From: Heteronotia binoei
Taxonomy: Eukaryota
DNA length: 64,000 nucleotides
Assembly: GCF_032191835.1 (NCBI RefSeq)
Contig: NC_083227.1
Location: 17,174,001 to 17,238,000 of the forward strand
Direction: 5' to 3'
The notes beneath the pieces are model-generated. The model had not been told where the DNA came from. It ran no database searches and saw nothing but the letters and a program-made list of their open reading frames with translations. Below, in pieces: positions 1 to 64,000 of this stretch (positions are counted from its first letter, which is position 1; each line of letters starts with the position of its first letter). The position numbers and the translations under genes are program-made.

Positions 1-410
1 CACAAAGATTTTCCAAAAGTGCCAAGTGTGCAGAACCACTGATGTAGGGATGCCACTGGTTAAGGAGTAGGATTTCCATTTTGGACAGAAAATGTGTGTG
101 AATGATGAATTTGATCAAAAATCAATCTCCAAAAATCTGTGAGCTGATGTTCAGTCCTTCTCCCCAGCCCTCTACATAATCTGGCTTGTGAAGATGGAAA
201 CAGCAAAGGCCACACAGAAGAGTGGGAAGAAATAGTCTAAACTGTAACAGAGAACAGCCCTAACAGATCACATAGTAATTTTTCTAAGGGGCACAGAATG
301 ATCTGAGTAACCAAGTTCTAGTCTACAAAAACTTCTCACCAGAAGAAATCAGTCATATTTTGAGATACCTCAGGCCTCTTGTCAGCGGGGGTTTGTTCTA
401 ACTGACCAAT

Positions 411-694
411 CAAGAAGAAAATGATATTGGATTTATATCCTGCCCTCCGCTCTGAATCTCAGAGTCTCAGAGCAACTCACAATCTCCTTTATTTTCCTCT
501 GCCTCAACAGACACCCTGTCAGGTAGGTGGGGCTGAGAGAGTGCTCTCCCAGAAGCTGCCCTTTCAAAGGCAGCTCTGCAAGAGCTATGGCTGACCCAAG
601 GCTATTCTAGCAGCTCTAAGTGGAGGAGGGGGGAATCAAACCTGGTTCTCCTAGATAAGAGTCCACACATTTAACCACTACACCAAACTGGCTC
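411..694 (-). mobile_element. tRNA-derived MIR/Ther1-like SINE (Squam3-like)
   Basis: Reverse complement starts GCCAGTTTGGTGTAGTGGTTAA (A-box-like head) and ends GGATATAAATCCAATATC plus a CTT-type tail; near-identical copies at 4512, 10711, 25568, 29001. Family name is from recalled consensus. Confidence 0.8.
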
Positions 695-854
695 TCAAAC
701 ACAGATCTCCATTAATCTTTAAAAAACAGGGCTGGTTCAAAGGGTTTTGGCACCCTAAGTGAACTGGGACATCAATGTCCCCCAAACCCAACATGAATAC
801 ACAAATGGAATGAAACATCAGTAGTCTTATTCCTAAAATCTTACATACCCAGGG

Positions 855-1053
855 GAATGCTGATTGCTGATTTGGAGTCAAGAAGCAATCTTCTCCAGGT
901 CAGTTTGGCCAAGGATCCTGGAGGTTTTTTTACCATCTTCTGGGCATGCAACAAGGTTCACTGCATGTGTGTGGGAGGTATTTGTGAATTTCCTGCATTG
1001 TGCAGGGGGTTGGGCTAGATGTTCCCGGAGATCCCTTCCAGCTCTATGATTCT
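855..1053 (+). mobile_element. CR1 LINE 3' end fragment
   Basis: Ends ...CCCTTCCAGCTCTATGATTCT, the CR1 3' tail; similar copy at 17615-17819. Confidence 0.7.
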
Positions 1054-1074
1054 GAAAAGGTTTGTGTATGTGTA

Positions 1075-1475
1075 AAGTGCCATCAAATTGCAGCTGACTT
1101 ATGGCAACTCATGGAGCTTTCAAGGCAAGAGATGAACAGAAATGGCTTATCACTGCTTGCCTCTGTGTAGCAACCTTGGGCTTTTTTGAAGGTCTCCCGT
1201 CCAAATACTAACCAGGACTGACCCTACTTAGCTTCAGAGATCTGAAAAGATCCAGCAAGCCTGGGTTACCCTTGTCAGGCAACAGAATGTGTCATCAAGT
1301 CACAACAGACTCATGGCAACGCCTTCTGTGGGGTGTTACGGGCAAGAAATGAGCCCAGCTGGTTCACCATTTCAACCCCAGTTTTCCTTGGTGGCCTCCC
1401 ATCCCAGAACTAACTGTGGCCAATCCTGCCTAGCTTCCAGGCTCCGACAAGCTCAGGCTAACTTGGGCTATAGTG
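1075..1475 (-). mobile_element. Two tandem 5S-rRNA-derived SINE copies
   Basis: Reverse complement of 1195-1255 resembles the 5S rRNA internal region (GATCTC..GAAGCTAAG.AGGGTC..CCTGGTTAGTA.TTGGA.GGGAGACC), followed by a non-5S body; a second, more decayed copy lies at ~1290-1475. Confidence 0.6.
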
Positions 1476-1800
1476 AGACTTCCTTCTGAATAAGCATGGT
1501 CAACATGCACTGGAGGAATGCTGGTTCAGCTCCTTCTCTGCCCTGCAACCTGGACTTCAAGGGCTGCCAGTGGCTAACTATTTTTAACCCTCCTCCATTA
1601 TGGCACCCTAGGCATTCTCCTAGGTTTGCTTAGTGGACTGGCTGGCCCTTGTTAAAATTGCAGCTGTGCTCAGCCCCAATTTGGCTAGGGATATTCCACA
1701 TTGAACTCCCACCCAAGACACACAAAAAGATTATGCCCTTTTAGAAAGGAGCTGTATCAACACACATAGCAAAAGTGTGTAGAAAGAGAGGGGTTAAACC

Positions 1801-1993
1801 AGGGCTTTTTTCTAGAAAAAGCCCAGCAGGAACTCATTTGCATATTAGGTCACACCCCTGGTGTCACCATTGTTTCACACAGGGCTTTTTGTAGAAAAAG
1901 CCCAGCAGGAACTAATTGGCATATTAAACCACACCCCTGACACCAAGCCAGCCGGAACTGCGTTCCTGTGCGTACATGCTCAAAAAAAGCCCT
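1801..1993. mobile_element. Non-autonomous DNA transposon (MITE), TIR AGGGCTTTTT/AAAAAGCCCT
   Basis: Terminal inverted repeats plus internal duplication of GAAAAAGCCCAGCAGGAACT..TTTGCATATTA; sister copy at 52799-53036 in the opposite orientation. Confidence 0.7.
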
Positions 1994-2469
1994 GGCTTAA
2001 ACTTTCTCAACTCCTCACACAACTGTGTTCTGAATCCGGGCACCCATAATTCATTTTGAATGTAACATTTTTCTGGAACAAATATTTCAAATTCCTTCTG
2101 TTCCAGCATCAGTGTATTCCACGTTCAAATGGCCAAATTCATCTTATTGTTCTAGCATGCATTTCTGGTGAGAACACCCATTGAACATTCAGTTGCTTTC
2201 ATGGCAATAGCTGCACAGTCCTTCCACTGAGAAGTCTCAGAATTGCTTTGCTTGGGTTGAACTTTGCTAGGCTGAGTTCTCAGTAAAGTTCACTTGTGCA
2301 AAGTAATGCTAGGCCCGGTCTGTATGCCCCGCTTAAGAACAATATCAAAACTCAAAGTGAGCAGAATTGTTATTGAATGGACTGTGACATTTTGGCACGC
2401 AGAGGGAAGATCACTTTTCTGAATCTTCAGAAACTCCCCACAAATAGAAAGTGAGTACAGAAGGGCAAG

Positions 2470-2768
2470 AAGAGCCCCGTGGCACAGAGTGGTAAAGCTG
2501 CGGTACTGCAGTCTGCTCACAACCTGAGTTCGATCCCAGCGAAAGCTGGTTCAGGTAGCCGGCTCCAGGTTGACACAGCATTCCATCCTTCCGAAGTCAG
2601 TCAAATGAATCCCCAGCTTGCTGGGGGGAAAGTGTAGATGACTGGGGAAGGCAATGGCAAACCACCCCGTAAAAAAGAGTCTGCCGTGAAAATGTTGTGA
2701 AAGCAACATCACCCCAGAGTTGAAAACGACTGGTGCTTGCACAGGGCATTACCTTTACCTTTTTACCT
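2470..2768 (+). mobile_element. Sauria SINE (Squam1)
   Basis: Head GAGCCCCGTGGCACAGAGTGGTAAAG, body GGGGAAGGCAATGGCAAACCACCCCG, tail of ACCTTT repeats; matches copies at 44799 and 52092. Confidence 0.85.
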
Positions 2769-2779
2769 CTGCTGTGTTT

Positions 2780-3830
2780 GTCTCTGCTGGCAGGGAAGTT
2801 TCTTTTTACCTTCCTCACCCCTAATGCACAGTATTGAAAAATGTTATCCTCCAGCCTGCCACCTGAAGTTGTACCATCCCATGTGGTTTTTGACTCTACC
2901 ATCAACTATCCAACTGTGCATAATCTGAGATTTCGCCCGTTTCAGTAAATGCTGCTTCAAAGATTTCATTTTTGTAGGGGTTCCCCCAGTACCTGTACCT
3001 AACCAAGTTCTCAATATTGAAGTAGCTCCTGTCCATGTTCCACACATCTACATCCCTAACCATGTTCTACCCCCCTACCCCAAATAGAACCCATCACCAC
3101 ACAAATTTCCATCCCCCCCGACAAAAAAAACAAACCCTGAGAGATTGCATGTAATAAGCAAAGAACTTAAAAATATATAAATTACTCCTCTGGCTAGTGT
3201 GACCGGTAAATATCGGCAAGTTAAGGATATCATACCACTGCCAAAATGCTCGCCAAAAGTAATCCAAGGCTGAGTGTCCTTTCCTGCATTTGGCTGCAGA
3301 CACACAACAAATGAATCCAGTCACTCCAATGGCACTGCTCTGCCTGGCTGGCTGCCCACACTGTGCCTCTGGGACAAATTTCACATGATTTGAGAGACCC
3401 ATCATTAGAATATCTTGGTTCTTTTTAAAAACGCTATTTATAGCAATCATACATAGCTGTTTGAAAGACTGGGCATACGTCCCTGAGAGGAGAGGAGTGT
3501 AAAATCCTTTGTCACAGTACAATTTATATATTCCCCCCCCCCTGTTTTCTAAGGTGAGAACTAGAAGCAGAGGGTTAGATCCTGTCTGCTTTCTTGCTAA
3601 GTCTAACCTAATTATTTTCTTCACTATCACCCCATCCACATAGCATTTAATAAACACATCCCATGATCCTTAATATAGATTTTCTAGTGGTCAAAGAAGA
3701 GCCCTCCTTTTTTTACCAGCAAAAAATCTATTTGGATCCAACCCAAATCTTTCCTAACTCTGCCTTTAAAAAAAAACCCAACAGAATGAAAGACATTAAT
3801 CTCCAAATCATCACATCCTAAGTGGTCTGG
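2780..3830 (-). mobile_element. Highly decayed L1/Tx1-clade LINE ORF2 (reverse transcriptase region) remnant
   Basis: Minus-strand translations give, in L1 order: DLEINVFHSVGFFLKAEL/ERFG (cf. DAEKAFDxVxWxFL...KFG), ARKQTGSNPLLLVLTLE (cf. TRQGCPLSPLLFxLxLE), WYDILNLPIFTGH...KFFAYYMQSL (cf. WxxLPLSLxGR...PKFLYLFQSL) and YWGNP. Similarities are weak and judged by eye. Confidence 0.45.
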
Positions 3831-3859
3831 ACCTCCAAATAAGTGGCTGTCTGGAGGGA

Positions 3860-5532
3860 AAATTTAGGCTGCTAGGCGGGAGACTTAAGGCCAGGACCTC
3901 GAAGGTAGCCTTCTCGGAAGTGCTACCTGTTCCATGTGCAGGGCTGGAGAGACAGGCACAAATTAGAAGTGTGTGGATGAGACGATGGTGTAAGGAGGAA
4001 GGGTTTAAGTTTGTTAGGCACTGGGATGCTTTCTGGAACAAGCGGGAGCTGTACAAAAAAGTCGGTCTCCACTTGTCCCCGGATGGAACCAGGCTGCTGG
4101 TGCTTAAAATCAAAAAGGTGGCAGAGCAGTTTTTAAACTAAATCTAGGGGGAAAGCCGACAGGAGATGAAATGTCTCTGGTTCGGGAAGACTCATCTCAA
4201 AGAGATGAAGGGTTAGCTGATACTTTTCTACCAGGTAATGGAACAGAGTTGTCCACTGAGACGGTGACAAACAGAATGGACTGCCTGCCAGAGTCTCGAG
4301 GCGGCAGGAGGAAGGTGGCGGGCGTAGCTTGCCTAGGAAATTATAGATGTATGTACGCAAATGCTAGAAGTCTTCGAAGTAAAATTGGTGAGTTGGAATG
4401 TTTAGTGTTGAGAGAAAACATAGACATTGTGGGAATTTCAGAAACTTGGTGGAATGAGGAGAATCAGTGGGACACGGTGATTCCTGGATATAAGTTATAC
4501 TGGAAGGATAGAACAAGAAGATATTGGATTTATATCCCGCCCTCCACTCCGAAGAGTCTCAGAGCGGGTCACAGTCTCCTTTACCTTCCTCCCCCACAAC
4601 AGACACCCTGTGAGGTGGGTGGGGCTGAGAGAGCTCTGACAGAAGCTGCCCTTTCAAGGACAACCTCTGCCAGAGCTATGGCTGACCCAAGGCCATGCTA
4701 GCAGGTGCAAGTGGAGGAGTGGGGAATCAAACCTGGTTCTCCCAGACAAGAGTCCGCACACTTAACCACTACACCAAACACCACTACACTACACCAAACT
4801 GGCTCTGGATAGGGAGGGAAGGGTTGGAGGTGGGGTGGCTCTGTATGTCAGAGAGGGCATACGGTCCAGTAAGACTGAGGTCAGAGAATTAGACTCCCTT
4901 ATAGAAATGCTTTGGGTTGAAATAGAGGGCCCAAAAGGCAATTTAACTATGGGAGTTTGTTATCGCCCACCAAATCAAAAGACAGAGGACGACTATAATA
5001 TGATGGAAGCCCTAAAGATGGTGGCTAGACGAAAAAACTGTGTCGTCATAGTTGATTTTAACTACCCACAGATTGATTGGGTCAATTGTTCTCGTCGAGA
5101 GAAAGAGACCGAGTTTCTAGATGCTCTCAATGACTGTGCTATGGAGCAGATGGTCACAGAACCTAGAATGATTACAGGCTTGGAACACTTTCCCTATGAA
5201 GAAAGGTTAAAACGCTTGGGGCTCTTTAGCTTGGAAAAACGTCGACTGCGGGATGACATGATGGAGGTTTACAAGACTATGCATGGGATGGAACAGGTAG
5301 AGAAAGAAGTACTTTTCTCCCTTTCTCACAATACAAGAACTCGTGGGCATTCAATGAAATTGCTGAGCAGTCAGGTTAGAACGGATAAAAGGAGGTACTT
5401 CTTCACCCAAAGGGTGATTAACATGTGGAATTCACTGCCATAGGAGGTGGTGGCAGCTAAAAGCATAGCCAGCTTCAAGAGGGGATTGGATAAAAATATG
5501 GAGCAGAGGTCCATCAGTGGCTATTAGCCACA

Positions 5533-5566
<34 letters not shown>

Positions 5567-5640
5567 ATTTTTGGCCACTGTGTGATACAGAGTGTTGGAC
5601 TGGATGGGCCATTGGCCTGATCCAACATTGCTTCTCTTAT
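3860..5640 (+). mobile_element. CR1 LINE with ORF1 esterase 3' end, ORF2 endonuclease, internal deletion of the RT core, and 3' tail
   Basis: ORF 3920-4141 (WDAFWNKRELYKKVGLHLSPDG) is the CR1 ORF1 SGNH/esterase end. ORFs 4171-4701 and 4835-5443 give APE motifs (CMYANARSL, VGISETWW, GVCYRPP, DFNYPQIDW) joined at ~5165 directly to the ORF2 C-terminus ([19 protein letters not shown]...FFTQRVINMWNSLP). The 3' UTR has a (GT)n(AT)n tract and a TTCTCTTATG tail. Confidence 0.9.
4512..4806 (-). mobile_element. Squam3-like SINE inserted in the CR1 endonuclease
   Basis: Same sequence as 411-694; flanked by GGATAG at 4506-4511 and 4807-4812; interrupts the CR1 frame between YWKD and GGGVALYV. Confidence 0.85.
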
Positions 5641-5865
5641 GGCTATCTTAGCTTTTCAGGCACCACCTTTGAAAACATGTCCACATACTCCACACTGGGA
5701 AAAGACACTGCATAATGTAATGTTGTTTTAATAAGTGTTGATGTGTTACAAGGCCAGCAATATCCAGGATAGGTGAGTCCCCATTCCTTCATTCTAGTTA
5801 TACTCCTGGAAAGTCCCCCTCCCCTCTGGGTTTTCCTAACACAGCCTTTCCTACAATTTATGTCC

Positions 5866-7319
5866 TTATGATGGTTCTCCTGGGTGGATCTTCATGTGCC
5901 TGTGGAAAACTGAGGAACTACAGAATCGTTTTTCACACACTGCACATTCGTACGGTTTCTCTCCAGTGTGAATTCTCTCATGTACAATGAGGTTTGATTT
6001 TTTACTGAAGCTTTTCTCACAGTATGAGCATTTATGTGGCTTTTCGCCTGTGTGCACCACAGCGTGTTTTCTAAGATGAGAGCTAGACACAAAGGTCTTC
6101 CCACACTCTGAGCACCCATAAGGTCTCTCTCCTGTGTGAGTTCTCTCATGTATAACGAGACGGGACCTCTGGCTAAAGTTTTGCCCACAATCCAAGCAAT
6201 GGTATGGCTTCTCACCAGTGTGTGTTCTTTTATGAGTTTTCAGTTGAAAACTGGTCCGAAAGCTCTTCCCGCACTCAGAGCATTCGTACGGCTTCTCTCC
6301 TGTGTGGGTGCGCTTGTGTTTGATAAGAGAGGCTATCTCCCTGAAGCTGTTGCCACAGTCTGAGCATTCATGTGGCTTCTCCCCTGTGTGTGTCCTTTTA
6401 TGAATCACGAGCTGGAAACTGATCCGGAAGCTTTTCCCACACTCAGAGCATTCGTAAGGCTTTTCTCCTGTGTGGGTTCTCTCATGTTTCACGAGAGAGG
6501 CTCTCTCGCTGAAGCTTTTGCCACAATCGGAGCATTTATGTGGTTTCTCACCAGTGTGTGTTCTTTGATGAAGCTTTAGGTGGCAGCTGATCCTAAAGGT
6601 TTTCCCACAGTCTGAACATTCATATGGTTTCTCTCCCGTGTGCGTCCTCTCATGCTTAATCAGGGCACCTCTCTCAATGAAGCTTTTCCCACAGTCTGAA
6701 CATCGATGTGGTTTCTCTCCTGTGTGGATTCTCATATGCTTAACAAGGATCCCTTTCTCACCAAAGGCTTTCCCACACTCTGAGCACTCATATGGCTTCT
6801 CTCCAGTGTGGGACCTCTCATGTTTAATTAGAGTGGATTTTGCATTGAAACTTTTGCCACAGACTGAACATGTGTATGGCTTCTCTCCTGTGTGGATTCT
6901 CTTGTGCTTCACAAGATTTGTCCTCCAGCCAAAACTTCTCCCACACTCAGAACAGATGTATGATTTCCCTCCCTCGTGAGGTGCTTCATGTGGGATGAGG
7001 GATACTTTGTGGTTTGAGATTTTCCCACAATGCAGTTTACCCTTCACCTGCACCTGCTGGTTCTTGGGAACACTGATGCTGTGAGGCCATAGCTCCTCAC
7101 TATTTTGCTCACTGTCCTCACAAAGGAACGTTCTGCTTGCTGGGTAGTTTCCATGATGCCATTCCTCTTCCTGTTCACTTCCATGCCTCTCTTCCATCTC
7201 AGGTCCCCAGAAAAAATTTCCTCCAGCTCTTCCCAGTGATATTCCACTGATGCCCTCCGGCTCAGGTCTTTCCACCTCAAGGGGGTTGTCCTCATTCTTG
7301 TGCACATGCTCATCACATT
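5866..7319 (-). CDS. ZF-1 last exon: 13 tandem C2H2 zinc fingers (SCAN/KRAB-family ZNF)
   Basis: Open frame with 13 CxxC-12x-HxxxH fingers and TGEKP-type linkers; acceptor ttctttgttccag|AA at 7319 (phase 1); stop at 5866. Confidence 0.92.
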
Positions 7320-7521
7320 CTGGAACAAAGAACCATACGTTTAGGGTGAATAAGGGAAGATACTCTGTGCATACTCTTACAGGTGGCAGGAGGCAAGATG
7401 GCCACAATAATGATGCTGAGGTAATGCCCACAGTTGCTTGGAAATTAACACAAAAATGGATTCCTGGACTTTCCAGCAACATCCACTTTGCTGTGGTCCA
7501 GGATCCAGTTTTGCTCCTTAC

Positions 7522-7648
7522 CCAGTGGGCTGACTTCCCAATCGCTCTCCTCCTTGATTTCCAGGGGGATCCGCAGCTTGATGATCTCCAAGGGATCTTC
7601 CTCTGACTTGGGGGATTTTACTACCTCATATCCCAAGGGGTCTGTTAT
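7522..7648 (-). CDS. ZF-1 middle exon (127 nt, degenerate KRAB-A-like)
   Basis: Acceptor ctgtttcag|ATA, donor CTG G|gtaagg; encodes [42 protein letters not shown]+G; phase 0 to 1 fits the last exon. Confidence 0.8.
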
Positions 7649-7742
7649 CTGAAACAGAAGAGGGCGGGAATCAAGACAAATCACAATAAATGATTTTGGA
7701 GGGCCAGTCTGACCCATTCCTTTCATGTACTTCTGTAAGGGG

Positions 7743-8160
7743 TAGGGTTGCCAACCTCCAGGTGCAGCCTGCAGATCTCTCACTCAGCATTCCCTCTAAG
7801 CTGAGTTAGCATGCGCTAGCTCACAAATTTTTAGCCGCCAGCTACAGCTCATTTTTGTCTTGGCTCAGGAAGGATGACTCCAGAGCACAATAATTTATGC
7901 AGAAGCTCACAACTTTAATGCCAGTAGCCCACAAAGTAGAATTTTTGTTCACAATACTGTGAAGCTTAGAGGGAACATTGCTCCCAGTATTATAGTTGAT
8001 CTTCAGATGACAAAGATCAGTTCCCCTGGAGAAAATGGCTGCTTTGGAGGGTTGACTCTATGGCACGGTACCTGCTGAGGTCCCTCTTCACAAACCCTGC
8101 TCTCTCCTGTTTCCACTCTCAAATCTCCAGGTATTTCTCAACCCAGAGTTGGCAACCCTT
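7743..8160. mobile_element. TAGGGTTGCCA-TIR MITE (hAT-like) with nested CAGTGTTCCCTCTAAG-TIR MITE at 7785-7980
   Basis: Outer TIRs TAGGGTTGCCA / TGGCAACCCT; inner TIRs CAGCATTCCCTCTAAGCT / AGCTTAGAGGGAACATTG flanked by CTCTCACT / CTCCCAGT (8-bp TSD-like). Confidence 0.75.
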
Positions 8161-8439
8161 GCAAGGCACCTGGGGAAATATAGTTCAGAGGATGCCTGAT
8201 TTCCACAGTATGGATTGATGCTTGGAAAAACTACATTTTCCATGAGCAACGGTATTCAAGCTAGAAGCTCCATTATAGCAGCTGTGCATGTGTCCAGGGA
8301 CAGTTCAATTTCTGGGACTCACATATCTGAAGGACAACATCTACCTTTACAGAACCATCCACCACCTTAGGTCAGCCCAGTGCCTTCTTTTTTGAGATGC
8401 ATGCTTTTAAGAACATAAGAACACAAGTTCAGGTGGTTT

Positions 8440-8615
8440 AAAGCAACAGAACAAAGTTTGAGTTCAGTGGCACCTTCAAGACCAACAAAGTTGAATTCTG
8501 GGCATAAGCGTTCATATGAACGAACACTTTCTCAGATACACTGAAACGGATTTCCACAACTAATCCTCCTTATCTTTACCTAACACTTGAGGAAATCTGT
8601 TTCATTGTGTCTATT
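8440..8615. mobile_element. Decayed Penelope-like element terminus
   Basis: Reverse complement of 8462-8540 reads TATCTGAGAAAGTGTTCG..GAACGCTTATGCCCAGAATTCAACTTTGTTGGTCTTGAAGGTGCCACTG, resembling squamate Penelope termini and 47459-47659; a short inverted repeat follows. Confidence 0.5.
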
Positions 8616-9513
8616 GCTCTATTATTTGAGCAAAAAATGCTAAGTCTCTACTATTTGAGCAACATTTCCAGTTTGTTGAATGTCACTTTTTCTTTCTAAC
8701 TTAGTTCTTATATTTTTATGATTGTTCTTCATTTTTTAAAATACAAGCCACTAGGATTGAAGCTGTGGGGGGGATATAATTTTAAAAATGCCTCAGCCTC
8801 ACAGGATGATAGTAGAGAGTTTGAACACTGACAATGCTATGTAAATACAAGGCAATATTCTTAAAGCAGCTTTCTATGTTCATCGCCTAATAATTTAAAT
8901 CAAGATCCACATATGGGTCGAGATGGTGTCATGGCTGCCTATTTGGCATTAAAATCTCCCACTTAAAACACGTGTGAAATTCCCAACATGGACTACAGCT
9001 CTTATGTCCCCCAGGACAAGAGAAACATGGTTTACCGATGCTATCTCTGGAGCTCTTGGGCTGCCTTCTGGTAATAAATGCCCTAGGAACCAGGCATTAG
9101 TTCCCTAGCATCAACACCACCCCCCCCTGGGCTTGTTATATAAACAAATATCAAACCTTCAAAGCTAGAATTCTGTTATCACAGTCCAGAATCTTCTAGG
9201 TGTGGGAAGCAGGTGACCACAGGTAGCCAATCCCATGCCTCTGTTTGGTACCACACTCCTAAATCCCCCTATGACATTAGATTAATTCTCTGGTCCTACA
9301 GGCAGGCCTGCCTGCCGAATGTATTGTACCCCAGATACTCGCCTACACTAGGGCTGCCAACTTCTGAGTCAGACCTTTGAGCTGAAGTCCTGTTAACAGC
9401 AACTGGTTTCACTCCAGGCCAGGAAAAGCTGGACCTGCAGATTTCTACACATCAAAACCTCTGGTAAAGACAGAGGCACAAGCCAGGCCTTTTAATTATT
9501 ATTATTTATTTAC

Positions 9514-9689
9514 CAGCTGTTTAGCAACCCTTTCAATCTGAGGGCCAGAGAACCTGAACCCAGTTCTGCATTTACACTGGCAGGATCATCAGGAACTGCT
9601 CCAGGATCACCAGCTCTGGAATTCGCTCCATGGTGTATCTCTTGGGCTTCAGCCCATGGCTGGCAAAGCTTTCAGAATGGGCTCAGTAC
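9514..9689 (-). pseudogene. Disabled SCAN-domain core of ZF-1
   Basis: After EGPQEVLSPF comes TGA (9672-9674) where ZF-2 and ZF-3 have Trp, then a +1 frameshift to LKPKRYTMERIPELVILEQFLMILPV, a TAA, and loss of the ERGPETxxQAVALAE segment; the old donor CTG|gtaaat is at 9514. Confidence 0.8.
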
Positions 9690-10154
9690 CTCTTGGGGTC
9701 CCTCATCCTGCCGGTAGCAGAACTCCCTGAAGTGCTGGTGGTCCATCTCCAAGCTGACAATGTCCTCATCCAGAATCTCCTCCTTCACTTTCACTGAAAA
9801 ATCAGGGGTTTCATTAGTTTCATCACTTTCTCCTGGGGAGTGGTTCCTATGCTCTCCTCTGGGCCACAGTCTCCCATCCATTTTACTGTTGAAGGAGGCC
9901 TGGTTTTCCTTTGCGCCATCCTCTGAGGAAGACTGAGGCCACCCCTGCTGAGGAGATTCTGCTGTCTTCAGGAACTCCTGCCACTGGGCACCCCAACACT
10001 GTTCTTGACCTTCATCTGGTTCTTGTTTAATTTGTTGAGGACATTCCATGGTTAAAAACTCTCCAATGGTCCCAGCCTGAACAATGGGGGGGTCTCTTCT
10101 TGCTTCTGCCAATCTCTCCTCGGATTTGGCTGCTGGTGGCTCCTGTTCCTCCAT
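9690..10154 (-). CDS. ZF-1 first coding exon (pre-SCAN region plus SCAN start), assuming the internal donor GAG|gtactg
   Basis: Acceptor tcaatccag| at 10175, ATG at 10154 (aaaATGG), sequence homologous to ZF-2/ZF-3 ([32 protein letters not shown]). The 3' boundary is inferred. Confidence 0.55.
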
Positions 10155-10466
10155 TTTGAATCTGAGCTGCACTTCCTGGATTGAAACAGGAAGTTCAGAG
10201 TTTGAGTGCCAAGTAGGGCCACAGCAACATTTGCTCAAATCATTCATCTAATCTGTTTTCATTGAGTAAAACCAGACACTGAGTTTAAAAAAAACAACAT
10301 TATGAAAAGATGTTCTGCCATAGGATTGACAACAGCCTGGAGAACAAAAGTCCAGTCTCATTAACACAGGCTCAATGGGATGTTATTTACCAGGTGATAT
10401 TATTTATGCCATTAAAAAGCATAAGTCTCTGAAAAAGGGGCAAGACATTTTTTTCTCCAGTTTGTT

Positions 10467-10710
10467 TAGGGTTGCCAGGCCTTCCTTGGCCACTGGAGGG
10501 GGACTGGGAGACAGGGTTGCCAGATCCAGGTTGGAAAACTCCTGGAGATTTGTGGATGGAGCCTGGGGTGGGCAGGGACCTCAGTGGGGTACAATGCCTC
10601 CCTCCAAAACAGCCATTTTCTCCAGGGGAACTGATCTCTGCAGTCTGGAGATGAGCTATAATTCTAAGGGATCCCCAGGTTCCACCTGGAGGCTGCAGCT
10701 GGCATCCCTA
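10467..10710 (+). mobile_element. TAGGGTTGCCA-TIR MITE (hAT-like, most abundant family in the window)
   Basis: TIRs TAGGGTTGCCA / TGGCATCCCTA with conserved body CCCTCCAAAACAGCCATTTTCTCCAGGGGAACTGATCTC; many further copies (e.g. 12241, 13835, 15165, 29932, 33030, 48268, 49277). Confidence 0.75.
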
Positions 10711-10975
10711 GGAAGGAGGAGGGGGAGGAGGAGGAAAGTCTGGTTTTATACCCCACCCTTCACTACCTGAAGGAGTCTCAGAGTGGCTTACAACCACCTT
10801 CCCTTCCTCTCCCCACAACAGATATCCTGTGAGGTAGGTGAGGCTGAGAGAGCTCTGAGAGAACTGGTGACTCACCCAAGATCACCCAGCTGGCTACATG
10901 TGGAGAAGGAGTGGGGGATCAAATCTGGTTCTTCAGGTCAGAGTCCACTGCCCTTAACTGCTACACCAAACTGGC
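10711..10975 (-). mobile_element. Squam3-like SINE
   Basis: Ends CTACACCAAACTGGC on the plus strand (SINE head) and carries a (CCT)n tail. Confidence 0.8.
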
Positions 10976-12779
10976 ACAAAAGGTTAACACCAGAACTGTG
11001 AACATGTGAAAGATCTTGGAGAGCTGAGGCCAGTCTGATCCTGAAAGATCAAGGAACTAATACAGTATAAGGCAGATTCTTAAGAAGAAAACAGAGCTTA
11101 AAATCAGAATGGCCTAACCGGTATCCTTTTTGTTGTATTTTTTATTTGTCTCCTTCTTCCATTTTATCTAACATCCCTGTGGGACAAGTTAGGTTGAAAT
11201 GGAGTGACTGGTTCTGGGAATCTGAACCCAAGCCTTCAAAAAAAAGACAGGGCCTTTCTGATCATGGCATCCCACTATGGAAACCCCTTGGAAGACCTGC
11301 AGTCCTAATCAGCGTGACATCCTTCTAGGTCCCTTGACTTCAATGTACTTAGCAGGATGTAACTCTGCTTTGACTTCATTTTCTTCATTTATTCAAATAT
11401 GGCTCCCCCACCATGTTCAAAACCGAGATGCCTCAGGCAGTTCCCAGTGTCAGTAACAATTAAAACAAGTGATAAAAAAGGAGAGGGAAACTAGTAATAA
11501 AGTAGTAAAAGTCTAAAAATCATGATGCGCAAATCCCACAAAATTGATACAAAAGGAACACAAGAACAATTCTAGTCAGGGGCAACAAAGAAACAGATAA
11601 CCAGACCAGGAAAAGGGCGGGGGGGGGGGGGGGTGGCTACCAAAATTCTGTGGAGAAGGAAGGATTTTCATCAGGCACCTAAAAGTCAACAAGCTGGAAG
11701 CTAAGAGAACCACTGTAGAGAGAAAATTCCAGGTGCCACTATAGAAAAGTCCCCATATCTTGTCACTAAAACTGGGCATGTAGAGCAGACAGCAGAGCCT
11801 CTGTTGCAAATCTGAAATGACAGGCAGATTCTATGGTGTGGTCCTTAGAGTCTCTGATTCCGCCAAAGCAGACCTGAGTTCAAATCTCTATTTGGCCTTG
11901 AAATGCACTGCATGGCTAAACACAGTCACTTTCTCATCAATTTACTTCACAGAGTTGGTGAGAGGTTAAAGCCAGAAAACTTTGTGCATCAAGCCCAGCT
12001 TTTCAGAGGCAAGGGCTGGATAAAAAATATTAAAGATAGCAGATGTCTTGGAATGCCTTTATGAGTATCTTACCAGGTCATGACTTATGGCATCTTAAAG
12101 GAAAATCATATACAATATAATTTTCAAACACCTGTGACTACCTGATTCCTTGCCTGTCAGTGTTTGATCAAATGCTGGCTATTTCTTTGCTCAGGGCCTT
12201 CATGGAAGGAAGGGGAGACCCCCTTGACATGGAGGATGTCTAAGGGTTGCCAGCTTTGAGTTGGGAAGTTTGTGGAGATTTAGGAATATACCCTAGGAAG
12301 AGCGGGCTTTGGGGGATGGGAGGGAATTCAGCAAGGTAAAATTCCATACAGCCCACCCCCCCCCCAGGCAGCCATTTTTTCCAGGGGCACTGTTCTTGGC
12401 CTTCTGGAGATTAGATGTAATTCCAGGACATCCAGGCGCTACCTGGAGATTGGCAACTCTATATCCAGAGTAAAAACTGTGCTGATCCATTAGGAGAAAT
12501 CTCTACCACCACCAAAACCCCATTCAGCAACAATTCCTTTTATCAGGGACTCCCCCCTTCCTTGCATCTCTGTCTCTTTGCAATGCAACTTCAGCCTCTT
12601 CTCCCCCCACCCTTTCATGACCATAGATTTCCTTTTTAGCCCCTGCACCTATTTCCTGCCCCCTTCACACTCACCTTCCCCCTGCAGTCTTTACATTCCA
12701 CGTTTCTCAGCAAAAGGTAGGGGAGCGGAGGGAGGGCAGGAAGGTGGTTTCCTCTTGTCACCCCCCTTCATAATTTTTC

Positions 12780-13000
12780 CCTAGGCCTCTCTAGGCCACG
12801 GAGCTCTCTGCACTTAACCCCTTGAGGCGCTGTGGGAAAACAAACCCGGGTGCGAGGCGAAGAAGCATCTTTACGTGGGGCGAGTCGGAAAGGACACAGA
12901 CGAATCTCACCTGGAAATACTTCTTCCTTCACATGTTTGCAGGAATCACTGGCACAAGACGTGAGGAAGGTCACTAGGGCAGGGATTATTGCCCGGAGGG
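12780..13000 (-). promoter_or_regulatory. Candidate ZF-1 promoter and non-coding first exon
   Basis: Local CpG enrichment in otherwise CpG-poor DNA and a consensus minus-strand donor CCAG|gtgaga at 12911/12910, upstream of the 10175 acceptor. Confidence 0.45.
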
Positions 13001-13194
13001 TATTTCGTCTGGATGGCCCTCATCAATCTGTTTCTGTAGCAGCAGAACAACACTGGAGTCCTGGACCAGACCATAACTTCTCCCAGGCTATAAACTTTCG
13101 TAGACCGGCACACTCAAACTGAATCACAAATCTTCTTGTGGCTAACGGATGCAGCATAAACCTTTGAAGACCAATCCAGAGGGGCACCCTAGAA

Positions 13195-13774
13195 CAAGGA
13201 TGTCAAACATTTAGCCCAGGGGCTGAATCAGGCCCCCAGAGAGCTTCTATCATGTCCCTGAGCAACTGGCTGTCCTCTGCTTCCTTCTCCCTATCTCTTG
13301 CCTTCTTCATAACAGCTTTCTTTGCAAGGCTTGCTCAATCGCACAGAAGCTACAGAGCAAAACCTCTGTTTTCTCCATTGGTTGAGGCTCCTCCCTTGAG
13401 GAGGAAGGGGTGAAGGTAGTTTATTTTTCTAGGCTCTTTCAATCATACAGCAGAGCTACTGAGCCAAGCCTCCCTCCCTTCTATTGGCTGAGGCTCCTTC
13501 CTCCCATGGGGAAGGAAGGAAAAAGCCATAGCTTACTTTCACCTGGATCCCATGGGAGAAATACAAAGAAAGCAGCTTTAAGACCAATGAGTGCTAACAT
13601 TTTAAGCATGTTTTAAGGTTTTTTAAAAAATTAATTGTGTTTGTGTCCTTCATAAAGTTTATATATTTGCTACCTAATCTTAAATAGGTACATGCCTGGC
13701 CTGACATGGCCCGGCCCAACAAGGTCTCATTTATGTCAGATCTGGCCCTCATAAAAATGAGATTGACACCCCTG
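13195..13774 (+). mobile_element. hAT (Charlie-like) non-autonomous element
   Basis: TIRs CAAGGATGTCAAAC / ATTGACACCCCTG with 8-bp TSD-like CCCTAGAA / TCCTAGAG; sister copies at 37507-38117 and 55581-58078. Confidence 0.8.
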
Positions 13775-14650
13775 TCCTAGAGATTAATTAATTGATTGAG
13801 ATCCTTAGTGATATAAACTGTCATGGACCAATCTAGTGGCACCTCAAAGCTTCTCCTGGTTAGGAACTTCCTGGACATTTTGGGGTGGAGTGCGGGGTTG
13901 CATTAGAAGAAGGACCTCAGAGAGGTATGATGCCATACAGTCCAAAGTAACAGGTTTCTGCGGGGGGACTGATCTCTTTAGTCTCTCAAGATCAATTCCA
14001 GAACTCCAGGCAGCCCTAGAAATTGGCAACTGTAATCCATTGTGGGATACAGTGCCATAGAGTCCACCCCTAAAGTATCCATTTTCTCCAGGGGACCTGA
14101 TCCCTGTTGACTTAAGATGAGCTCTGATTCCAGGAGATCAGGCCTCATTTGGAGACTTGCATCTCTAACTACTTCACACTGGCTCTCACTACATAGATTT
14201 GTGATCTAATCCAACAGAGCTTTTCTGATGTCCATTTGGGATCTAGCCTTATGACTTGATACACAGCTACTAAGGGATGAATATGCAGGTATGAACCAGC
14301 CCCTTAAGAACACCTGTATTTCTAACCAATTGGTTCCCTAAAAACCAAGACCTGGTTTACACAAATAGCAGATTGAGGTCATGGAATTCTGAAGTGCTGG
14401 GCTTAATAGGAACACTTCAGAATGCATGTGAGAATCTTTCTCTAAAGTTAAAAAGGGGGGTGGGGGGTGGAATCTCACAAGTGAAAACCGATCATATCAT
14501 AGCCTTGCTCATGATCACACAAAACTCCCTAATACTGAATTAGACCCTCAGTCCATCAAAGTCAGTATTGCCCACTCAGATTGGCAACGGCTCTCCAAGG
14601 TCTCAGACAGAATCTTTCATTCCCCTTACCACTTGGTCCTTTTTTAATTG

Positions 14651-14860
14651 GATGGTGGCTCAGTGGTAGAGCATCTGCTTGGTAAACAGAAGGTCTCGGG
14701 TTCAAACCCGGCCTCTCCAACTAAAAAGGGTGCAGGCAAATAGGTGTGAAAAACCTCAGCTTGAGACCCTGGAGAGCCGCTTCCAGTCTGAGTAGACAAT
14801 ACTGACTTTGACGGACCAAGAGTCTGATTCAGTATAAGGCAGCTTTATATGTTTATGTTT
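14651..14860 (+). mobile_element. tRNA-derived SINE with CR1-like tail (Squam2-like)
   Basis: Head GGCTCAGTGGTAGAGCATCTGC...GGTTCAAACCC (A and B boxes), body GAGACCCTGGAGAGCCGC, tail CAGTATAAGGCAGCTTTATATGTT; copies at 21257, 25545, 27806, 43825, 51997, 53390. Confidence 0.75.
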
Positions 14861-15304
14861 GAGATATGGAGGACTTATCTGGGACTTTCTAAATGCCAAG
14901 CAGATGCACTCTCATTGAGCCACAGCCCCTCCCAAGCAGAAAGCAGCACTAGCTTTCTGCTTGAAAAAGGTAAAACTTAATGGAATATTTAAAAATATAA
15001 TCTACTGAACAGGTAGTCCAGAATAGTGCCACAAGAGGATTCTGCGACCGGATGTAAAAATAAGGCCTGGTGGAAACAACTGGCCTCTGTTTTAGGTGTG
15101 CATGCCAAAGATACAAATCCCTGTGCTCAAAGGCATGGGATTATATTGCTGCAATGCTTATGCTTTAGGGTTGCCAGAATCCCCTGGCCGCCGGCAGCGG
15201 ATAGGGCAGGGTAGGGTTGCCGGACCCAGGTTGGGGAACTCCTGGAGATATGGGTATGGAACCTGGGGAGGACAGGGACCACAGTGGGGTTAAAGGCTAT
15301 AGAG

Positions 15305-15653
15305 CAAGGGTGGCCAAACTATGGCTCAGGAGCCATATGTGGCTCTTTCAAATATATTGTTTGGCTCTTGAAGCCCCCACCACCCTATTGGCCAGCTTGG
15401 AGGAGGCATTTGTCTTTTTAAATCACTTCTCCAAGCCAGCCAGTGGCTTGGAGAATACATTTAAAGTAAAGTTGCTTTCTTTCCACCTTCCCTCCCTCCT
15501 CCCTCCCCAATCTCCTTCCTTCCGTGCAGCTCTCAAGCATCTGATGTTCATGTCTTGTGGCTCTCAAACATCTGATGTTTACGTCTTGTGGCTCTCAAAC
15601 ATCCGAAATTTATTTTATGTGGCTCTTATGTTAAGCAAGTTTGGCCACCCCTG
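15305..15653 (+). mobile_element. hAT non-autonomous element nested in a TAGGGTTGCCA MITE (15165-15770)
   Basis: TIRs CAAGGGTGGCCAAACT / AGTTTGGCCACCCCTG; TSD CTATAGAG / CTATGGAG; sister copies at 46612 and 60041. Confidence 0.85.
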
Positions 15654-17614
15654 CTATGGAGTCTACCCTCCAAAGCATCCACTTTCTTCAGAGGAACTGA
15701 TTTCTGCAATCTGGAGATGAGATGCAATTCCAGGGGATCCCCAGGTCCCACCTTGGAGGCTGGCATTTCTACATGACATATATAAAAAGAAAACAACCAT
15801 CAACATACATTCATGCATTTTTATTTTAGCAGTTTATTGAATCAGCCCATGACGGGAATCTAAAACCCTTATTTCACAAAATTCTGAAAGTGTGCCCTTG
15901 CTATTTTGATTATGTTTGTCATTTGCTGTCCATCTATTCGGTATCTTTTTATCCCACATCTCTTCAAAGGAGCTCAGGGTTCTTTTCTTTACAGCAACCC
16001 TACAAGGCAGGTTAGGGTGAAAAGGAGTGATTGGCCCACGTTCACTTAGGGATAGGGTTATCCACCCACATTTATTAGAAGGAACCAAGGTCAAAACAGT
16101 GAATCATGCAGAAATGCAGGACGCTGCAGGAGTCTGAATACTGTAGGTGCGCAAGAACCTTTCTGGCAGCAAACTGAGTTTTCTCAAGGCACACAAACAT
16201 AGGGTTTCTTACTAGTGTGCATTCTCTTGTGCTGAATGAGATGTGCCAGCTGGCTGAAGTTGTACAAGCATTTACATAGCTTTTCACCTGTGTATATGTG
16301 TATGTATGTATCTACTGTCAGCCTGAGTAGGCAGTACTGACCTTGATGCACCGAGGGTCTAATTCAGTATTAGGCAGATTTACAAGTGTTAATGTAATAA
16401 GAATAATGGCTGCTTTTTTTTTTTTTTTGCAGTCTTAAATTCACAGTCATCTGCTTCTGCCTATAACCGTCTCTTTTGTAAGGGGGGGTCGGGTCATCTT
16501 CCATTCACACTCAGCTTTCTTTTGGCAAATGCAGTGTATCCTTGTTTAAAGAATGGCCAATAATCCCAGCAGTGACAGAGACACATCTCACAATTTAATA
16601 AGCATGCCATGATATTTACAAGCTCCCCCCCCCCCCTTTGGTCACAAGATTGCAAAAGACATAGTAAAGGATAACACATGAAAGATCAATTAGGAAAGGT
16701 AGAAATAACAGGGGTACCAAAAAAGAAGAGTTAATATATCCTGAATGTGCAAAGGTAGACACAGTCGTCACACTAACTAGCCAGTAGCACCCTTGATACT
16801 CTAAACAGAAACCCTTTGTGGAATATAATGTAATGGAACTGCTCATGTTTTGCAAGGAAAAACAAATGCTTTAGCTTAAAACTTCTAATTCAGACACATA
16901 TGCGCCCCTTCTAGCCCATCCCGACCCACCAAAGCAGGGTAGATAGCATCTTATTAATGCAAATAAAAGTTATATTAAAAACATGACTAACTCTAAAAAT
17001 CCCCCTCCCCAATGCAATGCAACCCCCTCCCCCACACCTGCATACACTCCATCTACAATGCTACAAAGACACTGGTGTCAAAGCAGAAGAATCTGAAGCA
17101 AGGTTGTTTTTCTTTCTTTCTTTTAGAGATCAGAGTTCTGAGCAAACATTTCAAAGTCTTTCAGCACTGAGCTTGGAATCCCAGATGCTTGAACCCAAGG
17201 TTCAAAAAACAAAAAGAAGAAAACTTTGCAGCACATTGTAAAAATATATACCGTAAATGCCAACGGAAGTTTGGGCCAGACTCTCTGGTGACCAATTTTA
17301 TGAGGAGCATTTAGACTGATGTATGTTGAGATTCTGTCTGCAGATTCCAATCGGGAATGTGCCCTGGTGTTTGTCGCCCTCTAGGGAGAAGTTCCACAAT
17401 GTAAAAGATGCAGGCCGCAGTTTGAAATTTCAGCTGAAACCAATCCCATCATTTGAGCCACTGTCCAGCTACATATCTTTACGTAACTCCTTCTGCTAGA
17501 TCCTGACCACTGAAGAACATCAGAGAACTGCTGCTACACACACACACACACACAATTCTGGGGAAATTTCTAGGTCCCATATTCAGATTCCAAGGCCAAT
17601 GGTGCAAAATCAGG

Positions 17615-17819
17615 TATTTTATTACTAAAAATTCCTTGGGAACAGGCTTCCTTGGGAGGTGGTGGGCTCCTGGAGGTTTTTAAACAAAGGCTAGATGGCC
17701 ATCTGACAGCAGTGCCAACCCTGTGAATTTAGGGGGAGGTATTTGTGAGTTTCCTGCGTTGTGCAAGGGGTTGAACTAGATGACCCTGGAGGTCCCTTCC
17801 AACTCTATGGTTCTATGAA
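17615..17819 (+). mobile_element. CR1 LINE 3' end fragment
   Basis: GGAGGTGGTGGGCTC...GCTAGATGGCCATCTGACAGC...GGTCCCTTCCAACTCTATGGTTCTATGA. Confidence 0.75.
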
Positions 17820-18079
17820 GAGATTCCTCTGATGAAGCCTGTTGGTGAAATGCATAGTGAATTTTTTTTTTAATTTCTCGCCTGTTTTGCACTGTTGTCC
17901 TTGTCCTTATCTTTTATCTCCTCTGGCTGGTGCAGCCCTTTTACTTTCTTCTTCAAACTCTGTTTGGTCTCACTGTCCCTGTAGCATACAGAACTCAGAA
18001 TCATAAAATCATAGACTTGTAAAGGGCCATACAGGCCATCTAGTCCAGCACCCTGCTCAATGCAGGATCAGATATGGTA

Positions 18080-18231
18080 AGGGCTTTTTTTTGTAGCAGG
18101 AATTCCTTTGCATATTAGGCCACACATCCCTGATGTAGCCAATCCTCCTGGAGCTTACAGTAGGCCCTGTAGGCTACATCAGGGGTGTGTGACCTAATAT
18201 GCAAAGAAGTACCTGCCACAAAAAAAGCCCT
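18080..18231. mobile_element. Palindromic MITE (AGGGCTTTTTTTGTAGCAGG family)
   Basis: Whole element is a hairpin (TTTGCATATTAGGCCACAC..GATGTAGCC / GGCTACATC..GTGTGACCTAATATGCAAA); relatives at 24008-24178 and 26358-26544. Confidence 0.75.
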
Positions 18232-18854
18232 AGATACAGTTAAGACCAGTAGTTTTCAAATCCGTGTTTTAGGTAAGCTTGCAGTTCCTAGAAATCATAC
18301 CAGTGATAAGGTCATTAATGGGGGATCTTGAAAAGTCTCTTTGGCTACCATGAACAGTTTTGTTCTTTGAAGCACTGGTTCAGCATCATTCAAGAGTACA
18401 CACAGAAAACTTGCCAATAGCTTTTGTCGACACCCCTTGTGTTTTAAATTTTAAACATTTTTAATCACAACTTCGAAACACAACATGTTTCATATGCTCC
18501 TCGTCGTGTGGAACATACCCAGAATCCTCTCTGACTTGCAGGGATTCTTCACCACACTAGTTCATACAGAAACTGTCCCTGAACACAGAGATTCTGAAAA
18601 CAACTCTTGCAGAAGAATTCTGGGAGCCTTTTGGGGAAAGCTTATCTGCTATTATTGATTTCATCACAAAGGAATCCCCAATGACCTTTCAAAAAAACCA
18701 ACAACAAACACATATCTCCCCCAAGGGTTTCTCAGAACAGATTGAAAACAAGTGACCTATATTTTTTCTACAGGCAATGCGATCCACCATGCATTTTCAA
18801 TGTTTCTGGACACTTTTAGGGTTTCAGTCCTGTATGATTTTCCTGATGCATATG

Positions 18855-19200
18855 AAGAACACAGGGAGATTCAGGACAGACAAAAGGAAGTACTTCTTCA
18901 CACAGCGCACAGTTAAAATTGTGGAAACCACTGCCACAGGATGTGGCCAACTTGGAAGGCCTTAAAAGGGGAGTTGACCAATTCATGGAGGACAGGGCTA
19001 TCAGTGGCAACTCGCTCCCTCTGGTACCAGAGACAATATGCCTCTTTGTACCAGTTGCTGGGGAGCACCAGCAGGAGGATACTGTTGCAGCCTTCCTGTT
19101 TGTGGACTTCCTAAAGGCTGGTGGTTGGCTACTGTGTGAACAGAATGCTGGACTAGATGGGCTTTTGGTCTGATCCAACAAGGTTCTTCTATGTTCTTAA
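18855..19200 (+). mobile_element. CR1 LINE 3' fragment
   Basis: Encodes GRFRTDKRKYFFTQR and ends TCTGATCCAACAAGGTTCTTCTATGTTCTTA. Confidence 0.8.
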
Positions 19201-19758
19201 CAGAGTAATTAATTCCTGATTGAAGCCCAAAAACCAACATGGTAGCAGCAAACCTGTGTTTGTAAACGTGAGTCTGTCTTAAACGGGAATTTTAGGGGCC
19301 TGATTTTGGGTTGGGCAAAGACAAGGGCTACTAAATCCTTCCATTCACCTGTGAACTATCTCCCCATGATCAGATCACCTCAGATATTTGCGTGACAAGC
19401 TTCCCCTCCTGTTTATCTCCTCATGGTCTGCCACTCCGGTCTTATCACCCCACTGGATTCACTTTGTCTGTGGCCTAATGCCTGGAACTTGGATCACCCC
19501 AGAAGACTTTGCTCCCAGCAAGACTCCATTCCCCACACTGGCAGCTTGTTACAGTCTGTCTCTCCTCTCTCCCCAACTTTTCTCCCACCTGGATTCATTT
19601 CATTCTGGCTGAAGAAAAGTGAGGAGAAATACTAAGGGAGGGAAATAAGCTGTCTTTTAAAATCAAGACCTCCACCGACACCACTTACAGCTTCCACTCT
19701 ACATGCTTTTGGGACAGGGCCATGTTGAATAAGATTGAAATTCAGCTGTCATTTGGCT

Positions 19759-21194
19759 TTAATAGGGCTGTCCTCCTGGGTGTATAATTTCTTGCTCCCC
19801 AACCGCAGAGCTATACGTGAAGCCTTCAGCACGGACTGAATGTTTTCCTCGGTGTACTTTCTTATGTTTTGTAAGGTCCGAACTAGAAATGAAGCGCTTC
19901 CCGCACTCGAAGCAACCGTATGGCTTCTCTCCTGTGTGTGTCCTCTTGTGAGTAATGAGGGACGACTTCCGGTTGAAACACTTGCCACAATCTGTGCATT
20001 TGTGTGGCTTCTCTCCTGTGTGGATTATATTATGGTTGAGAAGGTTAGAACTCGTGCTGAAGCTTTTCCCACACTGGGTGCATTGGTACAGGTTCTCTCC
20101 AGTATGGGTCCTTTTATGGGTAATAAGCGGTGCTTTCGCATTGAAGCTTTTCCCACAATCAGAGCATGTGTAGGGCTTCTCTCCTGTGTGGGTCCTCTCG
20201 TGGATGATAAGGTGGGTCCGTTGACTGAAGCTCTGCCCACAGTAGGAGCATTTATACGGCTTCTCTCCTGTGTGTACCCTCTTATGCATCATCAGGTTGG
20301 TCCGGGTGCCAAAGCCTTTCCCACACTCAGAGCATTCGTAGGGCTTCTCTCCTGTATGGATCCTCTTGTGCGCAATGAGTGAGGCAATCTGATTAAAGCT
20401 CCGGCCACATTCTGAACAATGATATGGTTTCTCACCCGTGTGGACCCTTTTGTGCCTGAGAAGCTGGGAGCTGTTGCCAAAGCTCTTTCCACAGTCAGGG
20501 CACTTGTACGGCTTCTCTCCTGTGTGGGTCCTCTCGTGCGTGATAAGGGATGACTTCCAGTGGAAGCTTTTGCCACACTCTGAGCACTTATGTGGCTTCT
20601 CTCCTGTGTGCACTATGTTGTGGTATATAAGATTCGAGCTGGTTGTGAAGCACTTCCCACACTCGGAGCACACGTACGGTTTCCCACCCGTGTGGGTCCC
20701 CTGATGCTTCAGAAGAGATGCCTTGGTGCCAAAACTTTTGCCACAGTCTGAGCACTGGTACGGCCTGTCCCCTTTTGGGAGTGTCCCCTTGTGCGGCTCA
20801 AGGGACGTTCCATTCTTGAAGGTTTTCCCGCACTGCTCACATATGTAAAATTCTTCTCCCATCTGAGTTTCCCGATTCGTGGGGAGGTCAAAAACTTCAC
20901 AGAGATTCCCACACTCTGTGCAGGTCTTTTTGCTCTTACACTGAAGCATCACCTCACTACTTGCATAAAAGGTTTTACCACCTTCTTTACAAAGAATGAC
21001 CTTCCCCTCTCCTTTCGCTGGATGATCTTCCTGCTGCCTGTCCGATGCCAACTCATTTCTGCCCTCCTCATCCTCCTTGTGAAATGGGACGGTCTTCCCT
21101 CTGGCTTTTCCCACAGAGGTCTCAAGGGGCTCTGCCTGCTCAGGTCTTTCTGGCTGAGCACTCTCCTCCTCTTTTGCCATTGTTCGATCATCAC
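19759..21194 (-). CDS. ZF-2 last exon: 11 intact C2H2 fingers preceded by 2 degenerate fingers
   Basis: Open frame; acceptor tttattccaccag|GT at 21194 (phase 1); TGEKP linkers; TAA at 19759-19761. Confidence 0.92.
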
Positions 21195-21476
21195 CTGGTG
21201 GAATAAATGGGAGGCTAATGAAATCACTTCCAAGGAGCACAAAGGACACATGAAACTGCCTTATACTGAGTCAGACCCCTGGTCCATCAAAGTCAGTATT
21301 GTCTACTCAGACTGGCAGCTGCTCTCCAGGGTTTCACACCATCTACTGTCAGATGTTTTTATTGGAGATATTGAGGATTGAACCCCCTCCCCACCAGGTA
21401 CTTTTCCTATTCACACAGGATCCACATATCTTTCCCCCTGCGAAAAAGCAGCTTGGTGAAGGTAAGGGCAGCAATT

Positions 21477-21812
21477 AAGAACATAAGAGAAGCCATTTTG
21501 GATCTGGCCAATGGCCCCACCAGTCCAACCTTCTATGTCACATGGTAGCCAAAACCCAGGTGCCATAAGAAAGTCCACAAGCGGGACCAGAATTCCAAAA
21601 GCCCTCTCACTGTTGCCCCCCAAGCACCAAGACTACAAAGCATCACTGCCCCAGACAGAATGTTCCCTCTATAGCTTGTGGCTAATTAGTCACTGATGGG
21701 CCTCTGTTCCATATGTTTATCCAATCCTGTCTTGAAGCTTCCTATGCTTGTAGCCACCACCACTTCCTGAGGCAATGAATTCCATGCATTGATTACTCTG
21801 GGTGAAGAAGTA
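21477..21812 (-). mobile_element. CR1 LINE 3' fragment
   Basis: Plus strand begins TAAGAACATAAGAGAAGCC (reverse of the CR1 tail) and continues to the ...QRVINAWNSLPQEVV-type region. Confidence 0.75.
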
Positions 21813-22053
21813 AAATTTTGACTAGGGTTCAGCTTTCTCTCTCAGCTGCTGCTCTGATCCAATCTGGAGCCTCCCACAGTTACTCTGGGTGTCCTAAGGA
21901 CAACATTCCTAGAAATCCTTTCTAAAAATGAGAGGTCAGAATCTTCTCCCAAGGGTATCAGGAATTCTACAGGCCAGTTAGCTCAAGCCACAGAAAAATC
22001 CTGAACAGAGTCATGCAATAAACTTTTACCACACTGTAAGCTCCAGGCCTTAC

Positions 22054-22180
22054 CCAGCAAACTGGTCTTCCTGTTACCCTCCTGGTCGGCATCTCTTGAG
22101 ACTGACATTTTCACAGGGTCTGACATTATCTGCTCCAATACAGAGGAACTAACAGCTGCATCTTCCACAGGTCCCGGTGC
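22054..22180 (-). CDS. ZF-2 middle exon (127 nt, degenerate KRAB-A-like)
   Basis: Acceptor tttctgcttcag|GCA, donor CTG G|gtaagg; encodes APGPVEDAAVSSSVLEQIMSDPVKMSVSRDADQEGNRKTSLL+G. Confidence 0.82.
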
Positions 22181-22809
22181 CTGAAGCAGAAATGGGGATA
22201 CAATACTGAGACATAAACAGAGACATGAAATGCCAGCAGACATGTTGAGGGCTTCTATTCTCTCCTCTTCCCACCTCAAACAGTCAGGAACTGAAAGCAG
22301 AATTTTCAACTGCCAAGTCAACCAGTCAGAGAGCTCAGTTTCCTGTCCACACAGGAAGCTGCCATAGACCAAGTCAGACCATTGGTCCATCTAGCCCAGT
22401 ATTATCTACTCTGATTGGCAGCAGCTCTCCATGGTCTCAAGCAGGAGTGTCTTTCCTGACCTTGCTAATGTCAACTGGAGGCCGAACCCAGGACCTGTAT
22501 GTGCTCTAACAGTATGGTCCTTGCCTTGAGATTGTATGTGAAGCTTCAGTATTCTGGGATGGCATGTGGGATATCTAGTCCTGTATTTTCTGTGGCAGCA
22601 GATCATCAAGGGCTTTCCCAGACCAGCCCTGCTGTCTGAGATCCTAGGGATTGAACCTGACCTTTCAATATGCAAAGCATACACTCTACCACTGAATTAC
22701 AGCCCCTTCAGAACCCACAAATCATATCGGAAAGACATAAACCAGTCCAACAGACATTCCAAGGAAGCCGGCCGCCGTTGTTTTCTCTGGGTCTCTTGGG
22801 ACAACTTAG

Positions 22810-23502
22810 CCAGAGCTTCTCAGCCTCTGGATATTTCGTCAAGAACTCTTCCGCCAGGGCCACCGCCTCAGAACAGGTCTCTGGTCCACGTTCCATGACC
22901 CAGTTCTGCATTTCCCGAGGCAGGATGGTCAGAAACTGTTCCAGGATCAACAGCTCCAGGATTCGCTCTTTAGTGTGTGTCTCGGGCTTCAGCCACTGAT
23001 GGCAAAGTTCCCAGAGTTGGCTAAAGACTTCCCGAGGCCCCTCGGCCTCCTTGTAGCAGAAATGCCTGAAGCGCTGGCGTCGCATCTCTGAGCTGATGGT
23101 GTTCTCATCGGGTATTTCTTCCTTCACTTTTACAGAGAAGTCCAGGCCTTCATAGGCCTCTGGGTTTTTGTCACCGAAGCCTACCGTGGTTTGGGTCGCA
23201 TATTCTCTCCTCGGCCAGTGGTTGACCTCAGATGTTCCTTTCAAGGAGGCCTGGAAATATTTAACATCATGGCCTGACTGGGGCAATAAGTTCTTCCATC
23301 TTGAATGAGGCACGTTCAGGAACTCTGACCACTGGGCTTCCCAGCCTTGTTGCAGCCCTTCAGTTAGTTCCTGCTTCACAGGATGTGGAACTGCTTTTCC
23401 AATCAACTTTCCAAGGGTTTCCGTTCGGACAACACCACAGCTGCTTCCACCCTCTTCCGATTTCTCCTTCTGTTTCAGGCCAGTTGTGCCCGGCTCCTCC
23501 AT
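22810..23502 (-). CDS. ZF-2 SCAN exon (intact SCAN domain; 3' boundary uncertain, frame stays open to TGA at 22708)
   Basis: Acceptor ctgcctcag| at 23523, ATG at 23502; [79 protein letters not shown] is a complete SCAN domain. Confidence 0.85.
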
Positions 23503-25544
23503 TTTTATTCCCAGCCACAGTTCCTGAGGCAGAAAGGACATTCTGCATTAGCAAGTATCTCCTGAGGCAAATCAGGTAAATGAAAAGGAAATTCCCTCAT
23601 TCCCAAACAACACTACTTTAAAATTAATTCCATTCCCTCAAACTATTGATTGTCACTACCATGAAGAAGTTATTACTCTACAAAACCAGCATTAAAAGAG
23701 GTGGTAAACCTGGGTCTGGACTGCAAGTGAGTGCTGCACATTTTAACACCCCTCCTTAGGAAAAAAAAACAACAGTCTCTGCCCACAGAAAACTAGTGTC
23801 AGGGGAAAGGATTCTGTTCCTGAAAAGCTAGCTTAAACTAGGTTGCTGCTGCACATTTGAATATGAACCGCTGATGGAAAACAGGAGAGGATGTCATACC
23901 TTGCTTCTGGGCTTCTTGGAGACATCTAGGTATCCACTGGTGGAGACAGGATGCTAGGCTAGGAGGACTGTTTGGTCTGATCAAGCAGGACTTTCTTAAG
24001 TTCTAAGCAGGGGTGGAATTCTAGCAGGAGCTCCTTTGCATATTAGGCCACACCCTCCTGATGTAGCCAATCCTCCAAGAGCTTACAAAAAAGAGCCTTG
24101 AAAGGTCTTGGAGGATTGGCTACATCAGGGGTGTGTGGCCTAATATGCAAAGGCGCTCCTGTTAGAATTCCACCCCTGCTTTTAAGTATAGCAATCTTTC
24201 CTTGGGAAATAACTCCAGAAGGGTAGCAGTGTTAGTATGTCACAACAAAAATGAACAGGACTCTAGCAGTACCATAAGGGCTGAAATCATTTCTAAGCTA
24301 TGGCCTTCATCCATGGAAGCTGCTGCTAGAACAACAACATGCTGGTCTTCAAGGTGCCACAAACCTTTGTGGATCATTTTGCAACAGGAGCCTCCTCCCC
24401 TACCACTCGTGATCAGAAAGCAAAGCTTTCCTTGTCCACAAATCAAGATTTTAAATCAGGATTTAAACCACAGTTTGTAATACCAGCTTGCCAGCAAGAG
24501 ACAAAGCCACAGTTTGTTAAAGCATCCATTGCACTGAATTGTGGTTAGCTCAAAGAGTTCCTAAACAGGAGAATTTTTCAATCCTAGCTCTGCTTACAAG
24601 GAGAGTGGGGAGGGCACATGAAGATAAGAATGCCTTCTCTCTTCACAAACAAATGCAACCTTACTCATGGTGCTTGAACACCCACAGAGAAGCAGAGGGT
24701 CCAGATAGGTGCATTGTCCCTTGCAGCAAGGAACACCAAGTGACATTCTCATTTAGAGACATTGAATCATAGAGCTGGAAGGGGCCATACCCCCTGTTCA
24801 ATACAAGATCAGCCTAGAGCATCCCTGACAAGTGTTTGTTCAGTTGTTGCTTAAAGACTGTCAGCAAAGAATTTTAATTTATTCATTACAAGGTTGGCAT
24901 CTTGACTCACCTGCGCTCAAGACAGCTCATATTATTTAAAAATGTGACATCTTTTTAAAAAACCACTGCAAAAAACCCTTAACTACCTCACATGTCAAAA
25001 CATTGCCCGCATCTCAGGGACACAACAGCTGCATCCAGATGGCAAATGTTAAGGGTGGTTAAACTGAAATTCAGCAGCCTAGCTTGTCATTAGGTTTACT
25101 GGCTTATCTACCTTGTTCCACTTGTCTTGCATGGAAACCAATCAAGGCCTCCCAAGATTAAAAATTCAACCCACCTACTTTAATACCCTTTTAAACCTTT
25201 CTTGATGAAGACAAACTGCAGGCCTGTTCTCAGTGGGAGGCAGCTATGTTGCTACCCCAGGAGCAGTCTGATTCTAGCATACCCACATTCCTAAAGGTTA
25301 GGGAGAAAGCATCTTTGGGCATGTGCAGAGTGTACTGTTTAAATCGATGGTGTGGCCTCACTTGGAGTACTGTGTACAATTCTGGTCACCGCCCCTCAAA
25401 AAAGATATAGTGTTGGGAAAAGTCCAGAAAAGGGCAACTAGAATGATTAAAGGGTTGCAGCATTTTCCCTATGAAGAAAGGGACCCTGATGGATCCCAAT
25501 AGTGTGAGTTAGTAGAAAGCAGCTTCATGTGTCTTCATATTTTG

Positions 25545-26020
25545 GGAGGGCTCAAGGCTCAGTGGAAGAGCCAGTTTGGTGTAATGATTAAGTGAGCAGA
25601 TACTTATCTGGGAGAACTGGGTTTGATTCCCCATTCCTCCACTTGAAGCTGCTAGAATGGCCATGGGTCAGCCATAGCTCTCGCAGAGCTGTCCTTGAAA
25701 GGGTTCAAGTAATTCAGCAGCAGGTTAATGCTCTCTGGCCACGCACAGGAGATTTTTGAAATGTGAGCCGCTCTGAGGTTCGTAGTGGAGGGCAGGATAG
25801 AAATCCAATAATATCTTCTTTTTCTTCTTCCTCTTCCTTCTTCTTATGCCAAAGTCCCAGGTTTTATCCTTGGCATCACCAGTTTTAAAGAACCAGGTAG
25901 GAGGTGATGTGAAAGACCTCAGACTGAGACCCTGAAGGAGGGCTGCCAGTATGAGTCAGCAATACTGATCGTGGCAGACCTCAGTGATCTAATTCAGTTT
26001 AAGGCAGCTTCATGCATTTA
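25545..26020 (+). mobile_element. Squam2-like SINE interrupted by a Squam3-like SINE (25568-25845)
   Basis: GGCTCAGTGG head is cut by GAGCCAGTTTGGTGT...; the body resumes ~25846 and ends TAAGGCAGCTTCATG. Confidence 0.7.
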
Positions 26021-26049
26021 TGTGCACTTGCGACATAAAAATGTAACAT

Positions 26050-26330
26050 GCAGGTTCACAGTTATGGTATTAACCTTTAAGACCCTAATGGTCAAGGACC
26101 AGATATCTTCAGGACCCCCCGAAGAGCATTATGCTTGATTGATAAGAATTTGCTGGTAGTCTCTGGCCTGAGGGACATCTAGCTATCCTTTACCAGTGCC
26201 AGGGCATTTTTAGCCCTGGCCTCAACCTGATGGAACTCTCTGCTGAATAACATCCATGCTCGGTGGGACTTAATGCAGTTCTGCAGAGCATGGAGGGCAG
26301 AGATGTTCAACCAGACATCTGGTTGAGGAC
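26050..26330 (+). mobile_element. L2 LINE 3' fragment
   Basis: GTATTAACCTTTAAGACCCTAATGG...CCAGGGCATTTTTAGCCCTGGCC...TGGAACTCTCTG resembles the squamate L2 C-terminal region (recalled, unverified). Confidence 0.5.
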
Positions 26331-26911
26331 AGCAATAGCTTTCCAGCTGGCTGGCCAGGGCTTTTTTTGTAGCAGGAACTCCTTTGCATATTAGGCTACC
26401 CCCCCCCCACCCCGATCTAGCCAATCCTCCAAGAGCTAACAGTAGGCCCTGTAAGAAGAGCCCTGTAAGCTCTTGGAGGATTGGCTACATCAGGGGGGTA
26501 TAGCCTAATAGGCAAAGGAGTTCCTGCTACAAAAAAAAAGTCCTGTGGCTGGCACTCCTGTTTCTCCTGCCCTCCCCCCTGGGCACTAGCATAGTCTGGC
26601 AGCCTTATTGCCATCTTATTGGTCATAGGTTCACCACTGTTGTGTCAATACATTATGGATTTCTAAATTACAGTTGAATTCTGAAAATGTTTTTATTGGT
26701 GTACAAAACCCTGAGCCCTGTTTTACAGGTGAGAGCAGTTTTAAAATATCATTTAATAAACTGTGGAATCATTTTTCCCCCACCTCGCTAAATAGAATTC
26801 TATCCTCTGGCTTGAAATCCCAGTTCACAGAAGGAATACTAACTCAGGTTAACCCATGCACTTGCATTTTGTACATCTCAAGTAGTCGGAATTAAGTTTC
26901 TAACTGGGATT

Positions 26912-27298
26912 AGAATCATAGAGTTGGAAGCAGCCATACAGACCATCTAGTCCAACACCCTGCTCCATGCAGGATCAGCCTAAAGCATCTCTGACAAATA
27001 ATCATTCAGCCACGTTTTGAAGACTGCCAGTAAAGGGTAGCTCACCACCTTCCTAGGCAGCTGGTTCCACCTCTAAACTACTCTGTAAAAAATGTTTTCC
27101 TAATAGCCAGTCGGTACCTTTTCGCTTGTAATTTGAGCCCATTGCTTCGGGTCCTATCCTCGGCTGCCAAGTGGAACAGCTCCTTGCTCTCCTCTAAATG
27201 ACAGCCTTTTGAATATTTAAAGAGAATAATCATGTCCCCCCTCAATCTCCTCTTCTCCAGACTGAACATTCCCAAGGCCCTCAGCCTTTCCCCATAGG
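26912..27298 (-). mobile_element. CR1 LINE 3' fragment
   Basis: ORF 27078-27275 MFSLEKRRLRGDMIILFKY...GLKLQ; TAGAATCATAGAG tail. Confidence 0.85.
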
Positions 27299-28310
27299 GT
27301 TCTTCCTCTACTGATTCACTCAGTGTAGAGGCTTTCAGGAGCCAAAAGGAATCTAGATCTTGCTGAGGGGCCTGGAATCTCCTGGGCAGAGGGGAGCCAT
27401 CAGCAGATCCTACTTAGGAGACATGGGAGAGCAATGGATCTGCATGGGGAGTGGTGGGGGGGAAATGCAAATTCTTCAGAGAGGTTGGTGGGGGGGGAAT
27501 GCAAATTCTTATACCCAACTGGTGATATATTAGCTTGCTGCTTAACTTTGATCACATCAGGAAAGAGATAGAGCTTCCCAAACATTTCTTTTTTTACTTC
27601 AACAAATAAATGAGCTTGGACTTGGGGAGGATCATGGAGGCAAGCGATTGTCCTTCCCCCAAGAGCTGCTAAAGGAATTCACGATCGACTGGAGTTCTGC
27701 ATATTCAGATGCTAACTCTAAAGAACAGTTTCTTTTCCCCAACAGCCAGTTACACTGATTCATTGCGAGGCCCTTTGCTGAGTCTTCAGGTATGAGAAAA
27801 CTGTGAGGGTCTGTGGCTCAGTGGTAGAGCATTTGCCTGGTGTGCAGAAGGTCCCAGGTTCAATCCCCCCCAACCCCAGTTAAAAGCAGGTGATGTGAAA
27901 GACCTCTGCTTGAGACCTTGGGAGCTGCTGCCAGTCTGAGTAGACAGTACTGACCTTGATGGACCAAGGATCCAATCCAGTACAAGGCAGCAGCATGTGT
28001 GTACATCTATGCTCTTGCTGGTCAGTAACAAATAAGGAGAAAAAGTTGCAAATCCTGACACACGGCCCACATTATTATCCCATGCACATTCTGCATGAAT
28101 GCATCTCTGATTATTCGCTTCCCTGGCAGGGGTTGTGTATCACAAGGTCATCATGCCTGACAGCTCAATTAAAATGCTGACTCTGTGTGCACAGTGTGGT
28201 GAGTGCCAGTGTGGTAGAGTGGTTAGAATGATGGACTAGGATCTGGGAGACTCCAGGTTTGAATCCCCCCTCTGCCACAGAAGCTTGCTGGGTGGTAATT
28301 TGGGCTGGTC

Positions 28311-28797
28311 ATAGAATCACAGAATCATAGAGTTGGAAGGGACCTCTAGAGTCATCCAGTCCAACCCCCTGCACAATGCAGGAAACTCACAAACACTTCC
28401 CCCTAAATTCACAGGATCTTCATTGCTGTCAGATGGCCATCTAGCTTCTGTTTAAAAATCTCCAAAGAAGGAGAACCCACCACCTCCCGAGGAAGCCTGT
28501 TCCACTGAGGAATTGCTCTAACAGTCAGGAAGTTCCTCCTAATGTTGAGCCGGAAACTCTTTTGGTTTAATTTCAACCCACTGGTTCTGGTCCTACCTTC
28601 CAGGGCCACAGAAAACAATGCCACACCATCCTCTATATGACAGCCATTCAAGTATTTGAAGATGATGATCATATCACCTCTCATCTGCCTCCTCTCCAGG
28701 CTAAACATCCCCAGCTCCTTCAACCTTTCCTCATAGGACTTGGTCTCCAGACCCCTCACCATCTTCGTCGCCCTCCTCTGGACCCGTTCCAGCTTGG
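28311..28797 (-). mobile_element. CR1 LINE 3' fragment
   Basis: ORF 28409-28807 LERVQRRATKMVRGLETKSYEERLKELGMFSLERR...WNRLPREVVGSPSLEIFKQKLDGHL; CATAGAATCACAGAATCATAG tail. Confidence 0.9.
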
Positions 28798-29000
28798 TCA
28801 CACACACACAGTTAGCCTGACCTACCTCGAAAGGTTGTTCTTATAAGAATGAAATGGATGGGAGAACAATGTAAGCGGCTTTGGATCCCCACTGGGAAGA
28901 AATGCAGGATATAAATCACGGGTTTTTAAAGATTTTTTTTTTAAAAAGTAAAACCTATGCAAGGAATTGCTAGGAAACACAGAGTTTAGCTACATCAGTG

Positions 29001-29255
29001 GCCAGTTTGGTGTAGTGGTTAAGACTGATGGACTCTAATCTGAAGAACTGGGTTTGATTCCCCACTCCTCCTCTACCTGCAGCCAGCTGAGTGACCTTGG
29101 ATCAGTCACAGTTCTCTCAGAGATGTCCTAGCCCCACACCTCCACATCTTACAGAATGTCTGTTGCAGAGAGAGGAAGGGAAGATGATTGTAAGCCGCTC
29201 CAAGACTCCTTCAGGTAGTGAAGAGCGAGGTATAAAACTAACTCCTATTCTTCCT
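29001..29255 (+). mobile_element. Squam3-like SINE
   Basis: GCCAGTTTGGTGTAGTGGTTAAG head through GAAGAGCGAGGTATAAAAC. Confidence 0.75.
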
Positions 29256-29931
29256 TACCAGGAAGGCTAAGTGGAGCCTAGATGTTCAGAAGCAGTATAG
29301 CTCTGAAAAGAAAAGGCTGGGAGGCAACAGCAAGAGGAAGCTTGTAGTCTCCTCCTTCAGGGCATCTACTGTGGGAAACAGGATGCTGGTTAAGATGAAC
29401 CCTTGCCCTGATGCTACGCAGCTCTTCTTTTGGGGATTATGTTCAGTCACACCTTCTCCTAGCCAATCAAAATTTGTTTCACCCTGAGCAACAAGGCCCT
29501 TTTTAACCACCCAGTGCATTTTAAGAAATCCTGCTCTTTCTCCAAAGGAGCTCAGTGCAACCTGCACCGTTCTCCCAGTGTATCCTCACAACAACCCTGT
29601 GAGATAGCTGGGGCTGAGGGAGCACAACTGATCTGAACAGAACTGGCAGAGTCGGGTACCTGAACAATATGGTCCAGTCTTGTCCCCATTATCTTACCCT
29701 ACTGCTTCAATTTCAGGCCCAATTTAAACCCAACGTTAAGGGGCAAGAAGCTTTTATCTGCACAATGGCCCACACATCTGATAGCTGCTTTAAATGGGGC
29801 TGCTACACATGGCAAGTTGGCAGACCCTTGGATTGTTCACCAGAGCTAAAGTTCTGGCACTGATACGGAGGATACTATGATTAAAGGTCAAGCTTAAACT
29901 ACATGCCATTGGTGGGAGATGGGTGAGAAGC

Positions 29932-30310
29932 TAAGGTTGCCAACTCCAGGTTGGGCAATTCCTAGAAATTTCAGGATGGAGCCTGGGGAGGACCCTCACT
30001 GGGCTACAATGCCATAGAGATCACTGTTCTCTCTAAGCTGCAGAGTCTTGTGAGCAAAAATTCTACTTTGTGAGCTACTGGCATTAAAGTTGTGAGCTGC
30101 TGCAGAAATTATTGTGCTCTGTGGTCATCCTTCCTATGCTAAGACAAAAATGTGTGAGCTGGAGGCTAAAAATCTGTGAGCTAGCTCCCGCTAACTCAGC
30201 TTAGAGGGAATACTGAAGTCCACCCTCCAAAACATCCCTCTTCTCCAGGAGAACTGATCTCTGCAGTATAGAAATGAGCTGTGATTCCGGGGCTTCTCCA
30301 GGTCCCACTG
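29932..30310 (+). mobile_element. TAGGGTTGCCA MITE with nested CCCTCTAAG-TIR MITE (30022-30215)
   Basis: Inner TIRs CACTGTTCTCTCTAAGCT / AGCTTAGAGGGAATACTG interrupt the host at GCCATAGAG|..|AGTCCACCCTCC. Confidence 0.7.
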
Positions 30311-30439
30311 ACATTTCTATGTCCTGCAGGAAAACTGCACTATCCAAAAAGTCCCTCTTTTGTATAAACTAGCTTAATAAAAGATGCTTCCCTTTTTGCC
30401 TTATTTAATACGCTTAACATGGCTAGGACTAGGTGTCTG

Positions 30440-30800
30440 GAGTGCATCAATAAAGTAACTGTCGCAGCCGATTGATGGCGACCCCAAATAATTTGCAAAG
30501 CCACCCCCGGCTGGGGAGGATCCTGAATGGTCTATTTGCGTCGCTGCCCCTTCCTTCCACTCACCGATTTCCTGCTCTTTGTGTTGATCTTTCTCCCCCC
30601 GCTCCAACACCCCCATTTCCCCATCCATCCACCTATCCGCCCCCAACTCACTTTTCCGGTTGGGTAGTTGCAATCCAAGGGGGAGGGATCCCTCAATCTT
30701 GCACCATCTAAAAATGCTGGATCTTGCCACCCAGCCAGGAGGAGGGACGGGAAGAGGAAGTCAACCCAGAGGCCACCACATTGATGTTTTCTGGACCTTT
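30440..30800 (-). promoter_or_regulatory. CpG-enriched candidate ZF-2 promoter / non-coding first exon
   Basis: Local CpG cluster, ETS-like CCGGAA/GGAAGT words, minus-strand donor AAAA|gtgagt at 30652/30651. Assignment to ZF-2 (7 kb away) is inferred. Confidence 0.35.
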
Positions 30801-31001
30801 CTAGGACTTAGAGCTCTGTCTCTTTAACCCTTTCAATAAGCAGCAATATTGCGGCACCTTAAAAACTCACCAATTGTTCCAGCATAAACTTTTTGGGGTG
30901 GAGCCTGCGTCCTGGAATGATGTTCAATAGCTTAAATCTCGTGGCGGAATATGTGTGTGTGTGCGTGTGTGTGTGTGTGCGTGCGCGTGTGTATATCTAT
31001 A

Positions 31002-31292
31002 NNNNNNNNNNNNNNNNNNNNNNNNNNNNNNNNNNNNNNNNNNNNNNNNNNNNNNNNNNNNNNNNNNNNNNNNNNNNNNNNNNNNNNNNNNNNNNNNNNN
31101 NNNNNNNNNNNNNNNNNNNNNNNNNNNNNNNNNNNNNNNNNNNNNNNNNNNNNNNNNNNNNNNNNNNNNNNNNNNNNNNNNNNNNNNNNNNNNNNNNNNN
31201 NNNNNNNNNNNNNNNNNNNNNNNNNNNNNNNNNNNNNNNNNNNNNNNNNNNNNNNNNNNNNNNNNNNNNNNNNNNNNNNNNNNNNNNNNNNN
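31002..31292. other. Assembly gap (291 N)
   Basis: Run of N following a (GT)n/(AT)n microsatellite. Confidence 0.99.
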
Positions 31293-31688
31293 AGAAATAT
31301 CTGAGACCATTGGGGGTGGAGGCAGGAGCAAGGGAGTGACAAGCATAATAAACTCCATGGGACTTCTGGCCATCACATTTAAAGGGACCACACACATTGT
31401 TCCTTTCATAGGGAACAATGAAGAATAGGTGCACCTTCTTTTGGGGCTCATAGAATTGGACCCCCTAGTCCAATCTTTTTGAAACTTGGGGGTTATTTTG
31501 GAGAGAGGCACTGGATGGTATACTGATAATTTGGTGCATCTACCTCAAAACACAGCCCACACCAGAGCCACAGATACCCATGGATCAATTTTTCATTATT
31601 TCCTATGGGAATAAGTCTCCATAGGGAATAATAGAGTTCCCAGCAGACATTTCCCTCCCCTCCCCCCGCTTTCTGATGAACTCCAGTC

Positions 31689-31812
31689 CGATGGATGGAT
31701 GGATGGATGGATGGATGGATGGATGGATGGATGATGGATAGAAAGATGGATGGATGGATGGATAGATGGATAGAAGATAGAAGATAGATGATGGATGGAT
31801 CGATGGATAGAT
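31689..31812. repeat. (GGAT)n/(GATA)n tetranucleotide microsatellite
   Basis: Direct inspection. Confidence 0.95.
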
Positions 31813-33302
31813 AATGCACGTACATTCACATAAGCAGGGGTCATTAACACAACTCATTTGCATATGCCACACACCCCTGACATCACCAGAAGGTGTACTA
31901 AATTATATCAGCTCAGCATCTACCTTAAAATGCTTCTTGAATTATAATAGAATAAAATCTTACTCCCATTATACTTTTAAAATACATCCTATGTGGCCAC
32001 AGTGGCATGATAATTTCTATGTCTGCTTATATATTTTGGTCATTTTCCCATTTTTCATGAGACAAAATATTAGAAAGTTTGTCATATCTTAGAGACCAGT
32101 AAAATTCTCACAGGGGAATTGAACAATGGAGCACAGAAGCAAGTGGTTATTTTTTTTTTTTTGGGGGGGGGGGGAGAAAGAAAGAGCACAATAAAATTTA
32201 GAGATTCCAGAGCTCCACTCCTGTGAGCTCCTGCCCAAAATGAAGCCCTGCAAATAAGAAGGAATAACTGGCAGGGTCTTCAAAGGAAAAAGAGAGACCC
32301 ATTTCAATCCCTAAAATGAATGGCGGTCTTGGCTAAAAGCTTTAGGCAAATCTCCAGGTGGGCCCTGGAGTTTTCCAAGATGGAGTAAAGTGACCTCCAG
32401 ACTAGAGATCACGGGGGGGGGGGAGAGACAGAATGGCTGAGGGGGGATATGTGTTGCAGCATCACATCCCTGCAGAGCTCCCCCATCAAACTTCCCCTCC
32501 CCTATCCATTGGTTCAAAGTGGATTTAGGTGGCTGCTTCTCTTGTCTGACTCAAGGTCCACTCCAGCCTGACTGGAAAGAGATCTGTCAACCTCATTGTT
32601 TATTCCCAATTGCACCCTTCCTCCAGGGGGCGAGGGATAGACCACTTAGATCTCCCTTGCACAAGTCATCCTAATAACAACAACCCTGTGGTCAGTCTGA
32701 GTGGATTTATTTAAGTATTAAAAATATTAATATGTCTGCCTTTCTCTTTAGCATCTCAACACCCAAGGAGCATAACAATATAAACCAATCTGCTAAACAT
32801 TAAAACAAATGGAAAAATTAACAAAATCTTTTTAAAAACTACTTTATGCTTCCCCCTCTCAACACCAGAGTATTTCCGCTTTGCCTGGGATTGGACTCTC
32901 CAGAACAGCTTGTTTTGGTAGCCTTGCTGGAAAGCAAAAAAGGATAGAAGCTCTTCTGGCGTCTTCAAGAACTAGGGGTGCCAGGTGCCCCTGGCCATCA
33001 GCAGGGGATAGTTTGTGTGTGTGTGGGGGGGGGGGGTTTGCCAGATCCAGGCTGGGAAACATGGAGATGTGGGTTTATGGAGCCTAGGTAAGGCAGGGAC
33101 CTCAGTGGGGTACAATGCCACATAGAGTCCACCCTCCAAAGCAGCCATTTTTTCCAGGGGAACTAATCTCTACAGTCTGGAGATGAGCTATTATTCCAAG
33201 GGATCCCCAGGTCCCACCTGCAGGCTGGCAGCAAGAGGCTCTTCCAGTCTGCCTCTGAAAAAGTTTGAGGTAAGGTTCCAGCATCCAGGTTGGACCTGAA
33301 GT

Positions 33303-33900
33303 AGGGTTGCCAAGTCCAATTCAAGAAATATCTGGGGACTTTGGGGGTGGAGCCAGGAGACTTTGGGGGTGGAACCAGGAGACACTAGGGGTGGAGCCAG
33401 GAGACACTGGGGGTGGAGCCATAAGCAAAGTTGTGACAAGCACAACTGAACTCCAAAGGGAGTTTTGGCCATCACATTTAAAGGAACCGCACACCTTTTG
33501 AATGCCTTCCCTACATTAGAAATAATGAAGGATAGGGGCACCTTCTTTTGGGACTCATAGAATTGGACCTCCTGGTCCAATCTTTTTGAAACTTGGAGGG
33601 TGATTTGAGGAAAGGCATTTGGATGCTACGCGGAAAATTTGATACCTCTACCTCAAAAAAACAACCCCTCCAGAGCTCCAGTTACCCCCAGATCAATTCT
33701 CCATTATACCCTATGAGAACAGATCTCCATAGGGAATAATGAAGTGCCCGGCAGACATTTCTCTCCCCCCTTCCCCGTTTCTGATGACTCTGAAGCGGGG
33801 GATTGGCATCTCTACTCACAAGTTGCTGAACTTCCAACTTCTTCAAAGTAACACAGAGCAACCAAAGGTCCAAGTTTACCTTTCCTATGCAAAGAACCTC
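33303..33900 (+). mobile_element. Long variant of the TAGGGTTGCCA MITE family
   Basis: TAGGGTTGCCAAGTCCAATTCAAG start with tandem GGGGGTGGAGCCAGGAGAC units; same body at 31293-31685, 44157-44472 (reverse) and 53673-54200. Confidence 0.75.
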
Positions 33901-35155
33901 TGAAAGGATTGTGCAACCACAGCCACTGGGAGCAGCCATGTTCTTCTGCTTACTCCCCTGCCCCCCGCCCCCATTCAACCTTAAAGACACAGACACACCA
34001 TCCATTCAGCCTTACAGACACAAGAGGAAGCCTTTCCAAGCAGAGTCTGAAGCCTCCGGAGGTGGAAAGGCACATGGGGGCTGTGGGGACGGGACTTCCC
34101 CCCCTCCTCAGCCAGCTGACTGGGAGCGGGAAGGAGCCTGGGAAAGCAGGAGAACCCCTGCTGGGACCTAGGGATTGGCAAGCCTAACTGAAGTTCTCCT
34201 GACTTAACAACTAATCTCCAGACTACAGACATTAGTTCCCCGGAGGAATATTCAGTGGATTCTATACTACAGATTCTAGGCAAAATCCCTCCCACAGTTC
34301 TCTGCTCCAAAGCCCACATCCCCAAAATCTCCAGGTATTTCCAGGCTGGAGCTGGTGACGCTAGTCCTGGACTGTTGCCCAATATACCATAGCCAAGAGG
34401 GTTACTTGACAGCAGACGTTGCTGGGAAGAATGAAGCATGAAGGGAGAGGCGGTCCTTCCTGTATGTGAGCCCAGGCACTGGCTCTGCTGTGGCAATTAG
34501 CAAGCAAATTTGCACACAGGTGATTTGGGGAGACCCAAAGTGGCTAGCAACAATGAGTAGAGGCCTCAGTGCAGGGCTAGATTAACAATTAGGCCAAGTA
34601 GGCACTGGCCTATGGGGCCTTTAGGAGCCCCTGGCCGGCTCCCCCACATTTCCCCCCTGCTTGCAGCCCTCCCAGCCTGCAGGCACAGCCAGCAGCTGAG
34701 CTGCTCTTTGCCCGACTTGCCTGGTGTGGCTGCTGGTGTTGTCTCCAAGTCTGCCTCTCTCCTGCAGCTTTGTTAAAGGGGCTTTTGAGATGGTGCTTGC
34801 AGCGGGGACGGGTAGACGCTCCAACTCTGAGATAATTTGTGAGGGGGCCCCCAAGATTTTGACTGTCTAGGCGCCTGCACAGGGTTTAATCTGGCACTGC
34901 CTCAGTGTATATTTGCTTGGGTTTCTGAGGCTATCCCCAACCCCCACAACAGAACAGTGAATTTTCAGTCTGATTCGTGACTGGAGCTGTGAGGATGCAT
35001 GATAACATTACACGTGGGATGGAGAAAGTAGACGGAGAGAATTTTCCCCGTCTGCCAAAGTACTAGAACTTGACATGAGGTTACCCTCCCCAGGCTTCAC
35101 CCGTAAATCTCTTTAATGTTCACCCTGCCACTTCAGTGAGGATTTAAATTATGAG

Positions 35156-35743
35156 TGTCACGAGCTGGGGCCAGGCCAGGCGAAGTCCAGGGGCAGTCCA
35201 AGGTCTGTAACCGGTGAGCAAGAGTGTCCAAGGTGCCAAAGCCAAATCGTTGTCCAGGTATCGTAGGTCAGAGGTTCAGAAGCCGTAGTCAGGGGGTCCA
35301 GAAGTCAAGCCAAGGTCAGGAGGTCCAAAGTCAAAAGCCGAAGTGGATGCTAGGACGTCAGGTAGATGACTAGTTGCTTCCACAAAGCCTCCTCCCAAAG
35401 CCTACAGCTATATAGCCCTCTGCTGGCTGTTGCCCATTTGGGCTAATTGCTGGCTCAGAGAGGCAGCCAGGATCCTGTTGCAACTCAAGCATCCTTGCTC
35501 TTAGAAGGGCCAGAATCCTCTCAAAACTCAGGGCTCAGGGAGCGTCTTGCTTGTGAGCGTGCCGCCCTCCTCCGATCCCTGAGGTCCTGACGGAGGCGGT
35601 CACGCACACGCGCCACCCGAGAGGGCGAGGCAGGGGGGCTGGGATCTTCTCCAGCAGGAGGCAGGGGCACTGGTGCAGGTGGCAGGAGCACAGTTTCTGC
35701 TGCAGGCTCAACTTCCTCTACAGGGTCCCCAGCACCCATGACA
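35156..35743 (-). mobile_element. Solo LTR (588 bp), Gypsy-type
   Basis: Termini TGTCA...TGACA with a perfect 5-bp TSD ATGAG (35151-35155 and 35744-35748); GC/CpG-rich. Orientation and superfamily are inferred. Confidence 0.85.
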
Positions 35744-36632
35744 ATGAGCTGGCAGAACTGCCAACTTCCATTTCAAAACATTTTGCAGTTCTGAACTATC
35801 GGAAGTCCACCCAAACTTGGACCCCATTTCAGCCTGCTCATTCAGTAAATAATTTTTTGTTTTGTTTAAAACACTTTTATGCCACCTTTCCACCTGATCA
35901 GGGTCCCCAAATGTTCCCAAACTATTCACCCAAACCAACCTGTTATTTTGTGAGATGACACATTCTATTTTATATTCCTACAAATTTTAAAAAGGGAAAC
36001 TTCGGAGGTCTGTCCACAGACACATTCATCTGTATATATGTCATGGTTTTAGAATTAACACATACAACATCATTTAAGAAGAGAACCTTTGATAATATGT
36101 GATTCAAGTAGTCCTGCCATAAATTGTGTATTTATTACACAAATATATTACAATTCTAATCTGAATCCTGCCCTTTCTCTGAAAAGCCTACGGCAGCATC
36201 CCACCTCAGAAACACCATAATGGCGCAATCGCAGCCAATGCAGAATTAATGGCTCCCACAGCTTCCTCGAAAGGAGACCAGGCCAGGGACTCATGCAAAG
36301 CTGCAGAAGGCACCCTCATTTGCACCTGGATACTTTATGTTCACAGGAAACATTAAAAAAATAATTTCTCACATCATACAGGCAGGGTTTTTTTTAAAAG
36401 ATTCCAGTGAATGCTATCACACAAGGATATCCTGAGGATATGTGCCTTAGGTTTCCCTATCTTGTTTCTGAATGGCCAGCCTAGGGTGATGTCTACTTTG
36501 ACTGGGAGCACAACTCTGGGGTGAGGGTTCCCAATCTTTTTGAGGCGGGGGAGCAACTTTGCAATTCTGACAAAGTATGGGGGATGCAACCACAGAATAG
36601 CAGCTGCAGCTCCCCTTCAGTCACCCAGTGAA

Positions 36633-37280
36633 GATAAGAACACAGAACATAAGAGAAAACATGTTGGATCAGGCCAATGGCCCATCTAGTTCTGGCCTAT
36701 GTCACTCTATGTCACACAGTGGACAAAACCCAGGTGCCATCAAGAGGTTCAGTCCTCCCACTGTTACACCCCACCTCCAAACACCAAGGATACAGACATC
36801 ACTGCCCCAGACAGAGTGGCTAAGAGCCATTATGGACCTCTGCTCCATATGTTCATCTAATCCCCTCGAAGCTGTCTGTGCTTACAGCGGTGAATTCCAC
36901 GGGTTAATTACTCTTTGGGTGAAGAACTTCCTTTTATCTGTATCAAACCTGCTGCCCATTTTCACTGAATACCCATGAGTTCTTGTATTGTGAGAAATGG
37001 AGACAAGTACCATACTTTTCTCTCTACCTTCTCTATCCAATGGATAATTCTGTAAACCTCTATCAGGTCACCCCTCAGTCAACATTTCTCCAAGCTAAAG
37101 GACCCTAACCTCTTCAGCCTTTCTTCATATGGAAGCTGTTCCATCCCCTGGATCATTTTAGTTGCCCTTTTCTGCACCTGTTCCAATTCTATAAATATCC
37201 TTTTTGTGGTGCAGTGGCCAGAACTGTACACAGTATTCCAAAAGAGGCTGTACCATAGATTTATACAAGAGCATTATGAT
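36633..37280 (-). mobile_element. CR1 LINE 3' fragment
   Basis: AAGAACACAGAACATAAGAG tail; reverse strand shows [22 protein letters not shown]-type motifs. Confidence 0.8.
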
Positions 37281-37506
37281 TCAACTGTGGTTGTAGCTGC
37301 TGCCAAAGCAACATCTTTCAAAAATCCACATAGCAAATCAAATCTCCGATGGCTTCAGCAGGCTCCATCCACTTTTTAAAAATGAGCACCAGGAAAGGTG
37401 ATGGCAGGTGCCATAGTGTCCATTGGCACTATATTGGAGACCCTTGCTCTGGGTTTTCAGCCAAAGCAGTCCTTCCTAACATCAGTTACAACAACATCTT
37501 CTGGCT

Positions 37507-38117
37507 CAGGGGTGTTAAACATGCAGCCTGGGGGCTGAATCAGGCGCCTGGAGGGCTCCTATCAGTGCCCTGAGCAACTGGCTGTCATCTGCTTTCTTCT
37601 CCGTCTCTTTTGCTTTCTTCTGCATCACAGCTTGCTTTGCCAGGCTTGCTCAATTGCACAGGAGCTACAGAGCAAAACCTCGATGTTCCCCATTGGCTGG
37701 GGCTCCTCGGGGAGGAAGGGGGGAGGCAGAGCTTGCTTTGCAAGATTCTCTCTACTGCACAGCAGAGCTACTGAGCCAAGCTTCTCTTCCTTCTACAGGC
37801 TGAGGCTCCTGCCCCCTCCTGGTCCCCTGGGAAAGGAAGGAAAGATCCAGAGCTTCCTTTGTTCAGTTCCCTGGATCCCACAGTAGACATACAAAGAAAG
37901 CACCTTTAAGACCAATGAGTGCTAATGTTTTAAGCATGTTTTATTTTGCTTTTAAAAAATCTTTAATGGTGCTTGTCTGTGTCTGTTTATAAAGTTTCTA
38001 TGTCTGCTACCTAATCTTAAATAGGTACACACATGGCCTGGCCCAACATGGCTCAGCCTGACAAGGTCTCATTTATGTTAGATCTGGCCCTCATAACAAA
38101 TGAGTTCGACATGCCTG
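37507..38117 (+). mobile_element. hAT non-autonomous element (same family as 13195)
   Basis: TIRs CAGGGGTGTTAAAC / GTTCGACATGCCTG; TSD-like TTCTGGCT / CTCTAGCT. Confidence 0.8.
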
Positions 38118-39029
38118 CTCTAGCTGGAGATGCTGGCGACTGAACCTCTGACTTTCTGCCTGCAAAGCAGATGCCCTGCCACAGAGCCATACAGCCCATG
38201 GTGTTAATTCTGTTTTAGTTTTTGCACTTAAGTACAGCACAAAGGGCTGGCATGTGGGAGTTGGCCACGTAGGTGGCCACCTAGGGCGCCATTGATCTCC
38301 AGACTACAGAGATTAGTTCCCCTGGCTGGGAGTGGGCACTCCTCCTCCCTGCTTGCGCCTCCTAGTCCAAATGTGCTGCCCTCCCTGCTCAGCCCCTTCT
38401 AGATCCATGCTTCAGCACAGATGTGGAAGGGGCTGAATGGGGTGGGAGGGGTGGTGTGCGATGCATTTGCTCACATCGGAGGTGTTCAGAGCAGCTCCGA
38501 ACACCTCAAAGGCAAGTGAAAGCGTCACACACTGCTCCCACCCAGCCCCTTGCAGGTCAGGGGCTGTGCTGAGCAGCATGTCTGCTTGCCTCGGAGGCAT
38601 TTGGAGCTGCTCAAAACACCTCAGACGTGAACAAATGCGTCATGCGCTGCCCCTGCCCAGGCTCCACCCCTCAAATCTCCATCTCAAAGGACTGGACAGA
38701 GTGATGTGTGCCCTACCTCCTTGCCTGGGGTGCTGGAGACCCCAGTGCTGGCACTGAGCACAAAAGGTTTTGCTTGTGTATTTCCTAGCCCCAAAAGTCC
38801 AATGGGACTTGATGTTCAAGTAAAGAGTTTCCCACAGTGTAAGTACATATTTTATCCCTAAAACATTAACAGCCTGCCTTTCCCCCTAACCTAAATTGGG
38901 GGGGGGGGGTGGCTTCCATCTAAAACGTAAACCATTTACAACACAGAACAATGCATTCTAATCTACATAGAACAAAGCAAAAACTTATAGGGGGCTGACA
39001 AAACAGAGCATATGAAACCCTGACTTGGA

Positions 39030-39225
39030 TAGTCCAGGCTAGCCTGATCTTGTCAGATCTTGGAAAATAAGCAGGGTCAGCCCTGGTTAGTCTTTGGATG
39101 GGGGATCACCAAGGAAGCCCAGGATTGCTATGCAGAGGAAGGCAATGGCAAACCACCTCTGTCAGTCTTTTGCCATGGAAACCCAATGCAGTTGCTATAA
39201 GTTGGCTCCAATATGACAGACCTTA
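39030..39225 (+). mobile_element. 5S-rRNA-derived SINE
   Basis: GCCTGATCTTGTCAGATCTTGGAAAATAAGCAGGGTCAGCCCTGGTTAGTCTTTGGATGGGGGATCACC is a diverged 5S internal segment; it is followed by GGCAATGGCAAACCACC, shared with Sauria SINE bodies. Confidence 0.7.
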
Positions 39226-39767
39226 ACTTGCATGTACATGAAGCTGCCTTACACTGTTCATCTATCTGACTGACTTATCAAGACACACAGTGGAGACATT
39301 TTAGAACAGGAGAACAGCCCTAGGGACACAACTTAAATCATCTTCCACTTCATGCCAGAGTCCCACTCTGAATCAGGACTTTAAAATATCTTGTGATATG
39401 GAAATCCTCATGTATTGTCTGAATAGGCCCTCACTAGCAGTAGGTGTCCATGTTCTGAGTACAAGGGCTGAATTAGGATCTTCTGCCTCCCAAGCAGGAG
39501 TTCTATCACTCAGCTCCTACTTTAAAGTCTGGGGCCACCACAAAAAAGGCCATTTTCTGGGGGCCATCCACCTCACTTTTGAAGCTGTAGGCATTTGCAG
39601 CAGGGACAAATTCATAGGAAAAAAGGACAGTCCTTCAGATAGCCTGGAACCTACACTGTTCCAAGGGAAGAACCAAAACTTCAACTCCTACTCAGTGGAG
39701 ATTTTTAAGCGCTAGCCAGATGCGGTCAGATCTTTGTACCACAACCCTTCCTGTCCTCCAAGGGTCA

Positions 39768-40837
39768 TTACAGCTTCATTCCTACATGAGTTTTCTTATG
39801 TTTGCGAAGCCCTGTGAGACCGCAGAATCTTTTCTCACAGTCAATGCATTTATATGGTTTTTCCCCTGTGTGGGTCCTTTTGTGAGCTTTGAGCAATGAG
39901 GTCGACCTGAAGCACTGGTCACACTCAGGGCACTTAAAAGGTTTCTCTCCTGTATGAATCCTCTCATGCTTAATGAGATTGGTCTTTCGACTGAAGCTCT
40001 GTCCACAATATGAGCATTTATATGGCTTCTCTCCTGTATGTGTCCTCTTGTGAACTGTAAAAACTGAGCTGTTCCGGAAGCTTTGTCCACAGTCCGGACA
40101 GCTATATGGTTTCTCTCCTGTGTGCATCCTCTCATGTACAACGAGGTGTGGTCTCCGACTGAAGCTCTGTCCACAGTCTGAGCACTGATAGGGCTTCTCA
40201 CCCGAATGTATCCTCTTGTGCGTTATAAGCTGAGAGCTGGTACTGAAGTTCTTCCCACATTCCAAGCAGCCATATGGCTTCTCACCCGTATGGGTCCTCT
40301 TGTGAATGACGAGAGAGGCCTTCTGGTTGAAGCTCTTCTCACAATCTATGCACTTGTAGGGTTTCTCTCCTGTGTGGGTCCTCTCGTGTCTCAGAAGGTT
40401 AGTGCGCTGGGAAAAGGATTTGTCACAGTTTGAGCACCTGAAGGGTTTTTCTCCAGTGTGGATTCTCTCATGGACAACCAAGTGTGATCGATCCTGGAAG
40501 CCTTCTCTGCAGTATGGACATTTATAAGGCTTTTCCTTTATTTGCTGCCTCTGATTCTCCAGAAGATCAAAGATCTGATGGATGCCATGCTGGAAGGTGC
40601 TTTCGTTTAAATCTCTGCGGCCTTCCTCAGAAAGGAAAGCTGCATTTCCTCTCTTCTCTGGGTGGTGGAGCGATCGACATTCTAATCCTTCTGGACTTCC
40701 AATCATCTTGACCTCTTCAGTATCCAGAAGGCCATTCATATCAGCTTGTTCCAAGCATCCTTCACTGACATTCCCAGGTTTGGATGTGTCCAAGGGCAGG
40801 CTTTCCATAGTATTCTCCCACTCCTGCTCATTGCTCA
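39768..40837 (-). CDS. ZF-3 last exon: 9 C2H2 zinc fingers
   Basis: Acceptor tttctgttctag|TG at 40837 (phase 1); 9 complete fingers; stop at 39768. Confidence 0.92.
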
Positions 40838-41508
40838 CTAGAACAGAAAGTAAATCAGAACCTGAGTAATCTCTCTCTATCATCAAGATCTGTTCTGTCT
40901 GAACCTTTTTGAGTCTGTGGACACCTTTTGAATTCTGACAGTGTGTGGTAGGCACAGCCAGAAAATGGCTGCCATAAAATGGCTGCCACAGCTAACTTTC
41001 AATCACACAGTGAAGATTTGTGCTGTGGTGGCAGCTGCTGCCAAAGCAACATTTTAAAAAATTGCACAGCCAATCAAATTCTCCAGTGGCCAATCAACAG
41101 CCTTACTGGGCAAAAGTCTCACCTAGCCCCACCTACACTTGGCATGCGCCAGGAAACATGTTGAAAGGCACCATGACACCCACGGGCACCACACTGGGAA
41201 TACCGCAACTGGTAGCAGGTGTTCAGACAGGGCTGCCAATTGGCCTGGAAAAAAATGTCCTGTCACTTTATTAGGGGCTTAATGGGATGCTGTTTAGCAA
41301 GGGAGGTTATTTCCCTCCAAACAAAAGGAAGAGTGTTCACACCCACCCATCCACCCCAACACACTGCTGCTGTAGCCTCAGCAACTGATATTTAGATATA
41401 CACTAGGTATGAACATGGAGGTTCCACCTAAATGTCCTCTGTTAAAGCCATCTAATGCCTTAGCTTATATACCACATCATACTAAAGAATGCAGTTCTAA
41501 ATATTTAC

Positions 41509-41638
41509 CGAGAAAGCTGGTTTCCTCCTCCTCCTCCTCTTGCTGATCCTCAATGGAAATGTGCACCTGCATAATGTCTGAGTCATCCTGTTCAGATTTG
41601 GGGGAGTTTGCAGCCATGTCTTTAAAAGTCCCCAGAAT
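41509..41638 (-). CDS. ZF-3 middle exon (130 nt, degenerate KRAB-A-like)
   Basis: Acceptor ttttatgttgcag|ATT, donor CTC G|gtaaat; encodes ILGTFKDMAANSPKSEQDDSDIMQVHISIEDQQEEEEEETSFL+G. Confidence 0.85.
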
Positions 41639-42262
41639 CTGCAACATAAAAGAGTGATGCAATTTAAATTTCTAGCTAAATGGAGAACAGAACTAGAAGC
41701 CAAATTAACATTTCCAGGAAACACACACTGTCCTCTTTCTTCTGTTTTTTCCCCTTCCTTCCATATTTAGTCATTTCTCCCTTCTTTTTCTTTCTAACTT
41801 CCTTTTTCTATCATTTTACCTACCTTCCTTCCTTTCCTGTTTTTGTTCACTCCCCCCCCCTTCCTCTGCTTTTCCCCCTTAAAACTCCACAACAAAAAGG
41901 CTAGATATTTTTTTTAAATGAAAGCTGGAAAAAAATAGATTGTGGCACTAAATTGATAACTATAATATTATTGCACCATCGTGACCTGTCAATTACCAAA
42001 AGACCTCAGCAACCTCCAGTAGCACAGAAGATATAGCAGCTGCTGGCGGAGGCACTTCTGAGGCAACAAAAGTGCAGAAAAATTCTGTTGCTAATGTTGC
42101 ATTCTCACTAGCTATAAAAAAAAACTGGAGAATTGTTAGTATATGGAAGCAGACCTTGTTTGAAGAGGCAAGAAAATAGACAAATTCCCAGCTCTTGGTT
42201 TATACGTTAGGATCAACACAATTTTTTGCAACTTTTACACCTGTCTAAAACATTATCATCAC

Positions 42263-42967
42263 CTTTTGTTCCAGCCTTTCAGCCTCTTGTGGCCTTTTCA
42301 AGATGTCCTCTGCCAAAACCACCGCCTGGGCACCAGTCTCAGGGCCGCGTTCCCTCACCCAGCTTTGTATTTCCTGAGGCAGGATGGACAGAAACTGCTC
42401 CAGGATCACCATCTCCACAATCTGCTCTTTGGTGTGCCTCTCAGGCTTCAGCCACTGGTGGCCAAGTTCCCAGAGCTGACTGAAGACTTCCTGGGGACCC
42501 TCAGCTTCCCAGTAGCTAAACTGCCTGAATTGCTGACGCCACATTTCTGGGCAGGCAGAATCCTCCTCATCCTCAATCTCTTCCTTCACTTTCACAGAAA
42601 GAGCTGTCCTTTTGTAGGGCTCTGGGGTTTCTCCACTAAAATTGGTCAGGTTCAGAGTCATACATGCTTTTCCAGGCCCCTGGCTGACATCAGTAGGTAC
42701 TCCCTCAAAGGAAGCTGGAAATACCTTCATGTCCTCCACTGACTGGGCCTGAGGAAGCTTAAAGTGTTCTGCCTGCCTCTGTGGGGACTTCACTGTGGTC
42801 AGAAACTCCGGCCACTGAGTTTCCCAGTGCCTGGATGGCCCCTCATGTAGCTCTTGCTTAATTTTTGGAGCAGCTGTCCCAAGCAGAAATGCCTTGATGG
42901 CCCCAGTCTGGACGAGAGAATCTTTTCCTTCCCCAGCGTTGGGTTCTGTCAGGCTCAGCCTCTCCAT
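42263..42967 (-). CDS. ZF-3 SCAN exon (intact); predicted spliced product 634 aa
   Basis: Acceptor ctctgcag| at 42979, ATG at 42967, full SCAN ([60 protein letters not shown]), donor AAG|gtgatg; 705+130+1070 = 1905 nt in frame. Confidence 0.9.
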
Positions 42968-44711
42968 GTTTAGTTGTGGCTGCAGAGGAATACAAATGTT
43001 AATTAAGTGTAAGGGTATGTTTGTGTGGCTAAAAAGCCCCCCCTCTCTCTTAAATAATACTGTAGAATAACAAGAGGGGGGTCCTGAGGAGAAATCCTAT
43101 TTTTCCATTTTCTTACACACTCTTCTTTGGCTCTCTGTCATCTCCCCTGCTCTCCATCACCTCTCTGCCCCACAAGAGGAGGGTGAAAAGAGGTTTTGCA
43201 TGTATTGAAGAAGAAAGGTGTTACAAGGGTGTTGGACTGAGTGATTTCAGTGGGAACAAGGGATGACAAAGAGTAGACTACAAGGCTCTGTGAAAAGACA
43301 GTAGAAGAAGAACTCTTTCCAAATGTTATTAATTTTGCTTTTGCAAAGTACAAAGCTACCTTTCCACTGGGTCAGACCATTTGTTTACTGAAACTAAAGC
43401 AACTTCCTGGGGTCTCAGACAGGTCTTTCCCCATTAAGGCTACCAAGTTCAATATTTCTGTTGGTGTGGCAGTGGCTTCCCAGGGTCTCTGGCAAGGTAT
43501 CTCTCTTGAACCCAGTGCTCTGACATGAAGTATGCCCCACCGCCACCCTACAAATCTGATTCTGTTTCCAGTTCCTCCTAGACTTATTTCTGGATTTGGT
43601 CTCTCTTGCTCCCATCAGTATTTTGGAAAATGAACTGTTTCTATTCCAAACACACTTTGATTCCACCCTGGTTGCACTGTTATCAAACTTCCCACCCTAC
43701 ATAGCTCCTTTGTCCTTTTAAGAATGTAAGAGCCATACTGGAACATATCAGAAGTCCATCTAGTCCAGTTTCTTGTTTCATTTACTGGACAAACAATTGT
43801 GGGAAAGGGGCCATAGAACATCCCTGTTCAATCCCTGGCATCTCTTCTTAAAAGGACCAGGTAGTAGGCGATGTGAAAGACCTCTGCCTGAAACCCTGGA
43901 GAGCTGCTGCCCATCTGCTGCCCTTGATGGACTGATGGTCTGATTCAGCAGAAGACAGCTTCATCCATGTTCTAAAGAGCCAAGAAACCAGGCACAGAGG
44001 CTGCAGCCTTTTCCTGATGTTGCCTCCTGTCCTACCACTGATATTCAGAGGTTTACTGCCTCTGAATGTAGAGGTTCACTTATCATCAGGACTCAGTAGT
44101 AGCCAGTGATGGACTTCTCCATGAATCATCCTCTCTTAAAGCCATCTATGAGACTTAGGGTTGCCAATCCCCAGCTGGGGGCAGGGGATCCCCCGATATG
44201 CAGGCCCTCCCCCCGCTTCAGGGTCATCAGAAAGCGGGGGAGGTGGGATGTCTGCTGGGCATTCCATTATTCCCTATGGAGACCGATTCCCATAAGATAT
44301 AATGGAGAATTGATCTGTGGGTATCTGGGACTCTGGGGAAGGCATTTAAAAGGTGTGCTGTCCCTTTAAATTTGATGGCCAGAACTCTCCCTGGAGTTCA
44401 ATTATGCTTGTCACAACCTGGCTCCACCCGCAAAGTCACCAGATATTTCTTGATTTGGACTCAGCAACCCTAATGAGACTTCAGGATAGATCAGGATAGA
44501 AGGGGTGTGTGTATGCCAGGCTGCCAACATTCAGTAGGCCCTGAACTTTTGTACCATTAACAGTAGTTTGATCAGTAAACAATATTTCTAGCAGATAATG
44601 CTTTCATTTATAAGCTGTGAAGTGTTCTACTTATCCCTTCTTGCAGATCAAGGGGTTGCTAATTAACTAATTATATAGTATGGCAGTGGATGTGGTATAG
44701 CCAGGAGCAGG

Positions 44712-45185
44712 ACCAACCCTGCCACTAACCAAACTAGGTGACTGCCTAGGCCACTGCCCTTCTGGGGTCGCCGAATTGGGCACCCCTCATGTGACTTGAG
44801 CGGCCCCCGTGGTGCAGAGTGGTAAAGCAGCAGTACTGTGGTCTGAACTCTCTGCTCATGACCTGAGTTCGATTTCGGCGGAAGCTGGATTCAGGTAGCC
44901 GGCCCAAGGTTGGCTCAGCCTTCCATCCTTCCAAGGTTGGTAAAATGAGTACCCAGCTTGCTGGGGGGAAAGTGTAGATGACTGGGGAAGGCAATGGCAA
45001 ACCACCCTGTAAAAAGTCTGCCGTGAAAATGTCGTGAAAGCAATGTCACCCCAGAGTCGAAAACGACTGGTGCTTGCACAGGGGACCCTTCCTTTCCTTT
45101 CCATGTGACTTGGTGACATTATCAGTTGGAAGGGGGCAGAAGTTAGCCTTGTCTAGGGTGCCAGACAGTGCAGAGCCAGTCCTGG
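44712..45185 (+). mobile_element. hAT-like MITE interrupted by a Sauria SINE (44799-45101)
   Basis: SINE is flanked by TSD CATGTGACTTG (44788-44798 and 45102-45112); an uninterrupted relative of the host MITE is at 50111-50284. Confidence 0.8.
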
Positions 45186-45386
45186 CCAGGAGATTATCTA
45201 GCAGCCTGAAACTCTAGCTCTTATTATTATTATTTTTTGTGGGGAGTGAGGCTTTATTTTTTGGCATGTAACAAGAGCCTATTTAACACACAGTAAATAA
45301 CACACTTTCAATGCAATTTTAATTCATTAGGGTTTGTAGAATCTTTCAGGCTCAAGTGCCGTGTACTACTGGAGAAAGTTTTCCTT

Positions 45387-45427
45387 CCAGACGTTTCATT
45401 CTCAGCTGCGGAGAACATCCTCAGTGG
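45387..45427 (-). ncRNA. Mirror-copy hammerhead ribozyme motif
   Basis: Reverse complement CCACTGAGGATGTTCTCCGCAGCTGAGAATGAAACGTCTGG; one C>T change gives a G-U pair in stem II. Confidence 0.65.
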
Positions 45428-45525
45428 CGCAGCCGGAGCAGGCACTCTGACCTTCTTGGCTGCTGGTCAGAGGTCAGGTCAGAGCACCTGCTGGTCAGGT
45501 CATAGCGCCTGCTCCGGCTGCAATG

Positions 45526-45566
45526 CCACTGAGGATGTTCTCCGCAGCTGAGAACGAAACGTCTGG
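45526..45566 (+). ncRNA. Minimal type I hammerhead ribozyme motif (Penelope-type)
   Basis: CCA CTGAGGA T GTTCTC cgcagct GAGAAC GAAA C GTC TGG: intact core, 6-bp stem II, CCA/TGG stem I, palindromic ACGT stem III. Activity untested. Confidence 0.7.
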
Positions 45567-45899
45567 AAGGAAAACTTTCTCCAGTAGAACACGGCACTTG
45601 AGCCCGAAAGATTCTACAAACCTTAATGATGTTACCAGCCGTGAAAACCTGAAATCTTTGATAATTTTAATTCACTTTGCAACTGGATTTGGCCATTTCA
45701 CATAGCAAAATCCACTTGCAAACAGTTGCTGGAGTGGATTGAAATTGCAATTTAGCATGCGTGAAAATGCCCAAGGTCACCCAGCTGGCTTCAAGTGGAG
45801 GAGTGAGGACTCGAACTCAGTTCTTCAGATTAGAATCCGACGCTCTTAACCACTGCACCAAATTGGCTCTCTTAAGAAGACCCAGTAGCTGGAAACACT

Positions 45900-46520
45900 G
45901 CTTTTTTCCCGGTCAGTTGACACCCCCAATCTGGAAAGGAGAGGGGCTCTTTGCCCGCCCTTCTCCACTCAGCGCCCCCCGCCGTACGGATTTTCCTCTC
46001 CTTCGGGCTCTTTTCTGCTTCAGCTCTTCCTCTCCAATCCTCTCTAGGCTCACCTCTCCCGATTGCTGCGCTTTCCCGCAAATCTGCAGCCACGTCCAAA
46101 CGGCCAAGCTCAGACCCTCGACAAAGATCAGCCGTTTCTTCCCGTCCAGCCGAGGGAGAAACACAGGAAAAGGAAATTCGGTGCCATTCAAGTTTCCTGC
46201 TTTCTCTAGGCATCGAGCTGCTGTCGATTTAACCCTTTGAATTCATTCTAGCAAGCCAGGGGGGAGGGCTAGGCTTGTGTCCTTTGTATCGAAGCATTTC
46301 TAAAATGGGAGGTTCTTTTTTTAGATGCTCTGGTTGCAAGGGGGGCGGGGCTTGCAAGGGGGAGTTGCTTGCTGGAGAGTGGGGAAGGTCTCTCTCCGCA
46401 TGCTCAAGGGTACTCCCTCTTTGATTGACTTCCAGAACCGCGTCTGAAAACAAACTTAAGCCATTCGGGGCGAGGGCAGCAGTACATACAGCGAGCGAGG
46501 AGATGGGACGGAGCTATTGG
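45900..46520 (-). promoter_or_regulatory. CpG island: ZF-3 promoter and non-coding first exon
   Basis: Strongest CpG/GC enrichment outside the LTR; minus-strand donor GAG|gtgagc at 46054/46053, upstream of the 42979 acceptor. Confidence 0.6.
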
Positions 46521-46611
46521 GGTAAAATCAGAGTTGTGTATGCTAGAGCTGACAGATGGGCCATCCAATCCAGGGTGCAATAGCTAATCAGATATCCCCC
46601 AAAGTCTAGAA

Positions 46612-46922
46612 CAGAGGTTGCCAAACTGAGGCTCTGGAGCTACATGTGGCTGTTTCACACATATTGTGTGGCTTACAAAGCCCCCACCGCCCCAGCAGCA
46701 AGCTTGGAGAAGGCATTTGTCTCTTTAAATCACTTCTCCAAGCCAGCTGGCGGCTTTGAGAATGCATTTAAAGTTAAAGTTGCTTTCTTCTCACCTCTCC
46801 TTCCCTCCCCATCTATTATCTATCCTTCCTTCCTTCCTCTCTCAAACATCTGATGTTCATGTTTGTGGCTCTCAAACATCTGATGTGTATTCCATGTGGC
46901 TCTTACAGTTTGGCTACCCCTG
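46612..46922 (+). mobile_element. hAT non-autonomous element (same family as 15305)
   Basis: TIRs CAGAGGTTGCCAAACT / AGTTTGGCTACCCCTG; TSD GTCTAGAA / GCCTAGAA. Confidence 0.85.
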
Positions 46923-47425
46923 GCCTAGAAGGTCAAAGCCTTCTACTGCTGTTGCCCCCACCCCACAAGGGGCCTGGAGAAGAAAATGGTCTGCCCTTTG
47001 TGTCAACGCTTGATGAGCAGGTGAAATTTTCTTATAGCCTGGAAGTAAATAACAGCATCTGGTAAACAAAATCCCATGATGAAGGTCATTTTTCTCTCTA
47101 CAGGCATTTGGTAACCCTAGTCATAAGCTGTGATATTCCTGGAAGGAATTTTAAGTATGGTGTTTTTAATTTTCAAAAAACCCACAGAAATAAGATACAG
47201 CTAGATTTGACTACTTGGTGCTGAAAAGATGGGACTGACTTCAAAAGCATGTTTTAATTGCCTTAATGTTTTTGTATGTATGTTAGTTCTGGTTTCAACT
47301 GTGTTAATAATATGGACTTTTTTGTTGGTTTTAGTAGTTTTTAAAATGCAGTTTTAATTTGTTAGCCACTTTGGTGGCCCTTATGAGGGCAGAGAAGCAA
47401 GGTATAAAATAAATAGCCTGTGAAA

Positions 47426-47686
47426 TTGCTCTTTTCTACTGCAATACATTGCAGTATTGCAGTAGAAAAGAGCAAGTGTCCAGTAGCACCTTGAAGACTA
47501 ACAACATTTGTGGCAGAGTATGAGCTTTCAGGAGTCACTGCTCACTTTTTCAGATACAGCTAGAATGAAAAAATGAGCAGTGACTCATGAAAGCAACTAC
47601 CCTGTCACAAATTTTGTTAGTCTTAAAGGAACTACTGGACTCTTGCTCTTTTCTACTGCTACAGACTAACACAGCTATCCATTTTG
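47426..47686. mobile_element. Penelope-like hairpin remnant
   Basis: Inverted repeat 47459-47659, tail CTACAGACTAACACAGCTATCC, extra 20-bp hairpin at 47426-47475, decayed hammerhead core. Confidence 0.65.
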
Positions 47687-50110
47687 AAAATTCATAATAT
47701 TTTAATTTTACATTAATGAGAGGTTTTATACCATTCAAGGTGAGCAGCTTGTGTGCCCTTGCCCCCCACCAAGTATTGAGATTCAGGAATCAGCTTGTGA
47801 TTCAGTTTTATCTCCTACCCACCTACCTGTCTAGGCGATTCTCTGACAAAGCTGGTGTAGAAACCCCCCCATCCATGGTATCTACTGTAACTCCAGTGGT
47901 TTGCGTAAGTCTTACATAGAGCCAAAGCCTGTCTTGGTGTTTATTGGATCTAAAAAATTCTGAATGGACGGAGTGCCAATGAAGGTAACTGAGGCTGACA
48001 GGGCTACCAGGAGCCCCCCAGACCCACCAAATGAAGACTCCATCTGTGGCTGGTCTCCCAGATCCAACCCAAATAATTATATGACATTTTTCACCTGCTG
48101 AAGCAGCCTAAGGGAGGGGGCAAGATCACCTCATCCTACCTTACTGTGGCCTTGCAGCATTTTTAAATGGAAAAATTCTTCTCTAAAAGGGCACCAGTGG
48201 TCAGGAGCTGCGCCTTTGGCTGCCATAATGTCTCCTCTGGCTCCTAGACTCTATGGTTCTTCCAAACAGGGTTGCCAACCTCAAATTCCTGTCGATTTGG
48301 GGGAGGTGCTTGAGGACATTGGGGTTTAAGGAGTGGAGGGGCCTCAGTGGAATACCATATAGTGCACCCTCCAAAGCCATCATTTTCTCCAGGGGTGGGC
48401 CCTGGAGACCCAGAAGACTACAGATCCATCTCTGTAGTCAGGAGACCCAGTTGTAATTCTATGAGAAGTCCAGGCTCCACCTAGAGGCAAGCCTGGGTGC
48501 CAAGTTGCAGCATTCCACTTAAATCAGGCCTCACTATGCTTGTGAGAGAGGTAAGGAAAAGCCCTTCATTCAGCTGGGCTTGCCCAGCACATATTTCCTC
48601 AAGAAAGGGGAATCGGCCGGAGAACACAGGAGAGCCATGATGGACAGTGGATTCCCAACGGCCAGTGAATCTTTGTACTATCCCGTCTCTCTCCACAAAA
48701 TAACCTTCCTATCAGCCTCGTTTTCTGGTGGGCCAGAGCCTCTCTTCCTGCCATACTCTTCACACAGAGCTTCCATACGCAGAGACATCAAGCTTCTGAA
48801 TTCTAGTGCCAGGAGGCAACATTAAGGGAAGGCCTTGGTCTCTATGCCCTAATTGTTTGACCCATGGCAACTGCACAGCTGCTGTATTAGACAGGATACT
48901 GGACCAGATTGACCACTGGCCTGATTCAGCATGGATCTTATGTTCTTATTAGGGTTGCCAAGTTCCCTGCTTCCCATAGTACCTATTGTACCATAGAGTT
49001 TTCCCTTCCCAATGGCTAGAGCATCCGAGAAAACAATAGAGTCTTCCTGGAAACACCTAGAGCGGCCCCACACACGTGCCACCATTTTGATGATGTCACT
49101 TCTGGGTGACATCATTGCGCCAGTGATGTAGGCAGAGGTTCCCCCTGCCAGCCCAATGTGGGCTGGCGGGTTGGGAACCTCCCAGGCGGGGGAACCCTGC
49201 TCAGACCAGGGGCTTGGCAGCCCTGGTTCTTATGTTCATGACAGCAGGGAATTTTTAGGCCCTGGTTCATTGCTTCTAGGGTTGCCAGATCCAGGTTGAG
49301 AAACTCCTGGAGATATGGAGGTGGAGCCTGGGGAGGACAGGGACCTCACTGGGGTACAATACCAAAGAGTCCACCCTCCAAAACGGCCATTTTCTCCAGG
49401 GGAACAGATCTCTATAGTCTGGAGATGAGGTGTGATTCTGAGGGATCACCAGGTCCTATTTGCAGGCTGGCATCCCTAATTGCTGGAGGGTCTAGCCCAG
49501 AGGTGTTGAACTCATTTGTTACGAGGGACGGATCAGACATAAATGTCGCTTTGTTGAGCCATACCAGTTGTTCCATTAAATGTACTGCCAAGCACTGGAC
49601 ACATAAACTATAAAAAGGACAGAAGCAAACCCAATTAACAATTTTTTAAACTCAAAATACAAACCTGCTTTAACACTCTTACAGTATTTCCTTACAGTAT
49701 CTCCTTGATGCCCATGCTCCCATTTCCACCACTCATTACACATTAGCACTGGGGCAGTACACAAGAACATCATGCCCAGCCTCTGTCACCTGACAATAAA
49801 CGCAATGACTAATTGCCTGCAGACTGGTTAAGAGCCCTGGATGGGCTGCTTCTGGCCTGCGGGTCATATTTTTGACACCCCTGGTCTCACCCATCTAGAT
49901 AGGATCAAACCTCTTCTGTCGGGTTCCCAATGCATGGCTCCCATTTGAATTGGATCCCCTCTAACCCTCTCTGACTGTATGGTTGCCAGCCACCTGGCAG
50001 GGGAGGGAGGATATGGTTGCCATCTCAAAGCGGGGGAACTCCAGGAGCTGGTGGAGCTTGGGGAAGGGAGGGACTTCATGGGGCACAAAGTCATAGAGTC
50101 CACCCTCTAA

Positions 50111-50284
50111 CAGGGCTGGCTCTGCCACTAGGCAAACTAGGCAATTGCCTAGGGTGCCAGTCTTCTGGGGGTGCCAAATTGGGTGTCCCCATGTGACTCT
50201 GTGATGTTATCAGTGCTGTGGGGGGGGGGGGGGCGCCAGAAGTTAGGCTTGCTTAGGGTGCCAGATGGTCTAGGGCCATCCCTG
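50111..50284 (+). mobile_element. hAT-like MITE nested in a TAGGGTTGCCA MITE
   Basis: TIRs CAGGGCTGGC / GCCATCCCTG; TSD-like CCCTCTAA / CCCTCCGA. Confidence 0.7.
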
Positions 50285-50799
50285 CCCTCCGAAGTATACA
50301 TTTGCTCCAGGGGAACTGACTGGAGATGAGCTATAATTCCAGGGAATCCCCAGGTCCCCCTTGGATGATGGTGTTCCTATCTGGCTGGTGTCAGAGAAGG
50401 CACACCACCACTTGGTTCACTTGGACTTGAACGTGAAGGCTGGCCTGACACAGAATCTGCAGGCTTTCGGACAGTGATGGCCAACAGTTTTGCTAGGTGC
50501 TGCTCCTGTGCTTTTACACACAGCATAAGCTGCAGGTGATGGAAATGCTACACACACACACACTGTGTAATGGTTGCAGCTCATGGAATGCCAGAAGAGC
50601 CATGCTGGATCGAGCCAAACTTTCTATCCTTGTGGTGCTGAAAAGACAGTAGTGCTGTGTGGCAAAGGAAAGTCAGGCGCTGCCCCCTAGCATAATTTCC
50701 TTTCCCTCCAAGGGTTAAATCAACAGAGCAGAGTTTCACAGAGAGGCCCAGGAATTTGAGAAGGAAGCCCGTGTGTTGAAGGCCCTTTCCTGAACCTGG

Positions 50800-50940
50800 C
50801 AGAAAAGTGGCCTTTTGGTGGGGGAGATTTATTTATTCATTTAAATCCCACCCTCCTTTCTACCAGATTGGCTTGCAGAGAGATCCCTACAAAGGCGATT
50901 GCATCGCAGAGCTGGCTGTAGGCAAGGCAGAGGTGAGTGG
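50800..50940 (+). promoter_or_regulatory. Candidate ZF-4 non-coding first exon
   Basis: Perfect donor AG|GTGAGT at 50932/50933 with a few CpGs, upstream of the 54448 acceptor; otherwise weak support. Confidence 0.3.
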
Positions 50941-51586
50941 GTGTTCTGGGAGAATTGCCGGCAGTGATGGGAAAGAAATGGGAGGGGATGAGGAATAGCA
51001 TTCAGAGAGAAAATAGGTAATACTCCAAATTAAATAAAAGGGGTGTGTGTATGTGGGGGGGGGGAGGTGATTCTACTGCCAACTACTTCTAAACTCCCCA
51101 AGTAGAAGGGAGGGGGCATTCTGAAAACAAAAGAATAAAAATTTAAACTCAGAATCTTTAGGATTCCCTCCCATCCCCTCACCTAATATTTCAGAACATT
51201 CCCCCCTCCCCCAGAAAAAGAAATCAGGCTTGTGTTGATCATAATAAGGAAGATGACAAAAGAATAAGGTAGCATTTTTCTGGACCTTTGTGGTTTGTCC
51301 TGGGATTTAGATAAAGCAATCTGTTGTTTGAAAGTTAAAAAGAACCTTTTCAGGGGTTAAAAAGGCATGCCTGTGCCATTTTGAACACCAGCTCTTTTTT
51401 TTGTGTACAGTTGGTTAATAATTTCATTTCACTGTAAATGAAAATTTATAAATCCATAAAAGAGGCATTCTCCCCTTTCGCACGCACAGAAGAGAGTCCT
51501 TTTCTACTTGTTAGGATGACCCCATGTACCCATAGTTGAAAACTCCCCAGAAAAAAATGTGTTCCCCTTTGAAGCTTAGTGCTTCA

Positions 51587-51808
51587 CTCATATGAAAATG
51601 TGTGCAGATTTTAATGGTTAAAACGCCTGAAATCAATGGACTCAAATGTCTTTATTGGGGGATAGTTTTTCTGAAGGGTAGGCAAAATGTGCTTTCCTCA
51701 TATGAAAATGTGTGCAGATTTTAATGGTTAAGATGCCTGAAATCAATGGACTCAAATGTCTTTATTGGGGGATAGTTTTTCTGAAGGGTAGGCAAAATGT
51801 GCTTTCCT
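51587..51808. repeat. Tandem duplication, 2 x 110 bp
   Basis: CTCATATGAAAATGTGTGCAG...GGCAAAATGTGCTTTC starts at 51587 and 51697; copies differ only at AAACGCC vs AGATGCC. Confidence 0.95.
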
Positions 51809-52091
51809 TGGCATGCTAGTTTTCAGTGCACAGGGAACTGGAGAGGGCGTTTGAGGGGCATGCCATCCCCCTGCCTCTTACAGTTTGACAGAATTTTTCC
51901 CCAGTGCCCCCACTCTGAGAATTAAGCTGGGTTCATTGGGATCCACACAGGAGATAGAAAGGACAAAAGACCCTGAACGCAGATGAAACTGCGTTACACT
52001 AAAGCTGTCTTGGTCCATCAAGGTCAGTATTGCCTAATCAGGCTGGCAGCACCTCTCCAGGGTCTCAGATTGAGGTCCTTCATATCACCTA

Positions 52092-52399
52092 AAGGTAAAA
52101 GGTAAAGGTAGTCCCCTGTGCAAGCACCAGTCGTTTCCAACTCTGGGATGACGTTGCTTTCACAACGTTTTCATGGCAGACTTTTTACGGGGTGGTTTGC
52201 CATTGCCTTCCCCAGTCATCTGCACTTTCCCCCCAGAAAGCTGGGTACTCATTTTACCGGCTTTGGAAGGATGGAAGGCTGAGTCAACCTGAGCCTGCTA
52301 CCTGAACCAGCTTCCGCTGGGATTGCTCAGGTCATGAGCAGAGGGCTCCAACTGAAGTACTGCAGCTTTACCACTCTGTGCCACGGGGCTCTTTCCCTG
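52092..52399 (-). mobile_element. Sauria SINE inserted in a Squam2-like SINE (51997-52495)
   Basis: AAAGGT tail repeats at the left end, CCACGGGGCTC head at the right end, TSD TATCACCTA (52083-52091 and 52400-52408). Confidence 0.85.
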
Positions 52400-53672
52400 T
52401 ATCACCTACTGGTCCTTTTAAAGTGGAAATGCCAGGGGTTGAATTGGACCTTCTGCATGCAAAGCAGAAGCTCTTCCACTGAGCTACAGCCTTTCCCTGA
52501 AAAGTCAGAGTGATGGTCCATCTAATCCAGCATCCCCATTTCCCACAGTGGCCCACATGGGATCATGCCCCAGGTTTATTAGCATGTATCATAGAGAATG
52601 TCACATTGAGAGTTTTTTTTCCATACAATGAAATACCTCAAGCAAGCCATAGAAGAGTGAGGTTAAAGCGGAAATTATTTTTTAAAAAAATCATGGCAGA
52701 CTATGTTGGACTTGGAGATAGCAAATCAGGACCTGCCCTGCCCATCTCTGAATGTGGATTGTTTGGTAAATAACAATAACAGTAGTAGTAATAGTAGCAG
52801 GGCTTTTTTTTGAGCAGGAATGCACAGGAATGCAGTTCCGGTCAGCTTGGTGTCAGGAGGTATGGCCTAATATGCAAATGAATTCCTGCTGGGCTTTTTC
52901 TGCAAAAAGCCCTGTGTGAAACAATGGTGACATCAGGGGGTATGGCCTAAAATGCAAATGAGTTCCTATCAGCCTGTTTCTGACACCAAGCCAGCTGGAA
53001 CTGCGTTTCTGTACATTCCTGCTCAAAAAATGCCCTGGTTCCAGGACCATTAAAGACTGGGGAAACTGAATGGGGAGGGGGTTTAAATTCTGCCCCATGC
53101 GGTTGACAACTGATTTTTATTTTTAAAATATCTGGGATTGTCAAATGGCCCTTTAGATAAGCCCATGATGATTCTGTTCCATTTCCCATGTTCTCAATTT
53201 TGTAAGGGTCTCTAAAAAAATGGCAGCCCTTCCTAAAGAAGCACGATTTGATTATAGTTACCCATGTTGTTATCTGGCTTAGATTGCTGCAGTGCTTCCC
53301 ATATGGGGCAGCTTTTGAAGTTTGTTTAGAAGCTTCCACTTTTAAAATCAGAATCCTGGACTAGTCCAGGGTGACAGTTGGGTGAGGAGGGGCCGCAAGG
53401 CTTAGTGGTGGAGCATCTATTCCGTATGTAGAAGCTCCCAGGTTTGATCCCCAGCATCTCCAATAAAAAGGACCAGGCAGTGGGTGATGTGAATGACTAC
53501 CTGAGAAAGCAGCTGCCAGTCAGAGTAGACAATACTGAGTTGAAGAGACCAATGGCCATTCAGCATAAGGCTTATTTATGTTTATAATGTAGTTTATTGA
53601 TTGTCCCCCCCCACCCCCGTTAGTTCATTTCGATTGTATTTTTGTAAGGTGCTGTGGGGCCCCACTGGGAAT

Positions 53673-54200
53673 AGGGTTGCCAAGTCCAATTCAAGAAATA
53701 TCTGGGGACTTTGTGGGTGAAGCCAGGAGACTTTGTGGGTGGAGCCAGGAGACATTAGGGGTGGAGCAAAGATCAAGGCTGTGACAAGCATAATTGAACT
53801 CCAAAGGGAGTTCTGGCCATCACATTTAAAGGGACAGCACACCTTTTCAATTCCTTCCTTCCATAGGAAATTATGAAAGATAGGGGCACCTTCTTTTGGG
53901 GCTCATAGAATTGGACCCCCTGGTCCAATCTTTTTGAAACTTGGGGGGTATTTTGGGGAGAGGCACTAGATGCTATACTGAAAACCTGGTGCCTCTACCC
54001 CAAAAAAACAGCCCCCCCAGAGCCCCAGATACCCGCGGATCAATTCTCCATGATTTTCTATGGGAATAAATCTCCTTAGGGAATAACAGTTCCCAGCAGA
54101 CATTTCCCTCCCCTCCCCCCACTTTCTGATGACCCTGAAGCGGGGGGAGGGCCTCTGAACCGGGGGATCCCCTGCCCCCACCTGGGGATTGGCAACCCTA
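53673..54200 (+). mobile_element. Long TAGGGTTGCCA MITE
   Basis: TIRs TAGGGTTGCCA / TGGCAACCCTA; same body as 33303. Confidence 0.8.
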
Positions 54201-54488
54201 ACTGGGAAGGGGGGAGGGATTCCTATATCAATATACTTTCTCATTTCATTGTGACACCTGAATGGAAATCCTTACTTGTGTGTATGTTATTTTTCATCTT
54301 TACCAATTTTTGCTTCTTTTCCCATTCCTTCGACTTGTATAACCTGCTATAAAATTTAATAAAATCAAAACCTCCCCAAGGTTCTTTAAATTTCACATTT
54401 CTGGTGATTCATTGATTCATGTGTGTATGTTTTGGGTTTTTTTCCAGAGCATTTTGGGGGTGAAACTGGCAGTTTCCCCCCCTGGGAA

Positions 54489-54596
54489 ATGGAGAACTGG
54501 GCCAAGGAACGTGGCCCAGAAATCTGTGCTCAGGTAGTTGCCTTGGCAGAGGATTTCCTCCTGAGGCAGCGTGAAGCTCAGAGATGGGATCCGCAG
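54489..54596 (+). CDS. ZF-4 first coding exon: C-terminal part of a SCAN domain only
   Basis: Acceptor tttttttccag| at 54448, gaaATGG at 54489, MENWAKERGPEICAQVVALAEDFLLRQREAQRWDPQ, donor CAG|GTGAGT (phase 0). Confidence 0.7.
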
Positions 54597-55580
54597 GTGA
54601 GTGAACTTCATCCTGGTACTCAGAGGGTCCCAGAGCTAGAAACAGCAGAGGGACAGCTGAAGATCTAAGTGGGTCTTAGGCACAGGTTGTAGTTTACAGC
54701 TCCCTTCCTCCTCCCCCACCTTATTTTGCTGTTCCCTCTCTTCCCATCTTAAATTTCCCTTCCTTTTCCCATCTCCTATGTCATGGCTCCACTGGAGAGG
54801 TAATCACACATTTCCTGATGGAAACAGCACCTTGAAAAAGTAGCCAAGCAGGGCTCCCTGGTGTTCTGGCATCTTATGTTGCTGCCAGATCATCCCTTTC
54901 CCAGTCATTGGTTGGACCTTCCAAAAAACTATCTAAACTTTCAAACAGTGCAGCAAAGCAAAATTATTCACATCCTGGCAATCCAATAGCATGTCAGTTG
55001 CCATGACACATCACATTCACATCCTGGCAATCCAGTAGCGTGGCATAAGTCCCACCCTATGACGAAGTATGGATGAAACAAGCAACCAAGTCGACCGCTT
55101 GTTCGTCAGGGCTGTTCTAATGCACTCATTTGGGGCTCTGAGAAGCATGTATACAAGTACTTTGCAAAGTAGCCAATTTCTTTATGGAATGAACTAACTT
55201 CTAAAGAATTTTCTATTCATCTCCGGCATTCAGTGAGATATATATGGACTCTTTAAAAGGATTCTTTCAGAGGATATTGGTGTGCAATAAATGCCTTTGA
55301 ATATTGTAATTTTACACAGAATGAATTCAATATGTGAATGAATTTGCATGAATTTATTAGATTGTATGAATTCACATAAATATTTTGAATAAAGATTCGT
55401 TATTGTGGATTGTGATACTTTCTGTATCTTCTGGTACCAGCCTATGCACAGTCCTCTCCCTTTATTACTTTTTAATCTCCTGGTGGGGCCTGGTGATCTC
55501 ATGGAATTACACCTGATCTTTAGAGGGCAGAGATCAGTCCCTCTGGAGGAAATAGCTGTTTTGGATGGTTGACTCTATGG

Positions 55581-58078
55581 CAGAGATGTCAAACACATGG
55601 CCTGCGGACCAGATCAGGCCCGCAGAGGGCTCCAATCAGGCCCTCCAGGAACTGGCTGTCATCTGCTTCATTTTCCCTATCCTGCTTTTTTGGGTCACCA
55701 TTTTGTGTTTCTCCCTGGATAAGCCAGGCAGCAAAGCAGCCTTTCCCTATTCCCCCCTCCCTTTTCCCAAAGGGAGGAGGAGGGAGGAACAGCCTCAGCC
55801 AGTGAGGGAGCTTGGCTCTATAGCTCTGCTGGGTGATTAAGTTTGCCAGGTTCAATTAATCACCCTGCAGAGCTACTGAAACATGCCACTCTTCCTTCTC
55901 TTTAATGGCTGAGGCTCCTCCCCCTCGTGCCCTGGGGAAAGAAAGAAAGAGCCAGAGCTTCTTTTGCATAGTCCCCACCATTAGGAGAGCAACAAAGAGT
56001 GCTTTTAAGAGTAGCAATGTTTTAGTGAAGGTATGAGCTTTTTGCCTTGCTACAGAGAGAGAGAGAGAGAGTTTTGTTGGGCTTCTTATGGGTGTAACTG
56101 GGTTCCCCTCCTCTTTTTCACTGTACTAATGCCCTCCAGTCTTTCTCAATAGGAAAGTGTGTGAACTATTTAGAAGAGAAATCTCAACATTAGGCTGAGA
56201 GTGTGTTCCACCCCAGGTTTATCCAGCAAATTTTCCTTAATTTTTCTTTCACATTTTCCTTTGATTGGGGGTCCTGAATTTAGACTTCCCAGATAGTAGG
56301 CTGACACTGACCACTGTACATGGCTGTCTCTCTGTTCTTGTAGTTGTTTTTTTGGGGGGGAAGTTGTATTTTTTTTTTAGTTGCAGTCATTTTTCCGGGG
56401 AAAATTATAGTTTTGTTGACAAGCACATAGCCATGGTGCCTTCACATGTTCTTGCCTAGTACATAAGCAACTTCTGTACAAAAGCTCACAATGCCCAGCT
56501 GCTTCATATTCCTCTGAGTCTTAGGCTCAAAGCATTGACCATGAGATGTCTGTAATGAACATCAATGAATCAAAAGTAGGTGGGAAAAGGTAAAAGTGGG
56601 CTCTACACTGATCTTCATGAATTCATATGATTTTTACATTGAAATGAAATCAAACCACTATTATTCTGTAGATCCTGTCATAGACTATAGGAAGGACCAC
56701 AAAAATCATGCCTCCACGATTTGTGATGCCTCACCAATGCAAAAAACAGGGTTCCAAAGCACGGATCCTCATGAATTCATATGATTTTTACGGTGAAATT
56801 AAATCAAACAACCATCATGTTGTAGATCTTGTCTTAGACTATAGGCAGCACCAGAAAAATCATGCCTCCACGAATCTGTGGTGCCACAACAGTGGAAAAA
56901 CATGTTTCCAAACCACAGATCCTCATGGAGCCTCATGATATTTACTTAGGATCCCCCCAATTCACCATTAATTCTTATATCATGTCCATGGGCAGAGTTT
57001 GCACCACAGAAATCATGGATCCACAGCTTTGTGGCAGCACCATGGACCAAAAACTTGGTTTTGAACCACGGATCCTCATGGATCCTCATGATTTTTGCTT
57101 TGGATCCCCCCAAGCCCACCATCCAATCACATATCGTGTCCATGGGCAGAGGCTGCACCCCAGATAGCATGGATCCACGGCTTTGTGGCAGCACCATGGT
57201 GTTGCCACGAAGTTGAGGATCCATGTTTTCTGTGGTGTAAACTCTGCCCATAAACAGGATGTGTGATTTAATGATGATGTTGGGATAACCCAAAGCACAA
57301 AGCCATGGATCCATGATTTCTATGGTGTAAGCTCTGCCCATGGACATATGTTATTTGATTGTGAATTTGGCTTGACCCAAAGCAAAAATACGATATAAGA
57401 ATTGATGGTGAGGTTGGGGGAATCCAAAGCAAAAATCATGAGGATCCATGGTTTGGAAACATGTTTTTCCACTGTTGTGGTGCCACAGATTCATGGAGGC
57501 ATGATTTTTCTGGTGCTACCTATAGTCTAAAACAGGATCTACAGCATGATGGTGGTTTCATTTCATTTCACTATAAAAATCAAATGAATTCATGAGGATC
57601 CGTGCTTTGGAACCCTGTTTTTGTACTGGTGATTTTTGTGGTCCTGCCTATAGTCTAAGACACGATCTACAGAATAATAGTGGTTTGATTTAATTTCAAT
57701 GCAAAAATCATATGAATTCATGAAGATCCGTGTAGATCTGACTTTTACCCAGACCCAAAGTCGGTTTGCAACTTACAGATGTGCACACCTGAACAGCACA
57801 TATTCAAGATTGGTACAGCACAGATGTCTGCAGTTATTGATGCAATAATTCATAGCAAGAGGTGACATTTATCAGAGACTGTAAAACAAAATATTGCAAG
57901 CGTGCTAATATTTTAAGCATGTTTTATTTTAAAAAATCTTTAATTGTGTGTCTGTGCCCTTTATAAAGTTTATATGTCCGCTGCCTGGCATTACATTTTA
58001 TGATACACATGTACCTGCCCGACAAGGTCTCATGTATGTCAAATCCGGCCCTCATAGCAAATGAGTTTGACACCTCTG
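55581..58078 (+). mobile_element. hAT non-autonomous element enlarged to 2.5 kb
   Basis: TIRs CAGAGATGTCAAAC / GTTTGACACCTCTG with perfect 8-bp TSD CTCTATGG; ends match the ~600-bp copies at 13195 and 37507 but ~1.85 kb of extra sequence lies inside. Confidence 0.85.
56589..57749. repeat. 1.16-kb loopless palindrome made of ~154-bp tandem units (foldback-like)
   Basis: Left end GGTAAAAGT..CTACAC.GATCTTCATGAATTCATATG mirrors right end CATATGAATTCATGAAGATC.GTGTAG..ACTTTTACC; centre ACCA|TGGT at 57196/57197; units start at 56610, 56764, 56918, 57071. Confidence 0.92.
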
Positions 58079-58636
58079 CTCTATGGCATTATACCCCACT
58101 GAGATCCCTCCCCTCAAGCCTCACCTTCCTCCCTACATATATATATTTTTCTAAATCCCTGCATATAAAAACCCTAGTATGTCAGGTATGACAAAAGCAA
58201 CTTTGTCTCAAGCAAGCTAGATTTCCATGAGCAGGGGATTTTTTTAAAAAAAATGGACAAACATTCAGGCATGTGAATTTCTACGTGTGCCCTGGGGTGG
58301 TACAGCCCAGATACAAACTGACAAGCTTGCTAAGTGGGGGCTCAGTCATTGTGACTAGAAACTTTCCTGTCCTCTTTGAAGCTTCCATCCATATTTGATG
58401 CCCACAGTGCTAACAGTGCTGTTTTAAGTGGAGTTATCCCTTTCTAAGCTTAATGACTTCACTTGGCTTGGAAAGGTATAACCTCTGGGGTTACTGTGGG
58501 CAGGGTCTGCCCCCCACTTCTGGAAAGCTGCATCTCCTTCTGCTCAGGTGGCTCAACAGCAGTGTTTGAACATCTGCTGGTACCCCTGTAACAATTCCTA
58601 TCTCTAAACTTTCTGATCCTCTGCTTTGTTGCACAG

Positions 58637-58736
58637 GCAGCGGCCATGAACCTGTCTGATATGGAGCAGGCTCCATCAGACGTGGAACAGGAACAGAGCT
58701 TTAAACAGGAGGAAGATGAGGACACCATCTCACTGG
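58637..58736 (+). CDS. ZF-4 middle exon (100 nt, shortened degenerate KRAB-A-like)
   Basis: Acceptor ttgttgcacag|GCA, donor CTG G|gtaagc; encodes AAAMNLSDMEQAPSDVEQEQSFKQEEDEDTISL+G; phase 0 to 1. Confidence 0.8.
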
Positions 58737-59030
58737 GTAAGCATTAGCCTCTGAAATGAGGAGTCTTGAGTCCCACATGCTATCCAGATGGCCTACTGTA
58801 CGCCTTAAGAATCTTAGCAAGGGTTTAAGAAAGATCAGAGCCAGGATCCATCTAGTCCAGCATCTGTTTACCCGCAGTGGTTAGCCAGAGGGCCTTCTGC
58901 TGTTTTTGCTAAAGAGCAAAATGGTATCCAGATGTCTATTCTTTCTGGCAACTGAGGTTTCCTCTGGCCATCTTGGCTACTGACAGATTTCTTCTCCTGG
59001 AATTGTCTAATCTCCTTTTAAAGCCAATTT

Positions 59031-59188
59031 CATCAGCTCTCAGAAGCTAAGCAGGGCTAGTATTTGGATGGGAGACTTCCAAGGAATATGGGGCCAAGAC
59101 AGAGGTATGCATGGTAAACCACCTTTTAAGTATCTTGCCTTTAAAACCCTATGGGATCACTGTAAGTCAGTTGTGATTTGATGGCGCT
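59031..59188 (+). mobile_element. 5S-derived SINE (decayed)
   Basis: CTCAGAAGCTAAGCAGGGCTAGTATTTGGATGGGAGAC; a further copy is at ~60630-60810 on the minus strand. Confidence 0.6.
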
Positions 59189-60023
59189 TCCCCCCCCAGG
59201 GCCAGTGCTAGGCTTTCTGGCACCCTAGGTGACTCACCCACTAGCACCCCTCCTCCCCCCCATTATTAAAAAATATAGGGAAAATGAAGAGCGCCAAATT
59301 TGAAACTTTTTACATTTTTAATTTTTTTTATAAAAAATATGATAAGTTATTTAAAAAGTTGTGAGAATAAGTGCTTGCTAGCCATGCCAGGAAGCTGGGA
59401 TAGGATGAGGTGGGAGGCCAAGTCACACATCGGGGAGAGGGGGATGGCTTGGCTTTGTTGAGGGCAGCTTGGGGTTGGGAGAGGACAAGGTGACAGTGGT
59501 CAGGAGCCAGAATCATACGTCGGGGAAGGGACACTCAGTGATGCCTCCTAGGCCAGGTGGTGCCCTAGGTGACTGCCTACTTTGCCTACTCCCACGCACC
59601 GGCCCTGCCACCACCAATGAGAGGCCATCACTGCATGCAGTGAGTGCCATAAGTTAATTATATGTTGTGTTTAAACATTTTTGTCTGTCTTAAATTTACT
59701 GCATCACTGAAAGACATTCCATTCTTGAATCTATAACTGAGAGGCATTCACATTCTAATGTTTATGGGAAGATGGAGAAATAAATTCTCTACAGCTTGCA
59801 TAATTTTTTTAATGCCCTCTTCTGCCATGGCTCCTTCAATTTCTGTCATGCCCTCTTCTTTCCCCTCTTGTCTATACTGAACACCCATGTACTTTTTGCC
59901 CTGTGCTTGCAGGTAAGGTGTTTTGACTTGACCATTTTGATTGTCTTTCTCTGCATCTTTTCCAGCCTTATGAGATCTCTTTTTGAGATGGTGACCTTGC
60001 CAAGTATACCACTAGGTCCCAAT

Positions 60024-60542
60024 CAATACTCCCTCTAAGACAGAGGCGGCCAAACTTGCTTTATGTAAGAGCCACATAGAAAAAACATCAGATATCTGAG
60101 AGCTGCAAGACATGAACATCAGGTGTTTGAGAGCCACAATACAGGGAGGGAGGGAGAAAGGGAAGGAGGGAGGGAGGTGGAAGGGAGAGGTGGAAAGAAA
60201 GCAACTTTAATTTTAAATGCATTCTCCAAGCTACCGACTGGCTTGGCGAAGAGATTTAAAGATAGAAACACTGATGGGGCAGTGGGGGCTTTGAGAGCCA
60301 TACAATATGTGTGAAAGAGCCACATTTGGCTCCTGAGCCACAGTTTGGCTACCCCTGCTCTAAGCTGTGGAGTCTTGTGAGCAAAAATTCTACTTCATGA
60401 GCTATTGGCATTAAAGTTGTGAGCTACTGCATAAATAAGTTTGCTCTGGGTCTATCCTTCCTAAGCTAAGACAAAAATGTGTGAGCTGGGGGCTAAAAAA
60501 CTGTGAGATAACTCACACTAACTCAGCTTAGAGGGAACGCTG
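60024..60542. mobile_element. CCCTCTAAG-TIR MITE with nested hAT element (60041-60357)
   Basis: Outer TSD GTCCCAAT / GTGCCAAT; inner TSD CTCTAAGA / CTCTAAGC, with the inner element inserted in the outer element's own TIR. Confidence 0.85.
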
Positions 60543-61159
60543 GTGCCAATATGGAATTTCTTTGGTTCAGACTCTCTAAACCAGAGATACTCACCCTGTG
60601 GCTCACAGAGAACCACAGTTGCTGTAAGCCAATTTACCGCAATCCTGTAGGGGTTTCAAGGTAAAAAAGACATTCAGAGGTGGTTTGTCATTGCCCATCT
60701 CTATGTAGCAGCCATGGATTTCCCAGGTGATTTCCCATCCAAGTACTAACCCTGCTTAGTTTCTGAGAATTTACAAGACCAGGTTAGCTTGGGTCACTCA
60801 GGTCAGGGCACATTTACAATTATCTTCAATCAGAATAATCATATTTACTTCCATCCCTGGCTTGAGGCCTGCAACTCAGGGAAGCTCACAGTTTACCTTT
60901 TCCTCCAATGGTGGCTTTTTCACGGTAGAAACCACGTGCCAAACACAATCCCCACTGGCCTTTCCAGGAATAGGGCAAGTGCCTCATTGGGGAACCGCGC
61001 TCAGAAGAACCACAAGTGGCCTGTCAAAAGCCACGTGTAATTCCCAAGCTTCTGAGTTAGTAGTGTTGCTCCAGATGGAATTAGGCCCCATGTTATACCT
61101 TCATTATTTAATCTCCCACGTGGGAGTTATTGTTTCTCTTCCTACCTCAATTAATATAA

Positions 61160-62389
<1,230 letters not shown>

Positions 62390-64000
62390 GCTGTTTGAGT
62401 GCAGAAGTCACAGATGGTGCTCACATCTGCTGATAGAGGAGAACCCACACAGGAGAGCCATTGTGCAAGAGCTCAGATAGTGGGAAATGACCTGTGGTCA
62501 GAGATTGCTCCATATGATGTATCTATAAACAGAAGCATGTGGGAGCAATAATTTTTTCCTGACTACAGGTGCAGGTTTGGGTCTTGTGCCACTAATGACC
62601 GGATAATTTTGCTGGAGAAAGAATTTCTGAACTTTTCCATCAGGGGTTGAATCTTCCGCTCCACATAGTAACCACCAGAGAATCTAATGCAATTTCAGAG
62701 GCAAATGGCCATAGAATTACAGAGCTGGTAGTAACTGTCATTGGTCATCTAGCCCTTTGCAGCAGCTAAAAATACTTTTAAAATTATATTTAAAACCTAG
62801 CCTAGTAATGTTGATGCATTGTATTTTAATAAGGATAGTGGAGTTAATTCTGCTATGCGCCTGCATTTTTTGGGAACTTTTCTCACTGTCCATAGTCCAG
62901 CCTCATGTTTTTTTTATGGTGCCATTTCCTGATTTGGAAAAAACCAAACTAATGAAATAGATAGGAAGGAGAAGGAAATCTGATGTTCTAGAAGCATGAT
63001 AGATAGAATCAATTGTATGCTCTGTGCCCCTTCCCCAAGATAAGGCTACAGTGAACACATATATAATCTGTGTACAGTGTACATTTGATTTTTCTTTATA
63101 CATGCATTGAGTGATTCTCACATCACATTCAATGAGTGATTGGAACCACACATTTATGCAGGTTCTGGTTCCTGATTTGTATAGTGAATGCACATTGGCT
63201 CTTCCTTACAAACAAATGTATGCAGGATGTATGTGCATTCACAGTAACATGTGAATGGGGCTTGTGATAAGCCCTCGTACCAAAGCCCTGATTGAGGAAG
63301 GAACTTTATGATATTAAACCTTCCAGTCCCCAGTAGCCACATATTCTCAGGAGGAGCTGGAACCAAGGTCTGTTGCCTATTGCTATCTGTACCTTGTGTT
63401 ACTATTCCTTGGCAGAGTTTATGTGCAACTTTTAGCCCAGGAATGAAGTCAGACATCCTCTTCTCTAGAATCTCAGGCAGAAAAAGTTCTTTCCTAACAC
63501 TAGAGATCAAACTTGGGGGGGGGGGGGCTTTCTGCATGTAAAGCAAGTGTTTCTACTGGTTTTGGACAGAGAGATGTCTTTCCCAGCCTAAGATTTTTTG
63601 ACATTGGTAATTCCAGGGATTGAACCTAGAACTTTCTGCATGCAAAACGGGCTCTAACCACTGAACCACAGGCCCTTCCTGCAGCTGGGTTGATGGAGAG
63701 TCATGGAGTATACTGTAAAACTGCCATACTAGTTAACCATGTGAGCATCCAGGAGGGGAAAGAAATGAAAGTGACATGCTTGTTTCTATGGCCAGGTAGG
63801 AAAATGAGTATATAAGAAGTCCAACTGAATCAGAGCAATGGTCCATCTAGTCCAGCATCCTGTCTCACTCAGTGGTCAATCAGTTCCTCTGGATGGCCAA
63901 TAGCGTTGCCAGGTCTGTGTTGGGAATTGCCTGGATACTTTAAGAGCGGATCCAGGAGCAGGTGGGGTTTGGGGAGGGTGGGGCCTCAGCATAGTACAAT

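Follow-up and report, generated by a model that had tools for sequence, protein, structure and literature searches.

Few regulators of tetrapods evolve as fast as the KRAB and SCAN zinc-finger genes, and to our knowledge the largest SCAN expansion is that of the squamates. In a 64,000-nucleotide stretch of the gecko Heteronotia binoei (contig NC_083227.1, positions 17,174,001 to 17,238,000; hereafter the window), four zinc-finger genes carry a short acidic exon, here termed the ‘ghost exon’, with a SCAN exon on one side and a C2H2 exon on the other in each case, which raises the question of where this exon comes from and what has become of it. A preliminary description of the window had proposed that it represents a KRAB-A exon whose geometry was kept while its repression residues were replaced. 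The present analysis favours, with a probability of roughly 0.78, the reading that these are squamate SCAN-C2H2 genes in which the first exon behind SCAN is a vestigial KRAB-A that has probably lost the ability to recruit TRIM28.

The four genes and their ghost exons

The ghost exons of genes 1, 2 and 3 are located on the reverse strand at 7522..7648 (127 nt), 22054..22180 (127 nt) and 41509..41638 (130 nt), respectively, and that of gene 4 is found on the forward strand at 58637..58736, where it is shortened on its 5' side to 100 nt. All four are preceded by a polypyrimidine tract and AG and followed by GTAAG or GTAAA, frame 0 is the sole open frame in each, and all are of phase 0 to 1, since each terminates in a leucine codon followed by G|gt. 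The places, lengths, phases and L-G|gt ends previously given for them are thereby confirmed, and the residues read from them are likewise correct, i.e., at positions 31-34 IKEE (gene 1), ADQE and DQQE, and elsewhere FKQE in gene 4, ED..V in gene 2 and TFKD in gene 3, the exon of which begins ..TFKDMA.. and ends in a poly-Glu run.

The genes exhibit a SCAN-then-C2H2 architecture, in which the SCAN domain (PF02023) is full in genes 2 and 3 and present only as fragments in genes 1 and 4, the SCAN exons of the latter two being broken. The SCAN exon of gene 2 (22756..23502, reverse strand; E 2.2e-42) includes a 25-codon tail and ends at a weak phase-0 donor, AAT|GTCTGT; the same GTCTGT donor is used in the Gekko model of this gene, and Sphaerodactylus has GTTCGT there. 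That of gene 3 (42263..42967, reverse strand; E 7.7e-39) is intact and ends at the phase-0 donor AAG|GTGATG. The SCAN remains of gene 1 (9578..10088, reverse strand) consist of two pieces in different frames with the last third of the domain missing, and the gene 4 remnant (54471..54596, forward strand) covers profile positions 58-89 only and ends in a good phase-0 donor. The zinc-finger exons, at 5866..7319, 19759..21194 and 39768..40837 on the reverse strand (genes 1 to 3) and 61182..62389 on the forward strand (gene 4), are all opened by good phase-1 acceptors and all retain an intact open reading frame; their C2H2 arrays were identified by domain search in genes 1, 2 and 4 and read from the open reading frame only in gene 3. 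An assembly gap at 31002..31292, approximately 7.5 kb upstream of the gene 2 start codon (23502) and approximately 8.5 kb past the gene 3 stop (39768), touches no coding exon and no intron between coding exons, its sole consequence being that genes 2 and 3 are not proven to lie side by side.

A profile of the window exons and their orthologues recruited 50 post-SCAN segments, none of which is a canonical KRAB. A profile of these 50, which come from other species, searched against the six-frame translation of the whole window, matches exactly the four ghost exons (58, 47, 41 and 23 bits, with gene 3 at 58.4, gene 1 at 41.2 and gene 4 at 23.1 bits), the next-best match being at 6 bits. As judged from these profile matches, the four exons are homologous to each other and belong to a large post-SCAN exon family that extends over geckos, other lizards, amphisbaenians and snakes.

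Relationship of the ghost exon to KRAB-A

The canonical squamate KRAB-A exons that were mapped are 127 nt long and of phase 0 to 1, in agreement with the geometry on which the original proposal was built, and the ghost exons conform to the same pattern (~127 nt, phase 0 to 1, L-G|gt end). An intermediate exon of Hemicordylus (P0131), with 130 nt and phase 0 to 1, is found straight after the SCAN exon. Several paralogues, furthermore, contain a canonical KRAB-A downstream of the ghost exon: one Hemicordylus unit (L005) consists of a 121-nt ghost exon (0 to 1), a 56-nt spacer (1 to 0), a 127-nt KRAB-A exon (0 to 1) and the zinc-finger exon, and a Eublepharis unit (L001) has a matching layout of 115, 71 and 127 nt. 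Six SCAN units were scored as ghost-plus-KRAB, and in many of the 22 ‘KRAB-only’ SCAN units the KRAB-A is preceded by a diverged exon of ghost length. The ghost exon may for this reason be an old duplicate rather than a sole KRAB decayed in place, i.e., the ancestor may have possessed SCAN, a first KRAB-A copy, a spacer, a second KRAB-A copy and the zinc fingers, with the first copy turning into the ghost exon and the window genes losing the spacer and the second copy, a loss by which the frame is preserved. Such a history is possible, yet we regard it as doubtful: the whole window, introns included, holds no canonical KRAB-A relic (best 4.7 bits), the downstream KRAB-A and its spacer are equally explicable as a later capture from a KRAB-ZNF neighbour, and in two relatives, P0060 of Anolis, where a canonical KRAB-A follows directly on the end of the SCAN exon, and P0054, KRAB-A occupies the very slot immediately behind SCAN.

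A plain acidic linker exon with no relation to KRAB, its likeness to KRAB-A arising from composition, the need for phase 0 to 1 and chance, would account for a sequence rich in Glu, Asp and Ser, and also for the behaviour of the window exons when taken by themselves. The Pfam KRAB profile returned no match at E<=10 in any of the four, which bears out the expectation that the exon would escape standard domain scans, and hhalign of the four exons against KRAB-A yielded P=0.13 (P=0.025 when direct orthologues are included). At the level of the family, however, a comparison by hhalign between 54 ghost exons and 24 canonical squamate KRAB-A exons returned a probability of 90% and E=1.4e-6, the alignment extending without gaps over 42 columns in register with KRAB-A; profile-profile similarity across many squamate paralogues had been set in advance as a test of the proposal. 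After removal of the 11 most KRAB-like members the score (17.1) still lies above all 200 column-shuffled nulls (maximum 13.6), and with an HMM of ghost exons alone 9 of 29 canonical KRAB-A domains reach 13.9-22.4 bits, as compared to a maximum of 14.2 bits among 31,200 shuffled decoys. KRAB is the one Pfam family with matches in two or more of the 54 exons (4/54). The sole PDB sequence match of the ghost profile is a KRAB box (1v65), though at an E value of 0.88 that sits as easily with an unrelated linker, and the AlphaFold model is of low confidence.

The gap between canonical and ghost exons is bridged by a graded series in the same slot, single post-SCAN exons matching Pfam KRAB at E values of 2.3e-7, 1.7e-4, 1.1e-3, 2e-3, 1e-2, 2.6e-2, 3.1e-2 and 6.7e-2. 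P0054 reaches 30.7 and 21.6 bits, and six other same-slot relatives reach 13-19 bits; with the exception of P0054, the intermediates score below the gathering score of PF01352 (20.4 bits). An HMM of these eight intermediates, searched against 2,767 six-frame fragments of the window, returned the exons of genes 3, 2 and 4 as the top three (E = 2e-5, 3e-4 and 1e-3, respectively) and did not reach that of gene 1 among these fragments. Because the direct profiles are non-significant and Pfam is silent, the homology of the window exons to KRAB-A is transitive. The family alignment, the decoy control and the graded series, together with the canonical KRAB-A in the same slot of P0060 and P0054, make an unrelated linker improbable. 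The proposed KRAB-A descent is supported by the family profiles, the intermediates, the slot and the geometry, whereas the ungapped matches of the four exons, from which it was originally argued, are non-significant alone.

Retention, KAP1-contact residues and a candidate SUMO motif

Annotated orthologues of gene 2, of 752-775 aa, are present in six other squamates ranging from Gekko to Thamnophis, all with the ghost exon. The exon is 127 nt in the two other geckos for which DNA was mapped, its length and frame being identical among the three geckos, and its inclusion in transcripts was taken from the RefSeq models of other geckos. The dN/dS values of this exon are 0.36, 0.16 and 0.23, and no other part of gene 2 has a dN as high. 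The ghost exon is under purifying selection (dN/dS 0.16-0.36), in line with the earlier suggestion of an acidic module retained in frame. The ghost exon of gene 3 is 84% identical to that of Paroedura and the ghost exon of gene 1 is 60% identical to that of Rhineura, values which at least equal those of the flanking linker, while the layout of gene 4, short exon included, is common to Gekko japonicus (79% identity). That these are merely leftover exons which drift in genes on their way to extinction, open by chance alone, would suit the frameshifted and truncated SCAN of gene 1, the last third of SCAN to which gene 4 is reduced and the high dN noted above, but is very improbable in view of dN/dS values well below 1, the identical length and frame in the three mapped geckos, the presence of the exon in all six annotated gene 2 orthologues, the gene 4 layout common to Gekko japonicus and the four intact zinc-finger frames. 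In the lineages of genes 1 and 2 the decay predates the split between geckos and other squamates, at the base of squamates, so that the time over which the ghost exon has stayed in frame is about as long as squamates have existed. All four window genes do carry a decayed exon, as first described; the decay is nevertheless not a trait special to them, being old and family-wide across squamate paralogues.

The residues by which KRAB-A contacts KAP1 have been reported to comprise D/V, F, E, L, Y, V-M and E-N (Stoll et al. 2022), a set that the ghost exons possess only in part. E16 and E34 are retained in the ghost exons, as is D7 in genes 2 and 3. F12, Y28, M32 and N35 are replaced in all, L20 in all except gene 1, and in genes 2 and 3 also V31, a position at which gene 1 has Ile; the substitutes at the hydrophobic contact positions are Ser, Pro, Gln, Lys, Asp or Glu. 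With F12, L20, Y28, V31 and M32 replaced, the residues that would bury into the TRIM28/KAP1 coiled coil appear to be gone. Since the hydrophobic contacts are replaced, TRIM28 recruitment has probably been lost, and it is reasonable to infer from the sequence that the ghost exon does not bind TRIM28. It would most likely act as an acidic, Ser/Pro-rich and probably flexible effector or linker that joins the SCAN dimerisation domain to the DNA-binding array.

The motif psi-K-x-E occurs in 34 of 93 family exons, whereas shuffling yields 6.9 on average and 17 at most, and 28 of these 34 motifs fall at the VMLE column of KRAB. It would appear that KRAB VMLE has been converted to psi-K-x-E plus acidic residues in approximately a third of the family, including gene 1 (IKEE) and gene 4 (FKQE). 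The SUMO acceptor that had been suggested for the exon thus has a counterpart in a SUMO-type motif at the MLE position of these two genes, while the ghost exons of genes 2 and 3 contain no psi-K-x-E. As psi-K-x-E is the SUMO-acceptor consensus, the most concrete of the candidate mechanisms is regulation that depends on SUMO. It is conceivable, though rather unlikely, that the VMLE core was turned into a SUMO acceptor (psi-K-Q-E plus acidic tail) and that the decayed KRAB serves as a TRIM28-independent effector, either SUMO-dependent or acidic and activating. If so, hundreds of ‘SCAN-only’ genes would conceal this module, sometimes beside a second, canonical KRAB-A.

Comparison with known KRAB and SCAN systems

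The ghost exon resembles canonical KRAB-A (PF01352) in its size, phases, terminal L-G|gt and place just upstream of the zinc-finger exon, and, at the family level, in the columns [FL]5, E6, [ED]7, [VA]8, A9, V10, E16, D21, Q24, L27, E30, E34 and L42. It differs in that the window exons lie below Pfam detection, in the replacement of W17 besides N35 and the hydrophobic KAP1 contacts, in a strongly acidic, Ser/Pro-rich composition and in the lack of a KRAB-B exon after it.

It has previously been concluded that the lizard SCAN-ZNF genes have no mammalian orthologues and represent an independent expansion (Liu et al. 2014, PMC3971581), and ancestors with both SCAN and KRAB are held to have given rise to the SCAN-only ZNF proteins (Liu et al. 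2014, PMC3971581; bioRxiv 10.1101/2025.03.03.638093). A census would count the window genes as SCAN-only, and they fit this path, but their KRAB ‘loss’ is no deletion and would take the form of a relic exon left in the transcript. Many squamate genes listed as ‘SCAN-only’ may accordingly consist of SCAN plus a vestigial KRAB, and the SCAN-KRAB to SCAN-only route could be reread as decay within the transcript. Censuses sort genes by Pfam matches, and a relic KRAB exon that evades Pfam therefore alters the ‘SCAN-only’ and ‘SCAN-KRAB’ counts. Constraint since the deepest squamate splits would, moreover, provide a natural gradation between an entire KRAB-A and a relic, from which it may be learned what residues TRIM28 binding depends on and what a KRAB turns into once this binding has gone.

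The two-KRAB protein ZFP28 combines a repressor, KRAB_1, with a weak activator, KRAB_2, and those squamate paralogues that have a canonical KRAB-A besides the ghost exon similarly hold two KRAB-derived modules of differing kinds. The window genes, unlike ZFP28, hold the decayed module only, and order and spacing differ; the squamate modules are, in addition, known here from their sequence.

Mammalian variant KRABs occur in old KZFPs with SCAN or DUF3669 (Helleboid 2019 via PMC10547255; Tycko 2020, bioRxiv 10.1101/2020.09.09.288324) and are reported to be non-repressive or not to bind TRIM28, the activator subset being more acidic. The ghost exon is like these variants in being next to SCAN and off consensus. 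The mammalian variants are, however, Pfam-recognised and experimentally tested, whereas the squamate ghost is far more decayed, and the window exons share with them the SCAN context and not the Pfam recognition. Given that divergent, non-repressive KRABs beside SCAN are already known in mammals, the squamate finding adds to a theme that is established and does not start another.

SCAN-C2H2 genes of the window and their post-SCAN exons

Four zinc-finger genes of the SCAN-C2H2 type occupy the 64-kb window, three on the minus strand (genes 1 to 3) and one on the plus strand (gene 4). Each possesses one short acidic exon after the SCAN portion, designated the ghost exon and read as a vestigial KRAB-A exon. 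These exons are located at 7522-7648 (-) in gene 1, 22054-22180 (-) in gene 2, 41509-41638 (-) in gene 3 and 58637-58736 (+) in gene 4, and the positions and lengths assigned to them in the preliminary description (127, 127, 130 and 100 nt, respectively) were found to be exact. The proposed phase of 0 to 1 was likewise borne out, each exon consisting of a single open frame that ends in Leu followed by G|gt, while all four are preceded by a polypyrimidine tract with AG and followed by GTAAG or GTAAA. The four exons are one kind of element: they align with each other and with orthologous exons, and a profile built from 50 related exons, all from other species, returned 58, 47, 41 and 23 bits at exactly these four exons in a six-frame search of the whole window, the next match scoring 6 bits.

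The C2H2 exons of all four genes are long and intact and are opened by good phase-1 acceptors. The nearest annotated relatives come from Gekko japonicus, Sphaerodactylus townsendi and Paroedura picta, all geckos, and the window is accordingly assigned to a gecko. In genes 2 and 3 the SCAN domain is complete (Pfam PF02023, E=2e-42 and 8e-39), and in genes 3 and 4 the SCAN exon closes with a phase-0 donor. The SCAN exon of gene 1 (9578-10088, -) is broken: profile positions 2-24 are in one frame and 34-58 in another, and the last third of the domain (59-90) is absent, while the ghost and zinc-finger exons downstream of it are intact. In gene 4, only profile positions 58-89, i.e., the last third of the domain, are retained in a SCAN remnant with a good donor (54471-54596, +). 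This truncation is common to two geckos, as is the arrangement in which the short ghost exon and the fingers follow the SCAN remnant, and the model of the Gekko japonicus orthologue (P0176) begins at a Met within the remnant; gene 4 may thus be translated today without a working SCAN domain.

The tail of the gene 2 SCAN exon (22754-22830, -) comprises 25 codons and ends in a weak donor, AAT|GTCTGT, the corresponding donor being GTCTGT in Gekko also and GTTCGT in Sphaerodactylus. The possibility that gene 2 is devoid of a usable phase-0 donor at its SCAN exon was ruled out, as the models of two other geckos splice at the weak phase-0 donor at this place; when this donor is used, the exon lengths of gene 2 (747, 127 and 1433 nt) are those of the Gekko model.

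An assembly gap (31002-31292) between genes 2 and 3 is far from every coding exon and has no bearing on the ghost exons; a (GT)n-type microsatellite at about 30950-31001 runs into this gap and may have caused the assembly break at 31002. LINE-like ORF fragments (endonuclease/reverse transcriptase, with a CR1-like 3' end) were observed at 4171-5443 (+) and 28409-28807 (-); the first lies 3' of the gene 1 stop codon and the second 5' of gene 2, and neither falls within the coding sequence of these genes. A single Gekko japonicus contig of 62.6 kb (KQ751452.1) bears orthologues of both gene 2 and gene 4 (P0001 and P0176), indicating conserved synteny of the cluster in these two geckos.

Relationship of the ghost exon family to KRAB-A

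A HMMER scan with the gene 3 SCAN exon as query returned 2,813 relatives, and most of the best 150 of these share a pattern in the segment directly downstream of the SCAN exon, roughly x-P-[FL]-E-E-[VA]-A-V-N-S-P-K-S-E-Q-D-P-S-D, then Q-L, then E-x-K-Q-E-x-D-G-E-A-S-L-L-G. The proteins looked up by name were all from squamates (geckos, Anolis, Sceloporus, Hemicordylus, Zootoca, Rhineura and Crotalus are represented), with the exception of one platypus protein that does not display the pattern. At a cut-off of 12 bits, a ghost-type exon is present in 93 of 204 SCAN units. In many relatives (P0017, P0018, P0021 and others) SCAN is also preceded by a conserved motif, FLASFEQVA.AC.WP..EW, which returned only chance-level matches to the KRAB seed profile and of which the gene 3 protein has a weak echo (..FPASFEG..).

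It had been predicted that the window exons would escape standard domain scans, and indeed none of the four peptides encoded by them matched a Pfam model at E<=10. The individual residue matches to KRAB-A listed in the preliminary description are correct but not significant by themselves, since hhalign of the four exons alone against canonical squamate KRAB-A gave P=0.13; when direct orthologues were included the value was P=0.025, which was also counted as not significant. At the level of the family, aligning 54 ghost exons with 24 canonical KRAB-A boxes of the same protein set by hhalign yielded a probability of 90% (E=1.4e-6) over 42 ungapped columns in the expected register, with a score of 28.9 compared to a maximum of 13.6 in 200 column-shuffled nulls. 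Without the 11 most KRAB-like members the score was 17.1, still above all 200 nulls. Furthermore, a HMM of 50 ghost exons, none of them canonical, gave scores of 13.9-22.4 bits for nine of 29 canonical KRAB-A boxes, and the best of 31,200 shuffled decoys scored 14.2 bits.

The Pfam KRAB model matches single post-SCAN exons of relatives in a graded series, all in register, ranging from the two matches of P0054 (2.3e-7 and 1.7e-4), each of which clears the gathering score, through P0139 (1.1e-3), P0131 (2e-3), P0109 (1e-2), P0124 (2.6e-2) and P0039 (3.1e-2) to P0096 (6.7e-2). Among 54 family members searched against Pfam, KRAB was the sole family with more than one member matched (4/54). When 2,767 window fragments were searched with a HMM of these eight Pfam-KRAB-matching exons, the exons of genes 3, 2 and 4 ranked highest (E = 2e-5, 3e-4 and 1e-3); gene 1 was not reached by this HMM, but its exon matches the ghost profile strongly (41 bits) and belongs firmly to the ghost family. 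Among PDB sequences, the ghost profile matched only 1v65, the structure of a KRAB box, and this match was suggestive but not significant (E=0.88). An AlphaFold2 prediction for the gene 3 exon, based on the alignment of the family, was uninformative (pLDDT 67.7, generic helices). The signal for the KRAB-A descent that had been claimed for the four exons is clear at family level, while direct tests on the window exons fail; the window exons are thus linked to KRAB-A transitively, via the family.

The ghost exons and canonical KRAB-A also share a place in the gene. The intermediate exon of Hemicordylus P0131, which reads ..PFEEAAV..SE......D.EQREIYRDVKQE..., adjoins the SCAN exon and is 130 nt long with phase 0 to 1, while in the protein model of Anolis P0060 a fully canonical KRAB-A follows immediately after the end of the SCAN exon. 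Mapped canonical KRAB-A exons of Eublepharis and Hemicordylus are 127 nt with phase 0 to 1, in agreement with the geometry previously stated for KRAB-A.

In several squamate paralogues, ghost and canonical KRAB-A exons occur together within a single gene as two KRAB-derived modules in tandem. For example, the Hemicordylus locus L005:1112-4481 consists of a SCAN exon, a 121-nt ghost exon (0 to 1), a 56-nt spacer (1 to 0), a 127-nt KRAB-A exon (0 to 1) and a zinc-finger exon, and in Eublepharis (L001:27546-29120) the ghost exon, spacer (1 to 0) and canonical KRAB-A measure 115, 71 and 127 nt. Given this arrangement, the ghost exon may represent the original KRAB-A, decayed after the arrival of a second copy, or may be one of two old KRAB-A copies. 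A canonical KRAB-A relic was not detected anywhere in the window, introns included (best score 4.7 bits).

Constraint and putative function

For gene 2, orthologues of 752-775 aa are annotated in six further squamates spanning Gekko to Thamnophis; the ghost exon is present in all six and KRAB is annotated in none, and the exon measures 127 nt in both geckos whose DNA was mapped. The comparison of dN/dS across orthologues proposed in the preliminary description was performed for parts of gene 2 in three geckos, yielding 0.36, 0.16 and 0.23 for the ghost exon, 0.02-0.03 for the zinc fingers, 0.07-0.18 for the SCAN core and 0.20-0.27 for the linker in the zinc-finger exon. As dN within gene 2 is also highest in the ghost exon, this exon evolves fast, yet not neutrally. 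The ghost exons of gene 3 (84% identity to Paroedura) and gene 1 (60% identity to Rhineura) are each at least as conserved as the flanking linker.

The KRAB residues that contact KAP1 are Asp-Val, Ile, Phe, Glu, Leu, Tyr, Val-Met and Glu-Asn (Stoll et al. 2022). Both contact glutamates are kept in the window exons, and the hydrophobic contact positions are occupied by Ser, Pro, Gln, Lys, Asp or Glu, replacements which make it likely that TRIM28 binding has been lost.

The ghost family is acidic and rich in Ser and Pro, and 28 of its members contain psi-K-x-E at the column of KRAB V31-M32-L33-E34. Counted anywhere in the exon, the motif is found in 34 of 93 family exons, compared to a mean of 6.9 and a maximum of 17 in shuffles; among the window genes it is present in gene 1 (IKEE) and gene 4 (FKQE), and not in genes 2 and 3. 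As psi-K-x-E is the SUMO consensus, a role of the ghost exon as a putative SUMO acceptor is the most concrete functional hypothesis that the sequences suggest. Additional psi-K-x-E motifs (IKQE or VKQE, and VKVKEE) lie ahead of the SCAN domain in genes 1-3 (9681-10088, 22756-23502 and 42263-42967, respectively, all -), and these proteins would thus carry several SUMO-type sites.

Comparison with known KRAB and SCAN genes

In the literature covered, which is incomplete, no mention was encountered of squamate SCAN-only genes that keep a relic KRAB-A exon. Variant KRABs have already been published in mammals: human acidic divergent KRABs can activate, and KRABs without repression cluster among SCAN-containing genes (Tycko 2020). 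For squamates, the gene models of Anolis include 240 SCAN-KRAB and 89 SCAN-only genes (PMC3971581), and a path from SCAN-KRAB to SCAN-only genes has already been proposed (bioRxiv 10.1101/2025.03.03.638093).

Follow-up and report, generated by a model that had tools for sequence, protein, structure and literature searches.

Is a long palindrome without a loop, built from repeated units and found among lizard genes, a transposon that landed there, or a rearrangement that arose where it now stands? The question is raised by a locus in a 64,000-nucleotide stretch of Heteronotia binoei DNA (contig NC_083227.1, positions 17,174,001 to 17,238,000), referred to here as the window, which holds a cluster of SCAN and C2H2 zinc-finger genes. 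The locus, at window positions 56582-57756, is very probably an old copy, 1175 bp in length and non-autonomous, of a cut-and-paste DNA transposon of the Foldback type. Three traits lead to this identification, as they do for Drosophila FB, Tetris and Tm1: long inverted arms of modular build, a middle domain that is small or absent, and a 9-bp target-site duplication (TSD). Elements of this type are familiar from insects, nematodes and plants and are hardly documented in reptiles according to the literature; no report of foldback elements in lizards or snakes, and no paper on a 154-bp lizard satellite, was found there.

Repeat units, termini and target site

The inverted repeat consists of two arms, 56589-57196 (608 bp) and 57197-57749 (553 bp), that abut at the junction ACCA/TGGT with 0 nt between them. 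These boundaries had been proposed in a sequence-only reading of the window, and they are confirmed by the sequence itself, by a global alignment that compares the left arm with the reverse-complemented right arm (470 matches, 69 mismatches, 83 gap columns, 87% identity) and by a local inverted-repeat score of 360, as against 12 +/- 2 (maximum 20) in 100 first-order Markov resamplings. The whole element extends 7 nt beyond the inverted repeat on each side, giving arms of 615 and 560 bp. These arms are long inverted repeats of tandem subrepeats, and the element is made up almost entirely of a 154-bp unit, arrayed in opposite orientations on its two sides; it has neither a middle domain nor a gene. 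Its parts and its host are as follows.

55580-58078, unstranded: host, a non-autonomous hAT-like element with ends CAGAGATGTCAAAC... and ...GTTTGACACCTCTG, split by the foldback (repeat comparison)
56573-56581, unstranded: left TSD copy, 9 bp, AAAGTAGGT (sequence and read joints)
56582-56588, plus strand: left terminal 7 nt, GGGAAAA (sequence, fold)
56589-56605, plus strand: start of the inverted repeat proper, GGTAAAAGT..., before the first unit (inverted-repeat search, arm alignment)
56606-56759, plus strand: unit A1, left arm, 154 bp, 91% identical to its mirror at 57605-57732 (Tandem Repeats Finder, unit alignment)
56760-56913, plus strand: unit A2, left arm, 154 bp, 92% identical to its mirror at 57451-57604 (Tandem Repeats Finder, unit alignment)
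56914-57066, plus strand: unit B1, left arm, 153 bp, 85% identical to B2 (Tandem Repeats Finder, unit alignment)
57067-57196, plus strand: unit B2, cut at unit position 130 within its own CCATGG and ending at the symmetry centre (sequence, unit alignment)
57197-57450, minus strand: inner part of the right arm, composed of three incomplete, deletion-bearing B-type units and containing a 43-nt internal duplication (repeat search, alignment)
57451-57604, minus strand: unit A2', right arm (inverted-repeat search, unit alignment)
57605-57732, minus strand: unit A1', right arm, with a 26-nt deletion (arm and unit alignment)
57733-57749, minus strand: end of the inverted repeat proper, ...ACTTTTACC (inverted-repeat search, arm alignment)
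57750-57756, plus strand: right terminal 7 nt, CAGACCC (sequence, read joints, fold)
57757-57765, unstranded: right TSD copy, 9 bp, AAAGTCGGT (sequence and read joints)

Tandem Repeats Finder detects a 154-bp period across the left arm, and unit alignment agrees; the earlier description of this arm as two A-type and two B-type units of about 154 bp therefore stands. A and B units are about 60% alike, A1 and A2 82-84%, and B1 and B2 85%. Common to the two types are a head block of 30 nt (CACGGATCCTCATG...ATGATTTTT) and, at the other end, a tail block (...AAATCATG..TCCAC...TTTGTGG). A SINE origin of the unit is unsupported, with no tRNA-like or other RNA-family match, and a paper on SINE-derived squamate satellites mentions neither a 154-bp unit nor an inverted arrangement.

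The arms had also been called mirror images that differ by substitutions and indels. This is accurate for the outer A units, which are 91-92% identical, but not for the inner part, which is 80% identical and has three partial B units in the right arm. Over the terminal stretch, A1 and A2 together, the arms are 92.6% identical (K2P 0.078; 11 transitions, 11 transversions), and the one deletion in this comparison is the 26-nt deletion of the right arm. The inner parts measure 283 nt on the left and 254 nt on the right, with 57 gap columns between them. On the right, the partial B units lie about 90 nt apart and a 43-nt piece is triplicated, so that this region is not a simple mirror of B1 and B2; the inner B parts of the two arms were remodelled independently. 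As a single strand, the element folds into a near-complete hairpin of -446 kcal/mol (DNA parameters). Only GGG of the left terminal 7 nt is mirrored at the other end, where it pairs with the terminal CCC.

The sequence-only reading found no TSD, which is true only at the positions it inspected, GGTAAAAGT and ACTTTTACC; a 9-bp duplication lies 7 nt further out on each side, and RNA reads that skip 1184 bases agree with it. The two copies, AAAGTAGGT and AAAGTCGGT, match at 8 of 9 positions, making the duplication imperfect, and it can be neither shorter nor longer than 9 bp because the bases on either side of it differ. For one fixed pair of positions, the chance of such a match is about 1e-4; considered over all nearby offsets and taken alone, it would be only suggestive.

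The reads come from two contig runs and two raw-read RNA runs, aligned to 55600-58700 at a likeness of at least 82%. In both raw-read runs, reads join 56578 to 57763, skipping 1184 bases with three ambiguous letters, which is equivalent to a joint of 56581 to 57766; since these are RNA reads of the repeat family, the empty sites they reveal are paralogous or allelic, not orthologous. Each run contributes seven such reads, with 6-7 distinct starts and a shorter side of 43-48 nt. Eight more reads join 56581 to 57799 by way of a slightly diverged 57766-57798, and 55 loose ends at 56581 run on as TTGCAACTTACAGAT..., the window sequence from 57766. The skipped length is exactly the 1175 bp of 56582-57756 plus 9, and therefore other copies of the surrounding repeat, possibly including another allele, are unbroken at exactly 56581/57766. 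The foldback at 56582-57756 is an insertion made by transposition with duplication of 9 bp of its target. The earlier proposal of a foldback-type transposon with long modular terminal inverted repeats (TIRs) is thus supported by both the TSD and the empty-site reads. The copy now looks inert, because its arms have diverged to the K2P distance given above, its TSD carries one mismatch and its CpG dinucleotides are depleted.

Affinities of the element

From TSD length and shape alone, there is roughly an even chance that the superfamily of the foldback is Mutator/Foldback. Mutator elements have TSDs of 9 bp (8-11), those of the structural Foldback group, to which FB, Tetris, Tm1 and type 2 foldback MULEs belong, are 8-10 bp and mostly 9, and the 9 bp found here agree with both. 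The 7-8-bp TSD of the P superfamily (Galileo-like) and the 8-bp TSD of hAT elements do not fit the foldback, and the latter is found in the surrounding host element. The copy would have been mobilised in trans by a transposase encoded elsewhere, most likely of the Mutator/Foldback lineage.

Several described systems resemble the element. Tm1, a Mutator/Foldback family of root-knot nematodes, has 9-bp TSDs and composite TIRs that are about 93% alike within an element (PMC3169594). Tandem-repeat TIRs of unequal length at the two ends, non-coding MITE-like members of about 1 kb and asymmetric 7-bp end motifs outside the inverted repeat (here GGGAAAA and CAGACCC) are further points of likeness (PMC3169594). 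The likeness is one of description: the Tm1 unit is about 14 bp in contrast to 154 bp here, Tm1 has a middle region, and its host is a nematode. Tetris of Drosophila virilis is likewise non-autonomous, with 220-bp tandem units in its TIRs, 8-10-bp TSDs and many rearranged forms, and it too was assigned to Mutator from TSD length alone (PMC4079207). Tetris differs in having a middle domain and in TIRs that are divided into terminal and inner domains; its units, in addition, have expanded into satellite arrays.

Muta1, a foldback-type MULE of Aedes aegypti, likewise has a TSD of 8-9 bp and, within its TIR, subterminal tandem repeats, although it is autonomous, 3.2 kb long and has a 145-bp TIR of nine 12-bp repeats (PMC5499845). 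It is the sole case in which such repeats have been shown to strengthen transposase binding and cleavage: the more subterminal repeats, the stronger the binding and the better the cleavage (PMC5499845). By analogy with Muta1, the repeated units of the lizard element may have served as an array of transposase-binding sites.

In structure, the element also resembles Foldback (FB) of Drosophila melanogaster, which has long modular inverted repeats of tandem units and a 9-bp TSD. Work by Truett et al. in 1981 and by Potter in 1982 is said to have described some FB copies with loopless, abutting arms, and a higher-order arm repeat of about 155 bp. FB arms are composed, however, of 10-, 20- and 31-bp subrepeats, and no such sub-period is seen in the foldback studied here. 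Galileo, a foldback of the Drosophila P superfamily, has long, internally repetitive TIRs. Its TSD is 7 bp, whereas that of the lizard element is 9 bp.

A foldback-shaped, non-autonomous element could instead belong to another superfamily with 8-9-bp TSDs, above all Merlin, in which case the cut-and-paste movement in trans would be the same and the enzyme different. This reading is unlikely. The autonomous members of Merlin encode IS1595-type DDE transposases, those of the Mutator superfamily MULE-type ones. Merlin elements have 8- or 9-bp TSDs, a conserved terminal 5'-GG and TIRs of 24-462 bp (PMC8101967), and the lizard element starts with GGG, ends with CCC and has a 9-bp TSD. Merlin has been reported in vertebrates (fish, frog and human relics), whereas vertebrate MULEs are doubted: a eukaryote-wide study confirmed no vertebrate MULE transposases, which are possibly absent (PMC6446971). 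The foldback shape, moreover, arose in more than one superfamily (PMC4079207). Against Merlin, the arms of about 590 bp are longer than the quoted TIR range. Merlin TIRs are not usually arrays of 154-bp units, the foldback shape is atypical of that superfamily (PMC8101967), and foldback elements with 9-bp TSDs are mostly placed in Mutator (PMC4079207).

That a lizard Foldback family was moved by a genuine Mutator-superfamily transposase, and hence that the MULE/Foldback lineage occurs in an amniote, is a tentative proposal, put at somewhat less than an even chance. If true, it would document a MULE/Foldback in an amniote, against the view that vertebrates may lack MULEs (PMC6446971); the 154-bp units of the arms might also give rise to satellite arrays and rearrangements, like those of Tetris in Drosophila. 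By itself, the locus is a single transposon copy, decayed and non-coding, that lies within another transposon. As a reptile representative of a foldback family, it is of value for its clean boundaries: its ends are known exactly, its TSD is 9 bp long and an empty site exists for it. In Anolis, a survey of DNA transposons names neither Mutator nor Foldback elements (PMC3014272). Exact termini are what a genome-wide collection of the family, and a link to its transposase, would require. Since long palindromes with almost no spacer are potential fragile sites, a family of such elements could bear on rearrangements in the Heteronotia binoei genome.

The insertion nest and the centre of symmetry

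The hAT-like host has a perfect 8-bp TSD, CTCTATGG, at 55572-55579 and 58079-58086. RNA-run contigs contain its end regions in great abundance, and read depth over its parts is tens to hundreds of times that within the foldback. Shorter, internally deleted copies occur in the window at about 37507-38122 and 13199-13786; the window has no empty site of its own because these two copies lack the internal region. The hAT-like element in turn splits a third repeat (55474-55579 and 58079-58113), of which unbroken copies lie at 33218-33092 and 10691-10570, both on the minus strand, among others. A foldback within a hAT-like element within a third repeat makes a three-level insertion nest, and the foldback transposed into a hAT-like element that was already present, duplicating 9 bp of it. 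Within the host, 55763-55940 forms a weak internal inverted repeat (68% over 193 nt), and 55819-55878 gives a sub-threshold match to a mir-122-like hairpin.

The foldback might, however, have inserted into a hAT-like copy elsewhere and reached this locus as cargo of the transposing hAT element. The host TSD is a perfect 8 bp, yet that of the nested, hence younger, foldback matches at 8 of 9 positions, and lizard hAT elements are known from the literature to carry foreign DNA, including other transposable elements. The reads show no other hAT copies with the foldback at the same site, and one mismatch in nine is within chance; arrival as cargo is improbable.

Two further explanations do without transposition. 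In the first, the palindrome formed where it now stands, within a local 154-bp satellite array, through breakage-fusion, template switching or fold-back priming, along the lines of the breakage-fusion or template-switch product of a satellite that the sequence-only reading had offered as an alternative. A spacerless centre within the short palindrome CCATGG is what template switching predicts. On the other hand, both flanks belong to a single hAT-like repeat, in whose other copies they meet exactly, and 9 bp are duplicated. The TSD and the precise rejoining of the flanks rule out formation of the palindrome in place from a satellite. Nor is there a satellite around it; no further copy of the 154-bp unit was found in the 64-kb window, and the arms adjacent to the centre are only 75-80% alike. 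As an account of the origin of the locus, this reading is thus very hard to credit, although template switching or breakage-fusion may yet account for the origin of the centre in an ancestor copy. The second holds that the assembly created the structure, through a mis-join or a long read that was chimeric and palindromic. It draws on the fact that both arms are read from the assembly with no DNA read across the locus, and is the most far-fetched of all given arms set apart by substitutions and by indels (10-26 bp and larger), differently arranged inner parts, a TSD with matching empty sites, and related units in independent RNA-run contigs.

Both arms end at unit position 130, within CCATGG, where the uncut unit B1 reads GCACCATGGAC. 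The arms beside the centre are less alike than the outer units (about 92%). RNA-run contigs with 82-96% identity to the foldback, under two organism labels, contain other unit joins, including other A-to-B joins; a 729-nt contig from the run labelled as the second organism matches 56589-56719 with 8 differences. In the contig joints 57188 to 57045 and 57108 to 56978, B units run on in tandem where the 56582-57756 copy has its centre. Because CCATGG is self-complementary, identity flanking the centre is low and B units are in tandem in contigs of other members, the centre is most likely a secondary deletion or recombination product at CCATGG microhomology, not one of recent fold-back synthesis. 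Such an event would have taken place between the opposed arrays of a longer ancestor copy.

Coding capacity, transcription and neighbouring genes

The foldback has no coding capacity. Its open reading frames are short products of the repeats that match no Pfam family, and the two examined in a word-based protein search, of 101 amino acids (56862-57164, plus strand) and 76 amino acids (56708-56935, plus strand), have no relatives there. No transposase is present in the 64-kb window. Exact-pattern scans of metagenome and viral contigs with conserved A- and B-unit blocks gave no match, as expected for animal DNA. Rfam returned just two microRNA-precursor-like matches, both far below threshold and rejected, of which the one at 57153-57240 is the central hairpin. 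This match, to the mir-561 precursor, scores 37 bits against a gathering score of 90, is centred on the palindrome centre and reflects hairpin shape only.

It had been suggested that the locus forms a duplex of about 550 bp in pre-mRNA that could be edited or affect splicing. The RNA data offer no support for this. All four RNA runs show a depth of zero over the unique sequence that adjoins the nest (58200-58700), and depth within the foldback is 0-20, mostly from reads less than 95% alike, that is, from other copies. Transitions in run X4 are symmetric (A>G 41, T>C 42, C>T 41, G>A 34), and in the aligned RNA reads A>G and T>C show no excess over G>A and C>T that would signal A-to-I editing. 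The absence of flanking depth and the symmetric transitions together mean that there is no evidence of transcription of the locus, of long double-stranded RNA or of editing.

The nest lies between a SCAN-box remnant at 54471-54599 (plus strand) upstream and a zinc-finger exon at 61193-62389 (plus strand) downstream, and it is plausible that the foldback sits in an intron of this gene, labelled ZF-4; nothing indicates an effect on the nearby zinc-finger gene. In the stretch 54423-54668 (plus strand), upstream of the ZF-4 exon, a SCAN box can be recognised by its C-terminal part alone, about 40 residues. The gap from the SCAN remnant to the ZF-4 exon is 6.6 kb, as compared with 1.3-2.2 kb in the three SCAN-ZNF genes next to it. 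It may be that the SCAN domain of ZF-4 is truncated, or that the gene is decaying. Elsewhere in the window, CR1-type LINE fragments at 4171-5443 and 28409-28807 fit a squamate genome; the open reading frame at 4835-5443 has an endonuclease/reverse-transcriptase Pfam match, and a typical CR1 C-terminal tail sequence is also present.
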